DNA of 64,000 nucleotides, from the sequence record OR770614.1; one strand, written 5' to 3'. The notes under the pieces were generated by a model. That model was not told the origin of the DNA. It saw only the letters and a list, made by a program, of their open reading frames with translations, and did not search any database. Both the position numbers and the translations under genes were made by a program. Below are positions 1-64,000 of this stretch, piece by piece. Source of the DNA: Staphylococcus phage vB_StaM_PB50. Numbering within the stretch: the first letter of the stretch is position 1; every line of letters starts with the position of its first letter.

Positions 1-776
1 ATGAAATAGTACTGTATTTCTCTAAATAATACATTATTATCTTCAAATGTTTCTCTTAATACATTAATAAGATTATTATCAAATCTAACATCAGTAATTG
101 ATTGTTCTACTAACATTTTATCAATTTGATAATTATTCAATTCAGATTCTTCATCTAAAATTATAGTTTCAATAATATCTTCATTATCTCCAATATAAAT
201 TCCTTCAATAATATCTGGAATAGAATAAATCATAGCTGTGTATTCGTTATCAATAGTTTTCTTTAAATTGTTATACGATAATGAAGTATTAATATCATCA
301 TTTAAATTATCTTCATAAGTTTTAGATAAATGCACAATATTTCTTTCAATATAATTAATAAATAGATTATTAATCATTTCTTTTTTATTTAATACAAAGA
401 AATAGTATAATGATTTAATATACTGAGCTTTATCTTCAACTAAAATATCTTCTGAGAACTCAATAGATAATTGATAAGTATCTTGAATTGATTCTAATAT
501 TTCATTTAAAATATCATTATAAACTTCTTTAGTTCTATTTAAAATATCATTATCTTCTTTATATCTTTCTAATACAAAATTAAATCGGATTTCAAAGTAT
601 TCAAAGAAATTCTTATGATGTTGATCAGTATAAAATTGCTTTGTATTAGATTCATGAATTTGATCTTTAATATTATCCACCATAATATCTTCAGAAATAT
701 TCATAATAATTTCATCGTATTCTTCTTTAACCATTTCTAAATCATCTTTGTCATCAATTAAGTATGTCTTAGTCAA
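1..776 (-). CDS. hypothetical protein, partial (C-terminus beyond window start)
   Basis: Minus-strand frame open from TTG 774-776 (GGAAGTG RBS-like upstream) or ATG 734-736 through position 1; absent from ORF track because no stop in window. Confidence 0.4.
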   Translation of the reverse strand, partial: MTKTYLIDDKDDLEMVKEEYDEIIMNISEDIMVDNIKDQIHESNTKQFYTDQHHKNFFEYFEIRFNFVLERYKEDNDILNRTKEVYNDILNEILESIQDTYQLSIEFSEDILVEDKAQYIKSLYYFFVLNKKEMINNLFINYIERNIVHLSKTYEDNLNDDINTSLSYNNLKKTIDNEYTAMIYSIPDIIEGIYIGDNEDIIETIILDEESELNNYQIDKMLVEQSITDVRFDNNLINVLRETFEDNNVLFREIQYYF

Positions 777-957
777 AATTTTCACTTCCCATTTATCTTT
801 TTATTTTTATATAATATATTATTCTGACGAATAACTAAAATTTTCTTTTATCTTTTCTAAAATCAACTCTACTATACAACTTAGTTAATAACATTTTATA
901 AAAATTTCCAATAAAATAGAGTAATGACGAAGTTAATCATCATTACTCTTATATATT

Positions 958-2268
958 TTATTTGAATAAATCCATAATACGTTTATTATTGTTATCTATT
1001 GGTTTTTGTTGTTGACCAAATATAGAATTACTCATATCATTTCCTTCAATAACACTATTGATACGTTTAATTGAAGCAATATCTTTTCTTCTAGCTTCCT
1101 GTTCTTTTTTCATTCCTTCTGCATTTTCACTGTTAGGTGAGAGTTTAGAACCATATTTAACTTTTACAAATTTATTAATATCCTTTTCATAATAATATGC
1201 ATATAAACAGAATAAATAAGACATCATTAAGTCGTCATGGCCACCTGGTGGATGGTCAATACGTCCTTTAATCATTTGTAACGATTTAATTTCTTGGAAA
1301 AGTGGTTTATTATTAATTAAATGTGGTTTTTCTTCAACAAGCATAGATAATATTTCATTTAACATTATATCACGAGATTTTTTAGTTGTATCAATACCAT
1401 ATCTACGAGTTTCTTTTTTAACTTTTTCAGTTTTACTATATCTAGACATTTCATTAAATAAACTTTTATTTTCTACTTGCTTTTCAGCTACACGAGTTTT
1501 AAGCGTATAGAATAAATTAGATTCTAAACCATCATAAGTTATCATATGATCAATTACTGTTAAACCTGCATAGTTACGTTCAGGTATTAATATAGCGTTA
1601 GGTATATAGAAACCAACCAATTCTTTAATTAATTTTCTGAATGTAGGTCCATTAATTACATTATTTTTAAAAGTCATTACTGGTTCCAAAGTAGCTGGAT
1701 CCACTACAGTAAACGCTGTATTATCTCGTCCTAAACCACCAGACATATCAATACCAATAAGCCAATTTTTCTCTGTAATATTATCCATATATTTAATCAT
1801 ATTTACATAATAAGTTCTACCATCAATATTAAATTCAAGAGTATTATATATTTCTTTATTAGCATACATAGATATTTCAGTCATTTGTTCTTCAGAGAAT
1901 AATGAATCATCAGAACTATAAGCCCATTCCAATAATATCTCACGTTTAACTGCTTCTAAAGAACCAATTTGTCTTTTTTGTTTTTCTAACCAATCTTCAT
2001 CTTTACCTAATTCTTTATATGAATATTCTATATACATGAATTCATTATTTGAATTATCTTCCATGTATTTTTCTAATTTAGAATTTCCTTCTTCTTCACT
2101 ATCAATAAAATAATCATATATTTTTTCATTCCATTGAGCTGCTTCATTCATTTGTTGAAAGAAAAATTGCCCTTGAGATGTGTCGAGAGTTGAAGGGGTT
2201 GTGGTGATAAGGAGTCCATAGGGAGAACCGTTTTCTTTTGCAATTCTAGAAGCTGTACTTATTGCTGG
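958..2268 (-). CDS. terL: terminase large subunit, 3' exon (ATPase motif III + nuclease domain)
   Basis: ORF 958-2151; frame stays open upstream to 2268 encoding ...NGSPYGLLITTTPSTLD (T4 gp17 IIITTTPNG-like motif III); body has DxSGGxGxDxTA nuclease-domain pattern. Confidence 0.7.
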   Translation of the reverse strand, partial: PAISTASRIAKENGSPYGLLITTTPSTLDTSQGQFFFQQMNEAAQWNEKIYDYFIDSEEEGNSKLEKYMEDNSNNEFMYIEYSYKELGKDEDWLEKQKRQIGSLEAVKREILLEWAYSSDDSLFSEEQMTEISMYANKEIYNTLEFNIDGRTYYVNMIKYMDNITEKNWLIGIDMSGGLGRDNTAFTVVDPATLEPVMTFKNNVINGPTFRKLIKELVGFYIPNAILIPERNYAGLTVIDHMITYDGLESNLFYTLKTRVAEKQVENKSLFNEMSRYSKTEKVKKETRRYGIDTTKKSRDIMLNEILSMLVEEKPHLINNKPLFQEIKSLQMIKGRIDHPPGGHDDLMMSYLFCLYAYYYEKDINKFVKVKYGSKLSPNSENAEGMKKEQEARRKDIASIKRINSVIEGNDMSNSIFGQQQKPIDNNNKRIMDLFK

Positions 2269-2417
2269 TCATTTATGTTAGCTGCATGGATTATCATGCA
2301 GATCAGACTATATCATAATCTTTTTAAGATTTAATAAATTTAGTCGTTGAACATTATTTAATGATGCTGATTGGTTTTTAAACTTTTCAGCAGTTAATAT
2401 TATTCATCATCTATATT
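2269..2417 (-). mobile_element. group I intron (ORF-less ribozyme core) in terL
   Basis: Minus-strand P/Q/R/S elements TTAACTGCTGAAAAG, AATCAGCATC, GTTCAACGACTAAAT, AAGAT-TATGATATAGTCTG plus P9-like hairpin CTGCATGATAATCCATGCAG; boundaries approximate. Confidence 0.55.
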
Positions 2418-2500
2418 TCTATAAAGATGGAGCCTTTTTACTCATTGCTTCAAACATTACTTGATTATGTGGTATAAACGCCCACTCATCAAGCCAAACC
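2418..2500 (-). CDS. terL: terminase large subunit, internal mini-exon (Walker B)
   Basis: Short coding island between ribozyme cores translating PMVWLDEWAFIPHNQVMFEAMSKKAPSL, matching T4 gp17 MIYIEDCAFIPNF Walker B region; boundaries approximate. Confidence 0.5.
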
Positions 2501-3885
2501 ATAGGTCATTTACGTTAAACTGCATGGATTATCATGCAGATCAGACTATATCATAATTTTAATAATTTTTTCATAGGGATAATTAATTCTTCATTTATTC
2601 TATTCTGATAAGGGAGACGTATCATATTTATTCCTTTACTTCTTATAAATTTATCTTTTTCATTATCTAATTTTTTTATATCTTCAAGAGTTCTTGTGCG
2701 TTTATTTCTTTTATCATTAATAAAAGTTCCATAACCTTTTATATGTCCTTTTCCATCTACTTCAACTACAGTATTTATTTTTTTAAAATAAAAATCAAAT
2801 CTAAAACTAGATCCTTCAAAAGTAACTTCATTCTCATATTCTATATTATTCTCTTGAAGAAATTCAATAATGGCAATTTCTCCTATACTTTTAGAGCATA
2901 CACTACATCTTTTTCTTTTAAGTATATCATCTGGTCTTGTTTTAAATTTGTGTCCACAATCATTACTCTTCAAATAGATATAATCTTTGCTTCTAGTATA
3001 TTCAGTTAACACATTAAATTTATTATATCCAAATATCATATCTAATTCACCTTGAAACTCTTCTGTTGTCTTTTTAGATAATTCTTGACTATCTAATATG
3101 ATATAATTTTCATCATTTATACATCTATTACAGTTTACTGAATTATACTTCTTTCTTTTATCCATTAGAGTAGAAGGCTTTGCAAAATATCTTATATTTC
3201 CACATTTTCCACAACGGAATCTACACTTTTTATTCATTCCATTGAATCCTTCAATATAAGTATAATTAAATCCGAACTTATCTTTTAATTCTATTAAAAA
3301 AGTTTCTTTACCTTTAGAATTCTTGGGTTTTTCTGAATATCTACAATCTTTTCTATTACAGAATTTTCTCTTTAATCTTAATTTTTCAGTAGGTAAGAAA
3401 AAATCTCTATCACATATATTACAATGACATTTAATTGGTTCTTTAGAATTTTTATACTCTCCCAGTATTTCAAATTTATCTCCATTAATATCTTTTATTT
3501 CTTTAAAAGTTTTATTTCTCTGTTCTATGAATTTTTCTTTACTTTTAACACCTTTAGGCATTTTATCCCTCCGTTATCGTACTGATAAAAGAATGTTAAC
3601 AGTAAAAATTATTAAAATTGATTTTATTTAGTCGTTGAACACTAATTAAAGTGATGCTGATTAACTTCATTATTAGTCTTCCAGCAATTAAAAATCTTTA
3701 TGCACTGCATCTACATACGGTGCTACCTCTTCCTGCTTTGTTTGCCGTAATACATTGTATGATATTCATACACACTAGACTATATCTTATAATATTAATT
3801 ATCTCTATATTTAGTCGTTGAACAATCAATTTGATTGATGCTGATTGGTTTAGTATCTTTTTCAGCAGTTAATAGAGTTTAATGA
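2501..3885 (-). mobile_element. group I intron(s) in terL with two ribozyme core copies and a homing endonuclease ORF
   Basis: Core copy A (P,Q,R,S at ~3870-3775) then copy B (P,Q,R at ~3700-3620), ORF 3561-2551, then S element TATGATATAGTCTG and hairpin at ~2545-2505; either tandem introns or a twintron. Confidence 0.5.
2551..3561 (-). CDS. intron-encoded homing endonuclease, Cys-rich Zn-ribbon repeats + Vsr/DUF559-like PD-(D/E)xK domain
   Basis: 336 aa; repeated C..C...C..C/H modules; C-terminus TVVEVDGKGH...D..R...G..MIRLPY resembles EDxHD/Vsr-like nuclease (I-Bth0305I type); located inside intron. Confidence 0.5.
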   Translation of the reverse strand: MPKGVKSKEKFIEQRNKTFKEIKDINGDKFEILGEYKNSKEPIKCHCNICDRDFFLPTEKLRLKRKFCNRKDCRYSEKPKNSKGKETFLIELKDKFGFNYTYIEGFNGMNKKCRFRCGKCGNIRYFAKPSTLMDKRKKYNSVNCNRCINDENYIILDSQELSKKTTEEFQGELDMIFGYNKFNVLTEYTRSKDYIYLKSNDCGHKFKTRPDDILKRKRCSVCSKSIGEIAIIEFLQENNIEYENEVTFEGSSFRFDFYFKKINTVVEVDGKGHIKGYGTFINDKRNKRTRTLEDIKKLDNEKDKFIRSKGINMIRLPYQNRINEELIIPMKKLLKL

Positions 3886-4531
3886 GAGCACGTATTTTAC
3901 TCTCAGCATTTGTTGGAGGTGATACTGTTTTTATTGTGTTGTTATTACTTGCTAAAGAAAATTCATTAATTTTGTCTCTATCATTTTTATCACCAAAGTT
4001 AGCTAATACATAATCCGGTAAACATTTCTCTTTGAATAGATTTTTTAATCGTTTAAGGTTTTCAGTAGTGTCCGAGTACGATTTATGTGTAAATAACATT
4101 GTATAGTTATTACCTACCAATAACATAATCCATGAATAATAACATACTGCAGAATATGTTTTATAGTGCTGACGAGGTAACATTATTGCAGTATCTAAAT
4201 TATGCAACATACAAAAAGTCATAGCTAAATTACCTCTATGAAGTTCATACATTACTTTTCCACCCGGAACCGGAACTCTGATAACTTCTCTTAAATAAAA
4301 CCATATATTAAGTTTAGCTTCCCTAATAACACGTGTTTTCATTTCATTATCTAGATCTTCATCCCAAGGATCAACACCAATTAATTTCTTATCATATAGA
4401 GTTAATGGCAATCCATAATTTTGTATATTATTATCTTTAAGTTCTTTAGCAACTTTTAAAAAGCTTACATTATTAGTTTTATAATCGTAATAAATTTTTT
4501 TCTTTAATTTTGTTATAGCCATAGTCTTCAT
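3886..4531 (-). CDS. terL: terminase large subunit, 5' exon (Walker A ATPase region)
   Basis: ORF 3869-4531; LPRQHYKTYS Walker-A-like and alignment to T4 gp17 suggests exon ends near ...AESKIR (~3886), last ORF residues being intronic. Confidence 0.65.
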
Positions 4532-4545
4532 TCACTTCTTTCTTA

Positions 4546-5715
4546 CTATCTTGTCTTAGTATTAAGCCTATTAGAATATTTTATTATTCTTTGAATTTCA
4601 TCTAATTGTTTCTTGAGTTCTTTTTTAACTTCATTAGAATTATTATTGTTACTAATTTCAAATTTTAATGTCTTAATAACTGCATCAATTGAATCTGTTG
4701 GATAATCTTTATAACTTTTAATAAAACCACTCATAGGATATAAAAGTCCTCTCATAGCTTTAGCTATTAAGTTATTAGGTCTTTTTTCAGATTTCATTCT
4801 AAATGCTTTATACACTAAATCATAAAATTTAACCATTTCTACAGAATATCCATAAAGAGCAGGTAATTGGTTGGCAGATCTTTCTGAAAGATTATAATCC
4901 ATAGTAGTTTTTCTATTGAAACTTGCACTTGTTAGTAACATTCCTGTTCCCATAAATGAACCCATTGATATGCTAGCACCTATAAATACAGCAGTTAAAC
5001 ACATTACTAATGTTGACATTGCAAGAATCATAGGAGCCGCTAATACTCTATTTCTTCTAGTGTCAGCTTCTATTTCTTTAGTGTACTTAAACTGTACTGG
5101 TTTATTATCTTTATATTTGAGTTCGAATGTAGGAGTTTTACCACCAGAGAGTACATTAATTTCTACAGGGAAAAATAAATTATGACCTATTTCATGTAAT
5201 AATAAAAAAGTATACATTCTACCATTAAGAGTAGTAAATTCTTTTTGACCTGATTCTTTCTTTTCTATAAAATATCTCAATGAAGATAATTCAATATTCA
5301 CTTCAATTTCTCTAGGTTTAGAATAGTAAATACCATTCTTTTCTTCAATAACAATTTTAGTGATTCCATCTGTAATATTTCTAATTTCTTCAGGTTTAAT
5401 TAATGTGTGTGCTACTGAACCTACCCTAAATTTATCTCTTCCACGCTTATCCGCTTCAATAAATTTTAATTTCATATTAGTGTTAAATAATTTCTTAGCA
5501 ATATCTGATATTCTTTTTGCAATATCATTGTATTCATTCTTATTAATTACATCAAAATCAGATTTTTCAAAATTATACTTACTAATTAATGAATCAAATT
5601 CATCATCTATCTCTCTTAGTAATGAAGTATTTTTACCAAAGTTAAATGCATCTTCATTGATGTTCATTATTTTATTTATTTTATTTAATTGTATTTCTTC
5701 TTTTAAAGATACCAT
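4546..5715 (-). CDS. membrane HExxH zinc metallopeptidase-like protein (M48/M56-like), paralog A
   Basis: 389 aa; LLHEIGHNLFFP then EIEAD motif then two hydrophobic helices; paralogous to next gene. Confidence 0.45.
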   Translation of the reverse strand: MVSLKEEIQLNKINKIMNINEDAFNFGKNTSLLREIDDEFDSLISKYNFEKSDFDVINKNEYNDIAKRISDIAKKLFNTNMKLKFIEADKRGRDKFRVGSVAHTLIKPEEIRNITDGITKIVIEEKNGIYYSKPREIEVNIELSSLRYFIEKKESGQKEFTTLNGRMYTFLLLHEIGHNLFFPVEINVLSGGKTPTFELKYKDNKPVQFKYTKEIEADTRRNRVLAAPMILAMSTLVMCLTAVFIGASISMGSFMGTGMLLTSASFNRKTTMDYNLSERSANQLPALYGYSVEMVKFYDLVYKAFRMKSEKRPNNLIAKAMRGLLYPMSGFIKSYKDYPTDSIDAVIKTLKFEISNNNNSNEVKKELKKQLDEIQRIIKYSNRLNTKTR

Positions 5716-5730
5716 ATAATTTTCCTTTCT

Positions 5731-6846
5731 TTATATATCAGGATTGAAATTATCGGACAATTTCACTAATAATTTTATGTCATTTATAGTTTTTTTAATT
5801 TCTTTTTTGGTTTCGTTATCATTATTGTTATTACTTAATTCTTTTTCTAATATTCTTATATCACTTTCAACTATATCAGTTTCCCAATCTTTATAATCTC
5901 TTATAAAAAGCTTAATAGGATATAATATTTTATTTTTAATAGCATTAAACTTATTGTTCTTATAAGTAGGAGGTTTAAAACCATGAATTTTATCTATTTC
6001 TCTTACAATTATGGTTGTTTTAACTAATTCTCTAGAATATCCATAGAGTGTAGGTAAATAATCTGCAGTTCTCTCAACTAAATTATAATCTTTCTTGTCT
6101 TTATTATTTTTTACACTTCTATTTAAAAAGACAGAAGAAACTAATCCGGTTCCAATACCTATTGGAGCATTTACAATACTTAAAGATAAAAAGAAAATTG
6201 TCATCGCAGATACCATAGGAATTGCATACTTTTTATTTCTTCTTTCATCATCCTCAATATCTTTAGAATAAGAAAATATTTGAGGTGGGTTATTTTTATA
6301 TTTTAATTCAAATTTAGGAGTTTCTCCTTTATTTAATACATTCAATTCTAAAGGTAAGATTAAATTATGACCTATTTCATGTAATAAGACAGATGTTAAT
6401 AAACTACCATCAAATAAATTTTCAATTTTATTATTACTTTTTCTCAATAAAATACAGTATCTTATAAAATTCAATTCCATTTCAACTTTTATTTCAGTAG
6501 GTTTAGCATAATATATTCCATTTTTTTCTTCTGAAACTATTTTCAATAGACCTAAAGCTATATCTTTAGCTTGCTTTTCATTCCATTTAGTTTGTCCTAT
6601 AAAATTAGATGAATAAAACATTACATCATCTAAATCTAAGAAACTAAATTTTAATTTAGTGTTAAATAACTTATTACATAAATTCTCAATTTCTTTTTCT
6701 TTTTTGGTAAAATTAAAATTGACAAATTCTTCTTTATCTAAATCATATGAATCTATTAATTCATTAAATATTTTGTCAACATCTTTTAATGTATTTTTGT
6801 TTCTGCTATTTATAAACATGTCTTCTTTTAATAATATTTTAGTCAC
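5731..6846 (-). CDS. membrane HExxH zinc metallopeptidase-like protein, paralog B
   Basis: 371 aa; GTG start with AAAGTAGGTG RBS; LLHEIGHNLILP motif, DIEDD in place of EIEAD, hydrophobic helices. Confidence 0.4.
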   Translation of the reverse strand: MTKILLKEDMFINSRNKNTLKDVDKIFNELIDSYDLDKEEFVNFNFTKKEKEIENLCNKLFNTKLKFSFLDLDDVMFYSSNFIGQTKWNEKQAKDIALGLLKIVSEEKNGIYYAKPTEIKVEMELNFIRYCILLRKSNNKIENLFDGSLLTSVLLHEIGHNLILPLELNVLNKGETPKFELKYKNNPPQIFSYSKDIEDDERRNKKYAIPMVSAMTIFFLSLSIVNAPIGIGTGLVSSVFLNRSVKNNKDKKDYNLVERTADYLPTLYGYSRELVKTTIIVREIDKIHGFKPPTYKNNKFNAIKNKILYPIKLFIRDYKDWETDIVESDIRILEKELSNNNNDNETKKEIKKTINDIKLLVKLSDNFNPDI

Positions 6847-6850
6847 CTAC

Positions 6851-6892
6851 TTTTTATAAAATAAACCCATACACCTCAGAGAGATGTATGGG
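6851..6892 (-). terminator. rho-independent terminator after capsid-candidate gene
   Basis: CCCATAC...GTATGGG 7-bp stem followed on minus strand by TTTATTTTAT. Confidence 0.5.
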
Positions 6893-6920
6893 TATATAAA
6901 TAACAAAAGTAAAGTTACTC

Positions 6921-8516
6921 TTAACGAGCGTATACTGAACCGTTGTTGTTTTTGATTGTAATACGACCAATGATCGGAACAAATGATTCAACTGTATATC
7001 TACGAGTCATCATCATGTTAGGAACATTAGGGTTACGAGTATTCAAGTATCCTCCACCATTTACAACGTTGAATGTGTAAGGGTAGAACATGAATGTTTT
7101 ATAGTTGTCTTGTTGAGGAATTGCAATAATAGTCAATTCACCTTGACGAACTAAGTCAGAACCGATAATACGGTAGTTAGCAGTACCTGAAGCAGCACCT
7201 AATGAATAGTTAATTTTGATTCCGTTAGAGTAAGAATCTTCAGTACCACCATTAAATGTCCAAGAAACGTTAGGGATTAAACGAACGTCAACTGGGTTAC
7301 CTACGATAACAAATTGTACATCGTAAAGTTTGTAATCATTTTTCATTGATTGTGTAGTATGGTCAATTACTTCACGTAGACCTTCTAACCAATCTTTAGG
7401 GTGAGCACTGTAATCACTATGTGGATAAACATCGAAGCTGAAGTGATATTTAGCATCAGTTTCTTCGTATTCGTGATCTAAGAATTCAATGATATCTAAG
7501 TCAACTTTTTGACTAGATAATTGAGACATTGTTTCAGATAAACGAGCAACTCCATCGATATCATAAGTAGCTTTCATATCTTGAATTACTTCAAGAGGTA
7601 CTGTAGCCTCGATGTGTTGAGCTGTATCGATAGTGATATCTTTACGATCTAATCCAAGCTCAATGTTAGTAGCTGAAGTATGTTGTTCAGAAGCTACATA
7701 ACCTTTAATTTTAATTGCTTCTAATTTACCAGAAGTTGAAGCTAAAGCTAAAGTACCGTTAGAAACATCAACTTTACCTAATACTGTATCAACAGCAACT
7801 TCACCGTCACCATTTGTAGGGTATTTAACTTCTGCCATTAGAGAGTCATTTTCCATTTTAATAACTTGAGAACCTAATTCAACAAATCCTTTTTCGTTTG
7901 TACGTACATCAAAAGAATCGCTCCATTTAGCTTCTACAACTTTGAATTTACGGTCAACACGATCAATGCCTTTACGAACTTCTTTACCTTCTTTTAAGCC
8001 ATCGAATAAATCGTAAGCTTCAACTTTACCACCAGAAATTGTAACTTCTTCTTTAAGAGGAACTAATCCTACTAAAGTTTCAGGTGTGTTATTAATTGAT
8101 TCAGGTAATGCATGTTTGTTTCCATCAGCATCTACAACGTAAGGTGTTAAGATTGGCACTGTGAATTGTGGTTTATTAGCAACTTGAGTTGGTAAAGCTT
8201 CAGTTAAAGCTAAACGAGCCCAAAGTTTAACTAAGATAGGCATAGATAATGAAGCATAAGGTTGGATAGGTCCCATTGAAGACTCTAATAAGATTTCTTC
8301 ACGAGTATTATCTAACATACTTTCTAAAGAAAGCTGCTCCTCTTCATCAAAACCTTCTAATAATTGATCTTTATAACTTTCAAATACTACGTCATCAGTA
8401 GCAATTGAAGCGAAGTCATTACCAACTGTACTTAATTTGTACTGTTCGTTGATATTTTGTTCGATATCCTCTAAGAGTTTAGAGAATTCATCTTTAATTC
8501 TATTTGCACTCAACAT
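6921..8516 (-). CDS. major capsid protein candidate (T4 gp23-like fold)
   Basis: 531 aa; segment SMPILVKLWARLALTEALPTQVANKPQFTVPI resembles gp23-family IPNLIAFDICGVQPM region; sits after acidic scaffold-like gene; own promoter and terminator. Confidence 0.45.
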   Translation of the reverse strand: MLSANRIKDEFSKLLEDIEQNINEQYKLSTVGNDFASIATDDVVFESYKDQLLEGFDEEEQLSLESMLDNTREEILLESSMGPIQPYASLSMPILVKLWARLALTEALPTQVANKPQFTVPILTPYVVDADGNKHALPESINNTPETLVGLVPLKEEVTISGGKVEAYDLFDGLKEGKEVRKGIDRVDRKFKVVEAKWSDSFDVRTNEKGFVELGSQVIKMENDSLMAEVKYPTNGDGEVAVDTVLGKVDVSNGTLALASTSGKLEAIKIKGYVASEQHTSATNIELGLDRKDITIDTAQHIEATVPLEVIQDMKATYDIDGVARLSETMSQLSSQKVDLDIIEFLDHEYEETDAKYHFSFDVYPHSDYSAHPKDWLEGLREVIDHTTQSMKNDYKLYDVQFVIVGNPVDVRLIPNVSWTFNGGTEDSYSNGIKINYSLGAASGTANYRIIGSDLVRQGELTIIAIPQQDNYKTFMFYPYTFNVVNGGGYLNTRNPNVPNMMMTRRYTVESFVPIIGRITIKNNNGSVYAR

Positions 8517-8576
8517 AATTTTTTCTGCTCCTTTTCAAATATATTAGCGTGTAGTTTTATATTATTAATTTTATTA

Positions 8577-8588
8577 TATAAATTTGTT
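8577..8588 (-). promoter_or_regulatory. AACA-N6-TA late-promoter-like motif upstream of capsid candidate
   Basis: Minus strand AACAAATTTATA ~60 nt upstream of ATG 8516. Confidence 0.35.
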
Positions 8589-8700
8589 AAGAAATAAAAT
8601 AACCATTATATTCAAGGGTATTTTTACTTTCATATGTTATTGTTATTAAATTTAAAAAGAATAATAAAACTATTATTAAAAGTAATTAAATTCATTTATT

Positions 8701-9390
8701 TTACTTTTTACTACGCTTTTTTGTACTTTCTAACTTATTGTATTCTTTTAAATAATTGTCAAATATTTCTTTGTAAGTATTTTCAAATTTTTTATATAAC
8801 TTCTCAGATTTATCTACATCGACAATATTTATAAATTTATTGTTAAATAAATTTATATTATCTTTAAGTTGATCAAGAGATTTTGTAGTTAATTCAGTTA
8901 TATCAAACATATCTTTTCTCTCTGAATCTGAAAAATTATCCATATTTCTATCATTGATAATGTAATTAAATTTGTCCATTACATCTTTTAATTCAATTAA
9001 TTTATTAAATATTTGTAATTTTAAAAACTTATCTGAATTACTTTCTTTGGGTTCTTCAGGTGTTTCTTCTGGAGTTTCTTCAGGTGTTTCTTCTGGATTA
9101 TCTGTGTCAGTTTCTTCAGCTTCAGGTTGTTCAGGATCACTATCTAATTCATCTTCATTTTCTTCTTGATCTTCTGTAGAATCATCACTAGAATCATCAT
9201 TAGAATTATCTTCTTCAGTTTCTTCGTTATTCTCTTCTTCTGATGAAGTTGATTCAGTATCATCTAATGAATTCTGATCTTGATTATCTTCATCACCTTC
9301 AGCTTCATTAAGAATATTTTGTTTCATTAGTTTATTTATTGATTCAGTTAGTAAATCTCTATTAATATCCATAGTCATTACCACTGTCAT
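8701..9390 (-). CDS. highly acidic protein, scaffold-like
   Basis: 229 aa, D/E/S-rich with EETPEETPEETPEE repeat; between coiled-coil protein and capsid candidate. Confidence 0.4.
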   Translation of the reverse strand: MTVVMTMDINRDLLTESINKLMKQNILNEAEGDEDNQDQNSLDDTESTSSEEENNEETEEDNSNDDSSDDSTEDQEENEDELDSDPEQPEAEETDTDNPEETPEETPEETPEEPKESNSDKFLKLQIFNKLIELKDVMDKFNYIINDRNMDNFSDSERKDMFDITELTTKSLDQLKDNINLFNNKFINIVDVDKSEKLYKKFENTYKEIFDNYLKEYNKLESTKKRSKK

Positions 9391-10399
9391 TTACATCTCC
9401 ACGAGAGATAGCATTTTTAGTTTTATCTATAGCTTTCTTTTGGAAATTTGCTTTTTTCAATTGACCTTCTAAGTCTGATTTTAATATTCTTAATTCTTTT
9501 CTCTTTTGTTCATTATCAGTTGAATCGATTTTATTTTCTAATGATTGAATTCTTTCTTCTAGTACAATAATTAATCTATTAAGTTCACTATTTTTAGTAC
9601 TATTATACACAATAGCAACCAATAATCCTAATAAAGCAGTTTTAGCTTTACCAATAACACCAGCACTTACTTCTAATCCAATACAGAAGATTATTGCTGT
9701 TAAAATAGCTCTTACAAAACGAATTCTATTTGCTTTAGCTAATTGTTTGTCATCCATATTTTTAGATGAAGCAGTAGCTTTCTTAACAGAACCAATTAAT
9801 TTATTTAAATTCTTTTCAGCAACTTTAGGTTCTTTAGAGGTTTCAAAGCTACTATCAAGACCATCAAGATAATCTTCATCATCGTCATCATCATAAGCTT
9901 CATTAAGATAATTCATACTACCTTCCATTAAGAAGTTAATAACAGCTTTTCTTTCTAATTTAGAACCAGCAGGACTTTCAGCTAAAGCTACAGTTAATTG
10001 TTTAAAATTAAATTCTACACTTTTATTTGAACTAAAATCTTCTTTATATAAACTATCAATATAACCATTATTAGGAATACGATTATTAATATAAAGTGTA
10101 TTATATCTATCTTTAAGAGTTTCTATTTTATGAAGAACCATATTTATTGCCATTTCAGATTGTTCATTTTCAATTTCGTATCTTTCTAATGAATCTTTAA
10201 TACCTACTAGATATTTTACAATTTTTCTAATTTGATCATTCGTAAAACTATCAATATTAGCATACTTCTCAATATCAACTAAATAATCATAAGCTTCATT
10301 AGGAAAAGAATTTTCATCCGTTTGTTCTTTAATATTAAGTAATATATCTTTTACTTCTTCAAAACTTTTCAAAGATTTTCCTCCTATCATATATTTCAT
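9362..10399 (-). CDS. hypothetical coiled-coil protein with one TM segment
   Basis: 345 aa ORF; hydrophobic ILTAIIFCIGLEVSAGVIGKAKTALLGLLVAIVY; late-promoter-like motif upstream. Confidence 0.4.
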   Translation of the reverse strand: MKYMIGGKSLKSFEEVKDILLNIKEQTDENSFPNEAYDYLVDIEKYANIDSFTNDQIRKIVKYLVGIKDSLERYEIENEQSEMAINMVLHKIETLKDRYNTLYINNRIPNNGYIDSLYKEDFSSNKSVEFNFKQLTVALAESPAGSKLERKAVINFLMEGSMNYLNEAYDDDDDEDYLDGLDSSFETSKEPKVAEKNLNKLIGSVKKATASSKNMDDKQLAKANRIRFVRAILTAIIFCIGLEVSAGVIGKAKTALLGLLVAIVYNSTKNSELNRLIIVLEERIQSLENKIDSTDNEQKRKELRILKSDLEGQLKKANFQKKAIDKTKNAISRGDVNDSGNDYGY

Positions 10400-10404
10400 T
10401 AATC

Positions 10405-10419
10405 TAATAAAAGATTGTT
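10405..10419 (-). promoter_or_regulatory. AACA-N6-TA motif (minus-strand member of divergent pair)
   Basis: Minus strand AACAATCTTTTA 18-30 nt upstream of ATG 10399. Confidence 0.35.
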
Positions 10420-10433
10420 AAATTCAGAAGAAT

Positions 10434-10445
10434 AACATAGAAATA
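10434..10445 (+). promoter_or_regulatory. AACA-N6-TA motif (plus-strand member of divergent pair)
   Basis: AACATAGAAATA 42 nt upstream of protease ATG 10487. Confidence 0.35.
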
Positions 10446-10486
10446 TTCTTAATTTACAATCAAAATTTGAAAGGAAGTATAAATAG

Positions 10487-10709
10487 ATGTCTAAAGATAT
10501 TAAAGCTTACATTATTAATGAATCTAATACAACTTCTCAACCAGAAGTAGTTCAAGATAATAACAAATCAGTTAGATTCATTGCTGAATTACAAGAAGCT
10601 GATAGACAAAACCGTAATGGTCGTGTTTATCGTAAAGATGTTATACAAAGTGGATTAGATAGTCCAGTAGTACAAGAAAAATTAGCAAGAAGAACTTTTT
10701 ATGGTGAGT
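10487..10709 (+). CDS. prohead protease, exon 1
   Basis: ORF 10487-10714; exon end set by P1 pairing GGUGAGU with intron GCUCAC; NGRVYRKDV... prohead-protease-like. Confidence 0.5.
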
Positions 10710-10876
10710 TTTAGGTTAAAATGGCTCACGTTAAATTATATTAATTGCTGAAATCTTATTTAAAGTAATCAGCATCAACTTAATACAAGTTGTTCAACGA
10801 CTAAATATATAACTTAATTTAATTAAGAAGATATAGTCTAATCTATATAAAATATAAATATAGATAATATAAGCAG
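10710..10876 (+). mobile_element. group I intron, ORF-less (~170 nt)
   Basis: P AATTGCTGAAA, Q AATCAGCATC, R GTTCAACGACTAAAT, S AAGATATAGTCTAA, P9 hairpin ATCTATAT...ATATAGAT, terminal G ~10876. Confidence 0.6.
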
Positions 10877-11139
10877 GTCATCCTTTAAGTGATGAACCTA
10901 AACGTCAAATGTATATTGATCAACGTAATATTTCTCATATTATCACTAGAACTTGGTGGAATGGTAATAAATTAATGGGAGAAGTAGAAACAGCTCAAAC
11001 AGCAGCTGGTAAAGATATGAAAGGTTTAATTGGACAAAAGTCTGATGTATCCTTCTCAATGCGTGGTTTTAGTAAAATAGAAAGAAAACCTAATGGTGAA
11101 GTAGAAGTTACTAAACCTTTAAGATTAATCTGTTACGAT
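10877..11139 (+). CDS. prohead protease, exon 2
   Basis: Open frame ...HPLSDEPKRQMYIDQRNISHII... (ORF 10909-11145 plus upstream extension); 3' boundary approximate. Confidence 0.45.
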
Positions 11140-11322
11140 AAATAACTCTGTCGCTTCTTAAAGCAATTTAAGTCGAATAATATTATTAATTGCTGAAAAG
11201 AATTCATTAAATTAATCAGCATCCTCAAAAAGAGGTTCAACGACTAAATATAATATACTTAATTTATTAAGTAATGATATAGTCTAGTCTATATGAAATT
11301 CATATAGTTAATATAAACGTGG
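11140..11322 (+). mobile_element. group I intron, ORF-less (~180 nt)
   Basis: AATTGCTGAAAAG, AATCAGCATC, GTTCAACGACTAAAT, AATGATATAGTCTAG, hairpin CTATATGA...CATATAG; frame reopens at 11323. Confidence 0.55.
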
Positions 11323-11673
11323 GTAGTAATTCCATCACATCAAGATTCTTATATCCAAAATATAATTTCAGAGAATCATAATAATTACAATACTAGTGAT
11401 TTACAAATGGTTAATGAATCAATTGATATGTTTTCTAACGGTAAAGTTACAGAATTTTCTCCTAGAGAAGTTTTAACTTATATTAAAGAAAATTCAGACA
11501 ATATCAAATATATCGCTGAAGATATGGGATTTGATAAAGCTGATGAATCTAATATCATTTACGATAAAGGATCTCAATTAGCTTCAATTAAAGAAAGTAA
11601 TAAAACTATTAAAGTTTTCTTAGAAGAATCTGTTCTTAATGGACTTGATGATTTCTATAGAAACTTTAAATAA
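11323..11673 (+). CDS. prohead protease, exon 3
   Basis: ORF 11407-11673 with in-frame stop-free extension back to 11323 (VVIPSHQDSYIQ...). Confidence 0.45.
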   Translation, partial: VVIPSHQDSYIQNIISENHNNYNTSDLQMVNESIDMFSNGKVTEFSPREVLTYIKENSDNIKYIAEDMGFDKADESNIIYDKGSQLASIKESNKTIKVFLEESVLNGLDDFYRNFK

Positions 11674-11696
11674 TATGTATGGAAGTGATATAGTTT

Positions 11697-12410
11697 ATGA
11701 TAACTAATACAGAAGTACTTAATTATATAGAACGTGATACAGGATTTCTGTTTAATGAGTTAGAACTAAATCCTGATGAGATTATTAAAACAGTAGAAAG
11801 ATTTACAATTCCTACTTTTAGTAAATTTCATCCTAAACAAGAAAGAATAATAGTAAAGCCTGAAGATAAAGTAGAAGGAACTCAGAATGTTTATTATATT
11901 GATTCACCAAATCCAATAGTTAATATTAATAGAGTGATTGGTGCTAATAACAATATTTCTAATTTAACTGGGTATGCTGGTAGTATGAGTCCTTATGCAG
12001 GTTTTATGATGGGCTCACCTATTGACTCTCAAATGATGGCAGATTTAATGGCTATTAATTTAAATCCATCTACATTTAGATATCTTCATCCTAATAAAAT
12101 AGAGATAATGAATGGATCTGTTATGAGTACAACTAATCTATTAATAATTGCAAATACTTATCATGATAAACATTTTGGTTCAATACCAAATAATATGCAT
12201 GATTACTTTTTAGAATTAGCTTCATATGATGTTCAAATGTCATTATACTCTATGAGAGGTAGATTTCAAAATTTACAAACTACTTTTGGTGAATTAAATC
12301 TAAATATGGATGATTTAAGAGATGCTAGAGAAAAAAGAAGAGAATTAGTTGAAAAAATGGAAAATAACTCTATTTATAATTCTAATAGAAAAAAATTATT
12401 TTTCGGATAA
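11697..12410 (+). CDS. hypothetical protein (head module)
   Basis: 237 aa ORF directly after protease gene; terminator follows. Confidence 0.4.
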   Translation: MITNTEVLNYIERDTGFLFNELELNPDEIIKTVERFTIPTFSKFHPKQERIIVKPEDKVEGTQNVYYIDSPNPIVNINRVIGANNNISNLTGYAGSMSPYAGFMMGSPIDSQMMADLMAINLNPSTFRYLHPNKIEIMNGSVMSTTNLLIIANTYHDKHFGSIPNNMHDYFLELASYDVQMSLYSMRGRFQNLQTTFGELNLNMDDLRDAREKRRELVEKMENNSIYNSNRKKLFFG

Positions 12411-12414
12411 TAAA

Positions 12415-12455
12415 ATCCCAATACCTATTAATTTAGGTATTGGGATATATTTTTA
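12415..12455. terminator. bidirectional rho-independent terminator
   Basis: ATCCCAATACCTA/TAGGTATTGGGAT perfect 13-bp stem flanked by T-runs on both strands, between convergent genes. Confidence 0.55.
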
Positions 12456-12608
12456 GGATAAGGGAGTAATGGATATGGATAAAATTAAAGAACTTTGTAT
12501 AAGTAATTTCATTATAACTATACGCTAATTTATTACTTAAAAAGGAATAAATTATAGAAAAATAAATTTCTATAAAAATTTGTTACAATACTAATTTATA
12601 TCATAAAT

Positions 12609-13193
12609 TTATTTCATTACATTATACATATTAAATTGATTTTTTAATCTTTGCTTATCAAATTTAATCATTGATTTAGTTTCAAAACGGTTTGTATTAA
12701 GTTTATCAATATAATCATCTGAATATATTTCATCTATTAATTTTATTTCATGAAAACTAAGTCTATGTCTTTTAGCTAAAGGAATTAATAATTTATCAGA
12801 TAAATGTTTAAACATTCTAGTTTCAGGATTATATAAACTAAAATCATCAGATATAGCTATTAGAATACTATTTCTATATTTTTGAGGTATGATACCTTTA
12901 TCTGCTAATTCTTGTAAATAATAACTAGGTTTATAATCTGATAGTGCTTCTATAACTACATAATCCTTGTCTATCAATTCAACGAAATAATGCATAGGTA
13001 AAGCTCTTATATTAGCATGTCTGATTAAATAATTCTGAACTTTACCCCAAGAATATTTGTAAGATCCCTTTAATATATTTCTGTCATCAAATTTATTTTC
13101 TTTAAGTATTAAATTATTCATATGTGTAATAACTACATGGGTTTGAAATGTATTACTTCTTCTACGTCTATCTTGTTTTATATCATAATACAA
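12609..13193 (-). CDS. hypothetical protein, possible cell-wall hydrolase
   Basis: 194 aa; co-transcribed with PG-binding-domain protein; weak amidase-like His pattern only. Confidence 0.3.
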   Translation of the reverse strand: MYYDIKQDRRRRSNTFQTHVVITHMNNLILKENKFDDRNILKGSYKYSWGKVQNYLIRHANIRALPMHYFVELIDKDYVVIEALSDYKPSYYLQELADKGIIPQKYRNSILIAISDDFSLYNPETRMFKHLSDKLLIPLAKRHRLSFHEIKLIDEIYSDDYIDKLNTNRFETKSMIKFDKQRLKNQFNMYNVMK

Positions 13194-13217
13194 TCTTTAT
13201 TTCACTTCTTTCTAAAA

Positions 13218-13886
13218 TTAGCAATAACTAATTGAATTATATTTCTCTATCAATTTATTAAATGTAATAGGACCAACGTCTCCATCTTGTTTAAGATTAT
13301 TATCACTCTGAAACTGTAATAAAGAACTTAACATAGTTCTATCAAATACATAGTTTTCACTATCGTATTTATTAGCAGAATACCCCAAACCTGTCAGTGC
13401 GATACCTACTGTATTAACATCATTACCTTTCATGTTATCTTCTCTATACATTAATAATCTGTAATAACTTCCTTTAAGATTTCTATTATTTGAAATAATT
13501 GGTTCTTCAGGTTTATATTTTCTAGGTAAATGCATATCATAGTAATAAGGAAATTTAGGATTACCATTATGGAATTTAAGTATAACTTTATCATAAAGGT
13601 TAGGTTTTCTTAAAGGTTTATCTAAATCATTATCCATTAATGGTTGACAAATTAAATAATTACCTATGTCTACTTGACTTCTTATATCTAAATCTTCTAC
13701 GTTTATTATATTATTAATATTTAGGTTTCTTTTGATATTTCTTGGGGAATCCTGCAATTCAGTCATAATAAGTTCATACACAAATAGCTTTACTTCATAC
13801 TTTTTATCAAAATCTGCATTATCTATAACTACAGCTTCGAAGTCTCGACCAAAATCGAATTCTTTAAACGATTCTTTATATTGCAT
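13218..13886 (-). CDS. protein with C-terminal peptidoglycan-binding domain
   Basis: C-terminus LLQFQSDNNLKQDGDVGPITFNKL matches PG_binding_1 consensus. Confidence 0.45.
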   Translation of the reverse strand: MQYKESFKEFDFGRDFEAVVIDNADFDKKYEVKLFVYELIMTELQDSPRNIKRNLNINNIINVEDLDIRSQVDIGNYLICQPLMDNDLDKPLRKPNLYDKVILKFHNGNPKFPYYYDMHLPRKYKPEEPIISNNRNLKGSYYRLLMYREDNMKGNDVNTVGIALTGLGYSANKYDSENYVFDRTMLSSLLQFQSDNNLKQDGDVGPITFNKLIEKYNSISYC

Positions 13887-13928
13887 GTGCTTTATGAGCT
13901 CCTTTCTATTTATAATGCATCGAGGGGG

Positions 13929-13940
13929 AAATGTCTTGTT
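13929..13940 (-). promoter_or_regulatory. AACA-N6-TT motif
   Basis: Minus strand AACAAGACATTT ~45 nt upstream of ATG 13886. Confidence 0.25.
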
Positions 13941-14154
13941 ACAGTTAGTCTTACTATGCCTCTTTATTTATTTTTTGATTTTTAGTTTTCCACTGATTTT
14001 AGGTTATTTTAGAATTACTAAACAGTTGAATTCTTTAAGAGAAAAATTAACAAAAATAGAAAAGGAAACAAATAATCAAAGAAATTTAATTTTCAGATTA
14101 TCTAAGTTTAATGAAGCTCTTTTAGAAGAAATAAAAGAACAAGAAAAAGATAGG

Positions 14155-14192
14155 CAATAAAAATCCACAACGATAATAAAATATCGTTGTGG
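14155..14192 (-). terminator. rho-independent terminator
   Basis: CCACAACGATA/TATCGTTGTGG 11-bp stem then TTTTTATT on minus strand, after gene 14204-15040. Confidence 0.5.
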
Positions 14193-14203
14193 GAATTATT
14201 GCA

Positions 14204-15040
14204 CTAAATATAAATAATATATTCTATATCTAAACCATCAGATAGATTCTTTAATGAACGACTATCAAATGTTAAACGTGTAGCTAATTCAGTTCCATCA
14301 AATTTATTAGTATCTTCATTATATTTAGCTAACCAAAGACCTAACTCATTAATAATACTTCCTCTACATTCATCTGGTTCTACAGACATTTTTAATGAAA
14401 ATGCAACTGAACCATCTTCATTATCAATAATAAATCCTTTTGATTCACCTAAAGGTTTATCTTTTGTAGCATTAGTAAATCTTTTACCGTAAAAACTAGT
14501 AGTGCCATCTTGTTTATCTTCTGATAAATAATATTTTTTCTTTTGTTGTTCTGATAATTCTTCTACCATACTAGGATTATTTGCAGTTAAATCCGAATTC
14601 TCTTTATCGGGATTTTCTACTACAAAAGGAACAGGACGGTTTAATTTTTGATCTGAGAATTTTACAGTGTATGGAGTAAATGCAGAGTTATTTACATCAG
14701 CTCCACCTGAACCTACTGAAAATAAGCATATTGTTCTTCCTTCAGTTTCATCACCATTATAATTAGACGGTATACCTTGACCGAATAGTTTTTCTAAAAT
14801 CCAAACTCTAGTTCTCATTAAAACTAAATTTTCTTCTTGATGAATTAACTCACCTGTTTTAGGATTTGTAAATTTAACAATACCCTTAATATAATTATTT
14901 AAATTTTCTTTAAAACCAGATTTTACATTTATAGAATTTGAATCTCTTGTTTCAACTCTAGAACTTATATCATCTATTTGATCTTGTTCCATAGCTCCAT
15001 TTTCAACTAATTTACGTGAAAAACGTTCAAAATTGAACAT
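14204..15040 (-). CDS. hypothetical late/structural protein
   Basis: 278 aa ORF overlapping stop/start with upstream 854-aa gene. Confidence 0.4.
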   Translation of the reverse strand: MFNFERFSRKLVENGAMEQDQIDDISSRVETRDSNSINVKSGFKENLNNYIKGIVKFTNPKTGELIHQEENLVLMRTRVWILEKLFGQGIPSNYNGDETEGRTICLFSVGSGGADVNNSAFTPYTVKFSDQKLNRPVPFVVENPDKENSDLTANNPSMVEELSEQQKKKYYLSEDKQDGTTSFYGKRFTNATKDKPLGESKGFIIDNEDGSVAFSLKMSVEPDECRGSIINELGLWLAKYNEDTNKFDGTELATRLTFDSRSLKNLSDGLDIEYIIYI

Positions 15041-17604
15041 TAATTTTCCTCCCTTTTGATTATTGAAATGTTAACATTGTCTTTCATTTCAATATTTTCT
15101 TTTCTGATGATCTTATCAGTTATATTTCTATTATCTAATGTATTAATCTTATCTACATATTTTGTAGTTCCAGTATATTTAATATTTCCTTCATCAATTA
15201 AATGAATACTATTTTCAAATTTATCATCCAATTTAAATAATAGACTTGTATAAATTAAATCAGTTGTATATGATTTGAATAGAGTTATCAATATAGTAAT
15301 ATAATCTCTAATAAAATTAACAACACCTACAAAATTACTATTTGTGAAGTATTGTTCTTTAAGATTAAGATGATTATCAATACTACTTACTAATTCAAAT
15401 ATTCTTTCTCTAAAAATATTTTCTCTATCAAAAACATCTTCATCATAAATTTCACTTTCAACAACTGTATAATAATACAAATCAGGTTCTTTAAATTTAA
15501 GATAATCTGAATAAGTTTTAAAACCTTTAAAAATATCATTACTAGAATTAGTTATAAATAGCTGTTTATGGAGATTAGTAAATTTTTTTCGTAAATGAGG
15601 ATCATTTGAATTATATATTAACTCTTCTAATTCTTTACGAAATTCTTCATTATATTTATACATTTCAATAATATCATAAATGTTAATAAGATCTTTATCA
15701 GAATCACTGTAAGCTAATATATCACTGATGTAAGAATTTAAAGCTGGATATCTAGTTATTTTCTTTTTAGGAGTGTATAATTTATTCTTAATTGAATAAT
15801 CTATTGATCTTCTTATAGATGTTACTAAATTATCTATATTTTCTTCATTTTTATTTTGTTTATAATCTTGATAAGATTTATCTAAAAACTTAACATTCAT
15901 AACTTTAACAAATTCATCAATATCTTTATCAATAGAATTATCTTCTATCATAATTAAATATACATCTTCTTTATTTATACGACCATCACGAATCATTACA
16001 TTTAAAAATTTTTTGTATATTTCCATAAAGTTCTTATAGTAAGATATATTTTTAAAATCAAATTCTCTTTCAGGTTTAGATATCTGTGTCCACAAATATC
16101 TCATACCATCTATAATTAAATCATTTTCAATATAGTATTCTAATTGCGTAGAACCATTTATACCGGTCATTATTTCTGAAATAAATTTAAATTGTCTTTG
16201 AGCTAAATCAGACATTTCATATTCTTTAACAATATCTTCATAGCTTAGCGTATTTCTATTTTTAAATTTCTTAATATTAAGGAAATTTAGTTCTCTAGCA
16301 AAATCAGTGTAATCTGATTTATCAAATTGTCTGGAATAAATATAACTACGAATATCATCTACGGTATCTTTAATATCTGCATTAAAATTATAACCATAAA
16401 TATTCATATTCTTATCATTCTTGATTCTATCATTCCATTTAATATAATTTATGACAAGTGTATTAAGTGTAACAATTCCATCAAAAACATTAAACTTTCT
16501 AGAACTGATTCTTGAGTTAGTCATATTAAAGCTATCATCTTCAATAATATCTTTATCTTCTTTCATTAAGTTAATTAAACTGTATAAGAATGATAAAGAT
16601 TTACTATTATTAATTATATCTATAACAGCATCGGTAGAAAGATATTTAGTTTGTATTACATTAAATGCTTTATTCATAACTTCTTCTTTAGTATTTCTCC
16701 AGTATGGATCAAGATCAATGATTTCATTATAACCGTATTGATTATCATTGTATACATCAAGATTATCATTTACATTTGTTTTATAAAACTTTAGATCATC
16801 TTCATGTTTAGCCAAATAATATTTATTAATGTCTATGGAGTTAATGGAGAATATATCTTCTATAATTGGAAATATCTCATTTGTACCTTTATTACGAATT
16901 AAATCATTTATGCGTTTGTATGTTCTTCTTTGATATTCTAAAGGGAAATCATCAAAGTAATCAAGTCCATTAGAAATGAAAGCATTCTTTAAATCTCTTT
17001 TAGTATATCTATCAACATCAAATACTCTATACATTGTTTTGTTTATATATCTATGTATAGTTGCATTAATTAAATACATATAATACATTTCTCTATAATA
17101 AACTTGATTATTAAAAGCTCTAGTATGTGTTACTTTTTTAAAATAATTAAGAGCTTCAGAATAACTTTCTAATAATAATGATTCTTCTTTTTTATCCAAT
17201 GTATGGTTACTTATTTTAATGATATCAAAATCATTTGCTGTACGTGATACATATGGATCAATATCATATATATTTTGTAATTTTCCATAGTATGGATTAC
17301 GTTCTTTATAGTTTCTTAAAATACTATCTTTATCAAATACTGAATAGTAATCATCTAAAGTGTTTTCTTTAGCTCTAATATATAAATCTGACTTCATCAT
17401 AGAATCATTTGATTCTAATCTATCTGCAAATTCTTGATCTTTTATTATTAAACCTTGACAGAATTTAACTATATCATCTAAATTTTCTATATCTTCTTCA
17501 GTAAAGGCTTTATAAAAATAAAGAGGATTGTATTTTCTTAAATCATCTTTACTGAAGTTCTTATAATCAGTGTATTCTATGGCCATTGAAATCCTCTCTT
17601 TCAT
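15040..17604 (-). CDS. hypothetical large late protein (854 aa)
   Basis: Long ORF, late-promoter-like motif upstream, first gene of the minus-strand late block. Confidence 0.45.
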   Translation of the reverse strand: MKERISMAIEYTDYKNFSKDDLRKYNPLYFYKAFTEEDIENLDDIVKFCQGLIIKDQEFADRLESNDSMMKSDLYIRAKENTLDDYYSVFDKDSILRNYKERNPYYGKLQNIYDIDPYVSRTANDFDIIKISNHTLDKKEESLLLESYSEALNYFKKVTHTRAFNNQVYYREMYYMYLINATIHRYINKTMYRVFDVDRYTKRDLKNAFISNGLDYFDDFPLEYQRRTYKRINDLIRNKGTNEIFPIIEDIFSINSIDINKYYLAKHEDDLKFYKTNVNDNLDVYNDNQYGYNEIIDLDPYWRNTKEEVMNKAFNVIQTKYLSTDAVIDIINNSKSLSFLYSLINLMKEDKDIIEDDSFNMTNSRISSRKFNVFDGIVTLNTLVINYIKWNDRIKNDKNMNIYGYNFNADIKDTVDDIRSYIYSRQFDKSDYTDFARELNFLNIKKFKNRNTLSYEDIVKEYEMSDLAQRQFKFISEIMTGINGSTQLEYYIENDLIIDGMRYLWTQISKPEREFDFKNISYYKNFMEIYKKFLNVMIRDGRINKEDVYLIMIEDNSIDKDIDEFVKVMNVKFLDKSYQDYKQNKNEENIDNLVTSIRRSIDYSIKNKLYTPKKKITRYPALNSYISDILAYSDSDKDLINIYDIIEMYKYNEEFRKELEELIYNSNDPHLRKKFTNLHKQLFITNSSNDIFKGFKTYSDYLKFKEPDLYYYTVVESEIYDEDVFDRENIFRERIFELVSSIDNHLNLKEQYFTNSNFVGVVNFIRDYITILITLFKSYTTDLIYTSLLFKLDDKFENSIHLIDEGNIKYTGTTKYVDKINTLDNRNITDKIIRKENIEMKDNVNISIIKREEN

Positions 17605-18096
17605 TTATTTTTCTTAATATTTAGTTGTTACTTGAGAATTTATATTTTTATCAAATAAAAAATAATATATTATTATATTTCTATCAAAATATAATAATAT
17701 ATTTATTATGATTTTTAATTTTTTATATTAAAATTGGTATTAATAAATATATTAAATTAAAAATTATAATGAAATTCATACAAATAAAATTAACTTAATA
17801 ATATATTAATGAAGATTATTAAAATTAAAGAAATGAAATATTTATACAAATTTTTTTAGAAAATCTCCAGAATATATTATTATATTTTTAATATAAAATT
17901 ATATAAATAATAAATAAATATTTTTTAGGGGAATAATTTTTAAAATTTTCTTTAATTTTAATTAATATTATAAAAAATAATAGTAATTAAAAATATTATT
18001 AAAAATAAATTAATATATTAAATTTAATAAAAGAAAATTTCAAAGAAAAAGTAATAATGAATTTGATATTAATTAATAAAAAGGAATTGAATAAAA
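17605..18096. other. 490-bp ORF-free, AT-rich divergent control region (replication origin not excluded)
   Basis: No ORFs on any frame, >85% A+T, short direct repeats AATATATTATTATATTT at ~17655 and ~17870; separates minus late block from plus-strand block. Confidence 0.4.
17628..17639 (-). promoter_or_regulatory. AACA-N6-TA motif
   Basis: Minus strand AACAACTAAATA ~25-35 nt upstream of ATG 17604. Confidence 0.35.
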
Positions 18097-18732
18097 ATGG
18101 ATAATAAAAATATTGATATAAAATTCAATAACTTAAATAATAAAAAAGTAAAGTTAAATAAAAATAATAAGATCAATAATGTATTAATAAAAAAAGATTC
18201 TAATAATAATACAATATTAGTAAATAAACAAAGTAAGTTTCAAATATCAAGTTTATACTTTGAAATAGAATCAGAAAATAGTTTAAAGAAATTCATCAAG
18301 AATGTAGAAGGATTAGTAAGAAGATCAAATGAATATAAGAAATATTTATCAATATTAAAAGAAGGATACAATTTGAAAAATGATATAATAATGTCAAATA
18401 TTACAGAAGATATGGCAACTACAGAATATCATCACTTTCCTTTTACTCTTTATGAAATTGTTGAAATTGTTACAAATAAAGCTATCATGGAAGATGAACA
18501 GTTTACATCAATAGATATAGCTGAAAGAGTTTTAAAATTACATTTTGAGAATAAAGTAGGATTAGTATTATTAACAAAAACAAATCATCAATTAGCTCAT
18601 GCAGGTAAGATTATAATACCATTATCATCAATATTTGGTAAAGTAAATGAATTTGTAAGTTATTATAAAGACTATATACTTGATCATCAAATAGAACAGT
18701 ATAATGAACTTATAGAAGCTTCAGATATATAA
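18097..18732 (+). CDS. hypothetical protein
   Basis: 211 aa ORF, Asn/Lys-rich N-terminus; HHFPF...NHQLAH His-rich pattern. Confidence 0.35.
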   Translation: MDNKNIDIKFNNLNNKKVKLNKNNKINNVLIKKDSNNNTILVNKQSKFQISSLYFEIESENSLKKFIKNVEGLVRRSNEYKKYLSILKEGYNLKNDIIMSNITEDMATTEYHHFPFTLYEIVEIVTNKAIMEDEQFTSIDIAERVLKLHFENKVGLVLLTKTNHQLAHAGKIIIPLSSIFGKVNEFVSYYKDYILDHQIEQYNELIEASDI

Positions 18733-18750
18733 ATTTTTAATATTTATTTT

Positions 18751-18788
18751 AAATATATATTATATAAATGTAAATCATTAAAGATTTA
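18751..18788 (+). promoter_or_regulatory. early-type promoter motif + leader hairpin
   Basis: AAATATATATTATATAAATG followed by hairpin TAAATCATTAAAGATTTA, 28 nt before ATG 18816. Confidence 0.4.
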
Positions 18789-18815
18789 TATATTATATAA
18801 AAATTAGGAGATGAA

Positions 18816-19607
18816 ATGGATATGACAGAAGAAGCTTTAATCAAGGCTATATATTTATTTAAGGAAGATAAGAAAGATATTGAAATTGATATAGCTAAAA
18901 ATATTATGGATGAACTTAAAGAAGAGGATAATCGAAAAGAATTTGATGATTTAGAAAGAAGATTAATCAATATTGAAGATACAAAAACATTTAGAGATTT
19001 TTATAGTTTTAAAATGATTAGAAGAAAATCAGATTTTATTAAAGGAATTGCTTTTGATAATTTTAATGATTTCTTTTTAGATAGTTTAGAACTTAATAAA
19101 GATTATAACTTTGCTAAAAATATATTTGAATTTTTAACAATCTTAAGAAAACAAGATAAATCAGAAATGTTTCCAGATGGAAAAGAAAATATTGAAGATA
19201 GATTAATTGCATTAATGTCTAGTTATATTACAGAAGAATATAATAAGAAATATAATTTAAATTATTATAATATATACAATATTATGGTAGCTACTTATAT
19301 TGATATGTATATTTTCTTCTATAAAGAAGAATTAATGAACGGTAATAATATTTTAGAATTAAAAGAAGAATCTAATGAAATTAAATTATTCTCTGAAAGT
19401 TATATTAATGATTTCTTAAATGAATCTATAAAAGCTACAGAAATATTTGATGAAATTAATAGTAGTATATTAAAGAATTTTCCACCACAAGTTAAACCTG
19501 ATATTAATAGTTTACTACATGAAATTAAGAAACAAGCAAGTAAAATTGCTAATGAAAATAATGTAGACATGTCACTAGTAAATACTCTAATTGAATATAA
19601 AAAATAA
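18816..19607 (+). CDS. hypothetical protein
   Basis: 263 aa ORF with RBS AGGAGATG. Confidence 0.4.
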   Translation: MDMTEEALIKAIYLFKEDKKDIEIDIAKNIMDELKEEDNRKEFDDLERRLINIEDTKTFRDFYSFKMIRRKSDFIKGIAFDNFNDFFLDSLELNKDYNFAKNIFEFLTILRKQDKSEMFPDGKENIEDRLIALMSSYITEEYNKKYNLNYYNIYNIMVATYIDMYIFFYKEELMNGNNILELKEESNEIKLFSESYINDFLNESIKATEIFDEINSSILKNFPPQVKPDINSLLHEIKKQASKIANENNVDMSLVNTLIEYKK

Positions 19608-19618
19608 TTAATAAAATT

Positions 19619-19666
19619 GAGGTAATGATCATTAATTTGATCATTACCTCTAATATTTTTTTTTTC
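19619..19666. terminator. rho-independent terminator (copy 1 of a 48-nt unit)
   Basis: GAGGTAATGATCATTAATTTGATCATTACCTC then TAATATTTTTTTTTTC; between convergent genes. Confidence 0.6.
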
Positions 19667-20928
19667 TAAAAAATATCCATTTTGTGAATATCTTTTTTTC
19701 TTCCTTGATTAATTAATTCGTTAATCATATTAATCTTTCTCATATCTGCATATAATACAAGTGTATGAACTACATTAGACTGTGGTTCTTTAACAATCAA
19801 TTCGAAATTATCATAGTCAATATAAAATTCACTTTTATCCATAGGTTTATTATTTCTGAATAATTTGAATTCAATAATTTTTTCTATATTTCCACCAATT
19901 TTATTAATTTCTTTAATAGATTTTATTATGTCTTTATCCATTATAGACTCTATTGGAGTACTATCAAATTTAACATTCATTTCAGTATTGAAATTTCTTT
20001 CAAGTAATAATTTCATTCCTCTATCATTTTCTTTAGGAATCATATCTTGTAAAATAGCAATATCAAATTGTAATATATCTTCACCAGGATTTTCTATCTC
20101 TCTTTGAATATTAAAGTCTTCTTCAATTTCTAATATATAACTACCAGGTACCCATAATTCAGCAGATATTGCATATTTAACTGCACTCTGTTTATTTATT
20201 AAGTTACTTATTTCATTTTCATAATTAACTAAATCTGGATAATTTAAAAGTATATTAGTTGTAAAATCGTAAGTATATTTCTCTTTACCATTGGCTAAAT
20301 TTTTTTTGTTAGTTATTGGACCTAATCCATTAGACATCATATAATCATTTAACTTAAGTCTATCTTCATTGTTATTAATATCTAAATTTAATTTCTTACA
20401 TATATTTACAATAAATATTTCTGGTAATTGTGTTGGTATTCTTATTTCATTTGCAAAATTATATCCACCAGATTCAAAAGTTTGATTAATATGATTAAGA
20501 GTATTCCAAGCACCCATTTGTGTTTGCAATAATATACCATAATTAAATACTATTTTATATCTTTGAGGTACCATGAATATTCTTATACCTCTTGTATCAT
20601 CTTCAAATATCATTCTATAATTTCTTTTTAAATTCTTCATTACAAATCTATCTGTTTTATGCCACATCGGTAAACTAGACATAAAACCATCGCCTAATTC
20701 AAATTGTGTAGTCATAGCTAAATGAGGATATCCCTTTTTTAAATTCTTCATATCTTTTAAAGAATTTGAATTCAAAGCTGTACTTACATAAGTTGAAGCA
20801 AAAAAATTGCTAGGGAACATTGATTTAAAATAATTCCACATAAATGACTGTACACCACTTATGACACTTGATAATGAAGGCGATGCAGTACACATTGAAT
20901 AATTACTATTTTCTCCTAATTGAGGCAT
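19666..20928 (-). CDS. hypothetical structural protein (420 aa)
   Basis: Long ORF with AACA-N6-TT motif upstream; isolated minus gene inside plus-strand module. Confidence 0.4.
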   Translation of the reverse strand: MPQLGENSNYSMCTASPSLSSVISGVQSFMWNYFKSMFPSNFFASTYVSTALNSNSLKDMKNLKKGYPHLAMTTQFELGDGFMSSLPMWHKTDRFVMKNLKRNYRMIFEDDTRGIRIFMVPQRYKIVFNYGILLQTQMGAWNTLNHINQTFESGGYNFANEIRIPTQLPEIFIVNICKKLNLDINNNEDRLKLNDYMMSNGLGPITNKKNLANGKEKYTYDFTTNILLNYPDLVNYENEISNLINKQSAVKYAISAELWVPGSYILEIEEDFNIQREIENPGEDILQFDIAILQDMIPKENDRGMKLLLERNFNTEMNVKFDSTPIESIMDKDIIKSIKEINKIGGNIEKIIEFKLFRNNKPMDKSEFYIDYDNFELIVKEPQSNVVHTLVLYADMRKINMINELINQGRKKDIHKMDIF

Positions 20929-20959
20929 ATATTTACCTACTTTCTATTATCATTATAAT

Positions 20960-20971
20960 AATAAAAATGTT
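20960..20971 (-). promoter_or_regulatory. AACA-N6-TT motif
   Basis: Minus strand AACATTTTTATT ~35 nt upstream of ATG 20928. Confidence 0.3.
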
Positions 20972-21002
20972 GAGTAATTTTTTAAAGTGCATTATTAACT
21001 TT

Positions 21003-21030
21003 TATTATATATTATTAAAAATGAAGGAGA
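21003..21030 (+). promoter_or_regulatory. early-type promoter motif
   Basis: TTATATATTATTAAAAATGAAGGAG immediately upstream of ATG 21040. Confidence 0.3.
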
Positions 21031-21039
21031 AATTTAAAA

Positions 21040-21459
21040 ATGACTGAAACAATTGAAAGAGTAAAAATTAAAAATAAAGATCTTAATAAAGTACATGAAA
21101 TTCTTTTCAATATCCCATTAAATGGTAATAAATCTAGACATCGTACTAAATTTATTAATAATATTAAAGAAGCTCATGAAGAGTTTGCTAAAGATAGAGA
21201 AGAAATGATAAATGAATTTTCTAAAAAAGATAGTGAAGGAAATTCAATTCAAGATCCTAATGATCCTAATAGTATTATTCTTAATATTCAAGAATTTCCA
21301 AACGCTAAAGAAGATATACTTGCTATTGATGTTGAATATGCGTATATTCCTGTAAAAGATAGAGAAATATTATTAAATATTATCGATGGAATGGAAACTC
21401 AATTATCAGGAGAAACTGCAATTATTATTGATAGTGTAGCAGAGCAGTTAGAAGATTAA
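21040..21459 (+). CDS. hypothetical protein
   Basis: 139 aa ORF. Confidence 0.35.
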   Translation: MTETIERVKIKNKDLNKVHEILFNIPLNGNKSRHRTKFINNIKEAHEEFAKDREEMINEFSKKDSEGNSIQDPNDPNSIILNIQEFPNAKEDILAIDVEYAYIPVKDREILLNIIDGMETQLSGETAIIIDSVAEQLED

Positions 21460-21462
21460 TAA

Positions 21463-21474
21463 AACACATTAATA
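21463..21474 (+). promoter_or_regulatory. AACA-N6-TA motif
   Basis: AACACATTAATA 30 nt upstream of fibre gene start. Confidence 0.35.
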
Positions 21475-21503
21475 TCAATAAGACGGAAGGATGGTGAAAA
21501 AAT

Positions 21504-24500
21504 TTGATTAGTATTCTAGATAAAGAACGTAAAAGAATTGAAGGTAAATTAGTTGCAGAAACTTTTGAAAATGTAATCTCTAGTGAGAAATTAGTATATG
21601 ATTTTAGTAAGAAAACTGAAATTATTGATATTGAATTCAAAAGTAAAAACTACATTTCAGAAAATACACATATAATTATTAAAGATGAAAGTAAGAATGA
21701 TTCTGAATTTGTTTGTATCGAAGAAAATGGTTTAAAATCTTCGTTAATTCCTGCTTATGTAAAAGATTTAAATAATGTCTTTATGAATTCTAATGAAGAA
21801 TTAAATGGACAATTAAAATCAGTATTAAGCACTTTATTATTGAATACAGGATATAATATTGAGTATAATGATTTAGTCGTTGATGAAGAAATTACTTTAT
21901 CTAAAAATAATAAATCTGTATTTGAAAAATTATTGGATATTGTATTTGAAAAAGATCTGTCTATTAGACATAAGTATGATATTAATACAAATGAAAGAAC
22001 TTTAATAATTAATAAAGGTAAAGATTTAAGAAAATCTAATCCTAAAGAAGTTTCTGGTAGAATTCCTGGTTTTGAATTTAATGTAGATAAATCAAATATT
22101 AAAACTGGTTTAATCATGTATAATGATAATAATGAATCTATTACTGTTAAAGACTCATTAAACCAAGCTAGATTTATTAAAGATGAAAATTATATATTTG
22201 ACACTATGGAAGTTAAAGGGAAAACTAGAGATGAAATGGAAGAGATTGCTTCTAAATACCTTAATGACAGTTCTTTGAATGCTATAGATTTAAAAATGAC
22301 TGGTTTAGTATTAAGAAATTGGACTAACTGTCATTATAATAAATTTATATCAAGTCAAATATTCATCAATTATAAAAATATAAAACCTGAGCTAACAGCA
22401 GGTTTCCAAATATATAAATTAGAGAGAAGTTTATTCGATTATAATATAGAGAAATTTAACTTCTTTGCTAAGCATAAAGATTCTAATGAAGTTTATAAAC
22501 CTGAAATGTTAGAGAATTATACTAAATACGCTAATGATAACATCTTTATTAAAGACAATACATCTTCTAAAAGTAATGATGTTAAATTAGTTGAATCTTT
22601 AGTTAATAAACAATTAGAGTCATTTAAAAATTATATTAATGATATTAGCAATAATAAAAATAGTGGTACAGATGGATCAAGTGTATTACAATCAAATAAA
22701 GAACTTAACTTTGATGCTATTATTTCTGATTTTAATTTAATTAAATCTCAAAAAGATCAAGTTGTTAACCAATTAAAATCTATATTTGATTCAGCTTATC
22801 TTAAAGAAGATGCAATTAAAATTCAGGTTAGAGATAAAATTAAAGAAATTAATAATGACTTTGATAAAATAAAATCTGAAGTCAATAAACTTAATAGAGC
22901 TGATCAGAATGAATCATTAATGAAAGATATTAATAAATCATTTGTAGGATTTTATTCTGTAGTTAATAGCACTAAAAGTATTATTGAATTATCTAATGAA
23001 GCTATTAACTTAGAAATGAATAAACTTCAAAATGAATATTCTCATGGTATTAAAGATACTGTATTTTCTGAAATTGGAAGAGTTTTAGGATTATCATATG
23101 ATAGTAAAACTCAAAAATTAACAGGAAATATCAATGTAACTGAGGATATCAATGAAGTAAAAACTTCTTTAGAATTAATGAGAGTAAAAGTTAATAGAAT
23201 TGAAAATGATCTTAATGACTCTGATAGAGGATTGAAAGAAAATTTAATTCGATTAACAGAAAATCTATCAAATGTACTAGGCTTACCTATTAACTCTGAA
23301 TCTGGTTTAATAGATGGAGCTATAGATAATCAAGATACGTTTGATCTTATCCAAAAACAGATTCAAAAAACTAAAGATGAAATTGCTGAATCTAAAGTTA
23401 ACTTAGAAAATACTAAAACAGAATTAGAAAAACAACAAGAAGAATTAGACCAAAAATCTAAAGATATAGATAAAGCTATGGCTGAAGCTAATAGGGTTAG
23501 AGAAGATTTAGGTCAAGAATTAGAAGTTTCTCAAAAAGAGTTTAATTACTATATGGATTCTCGTGGAGATAACTTAATTTTTAATGGTAATGCAGATCAA
23601 GGAGATGAATCAAATTTCCCTGGAATGTATTACGATAATTCAGATGCCTTTCAATCAGCAGCTTCATTTAGAATAGAAGGATTTAACTCTATTGTTTCTT
23701 CTGAAAGATTAATACCGATTAATCCAGAGAAGACATACAAACTTTCTATGTTTATGAAGAATAACAATTCTCTTCCTTCTTCTATAGGTCATTTAAGTTA
23801 TGATAAAGATGGACAATTAATAGAATCTCAACATGTAATGGGTAGTGAAAAACCTGTAATTGAATTAGCTCAAGAATTAAGACAAGGAGATAAAGTTATT
23901 TATTTCAATAGTCTTGATGGTCTTGATGATACTTATAGATTCCAGTCTGCTCCGTTAGATGAAGAAGATGACACTCCTGTTTATGATTATGATAGAGATG
24001 GATCAGTTGTATTACCTAGTGATGCAGATGATATTCTTTCTATAGATGATCCTAATGCCATTCCTGATGAAGAAGAAGACACTATAATATATGCAGAGGA
24101 CACGCCTGAAGAAGATAAAACTACAGAACCTGATGTTCCTATGCCTGATTCTGATGAGCCGGTTGAAACTAATTCAACTCCAGTAGATGAAGAAGAAGCT
24201 ATTAAGAATATGACTAATAATTATAATGTGTCTAATGCTGGAATTGTTAATAGAAATATTAATCCTAATTTAACGGATTATAACGATAATCATTCATTAG
24301 TTATTTGGAATTTCAAGAGTAATGATGGATATAATTATGGTGAATCTACTTATTCTAGAAATGTATTCATGAATGGTTGGGATTATGGTGCTATTGATAG
24401 AGAAAATAATTGTATTTATCTTAATAGACCTTTTGATTTAATTAATTATGATTCTGAAGATGGAGGTTTCCCTGCTGGAACTAAAGTTTCAGGAACATTC

Positions 24501-27500
24501 ACTGATAGTAATGTTGAATGGTCTTTAATTAAAGATGAAGATATCCCTAATGAAGATCAAGATGATGATCCTGAAGAATTTAATGGATGGTATCACCGTC
24601 AATCCTTAATAACTAAAGAAAATATTAGAGGTACTAATGGCTTCTTATATGGTGCTTTCTATATGACATTATACTTTAAAGTAAACCAAATAGAAGATTC
24701 GGATGTTATTGAATTTGAAGATGGATCTAGTGAGCCTAAATTTTGGTTAACTAATATGGAAATGTATGATGTTACAGGTTTAGAATCTGTTAAGAAAACT
24801 GTTATAGATACTAATGAATTAGTAGCTACTATGATGACTAAAAAAGAAATGGATGATTATCGTAAACAGGTAGTCGAAGGTTTCTCTGAAGTTAGTCAAA
24901 CTGTAGATATGATTCGTCAAGAAGTTTCTAAGAAAATAGAAGATTTAGATGATAAAGTAATGACAGATATTACATCCAGAATAGAAACTATAGCAGGACA
25001 GATAGATTTAGTTTCTGAATCACAAAAAGTTGATAAAGAAGAATTAGAAAAACAGATTGGTCAAATAAAAATTGAAACTGACAAAATTACATCATTGGTG
25101 CAAAGAATAGACACAGCTGAAGATAATTACAGTGATTTATCAACTAAAGTAGAACAGCTTGATAGCAGCTATACGATTACAGCAGAAAAGGTTGAAAAAC
25201 AGGGAACTGACATAACAGATCTTTCTGGAAAATTAACAGTTGCGAATAATGCTATAACTCAAGAAGTTAAAGATAGAAAATCTGCAGTTGATGATGCCAT
25301 TGAATCTTCTAAAGCATTAGTTAAAGTTGAAGCTGATAGAATTACTAATTTAGTATCCAAACAAGAATCTACGGATGATACAATATCTAATTTAGAAACT
25401 AGTATTACTGCTGAAATAGGTAAAATAGAAAATAAAGTCACTAATGAAACTAGTGTAGAAGCACTGTCTAATAAGATTAAAATTGGTGGAAATAATTTAT
25501 TAGTAGGTACTGAAAAATTTGATTTGCCTTTTAATAAGACAAGCTTCAGTAGATATGGTGGAATAATCAAAGATGGAATTGGATATTCACTAGATTATAA
25601 TACTGAATCTAACCGATTAGCATGGAGTATATTCCAGAACGTAGATGTAATTCCTAATACAGATTATGTATTAAGTTATAATGCACATAATAAAGAAGGA
25701 ATTACTCAAGGAATTGCATATACTCCTATAATGAGATTAACTGATGATGGTAAAATTTTCGATTCTTTAGAGTATATTATAACTAGTGATACTTATCGAG
25801 AAACTAAAGAAGATATTGACAATCGATATGTAGTTAAATTTAATACAGGTAAAAGTAGAAAAATAAGAATTTACTTTACCTCTAAAGATGTAGATAGTTT
25901 AGCTTACATTTCTAAACCTCAATTAGAATTAGGTAATATTGCTACCGATTGGGGTTTATCTAAGGGAGATCTTGAAGACAGATTTAACAAAGCTGAAACT
26001 AGAATTACTCAGACTGAAGAAGATATTACTCTAAACGCTACTAAATTAACCGAAACTGGTAATCTAATTGAAAAAAATTATTCTGAACTTAAAGTGGAAA
26101 CAGATAAAATTAGTAGTATTGTAAGTGAACAGAAAATATTAGATGATAAAATTTCCGCTAATACTTCTAGCATTAAACAGTTACCTAATCAAATTACTAG
26201 TCAAGTTTCTGCTGTAGAAAAAAGAGTTAATGAGAATATTAATAATATTCAAATTGGTGGAAGAAACTTATTATTGGATAGTTTGAATAAAACAATCTTT
26301 AAACCTAATAATAAAGGATTAGGAATTCCAACAAAAAATAGTGATAATTCTTGGAATTTAACTCCAGACTCAGATAAATCTATTAGTTCTTATTATTTTA
26401 TAAGAGATTCCAATTCAAATGACATAACTTCTGTTGAAATGAAAACTAATGTATGGTATACTTTTTCAATTGATTTAATATTACCTAAAGATTTAAAAGT
26501 TGAAATTGGAATTAATAGTGATGGTATATCCAGACCAGAAGGTATATCTTCTAAATACGATTATCATAATATTAAAGCCAATGAAAGAACAAGAATAGGT
26601 TTTACGTTTAAATGGATTGATAAAAATATAATTGAAAATATTCCAATTATAATACGTCTTAATGAAAGTAACTCTATTGGTATACCTATAATTTATGATA
26701 AAGCTAAATTAGAATATGGTAATAAAGCCACTGATTGGTCTCCAGCACCTGAAGATATTGAAACTAGATTAGTTGCAAGTGAAACTCGTATAACTCAAAC
26801 TGAGAAGGATATAAGTTTAAATGCTTCTTCTATTACGACATTAGATAATAAAACTACTAATCAATACAGTACACTTAAAGTTGAAACTGATAAAATTAGT
26901 GGTATTGTTAGTAAACAAGAAGAAATGGATGATAAAATTGCCACTAATACTTCTAGCATTAAACAGTTACCTAATCAAATAACATCACAAGTTTCTGCAG
27001 TAGAAAAAAGAGTTAATGAGAATATCAATAATATTCAAGTAGGTGGAAGAAACTTATTAGAAAACAGTTTATCTTGGAATAAAGGTTTTGAAGATAATTC
27101 AAATGGTTCCTATAAATATTTATGGAGAATTTATATTGATGAATTATTGAATAAAGTGGATATCGGAGATGAAATTTCTATATCATTTGATTTACAAATG
27201 GAACGTGGAGATGTTTTCAGAATATATGATAGTGTAGTAGATCCAGGAATGTCTATTGGTAGTGATACAATAACTAATGTTGGTAATAAAAAATTTAAAT
27301 ATAAATATACTTCTAAAATAACTAAGACTTCTGGAGATAACACTAGATGGGCTATATATGCTTATAATAATAATAATGGAGATAAATTCTCCATTGAAAA
27401 TATTAAAATAGAAAAAGGTAATAAAGCTACTGACTGGACACCTGCTCCTGAAGATATTGAGACTTCAATATCAACTGTATCTTCTAAAATAGATCAGAAA

Positions 27501-29849
27501 GCAGATTCTATTGAACTATCTGTTAATAAAATAAATAATTATCTTAATGCAGATAATACACTTATTAACTCTGATCTTAGAAATGGATGGGAAGGATGGA
27601 CAACAGTTGATGATGAAACGTCTAAAAATTTAAACTATGCTGAAGAAATAAATAGTGGTTATTGGATATTTACTAATTCAGGAGATGAAGTTGCGATAAC
27701 TGATAAAAATCTAACAGATAAAGATTATTTAACTTTAAGTGCAAATAATGAAGGATGGAAGCAGTGGCAACTTTCTGATGTTGATTATTCTGATGGTAAT
27801 GGAAGTCCTAAAATGTCTAAGATTAGTGCTGGAACATATACAATTAGCATGCAAATAAGAAAAGACGAAGGTAGTACAGGAAATTTCAACCCTTATATAA
27901 GAATAAATGGAGATTCTACTGTAGACCCAATAAAACTAGATATTGATGTCGATTCTGAAATTGATACTGATTGGAAGGAATTTACTGTAACAGGAAATAT
28001 AAGTTCTAGTGATCTAAAAAATAAGTATCGTATAAGACTTATTTTAGTATATACAACTGGTTCGGTAGGTAAAGTTTATGTAAGAAATGTAAGATTAGAT
28101 AAATCAAATTACCCTCAAAATCCTAGATTCTCAATAGCTCCCGAAGAAGATATGACATTTAATATCGATAACAACTTAGCTCTGGGGTCAGTTTATCGTT
28201 TAAACAATGTATCCAGAGGAACTTATAAAAGAATGACTCTTTTATTAAATGGATATTTAAAAAAGAATACTAAATATAAAGTTGCATTTGATTATAATAT
28301 ACAATCTGGAAAGAATAGTGAAGGTTTAATTTCATTATATCCATATAGATATCCTTATAAAGGTTCAGGGTACTCAACTGATGTGGATACATTACCTGAA
28401 ATTAGTTCAGTTAATAGATTAGATTATCCTGTTAGTGCGAATAAAAGAAACGTAATAGAGATTACTACTCCTAATGAAGATAAAATTAATCAGCTATTAT
28501 TTTATGGTGCAAAAGCAGGAACTACAGATAATTCTGAGATTGTGACTTCCTTTGAAAATATAGTTGTTAAAGAATCTAAAGATGTTTCTAATGATAGTGA
28601 TATGTCATATAATGCAAATGAAGTGAAAAATGTATTTAAGTATAAACAGAATACATTCGGCTCTAGGTGGCCTGCAATTACTTCTAGTTATATGCCGGTA
28701 GGACAAGATGGACAGTTTAACATTGGTGACTATGTAACAGGTTCTGTTTATATATACATTCCTGCAACTGCTAGAAAATATCTTAGTTATAAAATATATT
28801 TTGAAGTCGCTACTTACGAAAATACATCACAGACAGGAAATCCTAAATTTGGAGTTGTTGAAATACCTGCCAGTGAATTTGTTTTTGGCGAGTGGAAACG
28901 TTATAGTTTTACCGCCAAAATACCTAGAACTTCTGATAACGGACAAACTAATTATTTAAGATTCTTATTGCGTTATAATAATTATGACAAAGCTGATGTA
29001 TATAATGATGGAACTGTATTCTATTATGCAATTCCAAAATTAGAAAAAGGGGATCAATTAAAACCTTGGACACCATCACCTTTAGATAAATATAGTACTC
29101 AATCAATGTCTAGTAAAATTGCAATGAATTCTGAAGCTATTAAAATGATATCTAGGAATATAGATTTAAATACGGATAAAGTTAGAATATATAATGATAA
29201 AGGTAATATGGTGTTTACTAATGATGTATTAAGAATATCAAAGACTGCTTTAGATACTGATAATTTTGTAGAGATCAATTCAAAAGGATTAAATATTAGA
29301 AAAAATGGCGTTGACCAAGCTGTAGATGGAAAGTTTAAAGGTGAGTCTAACGTTCAGCAAACTATACCTATGGGTAGAAGTTTTAATCCACCTGGTCCCA
29401 ATAAATTGGACGGTCTTTATCATGTACAAGAAATAGCAGGAGCATACTATCTTGATGCAGAAATGTATAGTTATGCTGCTAAGAAAAAGCATTTAACTGA
29501 AGGTGGAGGTGCTTATAATGCATTACTAGGTTCATTTTCATTTTATCATGATAAAAGATACTTAGTAATGAGTTTTACCTACGATACATCTAAAAATGCA
29601 AATTTATATGTTACAGTGGCTGCAGGAGTTGGATGGAAAACTGATTCAAAAACAGCTTTGTATTTTGATAAAAAATATACTTCAGAATCTAAAGGAATAA
29701 TCTCTGAATATATAGATTTAGGTACTCCTAATAACTATAATAAAACATTAGTAATACAATTAGGTATAACAGGAACCTCTAAAGAAGGCGAAGGTGGATC
29801 AATAACTATTAAACGTCTATCATTAAGTAACTTTAACTCCCCTTCATAA
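21504..29849 (+). CDS. giant tail fibre / host-adhesion protein (2781 aa)
   Basis: TTG start with GGAAGGATGGTG RBS; long coiled-coil stretches; four modules ending GN(K/I)ATDW(S/T)PAPEDIE typical of phage fibre carbohydrate-binding modules; internal DNA repeats. Confidence 0.6.
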   Translation: MISILDKERKRIEGKLVAETFENVISSEKLVYDFSKKTEIIDIEFKSKNYISENTHIIIKDESKNDSEFVCIEENGLKSSLIPAYVKDLNNVFMNSNEELNGQLKSVLSTLLLNTGYNIEYNDLVVDEEITLSKNNKSVFEKLLDIVFEKDLSIRHKYDINTNERTLIINKGKDLRKSNPKEVSGRIPGFEFNVDKSNIKTGLIMYNDNNESITVKDSLNQARFIKDENYIFDTMEVKGKTRDEMEEIASKYLNDSSLNAIDLKMTGLVLRNWTNCHYNKFISSQIFINYKNIKPELTAGFQIYKLERSLFDYNIEKFNFFAKHKDSNEVYKPEMLENYTKYANDNIFIKDNTSSKSNDVKLVESLVNKQLESFKNYINDISNNKNSGTDGSSVLQSNKELNFDAIISDFNLIKSQKDQVVNQLKSIFDSAYLKEDAIKIQVRDKIKEINNDFDKIKSEVNKLNRADQNESLMKDINKSFVGFYSVVNSTKSIIELSNEAINLEMNKLQNEYSHGIKDTVFSEIGRVLGLSYDSKTQKLTGNINVTEDINEVKTSLELMRVKVNRIENDLNDSDRGLKENLIRLTENLSNVLGLPINSESGLIDGAIDNQDTFDLIQKQIQKTKDEIAESKVNLENTKTELEKQQEELDQKSKDIDKAMAEANRVREDLGQELEVSQKEFNYYMDSRGDNLIFNGNADQGDESNFPGMYYDNSDAFQSAASFRIEGFNSIVSSERLIPINPEKTYKLSMFMKNNNSLPSSIGHLSYDKDGQLIESQHVMGSEKPVIELAQELRQGDKVIYFNSLDGLDDTYRFQSAPLDEEDDTPVYDYDRDGSVVLPSDADDILSIDDPNAIPDEEEDTIIYAEDTPEEDKTTEPDVPMPDSDEPVETNSTPVDEEEAIKNMTNNYNVSNAGIVNRNINPNLTDYNDNHSLVIWNFKSNDGYNYGESTYSRNVFMNGWDYGAIDRENNCIYLNRPFDLINYDSEDGGFPAGTKVSGTFTDSNVEWSLIKDEDIPNEDQDDDPEEFNGWYHRQSLITKENIRGTNGFLYGAFYMTLYFKVNQIEDSDVIEFEDGSSEPKFWLTNMEMYDVTGLESVKKTVIDTNELVATMMTKKEMDDYRKQVVEGFSEVSQTVDMIRQEVSKKIEDLDDKVMTDITSRIETIAGQIDLVSESQKVDKEELEKQIGQIKIETDKITSLVQRIDTAEDNYSDLSTKVEQLDSSYTITAEKVEKQGTDITDLSGKLTVANNAITQEVKDRKSAVDDAIESSKALVKVEADRITNLVSKQESTDDTISNLETSITAEIGKIENKVTNETSVEALSNKIKIGGNNLLVGTEKFDLPFNKTSFSRYGGIIKDGIGYSLDYNTESNRLAWSIFQNVDVIPNTDYVLSYNAHNKEGITQGIAYTPIMRLTDDGKIFDSLEYIITSDTYRETKEDIDNRYVVKFNTGKSRKIRIYFTSKDVDSLAYISKPQLELGNIATDWGLSKGDLEDRFNKAETRITQTEEDITLNATKLTETGNLIEKNYSELKVETDKISSIVSEQKILDDKISANTSSIKQLPNQITSQVSAVEKRVNENINNIQIGGRNLLLDSLNKTIFKPNNKGLGIPTKNSDNSWNLTPDSDKSISSYYFIRDSNSNDITSVEMKTNVWYTFSIDLILPKDLKVEIGINSDGISRPEGISSKYDYHNIKANERTRIGFTFKWIDKNIIENIPIIIRLNESNSIGIPIIYDKAKLEYGNKATDWSPAPEDIETRLVASETRITQTEKDISLNASSITTLDNKTTNQYSTLKVETDKISGIVSKQEEMDDKIATNTSSIKQLPNQITSQVSAVEKRVNENINNIQVGGRNLLENSLSWNKGFEDNSNGSYKYLWRIYIDELLNKVDIGDEISISFDLQMERGDVFRIYDSVVDPGMSIGSDTITNVGNKKFKYKYTSKITKTSGDNTRWAIYAYNNNNGDKFSIENIKIEKGNKATDWTPAPEDIETSISTVSSKIDQKADSIELSVNKINNYLNADNTLINSDLRNGWEGWTTVDDETSKNLNYAEEINSGYWIFTNSGDEVAITDKNLTDKDYLTLSANNEGWKQWQLSDVDYSDGNGSPKMSKISAGTYTISMQIRKDEGSTGNFNPYIRINGDSTVDPIKLDIDVDSEIDTDWKEFTVTGNISSSDLKNKYRIRLILVYTTGSVGKVYVRNVRLDKSNYPQNPRFSIAPEEDMTFNIDNNLALGSVYRLNNVSRGTYKRMTLLLNGYLKKNTKYKVAFDYNIQSGKNSEGLISLYPYRYPYKGSGYSTDVDTLPEISSVNRLDYPVSANKRNVIEITTPNEDKINQLLFYGAKAGTTDNSEIVTSFENIVVKESKDVSNDSDMSYNANEVKNVFKYKQNTFGSRWPAITSSYMPVGQDGQFNIGDYVTGSVYIYIPATARKYLSYKIYFEVATYENTSQTGNPKFGVVEIPASEFVFGEWKRYSFTAKIPRTSDNGQTNYLRFLLRYNNYDKADVYNDGTVFYYAIPKLEKGDQLKPWTPSPLDKYSTQSMSSKIAMNSEAIKMISRNIDLNTDKVRIYNDKGNMVFTNDVLRISKTALDTDNFVEINSKGLNIRKNGVDQAVDGKFKGESNVQQTIPMGRSFNPPGPNKLDGLYHVQEIAGAYYLDAEMYSYAAKKKHLTEGGGAYNALLGSFSFYHDKRYLVMSFTYDTSKNANLYVTVAAGVGWKTDSKTALYFDKKYTSESKGIISEYIDLGTPNNYNKTLVIQLGITGTSKEGEGGSITIKRLSLSNFNSPS
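26095..26285 (+). repeat. intragenic direct repeat, copy 1
   Basis: ~190 bp, >90% identical to 26875-27065 over its core (CTAATACTTCTAGCATTAAACAGTTACCTAATCAAAT...GGTGGAAGAAACTTATTA). Confidence 0.7.
26875..27065 (+). repeat. intragenic direct repeat, copy 2
   Basis: Pairs with 26095-26285; encodes KVETDKISxIVSxQ...TNTSSIKQLPNQITSQVSAVEKRVNENINNIQ. Confidence 0.7.
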
Positions 29850-29861
29850 AACATATTTATA
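29850..29861 (+). promoter_or_regulatory. AACA-N6-TA motif
   Basis: AACATATTTATA 35 nt upstream of ATG 29896. Confidence 0.3.
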
Positions 29862-29895
29862 TAATTTATATAAATACGAAGGGAAGTTTTATTTT

Positions 29896-30255
29896 ATGAT
29901 AAAATCAAATGGTATTGTTCCTGTTTTTGATACAAAATATGATACGACTGGAAATTTAATTTCAGGGAGAATGTCTCTTGTTATTGATACGGATCAAATA
30001 GAGACAAATGGTGAATTTAATGAATATAAGGCAGGTCAAGTATTTTCTTCTGGTCCTTCTATAGTATTTATTATAGATAAGAATACTTATAATCAAATTG
30101 AAAAATTAAAAATTGCTTTTATAGATGGATTACCTAATCTAGTTGTAAAAGACGAAGAAGAATTTGAAGAAATTGAAGATCAAGAAACTCCTGAAGAAAA
30201 AGAAATTCGTGAATTACAAGAAAAATTAGCTGCTTTAATGGCTGGTAGAAAATAA
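29896..30255 (+). CDS. hypothetical protein (fibre module)
   Basis: 119 aa ORF after fibre gene. Confidence 0.4.
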   Translation: MIKSNGIVPVFDTKYDTTGNLISGRMSLVIDTDQIETNGEFNEYKAGQVFSSGPSIVFIIDKNTYNQIEKLKIAFIDGLPNLVVKDEEEFEEIEDQETPEEKEIRELQEKLAALMAGRK

Positions 30256-30274
30256 TTTAGGAGGAATTTTAATT

Positions 30275-30748
30275 ATGAATTTAACTAAAAAATCTTTTAT
30301 TGTAACATTCCATGCTACTTTAGTAGCTAAAGGTGTGTTAGAATTAGAAGAAGTATCTGAAGGTAATGAATTAAAATCATTAGTTGAAGAAGTTTTAAAT
30401 GAAGTTGGTTTTGGAGAAGTAACAGAATCATCTGAATCTTATGATCCTTATGATAGCAGTGGTCCTGTTAAAATGTATGGACCGGGAAGTAATGGAGTTT
30501 GGGTAACTTCATCTACTGAACAACCTTTAGAAAAACCTAATTATGAATACTCTGATGCTGAACCGGTTCCTTCAAAACCTGAAAATACACCTGTTGAAGC
30601 TGAGATCGATCCGATTGACGAAGAACATCGTGTAGAAGGTTTTAATGAAGATTCAGAAGTTCAAGGTATTGGTAGAGCTACTGAAGTTGAACCTCAAGAA
30701 GATTCTGAAAATGCAGATTCTGCTCGTGGAGGAATTTTACCTCAATAA
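30275..30748 (+). CDS. hypothetical acidic protein
   Basis: 157 aa ORF, RBS AGGAGGAA. Confidence 0.4.
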   Translation: MNLTKKSFIVTFHATLVAKGVLELEEVSEGNELKSLVEEVLNEVGFGEVTESSESYDPYDSSGPVKMYGPGSNGVWVTSSTEQPLEKPNYEYSDAEPVPSKPENTPVEAEIDPIDEEHRVEGFNEDSEVQGIGRATEVEPQEDSENADSARGGILPQ

Positions 30749-30903
30749 TAGAGTTCATTAAGTTAATAAAAATAGAACAAATATATATGAAAGTTATTTA
30801 CATAGTATTTAGCTTTCATACTAACTTTTTCTTTGTTCTTTTCTGAGTTGACTCTATAAAGCTTTATTCTTTTTCTATTAATTTTTGGCAAAGTCTTCAA
30901 AAT

Positions 30904-30945
30904 GTCCTAACAATCTCAATGGTTGTTAGGACTATTTATTTGCAA
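30904..30945 (+). terminator. rho-independent terminator
   Basis: GTCCTAACAA/TTGTTAGGAC 10-bp stem then TATTTATTT. Confidence 0.55.
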
Positions 30946-30984
30946 GTAGATCAAATCTATCATAACTCTTGTTCATTCTATTGG

Positions 30985-30996
30985 AACAATGATTTA
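30985..30996 (+). promoter_or_regulatory. AACA-N6-TA motif
   Basis: AACAATGATTTA ~45 nt upstream of ATG 31040. Confidence 0.3.
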
Positions 30997-31039
30997 TAAA
31001 TAAATTAATTAAATAGAAGAAAGGAAGGTAATTTATAAA

Positions 31040-31546
31040 ATGGAAAATAGTAAAAATAAAAATATTGTAGAAGATAAAAATGAAATTGACATTAATAATG
31101 ATACTAATGAAAATCTAATTGTAAAAATATACTACTATATTAAGCAATTTAAATTTTATTTAACGCCAATTTTCCTTTCTATTTACGCAATAATTTACGG
31201 TATCCAATTTGTTTTTAGAACTAGAGAAGCGTATAGGACATCTGAAATATATATTGCGTTATCAAAATTTATGGATTTGCAAATATACGGTGTATTTTTA
31301 TTAGTTTCGGGTTTTTGTATAGGTATTTCATTATTTTTAAATAAATATATAGGAAGACCTTTTTTAATTGTTGGTTCATTTATATCTTTTGTATTATTCT
31401 TCATATACGCATTTATATCTTTAGATACTGCAGGAATGCAATCTACTATGATTATTCGAATTGTATTTTCTTTTGTTAACTTATTCTTAGCAATATTTAC
31501 ATTTTTAGAAATGAAAGTTGAGAATATTATAGATGACCGAAAATAA
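31040..31546 (+). CDS. membrane protein, ~4 TM
   Basis: 168 aa with four hydrophobic helices. Confidence 0.4.
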   Translation: MENSKNKNIVEDKNEIDINNDTNENLIVKIYYYIKQFKFYLTPIFLSIYAIIYGIQFVFRTREAYRTSEIYIALSKFMDLQIYGVFLLVSGFCIGISLFLNKYIGRPFLIVGSFISFVLFFIYAFISLDTAGMQSTMIIRIVFSFVNLFLAIFTFLEMKVENIIDDRK

Positions 31547-32081
31547 ACATTTCCAAAATAACAAAAATATAACAGAATTAGACTTATATAAAGTTAATAA
31601 TTCTTTAAAAGAGGAAATAGAAGAAAAATTCGATAAAAAAATTGAAGATATAAAAACAGACAATGTTAAAACTAATAGTACTTTAGTGAGAGTTGAAGTA
31701 TTATTAGAAAATATGGGAAAAAATACAGAAGAGATTAGAAAAGAAATGAAAGAAGATCGTGCAGTCAGAAAATTAGAAGAAGAAGATAGAATTAGAAGGC
31801 ACAATGATTTAGAAAAACAAATAATGTCTGTCAAAGATGAATTGAATGATAATGTAGAGACTGTAGAGAGAAAACTTAGTGATGAAATCAAAGAAGTTAA
31901 ATTAGGATTAGATACAAAACTTAATATTGATGATTTCGAGACTAAATTTGATGATATAGAAAAAGCTGAAAATGATAGTGACAAAGAGACCAAAGCTTTT
32001 AGACGTAATGCTTCTTTAACTATACTAACGGTATTACTATCACCTTCAGTTGTTTTATATTTAATCCAAAAATTTTGGTAA
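31533..32081 (+). CDS. coiled-coil protein with C-terminal membrane anchor
   Basis: 182 aa, charged helical body, C-terminus LTILTVLLSPSVVLYLIQKFW. Confidence 0.4.
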   Translation: MTENKHFQNNKNITELDLYKVNNSLKEEIEEKFDKKIEDIKTDNVKTNSTLVRVEVLLENMGKNTEEIRKEMKEDRAVRKLEEEDRIRRHNDLEKQIMSVKDELNDNVETVERKLSDEIKEVKLGLDTKLNIDDFETKFDDIEKAENDSDKETKAFRRNASLTILTVLLSPSVVLYLIQKFW

Positions 32082-32108
32082 CAATAATATAGAAAGTAGG
32101 AAAATTTA

Positions 32109-32633
32109 ATGGCAAAGAATTTAAAAGTAGGTAAAGATAAATATATTAATGTAGCTTTAAGATTTAAAAATACTACTTGGACAGCAGCATTATTAGTTCA
32201 AATTGTAAACTTTGTAATTTTTATGATTAGAGCATTTGGTGGGAATGTTTCAGGTAGTACTGAAGAAAATATAGGTAGTATTATTCAAGTTGCAGCAATG
32301 GCCATTTCAAGTATAGTAGGTAGATTTATGGATCCTACAACTAGTGGAACAGCAGACTCTGAACGTAACTTAGCTAAAACTCGATTAACTACAAATGATG
32401 AAAAATCTCTTCAAGCAATGGATTATGATGGTTCAGTTTTACCTCCAGTTAAACCTTTTTTGGAGCAAAACAACAACCAAGAAACTACAAACTTGCAAAA
32501 CAATCAAAATTCCAATGAAAGTAATTTTGGTGGTGGATCAGTAGGTAATGAAACTATTGATAATGAAGTTAATATAGATTCTAATTACAATCCAGAAATA
32601 TTTGGTGGAGGATCTTCTTCTGAAGATAATTAA
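32109..32633 (+). CDS. holin-like membrane protein with Gly/Asn-rich C-terminal tail
   Basis: N-terminal hydrophobic pattern TWTAALLVQIVNFVIFMIRAFGG...IIQVAAMAISSIVGRFMDPTTSGTADSERNLA resembles Bacillus-phage holin class (Phage_holin_4_1-like). Confidence 0.35.
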   Translation: MAKNLKVGKDKYINVALRFKNTTWTAALLVQIVNFVIFMIRAFGGNVSGSTEENIGSIIQVAAMAISSIVGRFMDPTTSGTADSERNLAKTRLTTNDEKSLQAMDYDGSVLPPVKPFLEQNNNQETTNLQNNQNSNESNFGGGSVGNETIDNEVNIDSNYNPEIFGGGSSSEDN

Positions 32634-32656
32634 AAATCAATAATAAATATAATTTA

Positions 32657-32692
32657 CGGTAACGCTCTTAACTGAGTGTTACCGTTATTTTA
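32657..32692 (+). terminator. rho-independent terminator
   Basis: CGGTAACGCTC..GAGTGTTACCG stem then TTATTTTAT. Confidence 0.45.
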
Positions 32693-32762
32693 TAAAAATT
32701 TTTAATACATATATAACGTTAATATTATAAATTAATGTGTTACTTAGAAAGGGAGTTTAGGG

Positions 32763-33392
32763 GTGGCAAAAAAGAAAAAAGAAGTTCCTAAAAAGATACT
32801 AGATAAAATTGAAGAAGCTAAAAAATGTAATATAAATATGAATAAAAAAGAAAATTCTATTATAATAAATATTGAAGACCATGAAGTTTATCAATACTTA
32901 AGACACCGTAGAAATGGTTATAGAATGTATGATCCTCTACATGCTTATAAAAAAGTATTAGAAGATATGTTTAAAAATTTATTAATAATAAATGATGATA
33001 TAAATGAATTAGTTAAAGAAAATTTCGATAATGCGATAGATATAACTTTAATAGTAGAATGTAATCCAGTTAACAATACAGATTCTATTAAAAAAATATT
33101 ATATAAATTATTGGGTAAAGTTTTTAGAGTTAAAACGCCTGATACAGATAATTTTCAAAAAACTATATTCGATATTATGAATGATATATTTTGGAAAGAT
33201 GATGCACAAATTGTTAAAATTAATGCAGAGAAAAAATACTCATATGATTTTAAAGATAAGACTTACATAAAACTGACTTATCATGAAGATCATAAAGATT
33301 ATGAAAAAGGTTCATTAACTAAAGAAGAAAAAGAGCAATATAAAGAATTAATAGAAAAAATTAAAATGTATAAAGAAAGAGGTATTTTATAA
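32763..33392 (+). CDS. hypothetical protein
   Basis: 209 aa ORF. Confidence 0.35.
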   Translation: MAKKKKEVPKKILDKIEEAKKCNINMNKKENSIIINIEDHEVYQYLRHRRNGYRMYDPLHAYKKVLEDMFKNLLIINDDINELVKENFDNAIDITLIVECNPVNNTDSIKKILYKLLGKVFRVKTPDTDNFQKTIFDIMNDIFWKDDAQIVKINAEKKYSYDFKDKTYIKLTYHEDHKDYEKGSLTKEEKEQYKELIEKIKMYKERGIL

Positions 33393-33393
33393 A

Positions 33394-33909
33394 ATGGCTG
33401 AAATGAAAAATAGTAGAGATGTATTAATCGGAGAAGAAAAAGATATTAGAGATTTACAATTATTAATGAGAATTAGAAATAATATTATGAATTATGTAGA
33501 TGTAGAAAATACAATTGATATTATTCGAGATGTAATTAATGATTCTGAAAACTTTAGCTTTAGATCTAAACAAGCTGAAAAATTTATTGATGTTAAAAAA
33601 CCTGTATTTGTTATTAAATTAGATGATAGTGAACTATCTGCTAAGAATAAACAAAGCTTTGAAGGTAGTGAAAGTGATTATCAAAGTTATATAGATAATT
33701 ATGAAAAAGATGTAGCTGATAAGCTTGATAGAGAAGTTTTAAAATATATAGGTAAAGCTATTTTTGATTCTATTAAAGATGATAGTGAATTAGATAGATT
33801 ATTAAAAGATAATGAGCTAGAAATGAAAGATTTAATGATTACAAATATTTATGTGTATAAATTATCAGATCCTTATACTAATGCAATCAATCTTTCATTA
33901 TTTATTTAA
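33394..33909 (+). CDS. hypothetical protein
   Basis: 171 aa ORF abutting previous gene. Confidence 0.35.
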   Translation: MAEMKNSRDVLIGEEKDIRDLQLLMRIRNNIMNYVDVENTIDIIRDVINDSENFSFRSKQAEKFIDVKKPVFVIKLDDSELSAKNKQSFEGSESDYQSYIDNYEKDVADKLDREVLKYIGKAIFDSIKDDSELDRLLKDNELEMKDLMITNIYVYKLSDPYTNAINLSLFI

Positions 33910-33933
33910 TACATGAATACTATTAAAACTAGT

Positions 33934-33945
33934 AAAACATTCTCT
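33934..33945 (+). promoter_or_regulatory. AACA-N6-TA motif
   Basis: AACATTCTCTTA 45 nt upstream of ATG 33989. Confidence 0.35.
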
Positions 33946-33988
33946 TATAATAATAAAAATAAGAGCGAAAGTTTGGTGAATATTCATA

Positions 33989-36985
33989 ATGGAAGATAAA
34001 GATAAAAATCTCTTACAAATAAGTGAAGAGATGAATTCTATTAAGTCTAAGATAAATTCTTTAGTTCAAGATCAAGATAGTATTAAGAATTTATCAGAAG
34101 ATAATAAGAATAAGATTAATGTACTTAATGAAAATCTGGATAATATTGATAAAGAAAATGATAACTTAATAGAAAAATTAAGAAATTTAGATGGTAGTCA
34201 TGATATTGATTTAGATCTTTCTAATTATGTTACACTTGATACACTTAAAACAGAATTAAGAAAATATCAAAAATTAAGTATTGACTATATTGATAGATTA
34301 GCTGAAGGTGGTTGGGATTCTGATATTAAAGGTAATTTAGAAAACCTTAATGGCAGAGTCTCAGCTAATGAAGAATCAATTTCTTCAACTATGTCTAAAG
34401 TTAATAAATATGATTCAACTATTCAATACTTAAGCACTAAGGTTGAACAAACAGCTGAGTCTATTAAGAGTATTGCTACTGATTACACACTTAATGAAAT
34501 TAATCAAAGTATTACTAAATTAGAATCATTTAGAGAACAAACAGCTAGAGTTTTACAAGATACAGTTACTAGAGCTGATATAGATACTATGAATAATAAA
34601 GTAACTGAATTTGAAAGTCAAGTATCTCAGTTTGCAGATTTAATAGAACAGACTGTTTCTAAATCAGAAATTGACGGAATTACTATTGGTGGTAAAAACT
34701 TACTAGAAAATTCATTAGCTATTAAAGGTAATTGGTTATTATACCCTGAAAGTTTATCTTCAACTAAAGAGAATGCTTTAACATTTGGTCAAGATAATAA
34801 CGGTAAGAGTTATTTTACTATTAATACCGATGGAATAGAAGGAGAAGTTGGAACTATAAGCTATAATTCTTTCCCTTTAAAATATAATGAAACTTATACT
34901 ATTTCATTTGATTTTAGATCAGATACATTTAATAGACTTGATCATTGTTACTTCATTGATCCTTCAGGTAATTATACTACACCTATTGCTGAAAAATATT
35001 TAGATATTGATGAAGAATGGCATAGATACTCATTTGTATATAAACAAACTTTAACTGGAAGAAATAGTACAAAATTATTAATTGGTGTAGATACTGATTT
35101 AAATCAATTAAATGGTACATTTGATATATCTAGTGTTAAAGTTGAAAGAGGTAGTGTATCATCTGACTGGACTCCTGCTCCAGAAGACTTTGATAATATG
35201 TTAGAGAATTATAATAAAGATATCAATAATAAAATAGATAATATTGAAGAAAATGCTATTGGGTTAGGTGATACTGTTACTGAAGCTTTTAAAGATGGTA
35301 TTATATCTAATGCAGAAAAAATAGCTATTGAAAAGCAAAAGAATATTATTGATAAAGATAAAAAAGAAATAGATCAAATATTTAATTCATTATATGCAAA
35401 TAAAATGATGACAAATAGTGTTAAAACTGAATTGAAAAATAATTATGATTTATTCAATGAAAAATATAATATATTACTACAAGATATAACTAATACAATT
35501 TCAGATGGAATAGCTACTAAAGAAGAAGTAGCTCAATTTAATACAAATTTCTTAAGATATAATGAAGCTCAATCAAATATTAAATCATCTATTCAAAAGG
35601 CAGTAGATAATATTTCTAATGGCTATGCAGTTGATGAAGCTAGTAAAATCACTGTAGGTGGAATGAACTTAGTAAGTTATGAAAATATTTTAGCTATAGG
35701 ATCTGCAACTCTAAATAAGAATACTTATAAAGAGAACGGTGAAATGAATGTAGCTTTAACTGCTAATGGACAAGGTATTAAATTTAAATTAGATAAAGTG
35801 AGAAATAGACGTGAACATGTATTAGGTTTTAATTTAGAAAAGAAAACTGGTACACTTACAAATGTTGATATTAATATTCCTAATGCTTCTGTAACTTCTT
35901 GTTCTGTTAATGGTAATAAAATTGGAAGTGATTCTAGAAGTATTACATTTAACGATACATCATCATTGACATTTATTGAAGTTGTATTTATACCTAATGA
36001 CAGTTTCACAACTAATACTCCTACAGAAATCGTTATTAATCGTAATGGCACATTCCCATTATCTGTAGATGTAGAAGGGTTAAAAGTGGAAGAAGGTAAT
36101 AAAGCTACTGCTTGGCAACCTTCTATTAAAGACAGTAATGCTAGAATTACTAATATGGAAAGTAGAATTAGTCAGAATGAAAAGAATATAGATTTAAGTG
36201 TAACTAAAGAAACGTACAATGCAGATAAATCTAAAATGGAAAAAATGGGATCAGCTTTATCTATTTTAGCAGATGGTATTAGTATGTCATCTTCATCTAA
36301 TGATAAATTGTCTTCTTTTGATATTGATCCTAATAGCATTAAATTAAAATCTAAAATGGTTGATATTAATGATGGCGATGTAATAATTTCTAATGGTAAA
36401 GCTACTATTAAAGAAGCTTCTATTACTAATTTAATGTCTAAAAATATAGTTGTCCAAACTATGTTAGATGCAATGGGTGAAGTTAAAGGTGGTATTACTA
36501 TTAAACGTCCTGATGGAGGTTACTTAGTATATAATGGTATGCCAAGATTTACTACAGCTTATGTGCGTTCTGAACCAGGTGTGCAAGATTTAATGTCTAA
36601 TGGTACTCCTAGATTTAAGAATGTTGGTAATGCATTTATGTTTAGTGATAAGACTACCGGTAAATACTTCAGACGTGCTATGACAATGTATGGTCAACAT
36701 GAAACTAGATGGTTGCATATAGGTATTTGGTATGCTACTCCTCAATGTGGTATTGATATTAAAGTAGATTCATTTAATGACCAAAATGGAGTATTCTTTG
36801 ATAAAACTGTGTCTATACCTAAAGATACGTCAACTAGTGTAACTAAGACAAAACATAAAGAAATTATTGTAGATATGGGTATTCCAGCACAATCTATAGC
36901 TTCTATAGCAATTCGTGCAAGAGTTAAACCTGGTCAAAAAGGTAATGCTTGGATTCTTAACTCATATGTTTATGGTAGAAACTAA
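33989..36985 (+). CDS. tail fibre protein 2 (998 aa)
   Basis: Coiled-coil N-terminus; modules ending RGSVSSDWTPAPEDFD and EGNKATAWQPSIKD like the 2781-aa fibre. Confidence 0.55.
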   Translation: MEDKDKNLLQISEEMNSIKSKINSLVQDQDSIKNLSEDNKNKINVLNENLDNIDKENDNLIEKLRNLDGSHDIDLDLSNYVTLDTLKTELRKYQKLSIDYIDRLAEGGWDSDIKGNLENLNGRVSANEESISSTMSKVNKYDSTIQYLSTKVEQTAESIKSIATDYTLNEINQSITKLESFREQTARVLQDTVTRADIDTMNNKVTEFESQVSQFADLIEQTVSKSEIDGITIGGKNLLENSLAIKGNWLLYPESLSSTKENALTFGQDNNGKSYFTINTDGIEGEVGTISYNSFPLKYNETYTISFDFRSDTFNRLDHCYFIDPSGNYTTPIAEKYLDIDEEWHRYSFVYKQTLTGRNSTKLLIGVDTDLNQLNGTFDISSVKVERGSVSSDWTPAPEDFDNMLENYNKDINNKIDNIEENAIGLGDTVTEAFKDGIISNAEKIAIEKQKNIIDKDKKEIDQIFNSLYANKMMTNSVKTELKNNYDLFNEKYNILLQDITNTISDGIATKEEVAQFNTNFLRYNEAQSNIKSSIQKAVDNISNGYAVDEASKITVGGMNLVSYENILAIGSATLNKNTYKENGEMNVALTANGQGIKFKLDKVRNRREHVLGFNLEKKTGTLTNVDINIPNASVTSCSVNGNKIGSDSRSITFNDTSSLTFIEVVFIPNDSFTTNTPTEIVINRNGTFPLSVDVEGLKVEEGNKATAWQPSIKDSNARITNMESRISQNEKNIDLSVTKETYNADKSKMEKMGSALSILADGISMSSSSNDKLSSFDIDPNSIKLKSKMVDINDGDVIISNGKATIKEASITNLMSKNIVVQTMLDAMGEVKGGITIKRPDGGYLVYNGMPRFTTAYVRSEPGVQDLMSNGTPRFKNVGNAFMFSDKTTGKYFRRAMTMYGQHETRWLHIGIWYATPQCGIDIKVDSFNDQNGVFFDKTVSIPKDTSTSVTKTKHKEIIVDMGIPAQSIASIAIRARVKPGQKGNAWILNSYVYGRN

Positions 36986-36992
36986 TATTTAA

Positions 36993-37472
36993 TTGGAAAG
37001 GAGCTTGAATATTTTGTCAGAAGAAAAGAATGAAGAAAAAATTATGATGGATTTAGCAGTAACAGTGGACAATGAAGGAAATATACTTGATTATGAAACT
37101 TTACAATATGAAGATGAACCTACAACTCTTCATCTAAAAACTAAAATTCCTTTCATTTATCAAGATCAAATTGATAAGTTTTATGTATATATGGAAGGTT
37201 TTAAACCAGTAGTTAAATTAAAAGAAAATGAAACTATTGATGAGAACAGATTAATGTCAGAAGAAGAAGCAGAATCATATTTACAAAGGAAAAAAGAAAG
37301 AGTTAAGCACATGAATATGATGAGCGAAGAATTATCTAAAGGTGTAGATACTAATTTTAGTGGAACTTATGGTGGAGATGATTTCAAAGCAACTGGAGAT
37401 AAGACAAATCCTTTAGATGGTCTTGATGCTTTTGGTAGAAGACAAACTGATAATACTGATTATTTTAGATAA
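36993..37472 (+). CDS. hypothetical protein (possible fibre chaperone)
   Basis: 159 aa ORF directly after fibre gene, RBS GGAAAGGAG. Confidence 0.35.
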   Translation: MERSLNILSEEKNEEKIMMDLAVTVDNEGNILDYETLQYEDEPTTLHLKTKIPFIYQDQIDKFYVYMEGFKPVVKLKENETIDENRLMSEEEAESYLQRKKERVKHMNMMSEELSKGVDTNFSGTYGGDDFKATGDKTNPLDGLDAFGRRQTDNTDYFR

Positions 37473-37486
37473 AAAAAATGCGGTAA

Positions 37487-37527
37487 TAATCCCCTAACCT
37501 TATTAATTTAAGGTTAGGGGATATATT
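37487..37527. terminator. bidirectional rho-independent terminator
   Basis: ATCCCCTAACCTTA/TAAGGTTAGGGGAT stem between convergent genes, A-run before and T-run after. Confidence 0.6.
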
Positions 37528-37539
37528 TTTAAATTTTAA

Positions 37540-38154
37540 TTATCCAAAGATACGATCTAATGATTCTTCTAATGATTCGTTTGTGCTTTCTTCATCTTCT
37601 GAATCTTCTTCTTCGTCTTCATCTTCTTTAGTAATTTTATCTACATCTTCTTCAGGTTTTTCTTTAGAATCTGGAGATTTTTCTGAATTCATTTTGTTAG
37701 CTTTAGTTGTTTGTTTCTCAACATCCATTTCAGGTTTTTCATTTTCTTCGAATAGACGTTCTAATTCTTCTTCTAATGAATCTTCATCATCTTCAGAATC
37801 TTCATCTTCGTCTTCTTCTAATTCATCATCTTCTTCAGAATCATCTTCTTCAGACTCTTCAACTGAATCTTCATCATCTTCTTCAGAATCATCTTCTTCA
37901 GACTCTTCAACTGAATCTTCATCATCTTCTTCAGAATCATCTTCATCAGCTGATTCAATGATACTTTCGAATTGTTCTTCTACTGAAGTTTCTTCATCAT
38001 CTTCTTCAGATTTTGTTTCAGAATCTTCTTTAGATTTACTTTCGTCTTCATCTGCTGATTCAATGATACTTTCGAATTGTTCTTCAAGAGCTTCTTCCTG
38101 AGCTTGTTCGAAAAGTTGTTCTAACTCTTCTTGAATTGCATTTTGTTTTTCCAT
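37540..38154 (-). CDS. hyperacidic repeat protein (possible DNA mimic)
   Basis: 204 aa, ~55% D/E/S; internal repeats EEQFESIIESADED x2 and DSEEDDEDSVEESEE x2; terminators on both sides. Confidence 0.5.
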   Translation of the reverse strand: MEKQNAIQEELEQLFEQAQEEALEEQFESIIESADEDESKSKEDSETKSEEDDEETSVEEQFESIIESADEDDSEEDDEDSVEESEEDDSEEDDEDSVEESEEDDSEEDDELEEDEDEDSEDDEDSLEEELERLFEENEKPEMDVEKQTTKANKMNSEKSPDSKEKPEEDVDKITKEDEDEEEDSEDEESTNESLEESLDRIFG

Positions 38155-38289
38155 AATAAGTAATTCTCCTTTTTCAAAATATTTATATAATGATATAAAA
38201 ATTATGTTTTGTTATTTTTCTAAATACGTGTACAGATTAATAAAAAATTGTTCATATTAATCTAAAAAATACAATTTCTGATAAAAAAA

Positions 38290-38326
38290 ATAAATCACAT
38301 ATCTTAAAATTAATTAAGATATGTGA
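38290..38326 (-). terminator. rho-independent terminator
   Basis: CACATATCTTAA/TTAAGATATGTG 12-bp stem, then ATTTATTTTTTTTATC on minus strand. Confidence 0.55.
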
Positions 38327-38342
38327 ATGTTATTAATAAACA

Positions 38343-39041
38343 TTAAATAAATGCATTTTTAATTTTTGCTTTTCTTTCTATATCTTTGAATTCATCTTCT
38401 TCTATAAAATCAAAATTATAATTAGACATTAATGCATAAGTCAATGTATTAAAAATAGGACTTTTCTTACAATATTCTTCTCCTAAATTACTTATCAAAT
38501 CTATTATAGAACAAGTGTCTTCATCATTATAATTCTTTATATTAATTATTATTCTATCTCGTTTTCTATTTTTAGGTTTACTTAATGTAAATATATAGGT
38601 ATACTTATCCCTTAAATATTTTATTTCTTTATGAATATTTTTTATTAATAATTCAGCTTGTTCTTTTTGTTCTTTATTACTAATCATGAATTCAAAGCTC
38701 ATATTTAATAATGCTCTTTCATCATTAGGATTATAAGGTCTATTGTAATTACTTTTATATAACACTATATTTAAAAAGCCTTCATTGTTATAATAATCCA
38801 TATTATTATAATCATTTAAAGATTTCAGTATATCAACTATAGTTTCTTTATTTATAAAAGTTTTTAAATAATCTAAATGTTTATCACTTAATTTTACTGA
38901 TTTATTAAAATTGTTAATCATATTTGGTATTCTTAAATAAACTGGATTATCTTTATATAGATCACATAATTGATTAAAACTTAAAGGAATTACTCTAGGA
39001 CCTATTAGTTCTTTTTCTTTAAGTATTCTGATATTAATCAC
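38343..39041 (-). CDS. hypothetical early protein (C-terminal-motif family member, divergent)
   Basis: 232 aa ORF; C-terminus ...RKAKIKNAFI. Confidence 0.4.
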   Translation of the reverse strand: MINIRILKEKELIGPRVIPLSFNQLCDLYKDNPVYLRIPNMINNFNKSVKLSDKHLDYLKTFINKETIVDILKSLNDYNNMDYYNNEGFLNIVLYKSNYNRPYNPNDERALLNMSFEFMISNKEQKEQAELLIKNIHKEIKYLRDKYTYIFTLSKPKNRKRDRIIINIKNYNDEDTCSIIDLISNLGEEYCKKSPIFNTLTYALMSNYNFDFIEEDEFKDIERKAKIKNAFI

Positions 39042-39054
39042 TTTCTTTCTATTA

Positions 39055-39717
39055 TTATATAAATAATTCTTTAGTTAATATTGATTTATATTCTTTTTTA
39101 TCTATACTTTCTATAAAATTTCTATGATCCAAAAGAACTTTTATCTCATTATTGAATTTATTATAATCATCTGCATATACTGCAATATTATCCAAAATGA
39201 ATTGAATGATCTTAATATAGTTTGAGTAAAATAAATTCTCTATAAATTCATCTATTTTATTTTTATCTATTAAAAATATTAATGTCAAATCTAATACATA
39301 CTCTGTATTGTAATGATCCAGAGAAACAGATTTTAAAAAATCTAGATCAATTTCATGTATACTATCTATAAATTCTTTTTCGTTTTCAATTAAATCTGAA
39401 TAACTTTTTAAACTGAAATACATATTCATTATATATCTATTTTTAGATGTTTTACTAATAAAAAATTCTAATTTACTATTAAAGAAATCCATATGAACTA
39501 CTTTCATATTTTCTCTATTAAGAATTTCAAATATTTTATTAGCTATACATTTAGATGCTTTTTCCATATTATTAATTTCTTCATCAGAATTAATTAAATA
39601 AATTGATCTGTCTTTATTATCATTAAAATCATAGATCTTTTTATTACCATTGGCACTTCTCTTATGATAAAATATATTTACATTTTCTTTGTTAAAACGA
39701 TATAAGTAGTTAACCAT
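39055..39717 (-). CDS. hypothetical early protein, C-terminal-motif family
   Basis: 220 aa; C-terminus KKEYKSILTKELFI. Confidence 0.4.
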   Translation of the reverse strand: MVNYLYRFNKENVNIFYHKRSANGNKKIYDFNDNKDRSIYLINSDEEINNMEKASKCIANKIFEILNRENMKVVHMDFFNSKLEFFISKTSKNRYIMNMYFSLKSYSDLIENEKEFIDSIHEIDLDFLKSVSLDHYNTEYVLDLTLIFLIDKNKIDEFIENLFYSNYIKIIQFILDNIAVYADDYNKFNNEIKVLLDHRNFIESIDKKEYKSILTKELFI

Positions 39718-39794
39718 AAAAGCATCTCATCCATTTCTATATTATAATATAATAAAAAGTTACTATATTATTTATGGATGAGATGTTATATAAT

Positions 39795-40637
39795 CTATTT
39801 AAAACTTTCTTTTACTGCTATCTTCTTATATTCATCTTCTGGTACAAAAGTTATTTTTTCTTTATTTTTATTAATAATATCTTTATATGATATAGAATCT
39901 AAATTATCTATTACTTCATCTTTAAAATATAAAGAATATAATTCAATACCTTTTTTATCTCTAAAGAAATTGCAATTTAGTATTTCATAATTATATTTTT
40001 TCATTAAAACTGATAAGAAATTATTTAATTCTTCTTTATTAGGAATTAAAAAGAATTTCATATTTTTCATTTCTTTATTATTTATACGATCTCTCCTAGA
40101 TATATTGATATATGAAGTTATTGTTTTTGAAATAACTTCATATAATTTATTTGGAGATGAATAATTATTAAAAAGATAAGGATTGATTTGCTTTCTATTT
40201 TTACCTTTTACATAATTATCTAATTTAAATTGATACTCTTTAAATCTATTTAATATTCTTTTATTTACTTTATTAGATAAAATTAAATAATAACTTTCTT
40301 TAGTACCACGATTTTCTATATATAATATATCTATTCTATTGTCTATATCCTTTTTAACATGTCTAAATAATTTTTTATTAAATAATTGCATTACTTCACT
40401 TATGTCAAAATAATTATCACTATATCTTTCATCTTCAGGTACAATATCATGTACAAATATTGTACCTACTTGGGGCATAAATTTTCCATCATTTTTATAA
40501 TTTGAATTATAATCTACAACAGAATTGATAAAGAATTTATAAAAATTATCATCTTCATTATTTTTATACAACATATTCAATTTTGTATTCTCATTATCCT
40601 TTTTAGTTAGTCTTTTATCTATTTTAATGATTTCCAT
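39795..40637 (-). CDS. hypothetical early protein, C-terminal-motif family
   Basis: 280 aa; C-terminus DEYKKIAVKESFK. Confidence 0.4.
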   Translation of the reverse strand: MEIIKIDKRLTKKDNENTKLNMLYKNNEDDNFYKFFINSVVDYNSNYKNDGKFMPQVGTIFVHDIVPEDERYSDNYFDISEVMQLFNKKLFRHVKKDIDNRIDILYIENRGTKESYYLILSNKVNKRILNRFKEYQFKLDNYVKGKNRKQINPYLFNNYSSPNKLYEVISKTITSYINISRRDRINNKEMKNMKFFLIPNKEELNNFLSVLMKKYNYEILNCNFFRDKKGIELYSLYFKDEVIDNLDSISYKDIINKNKEKITFVPEDEYKKIAVKESFK

Positions 40638-40655
40638 AATATCAATTTCATCTCC

Positions 40656-41195
40656 TTATTTAAATGTCTCTTTTACTATAAATTTTTTGTATTCTTCCTT
40701 AGACATATCATCTATATATCCTTTATATTCATATAAATTATAATCAGAACTATAGAAAATAACATCTTCTTCCTCTCCATCATGTTCTGGAAGAAAATCA
40801 AAATTGTATGAAAAAACTATATACATATCTTCTTTAATATTACGTATATAGCTATTAAATATAAATTTATTCATATTTTTACTTTCTAAGAAACTAATAT
40901 TTTTAGTATATTCTTCTCCATTTTCATGAATGTGAATTATATTATTTAAATGATTATCTTCAACCCATTCAGGACTATTCTCAAATGATATATGTTTAAC
41001 TACTTCATTATTCATATTTATTAATTTAAAATTAATTAATACGTTTCCTGGTGTAGTTTCTACATTATGTTTAAATCTATAAAACATATAAGTGTCAATA
41101 ATTTCTTTATTTGAAATTTCTCCTTCATCTCTTGTTAAATGAAATATGTCAAAGTGACCGTCTTGTTCTATTCTAAATTTTTTATTGATTTCCAT
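40656..41195 (-). CDS. hypothetical early protein, C-terminal-motif family
   Basis: 179 aa; C-terminus EEYKKFIVKETFK. Confidence 0.4.
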   Translation of the reverse strand: MEINKKFRIEQDGHFDIFHLTRDEGEISNKEIIDTYMFYRFKHNVETTPGNVLINFKLINMNNEVVKHISFENSPEWVEDNHLNNIIHIHENGEEYTKNISFLESKNMNKFIFNSYIRNIKEDMYIVFSYNFDFLPEHDGEEEDVIFYSSDYNLYEYKGYIDDMSKEEYKKFIVKETFK

Positions 41196-41196
41196 T

Positions 41197-41823
41197 TTAT
41201 TTAAATCCCCTTTTTATTAATTCATTTTTATATTCTTTTTCATTAATTTCTTGTATTCTAGTATTTATAATATTCATAAAATTGTATAACCTCATATTAT
41301 TAACTTTATACATTCTTGCATTATTTCCATTATCATAACCAATATTATTATTTATAGGTTCGATAATTTCTTTAGAGTTACAATGTGAAATTAATTCAAA
41401 TACGATATTTCTATTTTCACTTATATCGATAATTAATTCTAGGTTTGAAAATTCTAAATCTAAATTATTAATATCTTCTTTAATTAGATTAAATATATTT
41501 TTAGAATTTTCTATATCATGGGTCAATCTATAATAATCTCCATATATGTCTTCCCTAAATAAACCTATATTACCTTTTGATATTATATGATATTTAAATT
41601 CTATAATATTTCTTAAACTATTCAATTCAATAGTGATTGTGTTATATTTAATTATTTTTCTCATTCTATCAGTATAAAATTCATTGAAAAATTGTTCAAA
41701 TAAAATAATATTTAATTCTTGAGAATCAATACTATCTTTATTTTGTTTATATGGTAATTTTAGTGTATCAATATTTTTAAAATTTCTTAATAAACCTCTA
41801 AAATCCAACATGAAATAATTCAT
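41197..41823 (-). CDS. hypothetical early protein, C-terminal-motif family
   Basis: 208 aa; C-terminus EKEYKNELIKRGFK. Confidence 0.4.
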   Translation of the reverse strand: MNYFMLDFRGLLRNFKNIDTLKLPYKQNKDSIDSQELNIILFEQFFNEFYTDRMRKIIKYNTITIELNSLRNIIEFKYHIISKGNIGLFREDIYGDYYRLTHDIENSKNIFNLIKEDINNLDLEFSNLELIIDISENRNIVFELISHCNSKEIIEPINNNIGYDNGNNARMYKVNNMRLYNFMNIINTRIQEINEKEYKNELIKRGFK

Positions 41824-41904
41824 CTATCCTTTTCATCTCCTTCAAATAAAAAAATTAATTATAAAAGAGATGATACTTTAATTAAAGTATCATCTCATTT
41901 TTTA

Positions 41905-42204
41905 TTAAATTACATTCTTATAGATAGTTTCAGGTACAAATTCTTCATCATAATCATGAATAGTTAATAATACATCTTCATGAGAATATTCTAAAGTATA
42001 CATATCATTTTCATCATTAACATTAACTACTGAATAAGAGAAAATACTTGAATCTTTGTCTAATCCTAATTCTTCAATTAAACCTGATTCAGTTCCATAA
42101 CCTTCATCTACACCTATTTCATTACTTTCTAGTACTTCATACTCTCCATCTACTTCACCTCTAAGTTGTAAATCTCTTAATACTTCTTCATTTAATTTTG
42201 TCAT
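41905..42204 (-). CDS. small acidic protein, possible Ugi-like DNA mimic
   Basis: Start taken at second Met (MTKLNEEVL) because GGAGG RBS lies 7 nt upstream; 99 aa, strongly acidic; N-terminus and composition reminiscent of PBS2 Ugi (MTNLSDII...). Confidence 0.3.
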   Translation of the reverse strand: MTKLNEEVLRDLQLRGEVDGEYEVLESNEIGVDEGYGTESGLIEELGLDKDSSIFSYSVVNVNDENDMYTLEYSHEDVLLTIHDYDEEFVPETIYKNVI

Positions 42205-42223
42205 AACAAATTCCTCCATTAAT

Positions 42224-42278
42224 TTTATTAGAAAGATATATGATAATATCTTTCTTCATTATTATAATATATACTTAA
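42224..42278 (-). promoter_or_regulatory. early-type promoter motif + leader hairpin
   Basis: Minus strand AAGTATATATTATAATAATGAAGAAAGATA..TATCTTTCT then AATTAATGGAGG RBS. Confidence 0.4.
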
Positions 42279-42281
42279 TCT

Positions 42282-42587
42282 TTATTTTGTTTCAAATTTC
42301 TCAATGCCTTTTTCTTCAATAACTACATCTGCATTTAATACTTGTAAACGTTTACCGTCTACATTAATAACAATGTAACTACCACCTGCTTCATCACTAT
42401 ATTTAGTTCTGATTTTCTTTCCTTCATATTGATGTAATACTTTACCATCTTTACTATATATAGTTACTTTTCTTTCTAGACCTGATGTATCTGATTTATG
42501 ATCTTTAGTAGCATCATCAAACCATGTACAACCTGCTAGTACTGTTGTTAATACTATAACTCCAAATAACATTAATAACTTTTTCAT
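42282..42587 (-). CDS. lipoprotein
   Basis: MKKLLMLFGVIVLTTVLAGC lipobox signal peptide. Confidence 0.5.
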   Translation of the reverse strand: MKKLLMLFGVIVLTTVLAGCTWFDDATKDHKSDTSGLERKVTIYSKDGKVLHQYEGKKIRTKYSDEAGGSYIVINVDGKRLQVLNADVVIEEKGIEKFETK

Positions 42588-42604
42588 AATTTATTTTCTC
42601 CATT

Positions 42605-43090
42605 CTATTCTAAATAGTATATTCCTTCACTAATATCAATTCCATGCTTTTTCAAATCAGAAGATTTAACTAAATTATTTTTACATATTAGTTGTCCATC
42701 AAACCTATTTGTAATAATACCTTTATTATTTACTTTTTTACCAATTGCATGATCTGAAATTCTAATAAATTTAAAATTATTGTTTTTTACATATATCGAT
42801 ATAGATCTTTTATTACTAGAAAAATTAACTATATAACCACTTCTAGCTAATTCATTTGTTAAACTTCCTTTTACATTACCTAATTCTAAAATAACTTCAT
42901 TTGTTTTAGAATTAATAAATTTCTTTCTAATATCTTCCCCTAACATCACATGGTCATTAATCTCTTTCACTATAGGCATTGTATTAAAGTTATTCTTCTG
43001 TGAGTAGTCTAGAAGAAAGAATAATAAATCTTCAATTCCTTCTTCTGTGACTGGAAAGACCTCCTTATTTTTATTCTCCAAATATTTCAT
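42605..43090 (-). CDS. hypothetical protein
   Basis: 161 aa ORF. Confidence 0.35.
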   Translation of the reverse strand: MKYLENKNKEVFPVTEEGIEDLLFFLLDYSQKNNFNTMPIVKEINDHVMLGEDIRKKFINSKTNEVILELGNVKGSLTNELARSGYIVNFSSNKRSISIYVKNNNFKFIRISDHAIGKKVNNKGIITNRFDGQLICKNNLVKSSDLKKHGIDISEGIYYLE

Positions 43091-43116
43091 CCGTTTAATC
43101 TCCTTTAATATATTAT

Positions 43117-43449
43117 TTATACAAAACTATTTAATTCCTTCATATGATAACTTCCTAATTCTAATTTAAGATGAAAGTTCTCTATCATTTTACAATTTAA
43201 ACCATATTCTTCTAATAATTCTACATTAATAGTTTCTTCATTAATTTCCAATATCTCTTTTAATGTAAATATATCTGAAGATACTACTGTTAGAGAATCC
43301 GCTAAATTATCAAGATCTTTTTCTCTAGAATCATCTATATTATAGAAGAAACTTTCTTCCATCAAATGCTTGCAATTAGATATAACAATTAAGTCTCCTA
43401 CAATTTTATCATAAACTCTATCTAAAACTTTTTTACTATCTTTTAACAT
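43117..43449 (-). CDS. hypothetical protein
   Basis: Track ORF 43117-43500; start moved to MLKDSKK (AGGAGTGG RBS) because upstream part is the promoter/hairpin element. Confidence 0.35.
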   Translation of the reverse strand: MLKDSKKVLDRVYDKIVGDLIVISNCKHLMEESFFYNIDDSREKDLDNLADSLTVVSSDIFTLKEILEINEETINVELLEEYGLNCKMIENFHLKLELGSYHMKELNSFV

Positions 43450-43451
43450 TA

Positions 43452-43530
43452 TCCATTCCACTCCTATTATTTTAATTGGTATGAAGTTTATCAACTTCAT
43501 TTATATAATATATACTTATAATTAATTTAA
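43452..43530 (-). promoter_or_regulatory. early-type promoter motif + leader hairpin
   Basis: Minus strand AAGTATATATTATATAAATGAAGTTGATAAACTTCAT then AGGAGTGG RBS. Confidence 0.4.
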
Positions 43531-43992
43531 ATATATATTTTTATTGTAATTATCCTTACCTAATTTATTACTTACATTAATATCAAATATTAAATTTCCA
43601 GTTACAGATTTATCTTTATTATTAATACTTTTTACTAACAACATTGTAATTGAATTATTGTAAGTTAAAGTTTCTATAGTTGTATATATTTTAGTATCTT
43701 TACTTATATCATCCTTTTTAATATTTCTTACTAATTTTAAATCTCCATTGTCTATTATAGTACCTACTTCTGTATCTAATATTTCAATAATACAATTAAC
43801 AAAATCTTCTGCTTTATGAAACAGATCGTGTTTTTCATTAAGAATATAAGTTCTATTTGGTTTAACTTCAGCTTCTTTATTAATTGTATTTAATGATTTA
43901 TATATGAAGTTATTAATATAATTTTGTGTAACTTCAACTGGCAATTTTAAATTATTATTTATTAATTTGTCTATATTCTTTTTATTCTTCAT
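43522..43992 (-). CDS. hypothetical protein
   Basis: 156 aa ORF. Confidence 0.35.
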   Translation of the reverse strand: MKNKKNIDKLINNNLKLPVEVTQNYINNFIYKSLNTINKEAEVKPNRTYILNEKHDLFHKAEDFVNCIIEILDTEVGTIIDNGDLKLVRNIKKDDISKDTKIYTTIETLTYNNSITMLLVKSINNKDKSVTGNLIFDINVSNKLGKDNYNKNIYLN

Positions 43993-44444
43993 TATCTAAA
44001 ATTATCCTTTACTAAATTATTTTTATACTCTTTCTCTGTTATATCTTTTAAATTAAAATCCATTGAATTATGATACCCTTCACTGAGATTATTTTTAATA
44101 ATTAATAGTACTTTGTCTATTATTTTTATTAATCCTTCTTCATCTTCTGGAATAAGTATTGTATCATCATAATGTTGATCATATTCAAATTCATCTTTTA
44201 ATTTACTTAAAATTAAATTATTATCATCTTTAACTATTAAACCATCATCTTCTTCACTATAAAAGAAAAATATAGTACTTTCAGATAAATTTTCGATATC
44301 AAAAGATATTTCACTGTGTAAAGTTAATCCAAAACTATTCACCTTAAATATCTCACTTCTTATTAATTCATCAAAGACTATTTCTTTATTTTTGCCTTGA
44401 AAATAACATTCTTTTCCTCTTAAAATTGTTTTAAAGTATTTCAT
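43992..44444 (-). CDS. hypothetical protein, C-terminal-motif family
   Basis: 150 aa; C-terminus EKEYKNNLVKDNFR. Confidence 0.4.
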   Translation of the reverse strand: MKYFKTILRGKECYFQGKNKEIVFDELIRSEIFKVNSFGLTLHSEISFDIENLSESTIFFFYSEEDDGLIVKDDNNLILSKLKDEFEYDQHYDDTILIPEDEEGLIKIIDKVLLIIKNNLSEGYHNSMDFNLKDITEKEYKNNLVKDNFR

Positions 44445-44460
44445 GTTAAGATCTCCTTAT

Positions 44461-44925
44461 TTAAATTTTATCTAATACATTAGCTAGATATTCATTATGA
44501 TTGAGTTCAATTCTGTTTTCTTCAGGAACTTTATTCTCTATATCATCTATAAAACTATCAAACATATTATCAAGAAGTTCAATGAATTTACTATCTGAAC
44601 CTCTTTCTTTATATCTATTTAGATAAATTTCTTTATCTGAACGTTTAGGATAAGCTACAACAAATTCTAAATTATTATCAATCAACTCTTGGATAACCTC
44701 TTTGTGTGTAGATACAAAAATGTAATCCATCACATTCTTATAATAAAGGTCTTTAATATAACGAATATAATTCTTTGGAAATCTAGGATCTCTAATCTTT
44801 TCCCCATCTTTTACTAACCATGAAAAGCTAGTTGAATCCGAATCAGATGTTTTTAAGAATGTGATATTGTTTTTAATATAAGATTTACCTGTACCTGGAA
44901 ATGCTGCGATTATTTTAGTGTTCAT
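44461..44925 (-). CDS. small P-loop NTPase / nucleotide kinase-like protein
   Basis: N-terminal AAFPGTGKSY Walker A; 154 aa, size typical of (d)NMP kinases. Confidence 0.4.
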   Translation of the reverse strand: MNTKIIAAFPGTGKSYIKNNITFLKTSDSDSTSFSWLVKDGEKIRDPRFPKNYIRYIKDLYYKNVMDYIFVSTHKEVIQELIDNNLEFVVAYPKRSDKEIYLNRYKERGSDSKFIELLDNMFDSFIDDIENKVPEENRIELNHNEYLANVLDKI

Positions 44926-45538
44926 TTTTATTTTCTCCTTTAGTGTTTAAATTGTAGTAATCTTGAAACTCTTCTATTTCTTTAATCATTTCATTTGATT
45001 TTTCTATCTTGAGTTTATTCTCTTTATATCTTAAGAATTCGATATATGTCAAAAGACGATTACTCTCAATATTATTTTTCCAGTGATTTTTATATTTCCT
45101 TTCATGACTTTCTATAACTCCTTTTATAAATGGAGGCATATATAGTCCGTCTAGATTATAAAGTATATTACTATCTTCACTAAGAGTACCGTCATTTTTC
45201 ATAACATCCATTAACTCTTTGAAGTATGGATCTTTACTATTTAATATTATATACCATGCAGAATAATATTTTCCTTTATACTTATATGATTTATTTAAAT
45301 GTTGATACTCTTCCATTATTCTTGAATTAAAATATTTTTTACCTATAATTATAGAAGAAATTATTATTGGAACTAATACAAATAAAGATAGTAATGCTAA
45401 TTTAGAGCTAACTCCTAGTAATGAAAAGAATAATAATACTGATCCAAGCATCATTATCATTTTAATTATAAAAGGTATCATTGCATCATAACCTGTTTTA
45501 TAAAGATACCAGTCAAATATATTTACTTTATTTTTCAT
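44915..45538 (-). CDS. membrane protein
   Basis: 207 aa, two N-terminal TM helices; 11-nt overlap with upstream kinase-like gene. Confidence 0.35.
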   Translation of the reverse strand: MKNKVNIFDWYLYKTGYDAMIPFIIKMIMMLGSVLLFFSLLGVSSKLALLSLFVLVPIIISSIIIGKKYFNSRIMEEYQHLNKSYKYKGKYYSAWYIILNSKDPYFKELMDVMKNDGTLSEDSNILYNLDGLYMPPFIKGVIESHERKYKNHWKNNIESNRLLTYIEFLRYKENKLKIEKSNEMIKEIEEFQDYYNLNTKGENKNEH

Positions 45539-45544
45539 AATTTA

Positions 45545-45739
45545 TCACTTCTCTTTCTTCCTTCTATAAAATGTTCTTCCGTACATATTTTCATAATAAT
45601 CAATAATATCAGTAATACACTGTCTACTAACATTAAATCTTTCAGCAAATTGATCTAATGTTTTCCAATTATTATGAATTATATATTGCATTACTTCTTT
45701 ACGTTCTTTAGGTGTTAATTTATAGTTTCTTCCAGCCAT
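45545..45739 (-). CDS. small HTH DNA-binding protein (sigma region-4-like)
   Basis: 64 aa; TLDQFAERFNVSRQCITDII helix-turn-helix pattern. Confidence 0.35.
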   Translation of the reverse strand: MAGRNYKLTPKERKEVMQYIIHNNWKTLDQFAERFNVSRQCITDIIDYYENMYGRTFYRRKKEK

Positions 45740-45750
45740 AACTATCTCCT

Positions 45751-46248
45751 TTAATAAGCAATATATAATTTCTTAGCTTGTTTATTACTAATATTGTATT
45801 TATCTTGTAATTCTTTAACTTTATCCATAAGTAAATTAGCATACTCCATATCAATATCATGTCCATTTTTATTCATCTTTTTAAAGTATTCAAATTCAAT
45901 AATAGATTTAATAATCTCACATGCTCTTTCATCATCCGATTTTTTAATCATGAAATTATAAATCATTTCTTGAACTACTTCATTTAAAGTATATTCGATA
46001 TTTTTATCATCTACTATAAAAGTCATTTTAATTTTGTAATCAGGATCATAGAAAACCTCTAAATTAGTAAAATGTGCTACACTCATATCAAATAACCATG
46101 ATGATAATAGATTATCTTTTAGATATCTTAAATTTAATAATAAGTCATTTTTAAACATTTTTGTAATCTCCATTTCTAAGTATTTTGTTTTTAGTAATTC
46201 ATTATTAATAATATCTTGATTAATTTCAATATTTTTATTTTTTAACAT
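45751..46248 (-). CDS. hypothetical protein
   Basis: 165 aa ORF. Confidence 0.35.
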   Translation of the reverse strand: MLKNKNIEINQDIINNELLKTKYLEMEITKMFKNDLLLNLRYLKDNLLSSWLFDMSVAHFTNLEVFYDPDYKIKMTFIVDDKNIEYTLNEVVQEMIYNFMIKKSDDERACEIIKSIIEFEYFKKMNKNGHDIDMEYANLLMDKVKELQDKYNISNKQAKKLYIAY

Positions 46249-46270
46249 ATCCGTTTCAGCTCCCTATTTA

Positions 46271-46492
46271 TTATATTGATAAAAATGTTATTGTTAATAT
46301 GACTTCTCCAATTGCAATTATCATAGCTAATAATACCATTGTCATTAATTCTTTTTTCATTCCAATAAAACCTATTATAAAAGCAATTAATAATAAAGAA
46401 AATAAAAATATCGTCTCAAACATATCCAATTCAACTCCTATTAATTTAATTAAAATAATCCCAATGAGAATATTTATCTCATTGGGATTCAT
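46271..46492 (-). CDS. small membrane protein
   Basis: 73 aa, two hydrophobic helices. Confidence 0.3.
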   Translation of the reverse strand: MNPNEINILIGIILIKLIGVELDMFETIFLFSLLLIAFIIGFIGMKKELMTMVLLAMIIAIGEVILTITFLSI

Positions 46493-46494
46493 TA

Positions 46495-47019
46495 TTATAA
46501 TTCTTTGTATTTATTATATAACTCAGATAATTCTTTATCTTCATATTTAGAAATTTTATCTTCAATATCTTTTTCAGATTCTAATTTCTGCATTCTTAAT
46601 TTCATTAACTTTTCTAATTTTTCTTTTTCTTTCTTCTTATCTAGATTTTTAAAATGTTCAAAAATATCTCTACCAATAAAACTTATGATTTCTTTATATT
46701 CATGAACTTCATCTTCTTCGTCAGTTCTATATTCTAAATCATCTAAATCTTTTACATATTCAGATCTAATGAATTCATCTTCCGACATGATAGATTCAAC
46801 TCTAATTGGTTTAATACTAACCGCAAAATCTTCTAATGTTTCAGAAGTGCTGTAATTTGCAGTAGTTACTAAAGCATAATCTCTATCAAAAGATCCAATA
46901 TTTTCTATAAGTTCTGGAGTTACTAATTTTTCTGGTACTTTATAAATATAGTCATTTCCTTTAAATTCTCTATTGCTAGCAAATTTACCAATTAAATAAT
47001 ATTTCATTTTTATTTCCAC
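46495..47019 (-). CDS. hypothetical protein
   Basis: 174 aa ORF; promoter/hairpin element upstream. Confidence 0.4.
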   Translation of the reverse strand: MEIKMKYYLIGKFASNREFKGNDYIYKVPEKLVTPELIENIGSFDRDYALVTTANYSTSETLEDFAVSIKPIRVESIMSEDEFIRSEYVKDLDDLEYRTDEEDEVHEYKEIISFIGRDIFEHFKNLDKKKEKEKLEKLMKLRMQKLESEKDIEDKISKYEDKELSELYNKYKEL

Positions 47020-47032
47020 CTTTTATTTTATT

Positions 47033-47083
47033 TTGAGTAATATTAATTAATATTACTCATTTTTATAATATATATTTAAATTT
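47033..47083 (-). promoter_or_regulatory. early-type promoter motif + leader hairpin
   Basis: Minus strand ATTTAAATATATATTATAAAAATGAGTAATATTAATTAATATTACTC. Confidence 0.4.
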
Positions 47084-47747
47084 GAGATAATAAAAAGTAT
47101 ATAGTTAATAATCCCATTATAATATGAAAATAGAATAATTTTTTATTTATTCTTTCTTCATATACTTTAAATATTATACTGTCTAAATACTTTTCTAAGT
47201 CCTTATTATCTTTAAAGTTTTTTATAAGTTCTTCAAATTTAATTATATTTCCATCTTTATCTTTCATTTCTAAATTACTAAATACATATTTCTTATTTTC
47301 AAAACTTAAATTTCCACCACCTTCTTTTATTAATTCATATTGAAATAATTTATGTTTTATCATAGGTATTAGACTCATTATAATTATAATGAATATACTC
47401 ATATAAATATCATTGGTTATTCCGTAATTTGTGTTTATTATAAATAAAGAATAAAATATTACTGTATATAAAACTACATCATAACTTTTTAAAATTTTTC
47501 TTATAACTATATTTATCATAAGTATTATAAAGAAATAATATACAATATATGACTTAGCTACTTCATGGTTAAATATAAGTGAAACTATTGGAAATACTGA
47601 ACTTGATAATGTTAACACAGTTGGGAAAAATTTCCTATCTAATTTTTCTTTATATGATGTTGTAAGAATTTTAAATAAAGAAAAATAAGTAATATATACC
47701 ATTATTACAGTTAAAATTGTTACTATAATTTCTTCCACTTTATACAC
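47076..47747 (-). CDS. polytopic membrane protein
   Basis: 223 aa with ~5 hydrophobic helices. Confidence 0.4.
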   Translation of the reverse strand: MYKVEEIIVTILTVIMVYITYFSLFKILTTSYKEKLDRKFFPTVLTLSSSVFPIVSLIFNHEVAKSYIVYYFFIILMINIVIRKILKSYDVVLYTVIFYSLFIINTNYGITNDIYMSIFIIIIMSLIPMIKHKLFQYELIKEGGGNLSFENKKYVFSNLEMKDKDGNIIKFEELIKNFKDNKDLEKYLDSIIFKVYEERINKKLFYFHIIMGLLTIYFLLSQI

Positions 47748-47813
47748 TTCTTTCTTATAAAAAAATAATTAATGAAGATCATGGATCTATGAAAAGATCC
47801 ATGATCTAATAAT

Positions 47814-48056
47814 TTAAATACCTTTTGTTATCTTGAGAAATAAGTCTAAATCATCATTGTATTCATCCATAATAACTACTTTAGTTAATTCGCTATGATG
47901 ATTTTTATACACTTCAATTTCATCAAATTCATTTAATTTAATAAATTTAGGTCCTGATGGTACATGTATAATGAAACTGTCATATACGTTAGTTAGTCCT
48001 AAATTTGAAATAAATCTATTAAATATTTCTTCTTTTTTAGTTATTGTTTTAATCAT
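47814..48056 (-). CDS. hypothetical protein
   Basis: 80 aa ORF. Confidence 0.3.
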   Translation of the reverse strand: MIKTITKKEEIFNRFISNLGLTNVYDSFIIHVPSGPKFIKLNEFDEIEVYKNHHSELTKVVIMDEYNDDLDLFLKITKGI

Positions 48057-48084
48057 TTTTTTTTTCTCCTTTATAATTTATATA

Positions 48085-48513
48085 TTATTCTTCAAATAAT
48101 TCTGGATCTGTTTCTGGAGTGATTTCTCTTGAAGTACTTCCTGGTTCACCTGGTGATTTAACTTCACCTTCTGCATCTAACTCTTCTTCACGGCCATTCG
48201 CTGAATATACTGATTCTTCTGTTGTTTCATTTTGTTGAACTTCATTACCAGTGTCTGCATTATTATTTTCTTCTACATTGTTATTTTTAGTTTGTTGATC
48301 ATTTTCATTTGTAGCTTGTTGTTGAGATTCTGTATTTTGATGTTGTTCTTTTTCTTTCTTATTCTCTTTTTCCTTTTTAACTTCTTTTTGCTCAGTTTGT
48401 AATTTTTGTTTTTCTAATTGTAAATCCTTATAACTTGTGTATGCAAATAAAGCTCCTACGAATAATACTGCTACTACCACAATTGCACCTAAACTTATTA
48501 ATAGTTTTTTCAT
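48085..48513 (-). CDS. N-terminally membrane-anchored Q/E/N-rich protein, paralog 3
   Basis: MKKLLISLGAIVVVAVLFVGALFAYTSYKDLQ anchor then low-complexity acidic region. Confidence 0.45.
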   Translation of the reverse strand: MKKLLISLGAIVVVAVLFVGALFAYTSYKDLQLEKQKLQTEQKEVKKEKENKKEKEQHQNTESQQQATNENDQQTKNNNVEENNNADTGNEVQQNETTEESVYSANGREEELDAEGEVKSPGEPGSTSREITPETDPELFEE

Positions 48514-48541
48514 AATAATTTTCCTCTTTTCTAATTTATTT

Positions 48542-49015
48542 TTAGTTTGCCCACTCTTTAATAATATCTGGATTATTGTTTACTTCTTCTCTGATACTAT
48601 CTACATATTCATTACCTCGTTGTGCTTCTACTTTTCCTTCAGTAATAGCTCTGTCGTTTTCATCCATGTAAGTCATATAGTATTCCATTAATTCTTCGTC
48701 ACTCATAGTACCAATATCTGTATTAACTTCATTACTAGTGTCTACATTATTATTTTCTTTTTGACTTGGTGCTTCTTCTTGACTTGGTGCTTCTTCTTGA
48801 ACTGCTTGTTCTTGATCGTTATTTGTTTGTGTGTTACTTACCGTTTCTTGATTTTTATCTTCTTCAGAATCTTTTTGATTATTTTCTTGAGATACTTTAT
48901 TTTGCTCTTCTTGAGTTTCATTTAGATCTTTATATACTGAATAACCAAATAATACTGTTACTCCCAATACTGATAATAATACTAATACACCTAATATACC
49001 TAATAATTTTTTCAT
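48542..49015 (-). CDS. N-terminally membrane-anchored Q/E/N-rich protein, paralog 2
   Basis: MKKLLGILGVLVLLSVLGVTVLFGYSVYKDL anchor; shares N-terminus with neighbours. Confidence 0.45.
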   Translation of the reverse strand: MKKLLGILGVLVLLSVLGVTVLFGYSVYKDLNETQEEQNKVSQENNQKDSEEDKNQETVSNTQTNNDQEQAVQEEAPSQEEAPSQKENNNVDTSNEVNTDIGTMSDEELMEYYMTYMDENDRAITEGKVEAQRGNEYVDSIREEVNNNPDIIKEWAN

Positions 49016-49062
49016 AATAAATTCTCCTTTAATATTTTATTTATTCTATTCAATTATATCAA

Positions 49063-49653
49063 TTACATACCTTCGCCTGGTTCTGGAATTTCACCTCTTG
49101 ATGCTTTCTCATACATCTCTTTTTGCTTTTCATATTCTGCATCCATATCTTCTTCTTCAGAACCACTATGTTTTTCTTCTTCGCTCAATTCATATTTTTT
49201 ATGAAGTTCAGGATTCGCCATTTCAGGTGAAACTGGTTGGAATTTACCTTCTTCAGCTAATCTATTTAGCTCTGGTGTCATTTCATCTGTTGTGGCAATT
49301 CCATCTCCATTCTTATCAGCCTTAATAATTTCTTCTTTTATGCTTTGAGGATCATCTGCTTTTGGTTGGTCACTGTTATCAACTTCTTGAGTATTTTCAA
49401 CATTACTATTAACTTCTGTTGAATCTGAACTTTGTTCTGTTTCTAAAGATTGATTCTCTTCGTTGTTTACTTCTTTGTTATTTTCTTCGTTGTTATTTTT
49501 ATTAGGTTTTTCTTTAACTTCTTGTTTTTGTTCTGTCTTCAGTTCTTTATCATTACTTTTTATATTCTTATATTGACTGTATCCAAATAAAACTGTTACA
49601 CCTAATACCGCTAATAATACTATTACACCTAATACACCTAAAATTTTTTTCAT
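49063..49653 (-). CDS. N-terminally membrane-anchored Q/E/N-rich protein, paralog 1
   Basis: MKKILGVLGVIVLLAVLGVTVLFGYSQYKNI anchor; acidic low-complexity body. Confidence 0.45.
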   Translation of the reverse strand: MKKILGVLGVIVLLAVLGVTVLFGYSQYKNIKSNDKELKTEQKQEVKEKPNKNNNEENNKEVNNEENQSLETEQSSDSTEVNSNVENTQEVDNSDQPKADDPQSIKEEIIKADKNGDGIATTDEMTPELNRLAEEGKFQPVSPEMANPELHKKYELSEEEKHSGSEEEDMDAEYEKQKEMYEKASRGEIPEPGEGM

Positions 49654-49730
49654 AATAATTTCTCCTTTAATTTTAATAGTGAGTTAATCACTCTATAAGC
49701 TATCTACCTTAATAGATAGCCTAACAATGA

Positions 49731-50012
49731 TCAGAATACGTCAACGTCAAAGCCTTCAAAGAATTCAAAGACTTCTTCCTGCTTTCTTCCGTCTGCTCCT
49801 GCCATGTGGAACAGGAGACCGAAGTTGTTCTCCTCATCGTGAAACTGTCTCTCGATGGCTTCAGTTAGGTCAAACACATCTTGAGATAGAGCAAGATCCA
49901 GACCCTCTTTGTCTTTAGCTACCACCTCTAGAACTGTCACTCCATTTATTTGAGGTTGGAATCCTCTTGTTGTTTTAATAATTTTAATTGTATCTGTCAT
50001 TTTGTCGTCCAC
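49731..50012 (-). CDS. small acidic protein encoded in a GC-rich island
   Basis: 93 aa; RBS AAAGGTGG; local GC ~43% versus ~25% surroundings; overlapping plus-strand ORF is Arg-rich antisense artefact. Confidence 0.45.
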   Translation of the reverse strand: MDDKMTDTIKIIKTTRGFQPQINGVTVLEVVAKDKEGLDLALSQDVFDLTEAIERQFHDEENNFGLLFHMAGADGRKQEEVFEFFEGFDVDVF

Positions 50013-50029
50013 CTTTATTTTTAATATGT

Positions 50030-50055
50030 AGAGTGGATCATAGAAAATAATCCAC
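50030..50055 (-). promoter_or_regulatory. TTTTCTATGATCCA motif copy 1 within palindrome
   Basis: Minus strand GAGTGGATTATTTTCTATGATCCACTC 18-43 nt upstream of ATG 50012. Confidence 0.4.
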
Positions 50056-50206
50056 TCTTTTAAATCTATTTATCTTCATTGTTATTATTGAAGACTTCTT
50101 TCATAAATTTGAAACATCCTGTTGCTTTCATGAATACAAGCAACACGATGATTGTAATAAAGTTTGCGATTAACATATCCGATACACCTCCTTATAGTTT
50201 AATTGA

Positions 50207-50404
50207 TTATTTCCAAAAATTTCCTTTCCTAATTTCTCCTACTGTATAATTAATTAATAATGATACAGCTGATAATACTAATCCAAGTGCTAAAGATTTT
50301 CCTTCTACGTATCCAATCATTTCTCCTATGATAAAACCAATTATAAAAGTAAACCAAAATAATATCCATGGCTTTATTTTCAATAATCTTTTTTCTTCAT
50401 TCAT
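50207..50404 (-). CDS. small 2-TM membrane protein (paralog of next)
   Basis: 65 aa; shares ...LINYTVGEIRK motif with 50404-50661 (AINYAIGDERK). Confidence 0.4.
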   Translation of the reverse strand: MNEEKRLLKIKPWILFWFTFIIGFIIGEMIGYVEGKSLALGLVLSAVSLLINYTVGEIRKGNFWK

Positions 50405-50661
50405 TATCTAAATACATCTCCTTTCTCACTATTTATTCTAATATAGTATACTTTATTACTTTTACTTTCTTGTATTTTAGATTTTCTTTCATCTCCAATT
50501 GCATAATTAATTGCTATAGCAATTAATGGTGTTAACATAGAAATTGTAGCTCCTACAAAGAAATCATTTGACATTAAACCAATAGTTGATCCTAATGTCA
50601 TACCTAAAACTAATGCCCATTCAGTTCTTAATCTTAAAATTTTCATAATAAAATCCTCCAT
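50404..50661 (-). CDS. small 2-TM membrane protein
   Basis: 85 aa, two hydrophobic helices. Confidence 0.4.
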   Translation of the reverse strand: MEDFIMKILRLRTEWALVLGMTLGSTIGLMSNDFFVGATISMLTPLIAIAINYAIGDERKSKIQESKSNKVYYIRINSEKGDVFR

Positions 50662-50666
50662 TTATA

Positions 50667-50972
50667 TTATTGAATTACTAATAAATCGTCTTTCCATAGA
50701 TTATGCTCTTCTTTACTTTGGAAAGATTGATGTAATCTTCCAGCTTTCGCATAATCACTGTTAACTTTATATTCCTTAATTTTATTCTTTTTGACATTTC
50801 TTAAATATCTTTCTGATCTAATGTCAAATTTTAATTTCTCTATTTGTTTCATTAAATCTAATTTCCTTTCAAATTGTTTATTTGAAATTGGTTTATCTCC
50901 GAATCTAATTTCTTTTTCTAATATTGCTTGTAATTCTTGTTTCAATTGTTTGATTTTTTCTTCTCTGACCAT
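50667..50972 (-). CDS. coiled-coil protein with KAGRLH...EEH C-terminal motif, cassette copy A
   Basis: Track ORF 50667-50990; start at MVREEKIK preferred (GGGGAGTG RBS); paralog of 52301-52609. Confidence 0.4.
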   Translation of the reverse strand: MVREEKIKQLKQELQAILEKEIRFGDKPISNKQFERKLDLMKQIEKLKFDIRSERYLRNVKKNKIKEYKVNSDYAKAGRLHQSFQSKEEHNLWKDDLLVIQ

Positions 50973-50977
50973 TTTAA

Positions 50978-51148
50978 TTACACTCCCCATTTTCTTAATC
51001 CGAAAGCTGAATTATCAAAGCTATCTAGTATAGATTCTATTTCTTTATACGTTTGTTCAGATGGGTATCTTGCTCCATCTGAATAATTGTTTAGCAATTC
51101 CTCTTCGTTAATTTCCATAAATTCAATTTCATTTAATAAGTCTAACAT
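50978..51148 (-). CDS. small acidic protein (56 aa)
   Basis: MLDLLNEIEFMEINEEELLNNYSDGARYPSEQTYKEIESILDSFDNSAFGLRKWGV; AAAAGGATG RBS; first ORF after conserved motif; below track length cut-off. Confidence 0.35.
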   Translation of the reverse strand: MLDLLNEIEFMEINEEELLNNYSDGARYPSEQTYKEIESILDSFDNSAFGLRKWGV

Positions 51149-51175
51149 AATAAATCATCCTTTTCTTTTTAGTTT

Positions 51176-51240
51176 TTTGTTGGATCATAGAAAATTATAG
51201 ACCTAATGAACTTGATCCATGTCCATTAGGTCTCTTTAAA
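51176..51240 (-). promoter_or_regulatory. hairpin + TTTTCTATGATCCAACAA motif, copy 2
   Basis: Minus strand GACCTAATGGAC..GTTCATTAGGTC hairpin then TATAATTTTCTATGATCCAACAA. Confidence 0.4.
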
Positions 51241-51375
51241 ACAGTATCTTTTTCAACTCCTTATAATTTCTTAATTAATTTTCTTTCAAATAGAATAGTT
51301 TTAAGACTAATTCTATAAGAAGATTTTTCATTCTGTTTATTAATGATAGTGATTTTCATAATGTTTCCTCCTTTT

Positions 51376-51543
51376 TTATTTTAATTTAGCGAACGGATGT
51401 TCAAAAGTTATTTCTGAAGCTCTTTTAAAAACTTGTTTTTCCATTTCTTTTTGCATAGACATTTCTTCAATCTTGTCTAAAACAACTCCCATCACAATTC
51501 CTAATCCAAATCCTGCTAATAATTTCAATAATAATTTTGTCAT
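51376..51543 (-). CDS. small single-TM peptide, cassette copy A
   Basis: Start at MTKLLLKLLAGFGLGIVMGV (GGAGG RBS); ...QKEMEKQVFKRASEITFEHPFAKLK; paralog of 52716-52883. Confidence 0.45.
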   Translation of the reverse strand: MTKLLLKLLAGFGLGIVMGVVLDKIEEMSMQKEMEKQVFKRASEITFEHPFAKLK

Positions 51544-51565
51544 AATATATTCCTCCATTAATTTT

Positions 51566-51622
51566 ATGAAGAAAGAGTTAATGATAATCTCTTTCTTCAT
51601 AATTATAATATATGCTTATTTT
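51566..51622 (-). promoter_or_regulatory. early-type promoter motif + leader hairpin
   Basis: Minus strand TAAGCATATATTATAATTATGAAGAAAGAG..CTCTTTCTTCAT then AATTAATGGAGG. Confidence 0.4.
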
Positions 51623-51639
51623 ATTATACGTTACGCTTT

Positions 51640-52287
51640 TTAAAATTCAACTGATTTACTATTAATTAATTGATCTACAATAATATCAATATCTCTTCCA
51701 AAATATTCTTCTATTAATACATTATCCCATGTTACATAATTTTTATCTTCAAAATATTCAATATCAATATCCATATAGACTAGCTCGATAATTAATTCTC
51801 TAAGATCTTCAATGTTATTAACATTTTCTATTTCGTTATTTTTTAAAGTTTTTTGTATAATGTAAAAATAATATAGACCATTTTGTTGTTCAGGTTCTTC
51901 ATTATTAAGTTGGATAATTTGATTACATAATCTTATAATATGTTTATGAGTTAATTTCCAATCTTCTTTGTTTAATAAAGATATTGTATTCTCTTCTACA
52001 ATATTTCTAGGATTTAGAATTTCATTATTCATGATTCTCATTAAGAATTTCAAAGAATCATTAACTGAAATTACATCTAATCTACTTAATTTTCCATTAT
52101 ATTTTTCAGTATTTAATTCTTTTTCTTTTTCTAAAAATAACTTAACAAATTCATTTCCTTTAACTATATGCTTTTGATCTCCTAAAAATGCTAAATCAAT
52201 ATAATCTATAGCTTTTTGATATGAATCTTTAATTCCTGAAAATTCTAAATTTGACTCTTTTAAATTACTTTTATTTATTTTTAACAT
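51640..52287 (-). CDS. hypothetical protein
   Basis: Track ORF to 52407 overlaps upstream gene; start at MLKINKSN (52287) has AAAGGAGAAATAATT RBS. Confidence 0.4.
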   Translation of the reverse strand: MLKINKSNLKESNLEFSGIKDSYQKAIDYIDLAFLGDQKHIVKGNEFVKLFLEKEKELNTEKYNGKLSRLDVISVNDSLKFLMRIMNNEILNPRNIVEENTISLLNKEDWKLTHKHIIRLCNQIIQLNNEEPEQQNGLYYFYIIQKTLKNNEIENVNNIEDLRELIIELVYMDIDIEYFEDKNYVTWDNVLIEEYFGRDIDIIVDQLINSKSVEF

Positions 52288-52300
52288 AATTATTTCTCCT

Positions 52301-52609
52301 TTATTGTTCTGAATTATTGAAAATTGCGTGTTTCTCTTGTTTCTGATATTTTCTATGAAGTCTACCTGCTTTAGAAAATTCATCTGATCCTTTGTAAATA
52401 TTATCATTATTCTGATCTTTAACTCTCGCTATATGTTTTTCTCTATCGAAAGTTTTTTCATCTTTTTCTAGTTCATTAATTTCTTTAATTAATCTTTCTT
52501 TTTCTTTATGAAGTCTTTCTCTTATAGTGAATGATCTGTTTATTCCTATATTTGAATATACAGTTTTTAATTCTTTTCTTAACTCTACTAATTTATTTTT
52601 GTTATTCAT
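52301..52609 (-). CDS. coiled-coil protein with KAGRLH...EKH motif, cassette copy B
   Basis: 102 aa; SDEFSKAGRLHRKYQKQEKH versus SDYAKAGRLHQSFQSKEEH in copy A. Confidence 0.4.
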   Translation of the reverse strand: MNNKNKLVELRKELKTVYSNIGINRSFTIRERLHKEKERLIKEINELEKDEKTFDREKHIARVKDQNNDNIYKGSDEFSKAGRLHRKYQKQEKHAIFNNSEQ

Positions 52610-52625
52610 TGATTTTTAGCTCCTT

Positions 52626-52690
52626 TTTATTGTTGGATCATAGAAAATTATAGACCTAATGAACTTGATACATTATATTCATTAAGTCTT
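52626..52690 (-). promoter_or_regulatory. hairpin + TTTTCTATGATCCAACAA motif, copy 3
   Basis: Near-identical to 51176-51240 over ~40 nt. Confidence 0.4.
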
Positions 52691-52715
52691 TAAAACAGTT
52701 ATCCTCTTTCCTCCT

Positions 52716-52883
52716 CTATCCTAAATTAGAAAACGGATGTTCAAACGTTATTTCTGAAGCTCTTTTAAGAACTTGTTTTTCCATTTCCTTTTGCATAATT
52801 AATTCGTCAATCTTATTGTTAATTACTCCTAATACGATTCCTACACCAAATCCTACCAACGTTTTCAATACTAAGTTTTTCAT
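52716..52883 (-). CDS. small single-TM peptide, cassette copy B
   Basis: Start at MKNLVLKTLVGFGVGIVLGV (GGAGG RBS); ...QKEMEKQVLKRASEITFEHPFSNLG. Confidence 0.45.
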   Translation of the reverse strand: MKNLVLKTLVGFGVGIVLGVINNKIDELIMQKEMEKQVLKRASEITFEHPFSNLG

Positions 52884-52905
52884 AATAATTCCTCCATTAA
52901 TTTTT

Positions 52906-52962
52906 ATTAGAAAGATAATTAATATTTTATCTTTCTTCATTATTATAATATATACTTATTTT
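52906..52962 (-). promoter_or_regulatory. early-type promoter motif + leader hairpin
   Basis: Minus strand AAGTATATATTATAATAATGAAGAAAGATAA..TTATCTTTCT then AATTAATGGAGG. Confidence 0.4.
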
Positions 52963-52970
52963 AGCATACA

Positions 52971-53606
52971 TTACGCTTTTTCTAAAACACCTAAATCATA
53001 TAAATGGTTAACCATAATATAAAATTCATCTTTATCTATATTTTTATTATTTGGTATCATTTCAAATAAATCATATTTATTTATATTAATAATATCTACA
53101 TTATCCTTATTTTTGTCTAAAACACGCTCTATGTGAATTGTATTATGCAATAGATTATTTAACTCAGGTAGATAAAAATAGATATTTTGATACTTACAAT
53201 TATCTGAATTTAACTCTATAATTAATTCATCTAGCTTATCTTTAATGTATTTGATAACTCTATCAAATGTACTACCATTTGTTAATTTAAAACCAGTAGA
53301 TCGAATTACTTCTTTAGTATCAAAAACATTAGATTTAACAATATTGTTTAACATCATTAAATCTTCTTTCAATAATTTGATATTTAAATTAGATTCATTA
53401 AAGTTGTTAGATTCTAATGCTTGGTATCTAGATTTTTCTAAATAATAAATAATGAAATTGTAATAATCTTTTAACGGTTTATAAGATATATATTCTTTAT
53501 TGATAATATCTCTATACTCATTTATTAGTTTTGTATAACTATCATCCGTTTTTATTTCTTTAACATTTGTTAATAGTTCATTGACTTTAATCATAATATA
53601 TTGCAC
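52971..53606 (-). CDS. hypothetical protein
   Basis: 211 aa ORF; conserved TTTTCTATGATCCA motif upstream. Confidence 0.4.
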   Translation of the reverse strand: MQYIMIKVNELLTNVKEIKTDDSYTKLINEYRDIINKEYISYKPLKDYYNFIIYYLEKSRYQALESNNFNESNLNIKLLKEDLMMLNNIVKSNVFDTKEVIRSTGFKLTNGSTFDRVIKYIKDKLDELIIELNSDNCKYQNIYFYLPELNNLLHNTIHIERVLDKNKDNVDIININKYDLFEMIPNNKNIDKDEFYIMVNHLYDLGVLEKA

Positions 53607-53617
53607 CTCTATATTTT

Positions 53618-53655
53618 TTATTTTTGGATCATAGAAAATTACATACCTAGAAAGC
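53618..53655 (-). promoter_or_regulatory. palindrome + TTTTCTATGATCCAAAAA motif, copy 4
   Basis: Minus strand CTAGCTTTCTAG then GTATGTAATTTTCTATGATCCAAAAATAAAAAATATAGAGGTG upstream of ATG 53606. Confidence 0.4.
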
Positions 53656-53881
53656 TAGATATAACATGTACTCGTATTTCAACTATTGATTTTACTATTG
53701 ATGTTAACGTTACAAGTGATATCGCTAATATAAGTTTTGTCCTTAAGCTTAATTTTCTTTTAAATATATAATTCTCTAAATAAGTAGATAAATATTTAGA
53801 AATTTCAAAAGACCCAAAAGCTATCGCTACTGGTATTAACGTATAATATAATAAAGCAATTATTATATCTAATATAAACAT
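53639..53881 (-). CDS. small membrane protein
   Basis: 80 aa, two hydrophobic helices, RBS GGAGATG. Confidence 0.35.
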   Translation of the reverse strand: MFILDIIIALLYYTLIPVAIAFGSFEISKYLSTYLENYIFKRKLSLRTKLILAISLVTLTSIVKSIVEIRVHVISSFLGM

Positions 53882-53904
53882 TAATTCATCTCCTTTTTAT
53901 TTAT

Positions 53905-53962
53905 TTAAGATATATCATTATATATTATATATCTTCATTATTATAATATATATTTAAATAAA
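53905..53962 (-). promoter_or_regulatory. early-type promoter motif + leader hairpin
   Basis: Minus strand TTTAAATATATATTATAATAATGAAGATATAT..ATATATCTT then AAAAAGGAG RBS. Confidence 0.4.
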
Positions 53963-53971
53963 TGATAATTA

Positions 53972-54020
53972 CGAAAAAAAAAATATTAGAGGTAATGATC
54001 AAATTAATGATCATTACCTC
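53972..54020 (-). terminator. rho-independent terminator (copy 2 of 48-nt unit, inverted)
   Basis: Reverse complement is 48/48 identical to 19619-19666 including the T10 tract. Confidence 0.6.
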
Positions 54021-54739
54021 AATTTTATTAATTCTTTTATTACTGTGTAAATATTAATATTGAAACCTTTAAATATAATTACAATCATATTCCATATTAA
54101 TAATAATATTTGAATTGATATAATTATATATTTTTCATTGACATTATTATTAATATTGTAATGTGATAATTCAAAATTTATTGTATTCATATTTAAAATT
54201 AGTATTGAAAATATTAATGGAAATAAAGAAAAGAATGAAGCAAAAGTAACTCTCATACTTTTATCTTTATATATTCCATAATCTGAAGAATAATGTAATA
54301 CCGTTATTATAAGTAGTATCATTACAAAAAACATAAATACTGAATTTAATATAGAAGAATCGGATATTAATAAACCAAATAAAAATATATTAGCAACAAT
54401 AAATATTCTTAAAATACTTTTCATTTTAATAAAACCAACAAATGCTAAATCTAATAATATATTAATAATTATTGCACTTAATATTACGATTAAAATGCTC
54501 CAATTCCATATTAAATTTCCATATGAAGATATATCATCAATTATAATTTGTAAAAATATTATTAATAATAAACTTAAATATACGGTAAAAGAAACTGGAG
54601 CAATATCATATATACTATTCTTTTTATCTTTTATATTCTTATAGGTATAAAAATAAAATGTAATATATATTGATATTAATAAGAAAGGTATATTTAATAT
54701 CAATGATATAAAATTTAATTTATTTATTAAATCCATCAT
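54014..54739 (-). CDS. polytopic membrane protein
   Basis: 241 aa, ~7 hydrophobic helices. Confidence 0.4.
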   Translation of the reverse strand: MMDLINKLNFISLILNIPFLLISIYITFYFYTYKNIKDKKNSIYDIAPVSFTVYLSLLLIIFLQIIIDDISSYGNLIWNWSILIVILSAIIINILLDLAFVGFIKMKSILRIFIVANIFLFGLLISDSSILNSVFMFFVMILLIITVLHYSSDYGIYKDKSMRVTFASFFSLFPLIFSILILNMNTINFELSHYNINNNVNEKYIIISIQILLLIWNMIVIIFKGFNINIYTVIKELIKLR

Positions 54740-54758
54740 AATTTAAAACACATTCTTT

Positions 54759-55376
54759 CTATTCTGATTTACTAAATTCATTAATAAAATTATATTCTTG
54801 ATCAATATCTTTAAAATATTCGTCTATAATTTTACTCTGTTTAGATAGTATATTAATCTCTGTTACACTTGGTTTAAGATTAAGAACTTTCTGATTCACT
54901 GTCTCTGATTTAAAAACATCATTTAAACGTTTATTCATAAGAGAAGTATCTATTTTAGAAATATATTCATTTAATTCAATTGTATCAATATCAACAGGTA
55001 TAATAAAGTATAAGTTAGTCTTAATTATTTCATTATCTTCTGTTTTATTTCCTGTATAAATAATATTAACTTTATCAACTGATTTTAAATCAGAATTCAT
55101 AATATTATCAATAATTTTAGCATTTGAATTTTTAAAGTCTTTATCAATATTATCTAGATAATTGTAAAATTCATTAAATCTAACGATATGACCTGTATGG
55201 AAATCAAATCTCATTTTAAATTGATTTTTTCCTTTTTTATTGAATTTAACAACTTCATTAATATCTTTTATATCATGCGTGTAATCTGGTTTAACCTTTT
55301 TATTAAATTCAAAATTAGACAATAATAAATAATTATTATTGTCTTTATCTTGAAATATTAGAAATTTATTTTTCAT
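54759..55376 (-). CDS. hypothetical protein
   Basis: 205 aa ORF. Confidence 0.35.
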   Translation of the reverse strand: MKNKFLIFQDKDNNNYLLLSNFEFNKKVKPDYTHDIKDINEVVKFNKKGKNQFKMRFDFHTGHIVRFNEFYNYLDNIDKDFKNSNAKIIDNIMNSDLKSVDKVNIIYTGNKTEDNEIIKTNLYFIIPVDIDTIELNEYISKIDTSLMNKRLNDVFKSETVNQKVLNLKPSVTEINILSKQSKIIDEYFKDIDQEYNFINEFSKSE

Positions 55377-55390
55377 AATTCATTTCACCC

Positions 55391-55918
55391 TTATCCGTTT
55401 TTAATTTTGTCAAATCCGTCTATTAATTTAAGTAATTTATATGACATTAATGTTACTGATAAATTATTATAAGTTGATACATAAAGTTCTTTAAGATCTT
55501 TATTATTAAATTCATCTTTATTAATTTTATTAATAATTTCATCTAAAGATGTTTCTAATATTAATACTGATTTATAATCATCTTTATTAATATTTGTTTT
55601 AATATCACTTGATGTTTTTAATAAAGTACTGATATTCTCTTTATCAGCTTCATTAACTTCATTATCTTTGAAGATATCAATTATATTATCTTCAATATTC
55701 TTTAATTCTTTTAGTGAATTATTAATATTGATACTTATATACATTTTATTATTTTCTAAATCTCTCTTATTACTGATATTCTCTAATATACCTTTTAAGA
55801 TATTCTTATTAGGAAATTCCTCCAATTTACTACTTGTTTGAAAATCTGTTAATTCTTTAAATATTTCTTCAAATGTAAAAATTTCTTGTTTGTTTGACAT
55901 ATCCATTTCACTCTCCAT
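55391..55918 (-). CDS. hypothetical protein
   Basis: 175 aa ORF; true start may be an internal Met (GGAGAGTG RBS spacing). Confidence 0.35.
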   Translation of the reverse strand: MESEMDMSNKQEIFTFEEIFKELTDFQTSSKLEEFPNKNILKGILENISNKRDLENNKMYISININNSLKELKNIEDNIIDIFKDNEVNEADKENISTLLKTSSDIKTNINKDDYKSVLILETSLDEIINKINKDEFNNKDLKELYVSTYNNLSVTLMSYKLLKLIDGFDKIKNG

Positions 55919-55924
55919 TTTAAT

Positions 55925-55988
55925 AATTTAATATAGGTAATGAGCGTTATAATATTTGCTCATTACCTATTTATAATATATATTTATT
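55925..55988 (-). promoter_or_regulatory. early-type promoter motif + leader hairpin
   Basis: Minus strand AAATATATATTATAAATAGGTAATGAGC..GCTCATTACCT. Confidence 0.35.
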
Positions 55989-55990
55989 TC

Positions 55991-57052
55991 TTATTTAATA
56001 CTACTAAATAATATTGGATCTGATAATTTAATTCTTTCTTTAGGAACTCCAAAATCTTTTTCTTCTTCATGTAAATTGTAATAAATATTAGCATCATTAA
56101 GTTTAACTGCAATTGAATTGCCCAACATTCTATAACTTTTATAATCTGATAATTTAACATCTTTATCTGAATAAATATTTATATTCATATTAAGTAAACC
56201 TAATTTACTTAAATAATCAAATACAAATTTATATCCTTTTCCATTATTAGCTATAAATAAATCATTATCATTTATCTCCCTATTATGAATATGATTAAAT
56301 ATAGATATAATGTCAAAGAAACCTTCTGCTATATGAATGTTATACACATTTTGATCCAATGCCAAATTATTCGTGATTGAATAAAATCTATTACTTTCTT
56401 CTGCTAGATTTTTAAATATCTTTTGTTTAAAGTGTTTTCTACCAGTAACTTCATTAAACATTTTTCTACAATTTATAGTGTTTCTATCATTTAACATATA
56501 ACTAAAATAATTTTGATTTAATGTATTTATTTGAAGTTTATTATCTATATCAAAATTATTCTTTCTATAGAAATCATTTATATTTAATATTAGTTTATAT
56601 AAATCAATATCTGATTCACTAATATTAATTCCTAATCTTTCATTGATATAATTAATTTTTCCTATTTCTAATTCATTATATTGATCTGGATAGTAATCTA
56701 ATACTTTAGTATTTCTATCAATAAAACTTTTACCGTATTTTCTATTTAAGTTAGATAAGTAATTATTATATTCACTATTAATATAACTACCAATATCAGC
56801 TTGATTAGAGTTTAGCATTTCTAATACTTTACTATTCATAACTCCTGAAGCATTACATCTCTGACAGAAATATTTAAATGGTGTATTATTTTGAATATAC
56901 ATATGTGTTGATTTATTAGATTTTTTAGAATCACCACAAAATGGACATCTAACCATTGTTTCATCTTGAGAAGAAGTTAATCTACATGGATTAACATTCT
57001 GTTTTAAATGATGGTATAAAGTTAAATCGTATTTACTCATGTAGATTAACAC
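55991..57052 (-). CDS. DNA primase (zinc ribbon + TOPRIM)
   Basis: CPFCGDSKKSNKSTH...CQRC zinc-binding motif near N-terminus, later IAEGFFDIISIF (E-G-x-x-D TOPRIM). Confidence 0.5.
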   Translation of the reverse strand: MLIYMSKYDLTLYHHLKQNVNPCRLTSSQDETMVRCPFCGDSKKSNKSTHMYIQNNTPFKYFCQRCNASGVMNSKVLEMLNSNQADIGSYINSEYNNYLSNLNRKYGKSFIDRNTKVLDYYPDQYNELEIGKINYINERLGINISESDIDLYKLILNINDFYRKNNFDIDNKLQINTLNQNYFSYMLNDRNTINCRKMFNEVTGRKHFKQKIFKNLAEESNRFYSITNNLALDQNVYNIHIAEGFFDIISIFNHIHNREINDNDLFIANNGKGYKFVFDYLSKLGLLNMNINIYSDKDVKLSDYKSYRMLGNSIAVKLNDANIYYNLHEEEKDFGVPKERIKLSDPILFSSIK

Positions 57053-57066
57053 TTCTTTCTTTTATA

Positions 57067-57729
57067 TTATAATAAATTAATAATTTTTCGAGCAACTTTA
57101 TCAAAGATAGATTCTTGTTTTCCTGCTTTTTTAATATCTACATTATCACGATATTCTCTACCTGTTTCAGGATCTTTTTGAACATTTTGCATCTTATCTT
57201 TAATTTCTTTAGCTTTTTCTTCTGTTTTATTTTTAAGTCCTTCTGTAGCTTCTTTTGTTTTCTCTACTGTAGGTGATTCAACTACAGTTTCTACAGCTAA
57301 TTCTACTTTACTTGGTTTAACTTCATCTCCACGTAAAATTTTCTTGTATTCGTTAAATGTAGGATATCCTTCTTTAGCAAATCTATAATCTTCAGTTAAA
57401 TGTCCAAAATATTCAGCTCTACGAATATGAGTAATAGTGTGAGTTTTTCTTTCAATTCCATATTTCTCTTTAAATTCTTTTAAAATGTAAGTATTACCAT
57501 GTCCTTTATCGATTAAACCAGCAATAAAGTGAACTTGCTCTTTAGTTAATTTTGGTGTACCTTTAGTAGTTGTTTGTTTTTTAGTCATTTTTAAATCATC
57601 CTTTTTATTATTATTTTTTGGCAAATCTATAATTTTTTCGTTAATTGAGTTTTCTAATTTAATTTCTTTTTCTAACTTTTTCTTTTCTAACTTTTTTCTT
57701 TGTCGTTTATTCATGGTCAATGTCTCCAA
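57067..57729 (-). CDS. putative DNA-binding protein
   Basis: 220 aa, lysine-rich; LTKEQVHFIAGLIDKGHGNTYILKEF helix-turn-helix-like segment. Confidence 0.3.
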   Translation of the reverse strand: METLTMNKRQRKKLEKKKLEKEIKLENSINEKIIDLPKNNNKKDDLKMTKKQTTTKGTPKLTKEQVHFIAGLIDKGHGNTYILKEFKEKYGIERKTHTITHIRRAEYFGHLTEDYRFAKEGYPTFNEYKKILRGDEVKPSKVELAVETVVESPTVEKTKEATEGLKNKTEEKAKEIKDKMQNVQKDPETGREYRDNVDIKKAGKQESIFDKVARKIINLL

Positions 57730-57748
57730 TTATATTTATTTAATTTTC

Positions 57749-57943
57749 TTATCTATTTTTCTGACACTGTTTAGCTAATTCCCTCATCACCTTTGTTCTC
57801 TTTGCCCCTTTCTTTGCTACTGCTCTATTTCTCTTGTAATTTCTCACCATTTGATTTAGAATTTCTCTCATCTTTATCTTCTCCTTTATATAATAATAAG
57901 AATAACGATCTAATAAGACCGTTATTCTAAAAAATCTATTCAC
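57749..57943 (-). CDS. small basic protein
   Basis: 64 aa, K/R-rich; 8-nt overlap with RNAP beta-prime exon 2. Confidence 0.3.
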   Translation of the reverse strand: MNRFFRITVLLDRYSYYYIKEKIKMREILNQMVRNYKRNRAVAKKGAKRTKVMRELAKQCQKNR

Positions 57944-58133
57944 TAGCTTTAATATCTACATTTTTTGATTTAGGATTATTTAATAAATAAACAGCTATTT
58001 GTGAGTCTTTATTAAGTGAGTAAGTTCTATTAAACAATCCATCATTATATGAAATTAATTGGTTTACTGGATCTTGTACTTTTAATTGTTCGTATTGTTC
58101 TTCTGAAAATAGTGCTATGATATTTAAAGTATC
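57936..58133 (-). CDS. RNA polymerase beta-prime-like N-terminal fragment, exon 2
   Basis: DTLNIIALFSEEQYEQLKVQDPVNQLISYNDG aligns with beta-prime [33 protein letters not shown] directly after NADFDGD; begins right after intron terminal G at 58134. Confidence 0.55.
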   Translation of the reverse strand, partial: DTLNIIALFSEEQYEQLKVQDPVNQLISYNDGLFNRTYSLNKDSQIAVYLLNNPKSKNVDIKASE

Positions 58134-59861
58134 CATTTATCTTAACCTACATTTAATATATAGGATGAGACTATATCTTATGGTTTCCCATTTATATATT
58201 TAGTCGTTGAACCTTATAATTAGGATGCTGATTAGTTTCAAACTGTCCCAGCAATTAATATGATTTATTGAAGGCAATAAATCAATAAATTTTATAATTC
58301 ATTAAAATATTTCCGCTATTCCAAATTCGATAAACACCCGATTGTTTTTTAGGAAAATCTGAGTATTCCATGTTTTCATTAATGTAATTTGGAAAGTATT
58401 CTGGTATAATAGATTTTTCAAATTCATGAACTGAATAAATATTTCTTTTAAAAATTATTTTACATGTAGATTTTAATTCTTTAACATAATTAAAACCAAA
58501 ATCTTTGAAATATTTACCATCAGAATAATCTTTATTTATTATTAAATCTATTGTTTTTATATTGTTTCTTTTGAAATATTTAATTGAATTACTTAATAAT
58601 TTAAATAAACCACCATTTACAATTGTTTTATTACTAAAAGCAAATTTTTCTAATTTAACTTTATTCTTATTTATATAATTATATGACATAATTGCAATTA
58701 TTTCATCATTAATTTTTAATGAAAAATTAATATCATGAGAGGAATTTATATAGGTACTATTATTTTTATAGAAGTTTTTAGCGTCATAATCGTTAATTAT
58801 TTCAAAATTACATTCTCTAGCATTTATTTTCTTTTCTTGAAAATAATCTATAGAATACAATATCCTATTAATTATTAAATCTTTTTTAAACTCGTAATCT
58901 AATGAGTTAATAAAATATATTTCAATATCAAAATTATTTTTAAAAAAATCTTTCTTATGTTTATGATATTCTTTATTTTTCATTTTATCTGAATGATAAT
59001 AGTATCCATTAAATTCAAATCCTATTTTTTTATCTGGAAAGAATAGATCTACTTCATATATTTGATCATTAAAAGAGAATCTTTTGTTATTTAAAATAAT
59101 TCCTTTATATGATTCTTTTATATATTTTATTAATTCAATTTCTTGATTAGATTTAATATTTTTACAAAGAGGACATCTATATCCTTGTTGAAAGTCATTA
59201 ACTCTTACACTATAAATATTACCACATTTTTTATGTTTTATTGGATATTTTTCTTTATTATTGAATTTATAATTTAAATCCAACCATTCATATTCATTAC
59301 CATCTTTAGATTCAGATAATATTTTTATTAAATAATTTTCATCATCTTTATAATAATATTTACCTCTTTTTTTATTTGAACAAAAAGGACATCTTCTTTT
59401 CTTATTTCCCAAAAATAAGCGTGGTTCTACTTTATATTCATTTCCGCATATTTCATGTCTTAATAAAACTTTATCGCTACCATTTTTATTAAAACCTTCT
59501 ATATAAGTATAATCTTTATTTTCTTTTTTAATTTCTTCAAAAAAGTCTTTATCCGATATATTTTTATAATTTCTAGCTTTTTTATTCCCTTCATTTTTAA
59601 AACATTTCGGACATCTTCCTTTTCCTTCATTTAAGAAAATATTACCTTTAGATACTCTATATTCTTCACCACAAATTTTATGTTTTAAAATAAAAGGCTT
59701 TGAAGTTCCCTCATAATTGCTTATTAATTCATAATTATTATTATCTATATTTTTTATTTTGTTTATTACATCTTCTTCTGTTAATTTAGGTGGCATAAAC
59801 TCATCCTTTCAATTAATTATTAAGGAGGTTTATTTAAATTTATTTTTTATTGATAATTTTT
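58134..59861 (-). mobile_element. group I intron with homing endonuclease gene, inserted in beta-prime catalytic motif
   Basis: 5' splice after ...GADYDG (U at 59862); ORF 59796-58282; then P AATTGCTGGGAC, Q AATCAGCATCC, R GTTCAACGACTAAAT, S AAGATATAGTCTC and terminal G. Confidence 0.6.
58282..59796 (-). CDS. intron-encoded endonuclease (Zn-ribbon repeats + DUF559/Vsr-like domain + C-terminal extension)
   Basis: 504 aa; repeated C..C/H..C..C modules as in terL intron ORF; YEVDLFFPDKKIGFEFNGYYYHS nuclease-like segment. Confidence 0.5.
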   Translation of the reverse strand: MPPKLTEEDVINKIKNIDNNNYELISNYEGTSKPFILKHKICGEEYRVSKGNIFLNEGKGRCPKCFKNEGNKKARNYKNISDKDFFEEIKKENKDYTYIEGFNKNGSDKVLLRHEICGNEYKVEPRLFLGNKKRRCPFCSNKKRGKYYYKDDENYLIKILSESKDGNEYEWLDLNYKFNNKEKYPIKHKKCGNIYSVRVNDFQQGYRCPLCKNIKSNQEIELIKYIKESYKGIILNNKRFSFNDQIYEVDLFFPDKKIGFEFNGYYYHSDKMKNKEYHKHKKDFFKNNFDIEIYFINSLDYEFKKDLIINRILYSIDYFQEKKINARECNFEIINDYDAKNFYKNNSTYINSSHDINFSLKINDEIIAIMSYNYINKNKVKLEKFAFSNKTIVNGGLFKLLSNSIKYFKRNNIKTIDLIINKDYSDGKYFKDFGFNYVKELKSTCKIIFKRNIYSVHEFEKSIIPEYFPNYINENMEYSDFPKKQSGVYRIWNSGNILMNYKIY

Positions 59862-60974
59862 ACCATCATAGTCTGCACCCATACCAGCAAGTATATTATT
59901 ACTGATACCTACTACTGATGATTCTATATCTTGAATTATATCTTTAATTTTTAATATTTGAACTGAGCTTTCACTAATACTGGGATTTCTATTTAAAATA
60001 ACTCTCATTCCATTTTCAGTTTTATCAACTAGTTCTCTCATATATTTATATACTTTAGGATTAAATGTATCTAATGCTCTGTCTAATATTTCTTCACCTT
60101 TAGCTAAAGGAATATTTTCTGTTACATACATTAAATTTGCTAAGATAGGTTTATATACTTCTAAGAAGATGGTATAATTTAATCTAATTTCATTTAATTT
60201 AAGGTCAGGTGCTGGAACAATTACTGAACGTGCAGAGAAACCAACACGACTACCCATTAGTAATTTACGAATAGTTCCACCTTTACCTTTAATATTCTCA
60301 TTAATTACACGATCACTAATATTAATACTATCATCTTGAATTTTACTTAATAGATTTAATTTTTGTAACTCTACTGAATCATCTGTATAATGTCTATCAA
60401 GTTCTTTAATACTATTACTATGAGCAATTAATAAATTATAATCTTTATTAATTTCAGAATGTCTAAAAGTTTTAGTAGCTTTATTAACTGTAGCAGGTCT
60501 TAATTTAGGACTAAATACAGTTACATAATTTTGGAATAGTAAATCAGATAAATACCATTGTACTACTCTATTGTAATCTTTAGTTTTACGTTTTTCACGT
60601 TTAACTTCTTCTTTAAGAATTTTTAAGAAATTCTTTCTAAATTCAATTAAACCAATATAAGAGTTATGATCATCTTCAGGTTCAATTACATTACCATTTT
60701 CATCAATAGGTTTTTCAGAACTAATAATTTCTTGGAATCTTTTATTACCAATTAATTTTTTAACACGTTCATAACCTAACGGATTTAAAATATAATTATT
60801 ACCTAAATCTACAATAGCTTCATTAGTAATATTATCTGCTTCTGAATCAGGACCGAAGATTTTCTCACTGAAGATACCATCTTCAGTGAAATCACCTTTC
60901 TTATCAATTGATTCATGATTAGTTACAACTGGAACATTTTCTAAATCCTTTTTCTTGAGTAAAAATCTAACCAT
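59862..60974 (-). CDS. RNA polymerase beta-prime-like N-terminal fragment, exon 1
   Basis: GKGGTIRKLLMGSRVGFSARSVIVPAPDLKLNEIRL matches beta-prime [24 protein letters not shown]; ends ...NILAGMGADYDG (NADFDGD). Confidence 0.65.
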
Positions 60975-60977
60975 AAC

Positions 60978-62600
60978 TTAATCTTCTCCTTCTTCTACAA
61001 TTTCTTTAATGTCCATAATAACTTCCTGATCATCATTTTCTTTCTCTAATTTATCAATATTTTCAATATCTTCAATTTCTTTGATATTAGGTTTATTTTC
61101 AAAATAGAATGAACCATTCTCACCAGGATCTTTAACTTCACAGAATGGAGTTAACGTACGAGTAATACCTGGATTATTTGATGAAGTAGCAATCAAATCA
61201 ATTCTACCGAAATAAGTGTTATTGATATTGATTGTTCTAATAGATGGTTTACTAGTGTCTACAGCTGATTGTGGACCTGCTTTAGTCATTTTAAGAATTC
61301 TAGTAAATAAATCAATTGTATTAACTGCATTAGAATAACGTATACCATCAGAAGTTCCAATAGTTTTCAATAGATAATCTCTAGGTACTCCTGAGAATAA
61401 ACCTTTAAGGTTTTTAATAGTACGTTTTTTATCTGAGAAGTTAATCATACGGTAAGATGTATCAGAATTTTTTCTATTCAGTGGATAAGTTAAGTATTCT
61501 AATACTCTTAATCGTTTATTAGCTAAATCTGTATTATCTAATAAGTTAAGATTATCAAAGTTCTTAAACATGTATTTAACCACATGATAAGTTGATTCTT
61601 TATCTTCTTTTTCTAATCGTGATATAGCTTGAGTACGACTATCTAATATACGATCAAATGAAAGTATCATTGAATTCGCTTTATCTATTTTAGTGTCAAT
61701 ATTAGTTGAACCACTGAAGATAGAACCTAAAGCCTTTAACCAGAATTCTCTATCGTATATTTTATCTAATCCAGCTCTCATTCCTTTGAATAAATCTTTA
61801 ATACAAAGGATCATAGAATTTCTATAACGATCATCAACATCTAACCATTCTTTTTCAACTTTTAAAGAAAGTTTATTATTAATTTTAAAGTAATAGTAAT
61901 TATCTTCTTTATCATCATTAATATCTATTACTTCACAATGGTCTTTAATTTCTAAAAATTCAAATGTTTCGTCAAATCCCATTTTTGCAACAAAGAACAT
62001 AAATGCTGGAACACTCTTATTTTTATTGAACACTTCTAGATATAGAGTTCTCCCTCTTTGGAAATTAGACATCTTATTATCGTCATCCATAATAGTGTCT
62101 TTTTTAGAACCATTGACTGATAGTGGTTGCAATAAGTTTTTCATTACTACAGTACTAGCTTTTGGTTTATAAAATTCAGCATCAGCTAATTGTAGAATTG
62201 GGAAAAATTTGTTATTATTGATATAGTAGTATTGACCTTCAATAAGTTCAGGGAAATCTAATTTGTGTGTATATTCTTCTTTATTACCTTCTGAATCTTC
62301 AAATTCTACTGTAATTTGAACTTCCAGTAATTTAGATTCTTCAACATTGATTTTTCTATAATCTTTAGATTTAAGTTGTTTATCTGTCATTTGATTATAT
62401 TCATAAACCTGACTTGGTGAAACAACTTTACAATCTAAGAATTTAATTCCTTTAATAAATTCTACTGATCGATAAATATCTGAAATGATTTTTTCTAAAC
62501 TTTCATTTTGTCTGAAATAAATTACGTCTTCGTTAAATGGTTCTTTTTTGCTAATGTCTTCGTTGATGTTCTTTGTAACTTTACTTAAGTATTTACTCAA
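60978..62600 (-). CDS. RNA polymerase beta-like N-terminal fragment
   Basis: 540 aa; KAGPQSAV...YFGRIDLIATSSNNPGITRTL parallels beta SALGPGGL...HYGRVCPIETPEGPNIGLI; GQYYYINNNKFFPILQL resembles GxFIINGxERVxxSQL. Confidence 0.55.
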   Translation of the reverse strand: MSKYLSKVTKNINEDISKKEPFNEDVIYFRQNESLEKIISDIYRSVEFIKGIKFLDCKVVSPSQVYEYNQMTDKQLKSKDYRKINVEESKLLEVQITVEFEDSEGNKEEYTHKLDFPELIEGQYYYINNNKFFPILQLADAEFYKPKASTVVMKNLLQPLSVNGSKKDTIMDDDNKMSNFQRGRTLYLEVFNKNKSVPAFMFFVAKMGFDETFEFLEIKDHCEVIDINDDKEDNYYYFKINNKLSLKVEKEWLDVDDRYRNSMILCIKDLFKGMRAGLDKIYDREFWLKALGSIFSGSTNIDTKIDKANSMILSFDRILDSRTQAISRLEKEDKESTYHVVKYMFKNFDNLNLLDNTDLANKRLRVLEYLTYPLNRKNSDTSYRMINFSDKKRTIKNLKGLFSGVPRDYLLKTIGTSDGIRYSNAVNTIDLFTRILKMTKAGPQSAVDTSKPSIRTININNTYFGRIDLIATSSNNPGITRTLTPFCEVKDPGENGSFYFENKPNIKEIEDIENIDKLEKENDDQEVIMDIKEIVEEGED

Positions 62601-62689
62601 TTATCCGACACTCTCCCTCTTGGTAATAAAAAACTTTATAAGTTATGAGTTATTTCTGTTTTTTATTTTTTTATAAAATGAAAACTCAT

Positions 62690-62701
62690 AACAATATTAT
62701 A
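62690..62701 (+). promoter_or_regulatory. AACA-N6-TA motif
   Basis: AACAATATTATA ~80 nt upstream of HU-like gene start. Confidence 0.3.
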
Positions 62702-62783
62702 TCATAAAACTTAGAAAAAAGCTAGGAAAATAATTAAATTTTTCTAAATTTTTTAAAAATAAATGAAAGAAAGGAAACTAAAA

Positions 62784-63095
62784 ATGAATAGACAAATTCA
62801 AGATCAAAAACATTTCTTCCGTGAATGGTCTAAACGAACTGGTTTATCTCAAAGAGAATTAGTAGATGCTTATTCAGAAATGATTGATATTTTAGTTGAA
62901 TCAGCTAATGATTCAGATCAAACTAAAACTATTATTCCTGAAATCGGTGTTTTAGAAGTTAAACCTGAAGATATGCGTAAACGTAGAAATCCAAGAACTA
63001 ATCAAATTGTAGTTACTGAACCTACACGTAAAGCACACATTCGTTTATACCCTAGACTTAAAAATAGATTTAAACCGGATGAATTAGAGAAATAA
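62784..63095 (+). CDS. HU/IHF-family DNA-binding protein
   Basis: Start at MNRQIQ (AAAGGAAA RBS); IGVLEVKPEDMRKRRNPRTNQIVVTEPTRKAHI matches HU beta-arm R-NP-T pattern. Confidence 0.55.
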   Translation: MNRQIQDQKHFFREWSKRTGLSQRELVDAYSEMIDILVESANDSDQTKTIIPEIGVLEVKPEDMRKRRNPRTNQIVVTEPTRKAHIRLYPRLKNRFKPDELEK

Positions 63096-63145
63096 AAATA
63101 ATTTAAAAGCCATAATATACTTATTTGTATATTATGGCAATTTTA

Positions 63146-63424
63146 TTATTCATTCTCATTAATGTCTTCTTTAGTTTCTTTTCTTTTAATAGTTAAATTA
63201 AGTACTTTTCTGAAGAATTTAATTTTAAGATTTAATAAGAAATTATTATCTGATTTAATCTTAACATCAAACTTCTGTTCTTTATCTTCTTCAGTTTCAG
63301 GTAAAGTAACAAATTCAAAGTCTACTCTTTCTAAGTCTTTTCTAGATAATAATTCTTTCTTTTGTTTTTCATTAAGTTTTAACCCTAATCTTTTTTCTAA
63401 TTTCTTTTGTTTTCTTTTATTCAT
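63146..63424 (-). CDS. hypothetical basic protein
   Basis: 92 aa Lys-rich ORF. Confidence 0.3.
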   Translation of the reverse strand: MNKRKQKKLEKRLGLKLNEKQKKELLSRKDLERVDFEFVTLPETEEDKEQKFDVKIKSDNNFLLNLKIKFFRKVLNLTIKRKETKEDINENE

Positions 63425-63454
63425 ATTTAATAAGTCATCTCCATATTATAATTA

Positions 63455-63838
63455 TTAATCTTTATAGTCTGGTTTAGCTGGAATCCACATTTTAGGATTG
63501 TAATTAATTTCATACTGATATTTGCTAACATTCTTAGTTGTTACATCTTCGACAGTATATGAAACATTATCAGATAAACCAATGATGTGTTTTTGGTATT
63601 TACCATCTTCATTTTCTACAACTATTTCTAACTGGTTATCTTCTTTATCCGCTTTAATAGACATGCGTCCAGACATCTGAAAAATAATATCGTTCTTAAT
63701 AGCATTTATGACAGTTACTTTTCTAACCACATTAAAATTATCTGACTCTTCAGACATATTTTGACTAACCTTATCTGCTTGAGAGCACCCTGCTAATAAT
63801 AAAACTAATAATAATGGTAATACTAAAAATTTCTTCAT
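63455..63838 (-). CDS. lipoprotein
   Basis: MKKFLVLPLLLVLLLAGCSQ lipobox signal peptide. Confidence 0.5.
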   Translation of the reverse strand: MKKFLVLPLLLVLLLAGCSQADKVSQNMSEESDNFNVVRKVTVINAIKNDIIFQMSGRMSIKADKEDNQLEIVVENEDGKYQKHIIGLSDNVSYTVEDVTTKNVSKYQYEINYNPKMWIPAKPDYKD

Positions 63839-63869
63839 GATTGTTTTCTCCTTTGATTGGTTTTAATAT

Positions 63870-63935
63870 ATTAGAGGTAATGATAAATAATATATCATTA
63901 CCTCATTTTTATAATATATATTTAAATAATATCTT
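63870..63935 (-). promoter_or_regulatory. early-type promoter motif + leader hairpin
   Basis: Minus strand ATTTAAATATATATTATAAAAATGAGGTAATGATATATTATTTATCATTACCTC. Confidence 0.4.
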
Positions 63936-64000
63936 CTTCGTAACTAGGAATAATTAATTCTTGTTCTAATAAATTATCTAACTTACTTTTTTCTAATATA

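Follow-up and report, generated by a model that had tools for sequence, protein, structure and literature searches.

Introns in phage terminase genes

The splitting of terL, the gene for the large terminase that acts in DNA packaging, by several group I introns is an arrangement of a known kind; the odd part of the locus described here is the splice junction of one intron, I3. The closest precedents are orf142 of phage Twort, the terL introns of the Bastillevirinae, and the small introns of gut jumbo phages. According to summaries of the work on Twort (Landthaler & Shub 1999, in PMC10136302 and PMC11878797), the intron layout of orf142 permits exon skipping, and the host gene encodes a tail tube protein, whereas in Staphylococcus phage vB_StaM_PB50 it encodes TerL. 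Bastillevirinae terL genes have two or three group I introns, P559 endonucleases (phrog_559, CATH 'VSR endonuclease') are found specifically in terL introns, and exon skipping has been observed in SIOphi (PMC11878797). These introns average about 800 nt and are found by standard group I models, while those of PB50 are much smaller and escape Rfam. The intron-encoded ORF of PB50 shares the phrog_559 family with the Bastillevirinae endonucleases.

The genomes of gut jumbo ('Jug') phages each carry many introns of about 200 nt. These interrupt terL among other core genes, and their splicing is backed by metatranscriptomes (PMC12880540). The phages belong to a different lineage with a different host, and their introns have AAAAUGCUGG as the P element where PB50 has UAAUUGCUG. 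The same Q/R/S core as in PB50 is also found in IMG/VR contigs of 200-400 kb. The prototype of the EDxHD homing endonucleases is I-Bth0305I, encoded in a phage group I intron (PMC3239194; PDB 3R3P).

PB50 is a jumbo phage with 97% identity to phage Machias, and a literature search found no paper on PB50. A report on MarsHill, Madawaska, and Machias, from the same phage group, stated that TerL is disrupted by introns and that the mature protein 'could not be confidently reconstructed' (bioRxiv 10.1101/2020.12.14.422802). Unlike in that work, the full exon map of PB50 was obtained here from the intact allele of phage SA1. Among the Staphylococcus jumbo phages of the Machias/PB50 group, it is the first complete exon map of TerL. 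The window, meaning the whole stretch of PB50 DNA that was analysed, has 64,000 nucleotides.

Exon map of terL

SA1 has an uninterrupted gene for a TerL of 677 aa, which aligns end to end with the PB50 exons, and the exon/intron boundaries were set by alignment to it. The gene and its exons are as follows.

4522..958, minus strand: terL (large terminase, DNA packaging)
3899..4522, minus strand: exon 1, Walker A region PRQHYKT, 3' end ...SPPTNAES (tblastn with SA1 TerL)
3717..3745, minus strand: exon 2, 29-nt micro-exon GCAAACAAAGCAGGAAGAGGTAGCACCGT encoding ANKAGRGST(V), matching SA1 residues 210-219 (ANKAGRGSTV)
2441..2506, minus strand: exon 3, 66-nt micro-exon encoding (V)PMVWLDEWAFIPHNQVMFEAM(R), Walker B (tblastn)
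958..2269, minus strand: exon 4, ACCAGCA..., encoding (R)PAISTAS...LITTTPST, C-motif, nuclease domain, and stop codon

The start at 4522 matches the equivalent Machias annotation, and 4531 is an alternative start codon. Exon 3 begins PMVWLDEWAFIP, and its homology to five relatives ends precisely at G2441. Exon 4 has 74% identity to SA1 residues 242-677 by tblastn. When the four exons are spliced in silico, they give a 676-aa protein that is colinear with SA1 TerL at 80% identity, with gap-free junctions. This product matches the family HMMs phrog_32359 (7.7e-56) and phrog_2 (6.5e-39), while its match to Pfam Terminase_6N is sub-threshold only. The ATPase motifs appear in it in the proper order: PRQHYKT (Walker A-like), WLDEW (Walker B), and TTTP. 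The family matches and the ordered motifs together indicate that the predicted product is a T4-type TerL. A search with a junction-spanning TerL peptide for spliced transcripts or intron-less close relatives gave two partial matches and no spliced form.

The spliced genes of PB50 and Machias differ by 44 synonymous and 7 non-synonymous codon changes. Both of the substitutions in exon 3 are synonymous, as are all ten codon differences in codons 230-266 when read in the exon 4 frame. These data bear on the idea that the cores between the exons have decayed and that TerL is made without splicing, as separate polypeptides from the annotated fragments. The GenBank annotation of Machias, which has two distinct 'terminase large subunit' CDSs, fits this idea. 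However, the micro-exons lack a start codon of their own, as do the opening 39 codons of exon 4 with the TTTP motif, and yet both show synonymous evolution. In addition, I1 is 100% identical between PB50 and Machias, and the catalytic core elements are intact in three of three copies, so that this explanation is scarcely credible.

Compact group I introns

The gene is very probably interrupted by three separate, related, and very compact group I introns, which lie 29 and 66 bases apart in the part that encodes the ATPase motifs. Their predicted elements are listed below.

3746..3898, minus strand: I1, 153-nt group I intron without an ORF; IGS 3889..3884; P3 3877..3872 with 3808..3803; P4 3868..3863 with 3843..3839; P6 3837..3823; R 3822..3809; P8 3802..3789; S 3788..3777; P9 3771..3757; omega G 3746
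2507..3716, minus strand: I2, 1210-nt group I intron with a homing endonuclease ORF in the P8 loop; IGS 3708..3702; P3 3696..3691 with 3625..3620; R 3639..3626; 16-bp P8 stem 3619..3604 with 2570..2555; S 2554..2543; P9 2539..2520; omega G 2507
2551..3561, minus strand: homing endonuclease ORF, 336 aa, inside the I2 P8 loop
2270..2440, minus strand: I3, 171-nt group I intron without an ORF; weak P1 with IGS GCUC 2433..2430; P2 hairpin 2429..2408; P3 2404..2400 with 2337..2333; R 2351..2338; P8 2331..2317; S 2316..2305; P9 2301..2282; omega G 2270

All three introns share the elements of a group I core, the P3-P8/P7 pseudoknot and the P4-P6 domain. Within the region, the minus strand has exactly three copies of the 14-mer R element TTCAACGACTAAAT, one per intron; the whole window has six, with 0 expected from 100 shuffles. 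Each copy comes with the corresponding P element (TAAYTGCTG), Q element (AATCAGCATC), and S element (GATATAGTCT). The I3 and I1 cores are identical at 75 of 97 positions, and the last 64 nt of I3 match the 3' end of I2 at 56 of 63. One further R-element match at 21872, with one mismatch, was dropped; it is ordinary coding sequence without the other elements.

The core helices are conserved and covary. An alignment of 41 family cores has 92.5% of its cells paired, compared to 73% in shuffles and at most 47% in slid controls, and its covariation score of 0.475 (0.129 in shuffles) was reached by 0 of 500 shuffles. Double changes are found at all P3 and P8 pairs and at four of the five P6 pairs, and P4 has a compensatory GC-to-AU change. 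Minimum free energy (MFE) folding of I1 gives P1, P4, P6, P7, P8, and P9 (z = -2.6). The helices of I2, folded with the ORF loop removed, and of I3 are also recovered (z = -5.1 and -4.3). The introns all end in the terminal omega G (I1 ...UUACG, I2 ...AAAUG, I3 ...AAAUG). Use of G3745 as the end of I1, worked through by hand, was rejected since it would wreck the conserved frame of exons 2 and 3.

The 5' splice sites of I1 and I2 have the U·G pair in P1. The last six bases of exon 1, GAGAGU, pair with the I1 IGS (GAGAGU/GCUCUC), and I2 has GCACCGU/GCAGUGC with one mismatch. In eleven other introns of the family, which occupy different insertion sites, P1 likewise ends in a U·G pair and forms 5-6 of 6 pairs; it is perfect in seven of them, compared to 5.8% in cross-controls.

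The Rfam model Intron_gpI (RF00028) did not match I1, I2, or I3, either at its gathering threshold or with the cutoff relaxed to E <= 10. We take this to mean that the model is not sensitive enough for phage introns this compact. A literature search on the smallest group I introns gave nothing relevant. The introns of Twort are larger IA2 introns of about 250 nt. The PB50 introns without an ORF differ from these in having only 153-171 nt and no peripheral domains, and blastn found no match to the PB50 introns in Twort-like phages.

A preliminary description of this DNA had proposed three copies of a P-Q-R-S core between the terL exons, one complete beside the 5' splice site and one split by a 336-aa ORF. 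The copies are as it described: the complete core lies entirely within the 153 nt of I1, and the S element of I2 follows only beyond the ORF. The secondary-structure modelling that it suggested recovered the core helices in each case. Its exon ends needed adjustment, from about 3886 to 3899 for the Walker A exon and from about 2268 to 2269 for the 3' exon. Its coding island with Walker B is confirmed and lies at 2506..2441, but it gave this as the only island and missed the 29-nt exon at 3745..3717.

The same description offered a choice between tandem introns and a twintron, and the gap-free alignment of the four-exon product to SA1 favours the former. A composite intron or twintron would remove 3898 to 2270 whole, and the islands would be intron sequence that mimics coding sequence. 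This would suit the likeness of the three cores and of the nearly identical 3' ends of I2 and I3, and by our reading exon 2 joined straight to exon 4 is also in frame. However, the islands ANKAGRGSTV and PMVWLDEWAFIPHNQ.MFEAM, with Walker B, are contiguous in the uninterrupted SA1 protein, and the exon 3 substitutions are synonymous, as noted above. P1, P3-P9, and a terminal G are present separately in each intron. The twintron is rejected because no intron or core lies inside another; the introns are consecutive and are parted by conserved coding exons. A composite structure is thus extremely improbable.

The I3 splice junction

The frame-restoring junction of I3 departs from the U(-1)·G rule. 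P1 of I3 has only 4 bp; the last base of the 5' exon is G2441, and the U·G pair draws its U from the intron, as U2440, the first intron base. Splicing at the canonical sites would shift the frame and give ...EAMSTSNKYSF*; the reading frame is restored only by a 5' cut after the G, which lies one base upstream of that pair. Exon homology runs as far as G2441 and picks up again at A2269, which restores a conserved AGA (Arg) codon. As judged from the sequence, splicing of I3 must therefore join G2441 to A2269 to keep the frame. PB50 and Machias, which were isolated independently, share this junction, and the frame downstream of it is under purifying selection. It is quite possible, as a tentative interpretation, that I3 functions in nature as a group I intron whose 5' exon ends in G and whose first base is the wobble U. 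If so, it would depart from a rule that is among the most conserved in group I splicing, and it would be a model for the choice of a 5' splice site away from the U·G pair.

Alternatively, I3 may be spliced mainly after U2440 and G2270 to give a frameshifted, truncated TerL, and would then attenuate the expression of terminase. The GAGU/GCUC helix used in this case is the only U·G-terminated helix available and is formed in the MFE fold, and tandem group I introns of phages are known to undergo alternative and exon-skipping splicing (PMC10136302; PMC11878797). But TerL is essential, and Machias, with the same junction, is a plaque-forming isolate. The exon homology also stops and resumes exactly where the Arg codon is restored, and we found no earlier example of an attenuator of this kind. 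Predominant splicing of this kind is unlikely, and it is equally doubtful that full-length TerL comes from a minority of transcripts cut imprecisely one base upstream.

A third proposal places the start of I3 18 bases downstream, after U2423, with P1 formed by CAUCUUU/AUAGAUG, and Arg would be replaced in TerL by a 7-residue insertion, SKKAPSL. Both U(-1) and the terminal G are kept, the frame is by our reading open across the extra codons so that the product is in frame, and the helix lies directly upstream of P3, where other family members have the IGS. Against this, the pair at the splice site is U-A beside a U·U mismatch and not U·G, and the helix extends beyond that site, as an ordinary P2 hairpin would. 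All relatives have EAMRP without an insertion, and the exon homology ends before the proposed site, at G2441. A start after U2423 is therefore very unlikely, and G2441 is kept here as the end of exon 3. Two other pairs of sites were examined by hand. U2444 with G2270 removes the conserved Met-Arg without matching the IGS, and U2440 with A2269 requires an A instead of the terminal G.

The 5' part of I3 was found by blastn only in PB50 and Machias, and its P1-P2 segment had 0 matches in IMG/VR. A search of metagenomes for introns of the I3 type gave 59 matches, and 0 of 59 had intron elements nearby, so all of them are taken as chance matches.

Endonuclease ORF of I2

The ORF in the P8 loop is preceded by a Shine-Dalgarno sequence, GGAGGG, at 3572..3567, and its TGA stop codon overlaps the S element of I2. 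It matches phrog_559 with E = 1.7e-37. The N-terminus has three zinc-ribbon-like CxxC cysteine modules. The C-terminal nuclease domain, of the Vsr/EDxHD type, includes E228, D256, E267, D269, H273, D299, and K302. E228, D256, E267, H273, and D299 are invariant or nearly so in an alignment of 37 homologues, and they compose the predicted catalytic motif E...D...(acidic)...H...D. Compared to Machias the ORF has 16 synonymous and 9 non-synonymous changes, 0 of them at the catalytic residues.

The AlphaFold (AF2) model of the C-terminal 140 aa has a pLDDT of 87. Its top Foldseek match is the catalytic domain of I-Bth0305I, 3R3P (prob 1.00, E = 2.3e-3, TM 0.70 on target), followed by E. coli Vsr (1VSR/1CW0), and the modelled domain thus appears to have a Vsr-like nuclease fold, as in I-Bth0305I. 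Sequence searches were less informative. The best match in a PDB profile search was the Vsr-like AbaSI, which was weak (E = 0.1), phmmer against PDB found nothing relevant, and neither type of search gave a sequence-level match to I-Bth0305I. Pfam gave no significant nuclease-domain match and neither DUF559 nor NUMOD, with only a sub-threshold match to DUF4379, a treble-clef zinc finger. Among the 37 homologues, Pfam finds DUF2726 in 11, DUF7255 in 7, and DUF559 in 1. A k-mer protein search with the ORF gave five matches.

The catalytic residues of the ORF are spaced by 11 residues from D to E, 17 from D to H, and 26 from H to D, against 11, 18, and 28 in Vsr (PMC3239194). Compared by residue numbering, the spacing of Vsr E25, D51, the F62 position, H69, and D97 is close to that of the ORF residues. 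The DNA-binding part of I-Bth0305I is NUMOD/HTH, whereas the PB50 ORF has zinc-ribbon (treble-clef-like) repeats. The I-Bth0305I ORF lies in P5 of an intron in recA, and the PB50 ORF lies in P8 of an intron in terL. The preliminary description of the ORF as zinc-ribbon repeats joined to a Vsr-like domain of the EDxHD type agrees with the cysteine modules, the modelled fold, and the E-D-x-H-D residues. It does not hold for the DUF559 assignment, and the resemblance to I-Bth0305I that it proposed to examine with HMMs is seen in structure, not in sequence, and does not extend to the DNA-binding module.

Proposed splicing and mobility

After transcription, each intron would fold as its own P1-P9 ribozyme, bind free guanosine, cut the 5' splice site, and join the flanking exons, so that the four exons would yield one 676-aa TerL. 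The endonuclease would be translated independently from the ORF in the P8 loop. Most likely it cuts the intron-less terL of co-infecting relatives near the I2 site, and the SA1 segment …GGTAGTACCGT^TCCAATGGTTTGG… is a putative substrate. Recombinational repair would then copy I2 into the cut allele. I1 and I3 would be carried along with it since both are within the normal co-conversion distance.

The terL locus offers a compact natural system for asking how nearly identical ribozymes in tandem escape exon skipping or make use of it. It is also suited to studying how one endonuclease may carry neighbouring introns without ORFs by co-conversion.

Distribution among relatives

The introns and the ORF are both polymorphic in presence and absence among relatives. 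The I2 site is empty in SA1, MarsHill and LY01 have a 157-nt intron without an ORF, and PB50 and Machias have the ORF-bearing intron. Two ENA contigs, L105 and L107, have an intron with an ORF that is 75% identical. Exons as short as 29 nt in PB50, and 14 nt in relatives, lie amid mini-introns missed by standard RNA-family scans, and as a result gene callers and Rfam pipelines will wrongly annotate such genes as fragments. The 14-nt exon is in the terL of MarsHill and was mapped via the intact SA1 allele.

Exon-intron structure of terL

The large terminase gene (terL) of vB_StaM_PB50 (PB50), a jumbo, AR9-like phage, lies on the minus strand in a region 97% identical to phage Machias. The conserved intron core element R, TTCAACGACTAAAT, is found at six places in the window but at none in 100 shuffles. 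The terL region has three of these copies, each accompanied by P, Q, and S elements, confirming the three cores of the preliminary description. Phage vB_StaM_SA1 (SA1) has an uninterrupted TerL of 677 aa and was the reference for the exon map. By tblastn and codon inspection, its stretch ...SPPTNAES-ANKAGRGSTV-PMVWLDEWAFIPHNQTMFEAMR-PAVSTAS... is divided among four exons in PB50.

Predicted exons and introns of terL
4522..3899, minus strand, exon 1
3898..3746, minus strand, intron I1, 153 nt
3745..3717, minus strand, exon 2, 29 nt
3716..2507, minus strand, intron I2, 1210 nt
2506..2441, minus strand, exon 3, 66 nt
2440..2270, minus strand, intron I3, 171 nt
2269..958, minus strand, exon 4

Joined in silico, the four exons form a 2031-nt ORF. 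The predicted product, of 676 aa, aligns with SA1 TerL over residues 10-676 at 80% identity without gaps at the junctions, and matches terminase PHROGs (E = 7.7e-56). The coding island for the Walker B motif is present, and the endonuclease ORF (3561..2551) does interrupt the middle core, between its R and S elements. The observation is thus confirmed and its interpretation supported with corrections: a single coding island had been proposed, overlooking exon 2, and tandem introns and a twintron had both been considered. The twintron is rejected by the map against SA1 TerL, which indicates three introns in tandem.

The annotation of Machias has only two "terminase large subunit" fragments, on either side of a "homing endonuclease". 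The paper on the Machias, MarsHill, and Madawaska genomes (bioRxiv 10.1101/2020.12.14.422802) reported that introns disrupt TerL and that the mature form "could not be confidently reconstructed".

Group I identity of the introns

An Rfam scan of the introns gave no group I matches, even at E <= 10, and their structure was therefore tested directly. The ribozyme helices P1, P3, P4, P6, P7, P8, and P9 can be drawn in each of I1-I3, P5 is very small or absent, and I3 additionally has a P2 hairpin. All three introns terminate in G. Modelling of each core, the check suggested earlier, bears this out: plain MFE folds recover P1, P4, P6, P7, P8, and P9, and the MFE z-scores are -2.6 for I1, -5.1 for I2 (ORF loop removed), and -4.3 for I3.

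The family was sampled from the window, Machias, MarsHill, AH12, LY01, two ENA contigs, and those IMG/VR contigs of 200-400 kb with the same Q/R/S core. An alignment of 41 distinct cores, anchored on invariant elements, has pairing in 92.5% of cells versus 73% in shuffles. Its covariation score is 0.475 versus 0.129, a value reached by none of 500 shuffles, and sliding the partners by 1-3 columns lowers pairing to 28-47%. Two-sided changes are found at every P3 and P8 pair and at four of five P6 pairs, and in P4 a single GC-to-AU double change occurs, in seven sequences. P1 covaries with the insertion site. Each of 11 other family introns, at different sites, forms a U·G-terminated helix with its own 5' exon (5-6 of 6 pairs), and the helix is perfect in 7 of the 11 versus 5.8% of cross-pairings. 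Judged by sequence and pairing, I1-I3 are true group I introns of unusual compactness, which Rfam misses for lack of sensitivity.

The I3 splice junction

Exon homology to five relatives ends exactly at G2441 and picks up again at A2269. This join restores ATG-AGA-CCA (Met-Arg-Pro), conserved in SA1, MarsHill, LY01, and AH12, and the junction is identical in Machias. Across codons 230-266 all ten differences between PB50 and Machias are synonymous in the G2441|A2269 frame, and over the whole gene there are 44 synonymous versus 7 non-synonymous differences, which means that this frame is translated. The sole U·G-closed helix of I3 is the 4-bp GAGU/GCUC, in which U2440, the first base of I3, supplies the U; U is at -1 in the other five introns of the window and in the relatives examined. 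Joining after U2440 and after G2270 would shift the frame and run into a stop codon. This leaves three explanations: cleavage of I3 one base 5' of its wobble pair, imprecise splicing, or a preceding exon longer than homology suggests. Searches turned up neither additional introns of the I3 type nor spliced transcripts.

The endonuclease of I2

The 336-aa ORF is a 100% match to the annotated "homing endonuclease" of PB50. It is located within P8 of I2, a 16-bp stem in which 3619..3604 pairs with the final ORF codons (2570..2555). The stop codon overlaps the S element, and a Shine-Dalgarno sequence, GGAGGG, lies 5 nt 5' of the ATG. The suggested HMM check for DUF559/Vsr did not succeed with Pfam, which yields only a sub-threshold treble-clef zinc-finger match. 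PHROGs assigns the ORF to phrog_559 (E = 1.7e-37), a family present in the terL introns of Bastillevirinae as a "VSR endonuclease" (PMC11878797).

An exhaustive HMMER search found 4983 relatives of the C-terminal 132 aa. In an alignment of 37 relatives, G227, E228, D256 (RFDFY), E267 and G270 (IEYDG), H273, D299, and K302 are invariant or nearly so, and D269 (IEYDG) is present in most members. The top structural match of the AlphaFold model (pLDDT 87) is the I-Bth0305I catalytic domain (3R3P, prob 1.0), followed by E. coli Vsr, PvuRts1I/AbaSI, and RAP-domain proteins. Residue spacings are compatible with the catalytic residues of Vsr and I-Bth0305I (listed in PMC3239194), so the proposed EDxHD/Vsr-type nuclease holds at the level of fold and motif. 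The zinc ribbons proposed to be joined to it are also found, as three N-terminal cysteine modules, whereas I-Bth0305I binds DNA through NUMOD/HTH elements. Machias has an intact copy of the ORF that differs by 16 synonymous and 9 non-synonymous changes, none at catalytic residues.

Proposed intron exchange and mobility

I3 appears to be a chimera: 75 of 97 positions in its core agree with the core of I1, and its last 64 nt match I2 at 56 of 63. A 20-nt perfect-palindrome P9 hairpin, CTGCATG-ATAATC-CATGCAG, occurs in I2 (2520..2539) and I3 (2282..2301). In Machias the hairpin is inverted (loop GATTAT) in both introns, and the inversion accounts for all six I3 differences between the phages. This concerted change points to gene conversion between I2 and I3 within each genome.

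From the established behavior of group I introns and homing endonucleases (reviewed in PMC3984707), each of I1-I3 would self-splice. The I2 enzyme would cut intron-less alleles near the I2 site, and repair would copy I2, along with I1 and I3 by co-conversion (29 and 66 bp away). The intron-less site in SA1 is ACCGT^TCCAATGGT, and the spliced form in PB50 is ACCGTACCTATGGT. By inspection the intron-less target is a 10/14 pseudopalindrome, ACCNTWNNWANGGT, which recalls I-Bth0305I, whose own target is pseudopalindromic and 14 bp long. It would suit a dimeric Vsr-like enzyme of that kind, but could be chance.

Exon skipping, as in Twort orf142 and SIOphi TerL (PMC10136302, PMC11878797), is plausible because the 3' ends of I2 and I3 are the same. 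A direct join of exons 2 and 4 would stay in frame but lack Walker B. Twort orf142 is itself a Staphylococcus phage gene with three group I introns and an exon of 23 nt (PMC10136302, PMC11878797). Multi-intron terL genes with Vsr-like endonucleases occur in Bastillevirinae (PMC11878797), and jumbo phages have terL split by introns of ~200 nt, with metatranscriptomic support (PMC12880540). The PB50 gene therefore belongs to a known type and is a well-resolved case. What it adds is the exon map, the blindness of Rfam to this compact family, the mosaic of intron sites, and the anomalous I3 junction.

Insertion sites in relatives

Relatives have a mosaic of intron sites inside the same 200 nt of terL.

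Intron sites in terL
ES^AN: PB50, Machias (I1)
KAG^RG: MarsHill and LY01 (127 nt without P9, then a 14-nt exon), AH12 (206 nt with P9)
STV^P (I2 site): empty in SA1; ORF-less in MarsHill, LY01; ORF-bearing in PB50, Machias, ENA contigs
AMR^P: only PB50 and Machias (I3)
MRP^A: MarsHill, LY01
TTTP^S: Machias, PALS_2, LY01, AH12
KKSR^D: LY01

Such gain and loss is typical of a mobile intron family. ORF-less mini-copies are markedly expanded here: blastn with I1 finds 28 places in Machias, 29 in LY01, 28 in AH12, 11 in Madawaska, and 8 in MarsHill, and none in S6, PALS_2, SA1, or UFV_DC4.

The short KAG^RG intron, the micro-exon CGTGGTTCTACTGT, and the I2-site intron follow one another in MarsHill (locus L003, 3865..4162), LY01 (L006, 2750..3046), and the ENA contigs (L105 and L107). 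LY01 terL has five introns in total. The TTTP^S intron of Machias, its fourth in terL (1524 nt; L001, 5408..6931), is absent from the window. It carries a 366-aa zinc-ribbon ORF, its ribozyme is more elaborate, and the intron of PALS_2 at this position also bears an ORF. Uncultured phage contigs of 200-400 kb (IMG/VR, loci L007-L104) share the Q/R/S core of the mini-intron family.

Elsewhere in the window are three more introns of the family.

10710..10876, plus strand, ORF-less mini-intron, 167 nt
11140..11319, plus strand, ORF-less mini-intron, 180 nt
58134..59861, minus strand, group I intron, ~1.7 kb

Both mini-introns form a canonical U·G P1 and end in G, and they cut one gene in three (ORFs 10487-10714, 10909-11145, and 11407-11673). 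The large intron splits an RNA-polymerase beta'-like gene in the catalytic ...GADYDG|D motif, between a 5' exon with GATGGT as its last bases (to 59862) and a 3' exon with GATACT as its first (from 58133). Its 504-aa endonuclease-like ORF (59796..58282; phrog_559 at 3.8e-60) has zinc ribbons and occupies the P1 loop, with the 5' splice site before it and the guide sequence after it, and a compact ribozyme core follows the ORF (~58283..58134).

Follow-up and report, generated by a model that had tools for sequence, protein, structure and literature searches.

AACA-N6-TATNA sites upstream of late genes in a Staphylococcus jumbo phage as probable AR9-type late promoters

The DNA stretch analysed here, referred to as the window, comprises 64,000 nucleotides of Staphylococcus phage vB_StaM_PB50 (OR770614.1), a jumbo phage of mosaic Machias/AH12 type and kin to Bacillus phage AR9. 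The window DNA has a GC content of 25 %. Uracil is known to replace thymine in the DNA of S6, and the same replacement was deduced for other phages of the Machias/AH12/MarsHill/S6 group. The window contains two genes for subunits of a non-virion RNA polymerase (nvRNAP), as the first-pass annotation had proposed, and a set of AACA-containing sites, most of them upstream of structural and late genes:

3583..3597 (-), AACATTCTTTTATCA with predicted start 3586, candidate late promoter; the ATG of an HNH homing endonuclease gene lies 25 nt 3' of that start
8574..8588 (-), AACAAATTTATATAA with predicted start 8577, proximal of two putative late promoters for the major capsid precursor gene 6921-8516
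8630..8644 (-), AACAATAACATATGA with predicted start 8633, distal of the two putative capsid-gene late promoters
10405..10419 (-), AACAATCTTTTATTA with predicted start 10408, putative late promoter for 9362-10372 (336 aa) and one member of a divergent pair
10434..10448 (+), AACATAGAAATATTC with predicted start 10445, partner in the divergent pair and putative late promoter for the prohead scaffold/protease gene (start 10487)
12570..12584 (-), AACA-N6-TAT in a convergent intergenic region with no downstream ORF; doubtful promoter or small-RNA unit
13929..13940 (-), weak candidate AACAAGACATTT 5' of 13218-13886, ending in TT, not TA
17615..17629 (-), AACAACTAAATATTA with predicted start 17618, putative late promoter for the gene 15040-17586 of an 848-aa virion structural protein
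20956..20971 (-), variant-spacing candidate AACA-N7-TAT (AACATTTTTATTATTA) 5' of 19666-20928
21463..21477 (+), AACACATTAATATCA with predicted start 21474, putative late promoter for the tail-fibre gene 21504-29849 (2781 aa)
29850..29864 (+), AACATATTTATATAA with predicted start 29861, putative late promoter for 29896-30255
30776..30790 (+), AACA-N6-TAT (AACAAATATATATGA) at the head of a unit that contains no ORF, spans about 150 nt and is closed by terminator 30904-30932
30985..30999 (+), AACAATGATTTATAA with predicted start 30996, putative late promoter for the operon 31040-32633 (membrane protein, holin)
32715..32730 (+), possible deviant promoter AACG-N7-TAT within TATAACGTTAWTATTATAAAT, about 35 nt 5' of the RusA gene 32763-33392
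33936..33950 (+), AACATTCTCTTATAA with predicted start 33947, putative late promoter for the tail-fibre gene 33989-36985 (998 aa)
38193..38208 (-), variant-spacing candidate AACA-N7-TAT 5' of 37540-38154
38238-38252 (-), second AACA-N6-TAT near the preceding site, unconserved
59847..60974 (-), gene for the beta' N-terminal subunit of the nvRNAP; match to PDB 7S00/7S01 chain d (AR9 nvRNAP beta'), E = 2e-58
60978..62600 (-), betaN gene of the nvRNAP, homologue of AR9 gp105; match to PDB 7S00 chain c, E = 6e-73
62690..62704 (+), AACAATATTATATCA with predicted start 62701, putative late promoter for the gene 62784-63095 of an HU-like DNA-binding protein

The HNH endonuclease gene (2551-3561) is located within a split terminase gene and was identified by a PHROG HNH match, the virion structural protein gene 15040-17586 likewise by PHROG, and the HU-like gene, which is divergent from the betaN gene, by Pfam Bac_DNA_binding. 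Intrinsic terminators were found upstream of several sites, which fits separate transcription units; the site at 30985..30999(+) lies immediately 3' of terminator 30904-30932, and the deviant site at 32715..32730(+) follows terminator 32656-32685. A canonical site was not found before some post-terminator genes of the late block, such as RusA at 32763 and 5731-6846.

The first-pass annotation had listed eleven coordinates for a recurrent AACA-N6-T(A/T) motif, located 25-65 nt upstream of late genes. Nine of them are exact (8577-8588(-), 10405-10419(-) with the core at 10408-10419, 10434-10445(+), 13929-13940(-), 20960-20971(-), 21463-21474(+), 29850-29861(+), 30985-30996(+) and 62690-62701(+)), whereas two are displaced from an adjoining motif: positions 17628-17639(-) read ATTCTCAAGTAA, the motif AACAACTAAATA being located 10 nt away at 17618-17629(-), and positions 33934-33945(+) read AAAACATTCTCT, with the motif beginning 2 nt away at 33936. 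Two of the listed sites are weak: that at 13929(-) has a TT end and lacks conservation, and that at 20960(-) is better described as AACA-N7-TAT and fits the proposed N6-TT only loosely. Six additional sites were detected, at 3597(-), 8644(-), 12584(-), 30776(+), 38208(-) and 38252(-). The predicted starts lie 25-83 nt from the start codon at proximal sites and 117 nt at the distal capsid site 8644.

The loose pattern AACA-N6-T(A/T) yielded 149 matches on both strands of the window, 120 of them intragenic, and its window-wide density was not above the expectation from base composition. The core motif is short, and the intragenic copies (about 120 in the window) have no evident role. Enrichment was absent window-wide and was confirmed for late upstream regions, when the published AR9 consensus AACA-N6-T[AG] was searched in sense orientation up to 150 nt upstream of genes and compared with dinucleotide shuffles. 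The consensus was present in 11 of the 22 structural or late upstream regions, with 2.7 expected, and none of 2000 shuffles reached 11. In the early block it occurred at chance level (1/21 upstream regions, 1.0 expected), in agreement with the reported absence of the motif from early genes, the upstream regions of which carry TATATATTAT-N6-G instead. Moreover, 15 of the 20 window matches to AACA-N6-TAT are intergenic, although intergenic DNA constitutes 11.8 % of the window, whereas the N5 and N7 spacing controls were intergenic in only 2/18 and 2/11 matches. Shine-Dalgarno signals apart, an unbiased enumeration of gapped k-mers ranked AACA-N7-AT and AACA-N6-TA first in the late upstream regions and pieces of the early promoter first in the early ones.

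Independent loci were provided by the AH12 sequence beyond its window homologue, about 190 kb with 110 upstream regions. There, AACA-N6-T[AG] was found in 22 regions (10.3 +/- 3.1 expected) and AACA-N6-TAT in 21 (3.4 +/- 1.8 expected), with N5 and N7 spacings at background; sense matches exceeded antisense matches in the upstream tests of both the window and AH12. In Listeria phage LPJP1, 18/47 N6 matches were intergenic versus 5/64 (N5) and 2/53 (N7), and two tandem sites are present upstream of its capsid gene, as for the capsid gene of the window.

The refined late consensus is AACA-N6-TATNA. Its start region TATNA resembles a -10 hexamer. In phylogenetic footprinting of nine sites in three lineages, 20 of the 54 spacer columns were variable and none of the 63 columns of AACA + TAT (Fisher p = 1.9e-8). 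The elements AACA and TAT are invariant at 10405..10419(-) (spacer CTTT / AGAA / TTTT in the three lineages), 17615..17629(-) (TAAA / CTTT / TTTT) and 33936..33950(+) (TTCTCT / TCAACT / TCATCT), and they are fixed with a variable spacer across three lineages at 30776..30790(+). The proximal capsid site is identical across MarsHill, PALS_2, SA1 and AH12; the distal one retains AACA and TAT in the relatives with one spacer change. The site at 21463..21477(+) is invariant in all relatives next to an upstream stretch that is variable and contains indels, the entire stretch of the candidate at 20956..20971(-) is conserved in all relatives, and the block TATAACGTTAWTATTATAAAT is fully conserved. Other positions differ: AH12 has no counterpart of 3583..3597(-) at that position and lacks the copy at 29850..29864(+), carrying AACATTCTCTTA about 10 nt further downstream, which looks like site turnover; the relatives show N7 spacing at 12570..12584(-); and the weak candidate at 13929..13940(-) is carried by the window and AH12, with TATCA in MarsHill, PALS_2 and SA1.

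The closest known system is AR9, in which the late promoters read AACA-(6N)-T-A/G, the final base being the mapped start (PMC5312081), and the template-strand sequence 3'-UUGU-5' at -11..-8 is recognized by the nvRNAP (PMC5449584; PMC9209446). The consensus cited in the first-pass annotation was essentially correct, with AACA-N6 and template UUGU, apart from the start base, given as A/T. Both phages share AACA, an unconserved 6-nt spacer followed by T and A, the lack of -35-like conservation, divergent back-to-back and tandem pairs, sites within early operons and 5' of intron endonucleases, and a late gene set of capsid, protease, HU-like and endonuclease genes. AR9 genes with mapped late starts that match window positions are g114/g115, g117 (capsid), g079, g103 (HU) and g208 (RusA). 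The ortholog of the window protease gene, g114, has a 38-nt UTR and a start 34 bp from that of g115; the window pair at 10405..10419(-) and 10434..10448(+), with predicted starts 37 bp apart, is the positional equivalent of the divergent g114/g115 promoters. Likewise, the intron endonuclease g079, homologous to the window HNH gene, is transcribed from a mapped late promoter of its own, the UTR being 25 nt long, and the HU gene g103 with its mapped late promoter neighbours the betaN gene g105, as the HU-like gene of the window is located beside betaN. Leaders of tens of nucleotides are common to both, those of AR9 being mostly 17-60 nt. Deviant late promoters with AACT or AACC are mapped in AR9, and with these the AACG-N7-TAT before RusA may be compared, its function as RusA promoter being speculative. 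The AR9 late promoters are experimentally mapped, whereas those of the window are predicted from sequence.

The AR9/PBS1 nvRNAP holoenzyme consists of gp270, gp154, gp105 and gp089 with gp226 (PMC5312081, PMC5449584, PMC9209446). The betaN protein of the window shares 33 % identity with AR9 gp105 (BLASTP) and retains R363, whereas K375, which contacts -10U in AR9, is aligned to N with K as the adjacent residue. A gp226 homologue was not found in the window, and homologues were found in 9/9 related staphylococcal jumbo phages. These are only about 30 % identical to AR9 gp226 and about 120 aa longer; T200, Y202, D204, V206 and W208 are invariant. Cognate polymerase subunits with betaN R363 and gp226 V206, the uracil-discriminating valine, are accordingly common to AR9 and this group.

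AR9-like early (virion RNA polymerase) promoters of the type AAATATATATTAT-N6-G were reported in MarsHill by MEME (bioRxiv 10.1101/2020.12.14.422802). In the window, the early promoters resemble the late sites in the distance of the motif end (start base) from the start codon (49-66 nt), but differ in sequence and in location, being confined to the early block (38343-62600) and an island at 18097-19607. The AH12 upstream regions comprise 26 with the early motif only, 18 with the late motif only and 3 with both, and the two motifs largely exclude each other. RNA-seq of SA1 assigns its holin, RusA and structural genes to the late class, together with ORF76, a type II DNA-binding protein (PMC9414953).

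Taken together, enrichment, conservation, replication at independent loci, correspondence with AR9 genes and the polymerase genes support the AR9-type reading of the first-pass annotation: with a probability of about 85 %, the window sites are late promoters read by the phage's own nvRNAP. By homology with AR9 we infer the start site, late timing in this phage, uracil dependence and the reading enzyme. The injected virion polymerase would transcribe early genes from TATATATTAT-N6-G promoters, among them those for the split beta/beta' subunits of the nvRNAP, two of which would be supplied from 59847-62600. Joined by a sigma-like specificity subunit of gp226 type, whose gene lies in another part of the genome, this enzyme would bind template 3'-UUGU-5' opposite AACA at -11..-8, the -10 uracil would be flipped into a pocket that lies between betaN and the 2.1bis helix of gp226, and RNA would begin at the A located 6 nt plus T downstream of AACA. 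Capsid, protease, virion, tail-fibre, holin-operon, HU-like and intron-endonuclease genes would thereby be driven, with 5' leaders of about 25-120 nt.

A chance recurrence of a low-information AT-rich pattern, chosen by eye before genes, might be expected in a genome of about 25 % GC with 149 loose matches at a density not above composition. Within the limits of sequence analysis it is already refuted by the controls, as the shuffles did not attain the observed count, enrichment was confined to N6 and favoured the sense strand, AACA and TAT are invariant around a variable spacer, and the signal recurs in independent loci and another genus. Somewhat less improbable, though still unlikely, are host sigma-A promoters or a host RNA polymerase that a sigma-like factor of the phage redirects, where TATNA(T) would be a -10-type hexamer of the non-template strand and AACA an accessory upstream element. 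TATAAT or a near match directly follows the spacer at 8574-8588, 29850-29864 and 33936-33950, +2 T and +4 A are conserved in the staphylococcal group and not in AR9, and the DC4 paper names a 'Sigma70 factor', UFVDC4_00065. The latter, however, has no Pfam match, sigma-70-type matches are not enriched over shuffles (169 vs 174 +/- 13 and 134 vs 152 +/- 13), and the sequence logo shows neither conservation 5' of -12 nor a -35 element at 16-18 bp. No bipartite enrichment is present, and the upstream element lies at the wrong distance: an invariant AACA 6 nt 5' of the hexamer is the geometry of AR9 nvRNAP, which reads the template strand, and not a sigma-A trait. In AR9, the purified nvRNAP transcribes from AACA-N6-TA late promoters even in the presence of rifampicin, and only when the template DNA contains uracil (PMC5449584).

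Slightly more plausible, yet of low probability, is that at least some sites act in RNA, as 5'-UTR, processing or termination-linked hairpin signals. Three intergenic matches coincide with hairpins, the predicted start marking the foot of a conserved hairpin at 12584(-) and 30776(+) and the motif at 38331(-) falling within a terminator stem, and therefore conservation there may stem from RNA structure or termination. Downstream of the site at 12570..12584(-) lie a conserved hairpin rich in AT and the bidirectional terminator 12415-12446; the ORF-less unit from 30776(+) has a 5' hairpin and compensatory changes in its terminator stem, and searches of it for Rfam and tRNA matches found none. The downstream leader is also conserved at 8516, 20928 and 38154, where promoter and UTR are thus inseparable by conservation alone. 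At most sites, however, AACA is fixed while the sequence 3' of TATNA diverges, the distance to the start codon varies between 25 and 117 nt and thus fits a translation signal poorly, and the identical AR9 motif is a DNA promoter according to in vitro transcription and a crystal structure (PMC5449584; PMC9209446).

The late promoters of the phiKZ nvRNAP (TATG, with G as start) share with the AR9-type sites a minimal start-proximal promoter and recognition by a multisubunit phage polymerase that is split and includes a subunit of the gp68/gp226 type; unlike the AR9 type, they lack an AACA element, and in phiKZ uracil is not required and thymine-containing double-stranded DNA is read. With respect to AR9 itself, the start region TATNA with an almost invariant +2 T is a clade-specific difference: T occupies +2 in 30/31 sites here and 21/22 independent AH12 sites versus 12/37 in AR9 (Fisher p = 1.5e-6), A occupies +4 in 26/31 sites of the staphylococcal group, a conservation not seen in AR9, and G starts, found in 6/37 AR9 promoters, are absent from the late upstream regions of the window. 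AR9-type late promoters have no earlier report in staphylococcal jumbo phages, and the motif described here would represent a useful yet expected extension of a system shown experimentally in AR9.

The structural and lysis genes of the window are located in 1-38154, and the early block occupies 38343-62600. The gene content comprises the following features:

within 1-38154, split terminase gene with an HNH endonuclease
6921-8516, major capsid precursor
from 10487, prohead protease
within 1-38154, virion protein of 848 aa
within 1-38154, tail fibres of 2781 aa and 998 aa
within 1-38154, holin and RusA
38343-62600, minus strand, early block of small genes, primase and two RNA polymerase genes

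The GC content of the 64-kb window is approximately 25 %. Region 6850-20000 shows 98.6 % identity to the staphylococcal jumbo phage Machias, and the capsid protein shows no differences from its Machias counterpart (100 % identity). In region 20000-40000, the related phage AH12 matches at 89 %, Machias at 96 % over part of the stretch (30540-40000 only), and the further staphylococcal jumbo phages MarsHill, PALS_2, S6 and DC4 at about 85 %. Since the identities to Machias and AH12 differ by region and the capsid protein is identical to that of Machias, the window represents a Machias/AH12-like mosaic. The 2781-aa fibre gene is unlike the AH12, MarsHill and SA1 versions in length. Machias/AH12-like phages are relatives of the Bacillus phage AR9, and uracil-containing DNA was shown for S6 and deduced for MarsHill-like phages (bioRxiv 10.1101/2020.12.14.422802).

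Mapping by primer extension and dRNA-seq gave AACA-(6N)-T-A/G as the late promoter of AR9, the last base being the transcription start, an A or G that lies 11 nt beyond the initial A of AACA (PMC5312081). The published consensus AACA-N6-T[AG] was used as a-priori pattern to score sense matches in upstream regions of at least 40 nt and at most 150 nt, with 2000 dinucleotide shuffles as null model. The motif is present in 11 of the 22 late-part regions (2.7 +/- 1.5 expected), a number reached by none of the 2000 shuffles, and the early block yielded 1 of 21 regions with 1.0 expected. The first-pass annotation had described the motif as preceding late genes and as absent before early genes. Both statements hold, as the motif precedes the holin operon and the genes for the capsid, the protease, the virion protein, two tail fibres and the HU-like protein, and its occurrence in the early block is at chance level. 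The sense-oriented matches per upstream region give a sharp late/early partition. For 13 genes of the structural part, the start predicted from the proximal site is 25-83 nt ahead of the start codon, and the capsid gene has a second, distal site with a predicted start 117 nt before the start codon. The upstream regions of the early block contain TATATTAY starting 63-74 nt upstream and are nearly devoid of the AACA motif.

Nine of the eleven positions reported in the first-pass annotation are exact. The motif placed at 17628-17639(-) is located at 17618-17629, a displacement of 10 nt, and that placed at 33934-33945(+) begins at 33936, a displacement of 2 nt. The loose motif AACA-N6-T(A/T) has 149 matches window-wide, 120 of them overlapping genes, and is not enriched at this scale; as the matches are mostly intragenic, the enrichment claim is limited to oriented upstream regions. 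The motif itself is real, and its reading as an AR9-type late promoter is supported by the sequence comparisons.

In an unbiased enumeration of all 4-mer/gap/2-mer combinations, AACA-N7-AT (12 regions) and AACA-N6-TA (11) ranked highest in the late set, among fragments of Shine-Dalgarno sequences. The same enumeration of the early set yielded Shine-Dalgarno fragments along with TTAT-N6-GA and TATT-N8-GA, which are pieces of the early promoter. In an alignment of the late sites, TA is immediately followed by T and, after one intervening base, by A, resulting in the refined motif AACA-N6-TATNA. On both strands of the window, 15 of the 20 AACA-N6-TAT matches are intergenic, with intergenic DNA making up 11.8 % of the sequence; the intergenic share of the spacing controls is 2 of 18 for AACA-N5-TAT and 2 of 11 for AACA-N7-TAT. 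At the exact N6 spacing, which is specific in comparison with N5 and N7, the AR9-type consensus has 12 intergenic sense sites in the window. The intergenic N7 matches 20971(-) and 38208(-) lie before genes, are conserved and may be spacing variants, as these occur among the late promoters of AR9 (PMC5312081).

For footprinting, the upstream regions were aligned with those of MarsHill, AH12, PALS_2 and SA1, and each 15-mer was verified by exact search. An automated short-anchor procedure missed 4 of 13 sites, and longer-anchored alignments were used instead. In nine N6 sites compared across three lineages, none of the 63 columns of AACA and TAT is variable versus 20 of 54 columns of the spacer (Fisher p = 1.9e-8). 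Clear footprints across the three lineages were found at the following sites:

10419(-), AACAAT-CTTT/AGAA/TTTT-TAT
17629(-), AACAAC-TAAA/CTTT/TTTT-TAT
33936(+), spacer TTCTCT/TCAACT/TCATCT

At 29850(+), the copy is lost in AH12 and another one is present about 10 nt downstream. The site 13929(-) is not kept in the relatives and was rejected as a conserved promoter.

The TAT extension was noticed post hoc and was therefore tested on DNA outside the set from which it was derived, namely about 190 kb of AH12 beyond the homologue of the window, with 110 upstream regions. In this set, the intergenic share is 23 of 30 for AACA-N6-TAT, 13 of 53 for the N5 and 5 of 31 for the N7 variant. Sense matches to AACA-N6-T[AG] are present in 22 of the 110 upstream regions (10.3 +/- 3.1 in shuffles) and those to AACA-N6-TAT in 21 (3.4 +/- 1.8), with the N5 and N7 variants at background. 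Early and late motifs seldom share a region (26 early-only, 18 late-only, 3 with both), and the 22 a-priori sites carry T at +2 in 21 cases and A at +4 in 16. Comparable data were obtained for the Listeria phage LPJP1, whose homologue of gp226, the specificity subunit of the AR9 non-virion RNA polymerase (nvRNAP), shows 34 % identity. The intergenic share in LPJP1 is 18 of 47 for N6-TA, 5 of 64 for N5 and 2 of 53 for N7, and T occupies +2 in 16 of the 18 sites. One pair of LPJP1 sites is divergent, the capsid gene is preceded by two sites in tandem, and the tRNA cluster has upstream sites as well.

A chance recurrence of the motif is excluded, since the shuffle, spacing, footprint and independent-locus controls are all contrary to it. 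The sites might alternatively be promoters of the host sigma-A factor, whose -10 hexamer the TAT extension could be taken to resemble, but this is unlikely: bipartite sigma-70 promoters (TTGACA-like -35, 16-18 bp, TATAAT-like -10) are not enriched (169 versus 174 +/- 13 and 134 versus 152 +/- 13 in shuffles), and 10-of-12 matches overlap only 3 motif sites. Moreover, the sequence logo of 31 sites shows nothing above background upstream of about -11/-12 and no conserved -35-like element, and this lack of conservation upstream of -12 likewise argues against sigma-A. At a few hairpin-associated matches (12584, 30776 and 38331), the conservation may be caused by elements acting at the RNA level, an explanation that does not extend to the whole class. 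The match 38331(-), being part of a terminator stem, was discarded. The DC4 'Sigma70 factor' UFVDC4_00065, which is without a Pfam match, was rejected as a candidate.

The split RNA polymerase genes mentioned in the first-pass annotation were identified by matches to the AR9 nvRNAP chains. The gene 60978-62600(-) encodes a homologue of the core subunit betaN (gp105; PDB 7S00 chain c, E = 6e-73, 33 % identity), and 59847-60974(-) matches the beta' chain d (E = 2e-58). The purified AR9 enzyme requires each of the positions -11 to -8 and +1; it reads 3'-UUGU-5' in the template strand, with uracil needed at template positions -11 and -10 (PMC5449584). According to the crystal structure, the pocket for the -10 uracil is formed by the 2.1bis helix of gp226 (V206, I207) and by betaN (R363, K375) (PMC9209446). 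In pairwise HMMER and BLASTP alignments, R363 of betaN is conserved and K375 pairs with N, with a K one residue earlier. The window contains no gp226-like specificity subunit; tblastn detected homologues in 9 of 9 staphylococcal jumbo phages (Machias, AH12, MarsHill, SA1 and five others). T200, Y202, D204, V206 and W208 are invariant in the gp226 alignment, position 207 is I or M, and Y246 is retained in the staphylococcal proteins. The beta'N ORF comprises 375 aa versus 436 aa in DC4, and its match spans residues 43-396 of the 448 residues of the AR9 chain. A gene for a 504-aa HNH endonuclease (58282-59796, -) directly follows this ORF in the region 58282-60974, and the 3' end of the beta'N gene may be cut off by an intron or a homing-endonuclease insertion.

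For comparison, 37 experimentally mapped late promoters were taken from the AR9 genome by means of the Table S3 coordinates. AACA is present in all 37, T occupies -1 in 35 of them, and the base at +1 is A in 30 promoters and G in 6. With A at +2 in 18 promoters, T in 12 and G in 7, AR9 has no preference for T at this position, and the independent AH12 set differs significantly from it (p = 1.5e-6). The A at +4 was dropped as a difference from AR9, as it is not significant in the independent AH12 set (p = 0.10). The arrangement of the sites has counterparts in AR9 as well. The divergent pair 10408(-)/10445(+), serving the protease gene and its neighbour with predicted starts 37 bp apart, resembles the mapped starts of g114 (protease) and g115, which are 34 bp apart, and the capsid gene with its candidate site corresponds to g117 with a mapped start. 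The AR9 intron endonuclease g079, which is transcribed from a late promoter of its own with a leader of 25 nt, parallels the HNH endonuclease in the terminase gene of the window, and the HU-like gene adjoins that of betaN as g103 (HU) adjoins g105. RNA-seq of SA1 assigned holin, RusA, the type II DNA-binding protein and the structural genes to the late class (genes named in the text), and the two polymerase genes and the primase to the 'middle' class (PMC9414953).

The AR9-type early promoter TATATATTAT-N6-G occurs in none of the AACA sites and forms a separate set. In the MarsHill/Machias genome paper, the early promoter TATATTAT was found by MEME (bioRxiv 10.1101/2020.12.14.422802). Nine strong matches to an early promoter of the virion RNA polymerase, A(A/G)(T/C)ATATATTATA(A/T)(A/T)(A/T)A(T/G)G(A/T)(A/G), fit the AR9 early consensus AAATATATATTAT-N6-G, and the motif ends 46-66 nt before the start codons:

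18756-18770, plus strand, early promoter match
42257-42271, 43498-43512, 47058-47072 and 51598-51612, minus strand, early promoter matches
52938-52952, 53936-53950, 55966-55980 and 63904-63918, minus strand, early promoter matches

Three bidirectional intrinsic terminators are perfect or nearly so. Two of them (12415-12446 and 19619-19650) lie where genes converge, and the third (38295-38326) separates genes arranged in tandem on the minus strand. Overall, the window is enriched in terminator-like sites (11 versus 2.7 expected and 7 versus 2.7). Two AACA-N6-TAT sites precede units without a conserved ORF. At 30776-30945(+), an ATG begins at the predicted +1 A, and a 5' hairpin is followed about 150 nt further on by the intrinsic terminator 30904-30932, whose stem shows compensatory changes. 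The short peptide is not conserved, with frameshifting indels in the relatives, and the nucleotide blocks TTTCTTTGTTC and TTTTGGCAAAGTCTTCAA are; the unit is a candidate small late RNA. In the ORF-less unit 12415-12584(-), the site directly follows the stop codon of 12609-13193, and has N7 spacing in MarsHill, PALS_2 and SA1. A conserved hairpin rich in AT, TATAGAAATTTAnnTTTCTATA, comes next, and after it the bidirectional terminator at 12415-12446. No Rfam family or tRNA was detected in scans of the window that covered the ORF-less units and suspected introns. Additionally, the block TATAACGTTAWTATTATAAAT at 32712-32732(+), about 35 nt before RusA and after the terminator 32656-32685, is identical in all five phages save one A/T position. 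With its sequence AACG-N7-TAT, the block may be a late promoter that departs from the consensus; in AR9, departures of this kind (AACT and AACC) have been mapped, and RusA is preceded by a late promoter.

Two genes of the structural part are split. The prohead scaffold/protease gene 10487-11673(+) consists of three ORFs (10487-10714, 10909-11145 and 11407-11673) in the window and in AH12. In PALS_2 and SA1 it is a single 843-nt CDS; the MarsHill gene is interrupted by an intron that has a LAGLIDADG endonuclease, and the AR9 gene is joined from two exons. The three-ORF form is probably due to one or more endonuclease-free introns, and the region has no Rfam match to a group I or group II intron at the gathering threshold. 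The terminase large subunit gene (958-4531, -) is divided into an N-terminal (3869-4531) and a C-terminal part (958-2151), between which an HNH homing endonuclease gene (2551-3561, -) has its own late-promoter-like site; the AR9 terminase gene g121 is a five-exon join. Two genes for proteins of 389 aa and 371 aa without PHROG match are situated between capsid and terminase (4546-6846, -), and one of them may be an insertion because SA1 has a single gene there. The gene 5731-6846(-) has a GTG start and follows the terminator 6865-6893 without Shine-Dalgarno sequence or recognisable promoter.

Taken together, the data support the view that the motif sites are AR9-type late promoters for the phage nvRNAP, with a mechanism deduced from homology. 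The late promoter was not identified in the MarsHill/Machias paper, where it was considered hard to predict de novo without transcript data (bioRxiv 10.1101/2020.12.14.422802). No later report of late promoters in staphylococcal jumbo phages was found in the literature searched, and the SA1 RNA-seq study does not deal with promoters or start sites (PMC9414953). Within that literature, this is the first such set described for these phages. It extends a known mechanism and is not a new one, and the extension of the start region is specific to this clade and occurs in a Listeria phage as well. Tentatively, with a probability of roughly 0.3, the nvRNAP in the Staphylococcus/Listeria branch of the jumbo phages with uracil DNA may read a bipartite promoter composed of template UUGU at -11 to -8 and TATNA at -1 to +4, and the ORF-less units 30776-30945(+) and 12584-12415(-) would be late small RNAs made by the same polymerase. 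TATNA would then be a second, start-site element unused by AR9 and would mean that the divergent, longer homologue of gp226 has changed its specificity, for example towards non-template-strand contacts like those to a -10 hexamer or towards a strict dependence on AU as the initial dinucleotide.

The clade-specific extension with T at +2 and A at +4 could be used to probe start-site selection. The sequence evidence supports the prediction from the AR9 structure that template-strand promoter recognition is common to all uracil-DNA phages with gp226 (PMC9209446). Moreover, the conserved late-promoter map shows how the structural and lysis genes are organised into transcription units in phages that are candidates for anti-staphylococcal therapy.

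Follow-up and report, generated by a model that had tools for sequence, protein, structure and literature searches.

AR9-type early promoters of a Staphylococcus jumbo phage carry a stem-loop at the predicted transcript start that may stabilise early mRNAs

Promoters and leaders in the window

The window analysed here is a stretch of 64,000 nucleotides of Staphylococcus phage vB_StaM_PB50 (OR770614.1). It encodes both the beta and the beta' genes of the nvRNAP, and sequence comparison over the window identifies Machias as a close relative of this Staphylococcus jumbo phage, with an identity of about 97%, and of 99.6% in the nvRNAP beta subunit. For the Staphylococcus jumbo-phage clade vRNAP subunits have been reported (bioRxiv 10.1101/2020.12.14.422802), and RNA-seq of SA1, a member of the same clade, gave 97 early genes (PMC9414953). 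The curated covariance models of Rfam, run against the whole window, returned zero matches at gathering thresholds.

The early consensus of Bacillus phage AR9, AAATATATATTAT-(6N)-G+1, comes from mapping by dRNA-seq and primer extension, and the AR9 early promoters are chloramphenicol-independent promoters of the virion RNA polymerase (PMC5312081). In the Staphylococcus phage MarsHill, MEME predicted this motif in front of 29 genes (Korn et al., bioRxiv 10.1101/2020.12.14.422802). Using a position-weight matrix (PWM) for TTAARTATATATTAT-N6-G, trained on phage S6, with a cut-off of 14 bits and a chance estimate from shuffles, we find nine sites above the cut-off in the window where 0.15 are expected. 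These nine, eight on the minus strand and one at 18751-18770 (+), have 0-2 mismatches to AAATATATATTAT and score 18.8-32.4 bits, and every match is intergenic and oriented like the next gene. TATATATTAT occurs 13 times in the window, against 4.65 +/- 1.84 in shuffles. An earlier, sequence-only reading of this DNA had announced at least 11 copies of an early-type promoter and had listed only ten; all ten contain TATATATTAT, and the PWM yields nine strong sites. A G stands at a spacing of 6 nt after the motif in nine of the ten, the exception being 21004-21023 with 7 nt. That reading had suggested a comparison with AR9/PBS1, which is borne out by the identity of the motif with the AR9 early consensus: judged by sequence, the window sites are AR9-type virion-RNA-polymerase early promoters, an already known class and as such nothing new. 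As the predicted +1 we take the G 6 nt past TATATATTAT, a position transferred from AR9. The A/T block that the same reading ended in ATGA(A/G)G does so at seven of the ten sites, and departs from this at 47058 (ATGAGT), 55966 (TAGGTA) and 18770 (ATGTAA).

The eight minus-strand promoters, and all features described with them in this paragraph, lie on the minus strand. Promoter A (42257..42276; 28.5 bits) consists of AAGTATATATTAT at 42276-42264, the spacer AATAAT and a predicted +1 G at 42257; its leader hairpin (42230..42255) has a stem of 10 bp and a loop of 6 nt, starting from +3 (-10.3 kcal/mol, z -2.9), and is followed by the SD GGAGG at +41 and by an ORF running from the ATG at 42204 to 41905. 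Promoter B (43498..43517; 28.7 bits), with AAGTATATATTAT, spacer ATAAAT and predicted +1 G 43498, has the weakest of these hairpins (43483..43498; stem 6 bp, loop 4 nt, from +1; -6.7 kcal/mol, z -1.2), which is absent from the MarsHill, S6, PALS_2 and LY01 orthologues; the gene begins at 43449. At promoter C (47058..47077; 29.6 bits) the elements are AAATATATATTAT, AAAAAT and G 47058, and the hairpin (47035..47058) pairs GAGTAATATT with AATATTACTC over 10 bp from +1 (-9.7 kcal/mol, z -6.3), ahead of an ATG at 47007. Two paralogous 55-aa ORFs follow promoters D and E. The first, membrane-like and with its ATG at 51543, lies behind promoter D (51598..51617; AAGCATATATTAT, spacer AATTAT, predicted +1 G 51598; 23.2 bits) and a 10-bp hairpin, GAAGAAAGAG/CTCTTTCTTC, from +1 (51568..51598; -14.1 kcal/mol, z -4.1); the second, with its ATG at 52883, lies behind promoter E (52938..52957; AAGTATATATTAT, spacer AATAAT, predicted +1 G 52938; 26.8 bits) and a 10-bp hairpin from +3 (52909..52936; -9.4 kcal/mol, z -3.0). 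Promoter F (53936..53955; AAATATATATTAT, spacer AATAAT, predicted +1 G 53936; 29.9 bits) leads into a 9-bp hairpin from +2 (53907..53935; -5.9 kcal/mol, z -2.3) and an ATG at 53881. Promoter G (55966..55985; 18.8 bits) combines AAATATATATTAT and the spacer AAATAG with a predicted +1 G at 55966 (or 55967); its hairpin (55937..55966), GTAATGAGC/GCTCATTAC, has 9 bp from +1 (-11.1 kcal/mol, z -5.6), or 10 bp should transcription include the G at 55967, and the gene starts at about 55906/55900. The best-scoring site is promoter H (63904..63923; AAATATATATTAT, spacer AAAAAT, predicted +1 G 63904; 32.4 bits), with a 12-bp hairpin from +1, GAGGTAATGATA/TATCATTACCTC (63874..63904; -16.6 kcal/mol, z -6.9), which shows a compensatory change among orthologues and precedes a lipoprotein-like ORF (ATG 63838).

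On the plus strand, promoter I (18751..18789; 27.6 bits) has AAATATATATTAT at 18751-18763, a predicted +1 G at 18770 and an ATG at 18816, with a marginal hairpin of 7 bp at 18770-18789 (-4.3 kcal/mol, z -0.74). A second, overlapping TATATATTAT lies near it at 18787-18796 (+). The tenth listed site, a doubtful variant J (21004..21030, +), retains TATATATTAT at 21004-21023 but has the shifted spacer, a score below 14 bits and no hairpin (MFE 0); its GAAGGAG is the SD itself of an ORF starting at 21040 (+). The hairpin that had been claimed for each site is thus present at all eight minus-strand sites, marginal at 18770 and missing at J.

Given the predicted +1, the stem starts at +1, +2 or +3 in every one of the eight minus-strand leaders. 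Stems of at least 8 bp starting within 3 nt are found at 7 of the 10 sites, compared with 2.6% when every G of the window is taken as reference (binomial p ~1e-9). The minus-strand hairpins have MFEs of -5.9 to -16.6 kcal/mol, and fold z-scores lie between -2.3 and -6.9 in seven of the eight leaders. Some stems are AU-rich and of modest stability (-4 to -7 kcal/mol). Within the predicted transcript the minus-strand stems measure 6-12 bp, which revises an earlier description as perfect hairpins of 8-13 bp; some of the DNA palindromes start 1-4 bp before the predicted +1. A ribosome-binding site soon after the hairpin had also been proposed, and indeed the SD begins 11-21 nt past the hairpin in the window and is unpaired in both the MFE and the centroid structures.

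Leader hairpins and terminators

The window also contains canonical terminators. Immediately in front of promoter F, at 53989..54020 (-), stands one with a 13-bp stem, GAGGTAATGATC..., and TAATATTTTTTTTT behind it, where the preceding transcription unit ends. That at 41867..41896 (-) ends the one-gene unit of promoter A, and that at 46457..46489 (-) follows the gene behind promoter C; both are annotated terminators in Machias. The stem families GAGGTAATGA.. and ATCCCAAT.. are common to leader hairpins and canonical terminators, and the leader hairpins may have a terminator-derived origin or share a binding factor with terminators.

Could the leader hairpins themselves be terminators or attenuators, blocking read-through from upstream or ending some new transcripts early as short 5' RNAs? 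The common stem families would fit, as would the fact that most promoters have no separate terminator upstream, and the jumbo phage 201phi2-1 does make short 5'-UTR RNAs by premature termination (PMC11512511). However, TTTT occurs within 4 nt of the stem in just 1 of 62 unique clade hairpins, the tails 3' of these hairpins are 61% A, and a terminator scan called none of the eight minus-strand leader hairpins. Their location, between a promoter and the SD of the gene that follows, is not the 3' end of a transcription unit, and on these two counts, U-tract and position, we rejected their identification as intrinsic terminators. Promoter F keeps its own hairpin (53955-53907) despite the full terminator directly upstream; if termination were efficient, the downstream genes, lacking any other promoter, would be silent; and a stem beginning exactly at the predicted +1 is not needed for termination. 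We regard this explanation as distinctly improbable. The sequence-only reading had noted the missing U-tract and had preferred a leader to a terminator, and both points stand: the stems start at the predicted +1 to +3 and lack a U-tract, separate U-tract terminators exist, and the downstream genes depend on these promoters alone.

Distribution among related phages

We compared the predicted leaders of phages S6 and AR9, counting as a hairpin any stem of at least 6 bp starting at +1 to +4. Such a stem is present at 26 of 31 promoter sites in S6 (median MFE -9.6) and at 5 of 32 in AR9 (median MFE -1.6; Mann-Whitney p = 2.7e-8), at none of six sites in Bacillus phage BpSp and at about 2 of 11 in Listeria phage LPJP1. 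Over the window and S6, 84-90% of sites carry the +1 stem-loop; the promoter without the hairpin is seen at about 16% of sites in S6 and in some orthologues. The stem-loop at the predicted +1 is a feature restricted to the Staphylococcus clade, where about 85% of sites have it, and nearly absent from its Bacillus and Listeria relatives. From start to SD the median spacing in S6 is 43 nt, versus 21 nt in AR9; between hairpin and SD the clade median is 14 nt.

This distribution bears on the possibility that the hairpin acts in transcription, either by aiding promoter clearance or resistance to backtracking of the virion polymerase, or as a pause before the ribosome-binding site that couples translation to transcription. 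Such a role would account for the strict anchoring to the predicted +1 and for the fairly constant distance between hairpin and SD, and the clade restriction could reflect a property of the clade's polymerase. Yet AR9 has a homologous polymerase that works from this promoter without hairpins, the clade itself has hairpin-less promoters, as in S6, and loop and stem lengths vary widely, unlike those of pause hairpins. On balance we think a transcriptional role unlikely.

Conservation and selection

Orthologous promoters in Machias, AH12, MarsHill, PALS_2, S6 and LY01 have differing stem sequences with pairing retained. In the GAG..AATG stem family, compensatory double changes occur in 4 of 12 pairs and 95% of cells are paired, with a covariation score matched by none of 500 shuffles. 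In 57 unique stems we count 16 G·U against 4 A·C (binomial p = 0.012), an asymmetry of 20 events that are phylogenetically not fully independent. Since pairing is kept and G·U exceeds A·C, the pattern points to selection on the sense RNA.

The same asymmetry is relevant to whether the inverted repeat works as DNA, as a cruciform or single-strand hairpin in promoter recognition, in the manner of phage N4. The repeat does adjoin a virion-polymerase promoter, and some palindromes begin a few bp before the predicted +1. But toleration of G·T and not of A·C implies selection on one strand, that is, on RNA; loops of 3-14 nt and AT-rich stems make poor cruciform formers; the AR9, BpSp and LPJP1 promoters have the same motif without the repeat; and the repeat lies downstream of the predicted start, whereas in N4 it lies upstream. 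An N4-type DNA hairpin promoter was rejected on this position, on the variability of the repeat's sequence and on its absence from those three phages, and a role as DNA appears highly improbable in general.

Alternatively, the hairpin could bind a phage or host protein, for temporal shut-off or activation, or as a mark for escape from phage-induced decay of host mRNA. The feature is clade-specific and genome-wide, its 5' arm is partly conserved (the GAG..AATG and GAAGAAAGA families), and the same families are found at the 3' ends of transcription units, all of which a binding protein might explain. The 26 hairpins of S6, however, are very diverse in stem and loop, with nothing conserved beyond the initial G-A-R; pairing alone is conserved, no candidate protein came out of the analysis, and we consider protein binding quite unlikely.

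Discussion

We propose, as the explanation we hold to be probable if by no means certain, that the sites are AR9-type early promoters joined to a 5'-terminal stem-loop that stabilises early mRNAs. In this proposal the injected (virion) multisubunit RNA polymerase would read the early promoters of the window, and the Staphylococcus clade would have added a module of some 25-30 nt between start site and Shine-Dalgarno sequence, namely an inverted repeat with a 5' arm that starts at +1 to +3. The nascent early mRNA would then begin with a stem-loop preceded by at most 2 unpaired nt, with a single-stranded ribosome-binding site 11-21 nt beyond it. Both RppH and the 5'-end-dependent RNases are impeded by 5' hairpins, and a hairpin placed at or close to the 5' end makes a long mRNA downstream of it more stable in B. 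subtilis (review PMC3997798). By analogy we infer a stabilising function: the stem-loop would shield early mRNAs from 5'-end-dependent decay, in which RppH-type removal of pyrophosphate would open the way to the 5'-exonucleases RNase J1/J2, and a 5'-monophosphate would stimulate RNase Y. A further target could be exonucleolytic decay arriving from upstream in read-through transcripts.

Why should the hairpin be confined to one clade? AR9, BpSp and LPJP1 lack it though their hosts share RNase J1 and RppH, so host decay alone is an insufficient explanation for the restriction. A bolder version, which we put forward as a speculation with little likelihood of being right, is that in the Staphylococcus jumbo-phage clade, and perhaps also in some uncultured AR9-like phages, the hairpin serves as a systematic 5' 'cap', either a self-mark against a 5'-end-dependent destruction of host mRNA unleashed by the phage or a mechanistic need of the clade's virion polymerase; either way it would be an integral and obligatory part of the promoter unit, and more than a stabiliser of individual genes.

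The literature that we searched contains no mention of an early promoter coupled to a transcript-initial hairpin, and the combination seems to be previously undescribed. If stabilisation is indeed its function, these phages offer a simple, testable case of a phage that, besides bringing in a polymerase of its own, shapes the 5' ends of its earliest mRNAs. The early start sites of all Staphylococcus jumbo phages would then be predictable to the nucleotide, and the units could provide compact promoter-plus-stabiliser cassettes for expression in Staphylococcus. The question it raises is why close relatives whose hosts have those RNases dispense with the hairpin.

Among known systems, the nearest are the AR9/PBS1 early promoters (Lavysh et al. 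2017, PMC5312081), which share the 13-nt AT-rich consensus, the 6-nt spacer, the G start and the location upstream of early genes, in jumbo phages that likewise have two multisubunit polymerases and uracil-DNA. The AR9 leaders differ in being short and unstructured, with the SD at about +21 as against about +43 in the window and S6. MarsHill has the same motif and belongs to the same clade as the window phage, and its description gives the TATATTAT motif only, the words hairpin, stem-loop and terminator having zero occurrences in the text (bioRxiv 10.1101/2020.12.14.422802). The leaders of ompA and papA in E. coli and of aprE and ermC in B. subtilis (review PMC3997798) also place a stable hairpin at, or a few nt from, the 5' end and a free ribosome-binding site downstream. 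Those are single genes, whereas the phage hairpin is a genome-wide rule for one promoter class in one phage clade, with a stabilising effect that we suggest by analogy. The intrinsic terminators of the same phage resemble the leader hairpins in stem length and in some stem families; they differ in having a T-run and in lying after genes, while the tails of the leader hairpins are A-rich and their place is between promoter and ribosome-binding site. Finally, the promoters of the phage N4 virion RNA polymerase share with ours an injected polymerase, early promoters and an inverted repeat. In N4 a DNA hairpin of conserved sequence upstream of the start is recognised by a single-subunit polymerase, whereas the repeat in the window is, by the predicted +1, transcribed, is variable in sequence, and is missing from relatives with the same promoter.

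Results

Our analysis places the phage among the AR9-related uracil-DNA Staphylococcus jumbo phages. The window is very AT-rich (18-30% G+C), and its positions 42000-56000 are 97% identical to the Staphylococcus jumbo phage Machias and 78-91% identical to AH12, PALS_2, MarsHill, Madawaska, DC4, S6 and LY01. The assignment rests on this identity to Machias and on the open reading frame at 60978-62600(-), which is 99.6% identical to the beta subunit of the Machias non-virion RNA polymerase (nvRNAP) and 33-35% identical to the beta subunits of Listeria phage LPJP1 and Bacillus phages AR9 and PBS1. Divergent gene blocks are separated at 17600-18100 by an extremely AT-rich intergenic stretch, in which there are several TATATTAT-like repeats and a perfect palindrome of 17 bp (17664-17703). 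Here the cumulative GC skew changes direction, as it does again near 37-38 kb, tracking the switches in gene orientation.

In AR9, 41 early start sites have been mapped by dRNA-seq and primer extension, giving the consensus AAATATATATTAT-(6N)-G+1; the promoter is active early and needs no new protein synthesis, and is therefore used by the injected virion polymerase (PMC5312081). The sites in the window read (T)TAA(A/G)TATATATTAT-(6N)-G, so that the early-type promoter proposed in the sequence-only reading, for comparison with AR9, equals the mapped AR9 consensus. Judged by sequence, it agrees with the AR9 early promoter element in every defining feature tested. TATATATTAT occurs 13 times in the window against 4.65 +/- 1.84 in shuffles, with all ten listed sites among the occurrences. 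When scored with a position-weight matrix built from phage S6, an independent genome, exactly nine window sites exceed 14 bits, against 0.15 expected: eight on the minus strand (predicted +1 G at 42257, 43498, 47058, 51598, 52938, 53936, 55966 and 63904) and one at 18751-18770(+). The tenth, at 21004-21023(+), has a 7-nt spacer, lies below the threshold and has no hairpin, and its GAAGGAG is a Shine-Dalgarno (SD) sequence. The earlier count of at least 11 copies thus comes down to nine or ten, and the ATGARG ending holds at seven of the ten sites. A pattern search with a 3-nt gap, which is the wrong spacing, gave no enrichment in the window, while the 4-nt version was enriched. All sites are intergenic and oriented with the next gene.

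Some neighbouring features deserve mention. Two overlapping TATATATTAT motifs, 33 nt apart, lie at 18751-18810(+); the first is followed by a weak hairpin whose 3' arm runs into the second motif, and the second has A in place of G at its would-be +1. The pair may be a tandem or a decayed duplicate promoter. Just 3' of the doubtful variant at 21004-21023 is a single 2781-aa open reading frame (21504-29849, +), whose MarsHill counterpart is annotated as a putative tail fibre. The region 5' of the nvRNAP beta gene, 62620-62710(-), is without a canonical early promoter and carries a one-mismatch variant, GATATAATAT-TGTTAT-GAG, also readable as a host-type extended -10 (TGATATAAT); behind it comes a weak, long-looped GAGTT...AACTC repeat.

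Each of the eight minus-strand sites precedes an inverted repeat whose stem is 6-12 bp long, while neither plus-strand site has a convincing one, so that the claim of a hairpin after every listed site holds for the minus strand. If the +1 is predicted from the AR9 spacing, it is the G of ATGARG, and the 5' arm then begins at +1 in five of the eight, at +2 in one and at +3 in two. The stems end at about +16 to +31, and the SD sequence, unpaired in the predicted structures, lies 11-21 nt further on. Seven minus-strand leaders fold better than their shuffles (z from -2.3 to -6.9); folding is weaker at 43498 (z -1.2) and marginal at 18770(+) (z -0.7). Stems of at least 8 bp within 3 nt are found at 2.6% of all G positions in the window and at 7 of the 10 sites (p ~1e-9). 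We rate a role of the hairpin in transcription itself lower than the stabilising role discussed below. In Rfam, the leader hairpins match no family. A pooled palindrome histogram appeared to extend the repeat 5' of +1; site-by-site inspection in S6 suggests that this mostly reflects T(-1) pairing by chance with the A-rich tail, together with repeated orthologues.

The 5' arms of the hairpins are polypurine and SD-like (AGAAAGA, GAGGT; for example at 42230-42255 and 63874-63904), and the 3' arms look like the 16S rRNA 3' end (CTTTCT, ACCTC), a likeness that may be a coincidence of the purine-rich start. At the hairpin-less sites (21023, and 231213 and 133608 in S6) it is the GAAGG at +1 that serves as ribosome-binding site. 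At several promoters the first gene encodes a small hydrophobic protein (51376-51543, 52716-52883, 53639-53881 and 63455-63838, all minus strand). Two of these first genes encode paralogous proteins of 55 aa (MTKLLLKLLAGFGLGIVMGVV.. and MKNLVLKTLVGFGVGIVLGV..), and each is preceded by a GAAGAAAGA-type hairpin; one small first-gene protein has a lipoprotein-like signal (MKKFLVLPLLLVLLLAGC); promoter, hairpin and gene seem to have been duplicated as cassettes.

Could these hairpins be terminators, or attenuators of the genes that follow? The tails after the leader stems are 61% A, with TTTT within 4 nt in 1 of 62, and a terminator scan of the window called none of the leader hairpins, which bears out both the lack of a U-tract and the leader interpretation put forward earlier. 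Separate canonical terminators do exist, called by the scan at 41896-41867, 46489-46457 and 54020-53989, two of which are annotated as terminators in Machias. The last, with a T9 run, lies immediately 5' of the early promoter at 53936-53955(-), which keeps its own hairpin at 53907-53935. No other promoter is recognisable for the genes 3' of the hairpins, and attenuation, in which the hairpin would limit their expression, ranks below the stabilising role discussed later. A comparison of T counts between promoter-linked and other hairpins was biased by best-strand controls and missed +3 stems, and is superseded by the direct tail analysis.

The stem families GAGGTAATGA.. and ATCCCAAT.. are common to leader hairpins and terminators, which suggests common descent or shared constraints. 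A 32-nt terminator hairpin, GAGGTAATGATCATTAATTTGATCATTACCTC followed by TAATATTTTTTTTT, has two window copies on opposite strands, 19619-19650(+) and 53989-54020(-); further locations listed for its family are 918-949 and, in AH12, near 44704. Its stem family (GAGGTAATGA.., GAGTAATGATG..) also supplies +1 leader hairpins, at 63904 and 55966 and in AH12, so that hairpins of one family are found at either end, 5' and 3', of transcription units.

The coding sequence downstream served as the anchor for finding orthologous promoters in six relatives. Among them the hairpin is kept at 8 of 10 loci, though the stems differ: the alleles are AGAAAGATAT/ATATCTTTCT and GAAGATAA/TTATCTTC at 42257, GAGTAATATTAA and GAGATTAATAAT at 47058, and GGTAATGAGC and GAGGTAATGGATA at 55966, while at 63904 GAT/ATC becomes GAC/GTC. 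The 43498 hairpin is limited to the window, Machias and AH12. A first MAFFT alignment of paralogues had its 3' arms out of register and was unusable for pair counts, so a narrower family of nine GAG..AATG stems was taken instead, in which 95% of cells are paired and 4 of 12 pairs have changes on both sides. Its covariation score was reached by 0 of 500 shuffles, but because the paralogues were partly picked for being hairpins this is supportive rather than independent proof. A role of the inverted repeat in the DNA, as a cruciform, is a lower-ranked alternative: the non-Watson-Crick positions in 57 unique stems comprise 16 G·T and 4 A·C (binomial p = 0.012), and this tolerance of G·U in the transcribed sense only argues for RNA structure. 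The count is a cleaner sense-strand test than folding energy, in which the sense strand is more stable than the antisense by 1.6 kcal/mol but the strands differ in loops and dangling ends irrespective of selection. Selection acts on the structure, and probably on the RNA.

The S6 genome, assembled whole from its public record, contains 31 ATATATTAT-N6-G sites. Stems of at least 6 bp start at +1 to +4 in 26 of these (84%), stems of at least 8 bp are present at 23, and the +1 to +40 segment folds with a median energy of -9.6 kcal/mol. AR9, scanned in the same way, gave 5 of 32, 1 of 32 and a median of -1.6 (Mann-Whitney p = 2.7e-8 for the leader energies). Hairpins follow 0 of 6 canonical sites in 50 kb sampled from Bacillus phage BpSp and about 2 of 11 in 99 kb sampled from LPJP1, the closest outgroup. 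Start and SD are a median of 43 nt apart in S6 and 21 nt in AR9. Frequent in S6, where the leader is longer, and rare in the other three, the hairpin is an inserted module characteristic of the Staphylococcus clade. The S6 stem sequences are very diverse; a protein-binding site within the hairpin is again rated below stabilisation. Public viral contigs scanned for AAATATATATTAT-N6-G gave mostly single chance matches in AT-rich contigs and one informative case, IMGVR_UViG_3300043093_000048, a 265-kb metagenomic contig (23% G+C) of an uncultured AR9-like jumbo phage. It is nearer AR9 than S6 (ligase 40% and UvsX-like protein 60% identical to AR9), yet its region 1038-11028 shares the promoter motif, and three or four of the five sites there have +1 stems of 6-9 bp, so the distribution may be patchy rather than strictly that of one clade.

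Discussion

The sequence-only description of a promoter-hairpin family is correct in substance and needs small corrections only. Its promoter half was already known, since MEME had identified this motif 5' of 29 MarsHill genes in the MarsHill/Madawaska/Machias genome paper (bioRxiv 10.1101/2020.12.14.422802). A hairpin after AR9-type early promoters is mentioned neither in that paper nor in those on AR9 (PMC5312081), DC4 and 201phi2-1 (PMC11512511), and a full-text search of the accessible papers found no mention either. By its sequence the promoter belongs to a known family; its coupling to a hairpin, anchored at the predicted first nucleotide of the transcript, seems to be new. The predicted placement at +1 is sharp and testable, as RNA-seq data exist for SA1 (PMC9414953).

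What might such a hairpin do? Staphylococcus aureus has the same RNase J/Y-type machinery as B. subtilis, and this is one reason why we favour the view that the leader hairpin may be a 5'-end stabiliser of early mRNAs. The others are that RppH and the 5'-end-dependent RNases require single-stranded 5' termini, and that in B. subtilis long downstream regions are stabilised by a hairpin at or near the 5' end (PMC3997798). The hairpin would shield from 5'-end-dependent decay early mRNAs that would be scarce, being made by few injected polymerase molecules. It could also be a roadblock to 5'-exonucleolytic decay from upstream in read-through transcripts, since most of the promoters lie within long runs of co-directional genes and have no terminator upstream. 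The stabiliser reading is weakened by the lack of hairpins in AR9, BpSp and LPJP1, which meet similar host RNases. Leaders in these phages are short, with a strong SD near the 5' end, and ribosome binding, a known alternative in Bacillus, may protect them instead. We rejected an RNase III processing site, because that enzyme needs roughly 20 bp and stems of 6-14 bp are too short.

More generally, the leader hairpins lack the defining features of intrinsic terminators, and the inverted repeats those of N4-type hairpin promoters. In the classical 5' stabiliser the stem lies 0-2 nt from the triphosphorylated 5' end, a configuration matched here if the predicted +1 is right, and the hairpin would then work in the same way as the known 5'-terminal stabiliser stem-loops.
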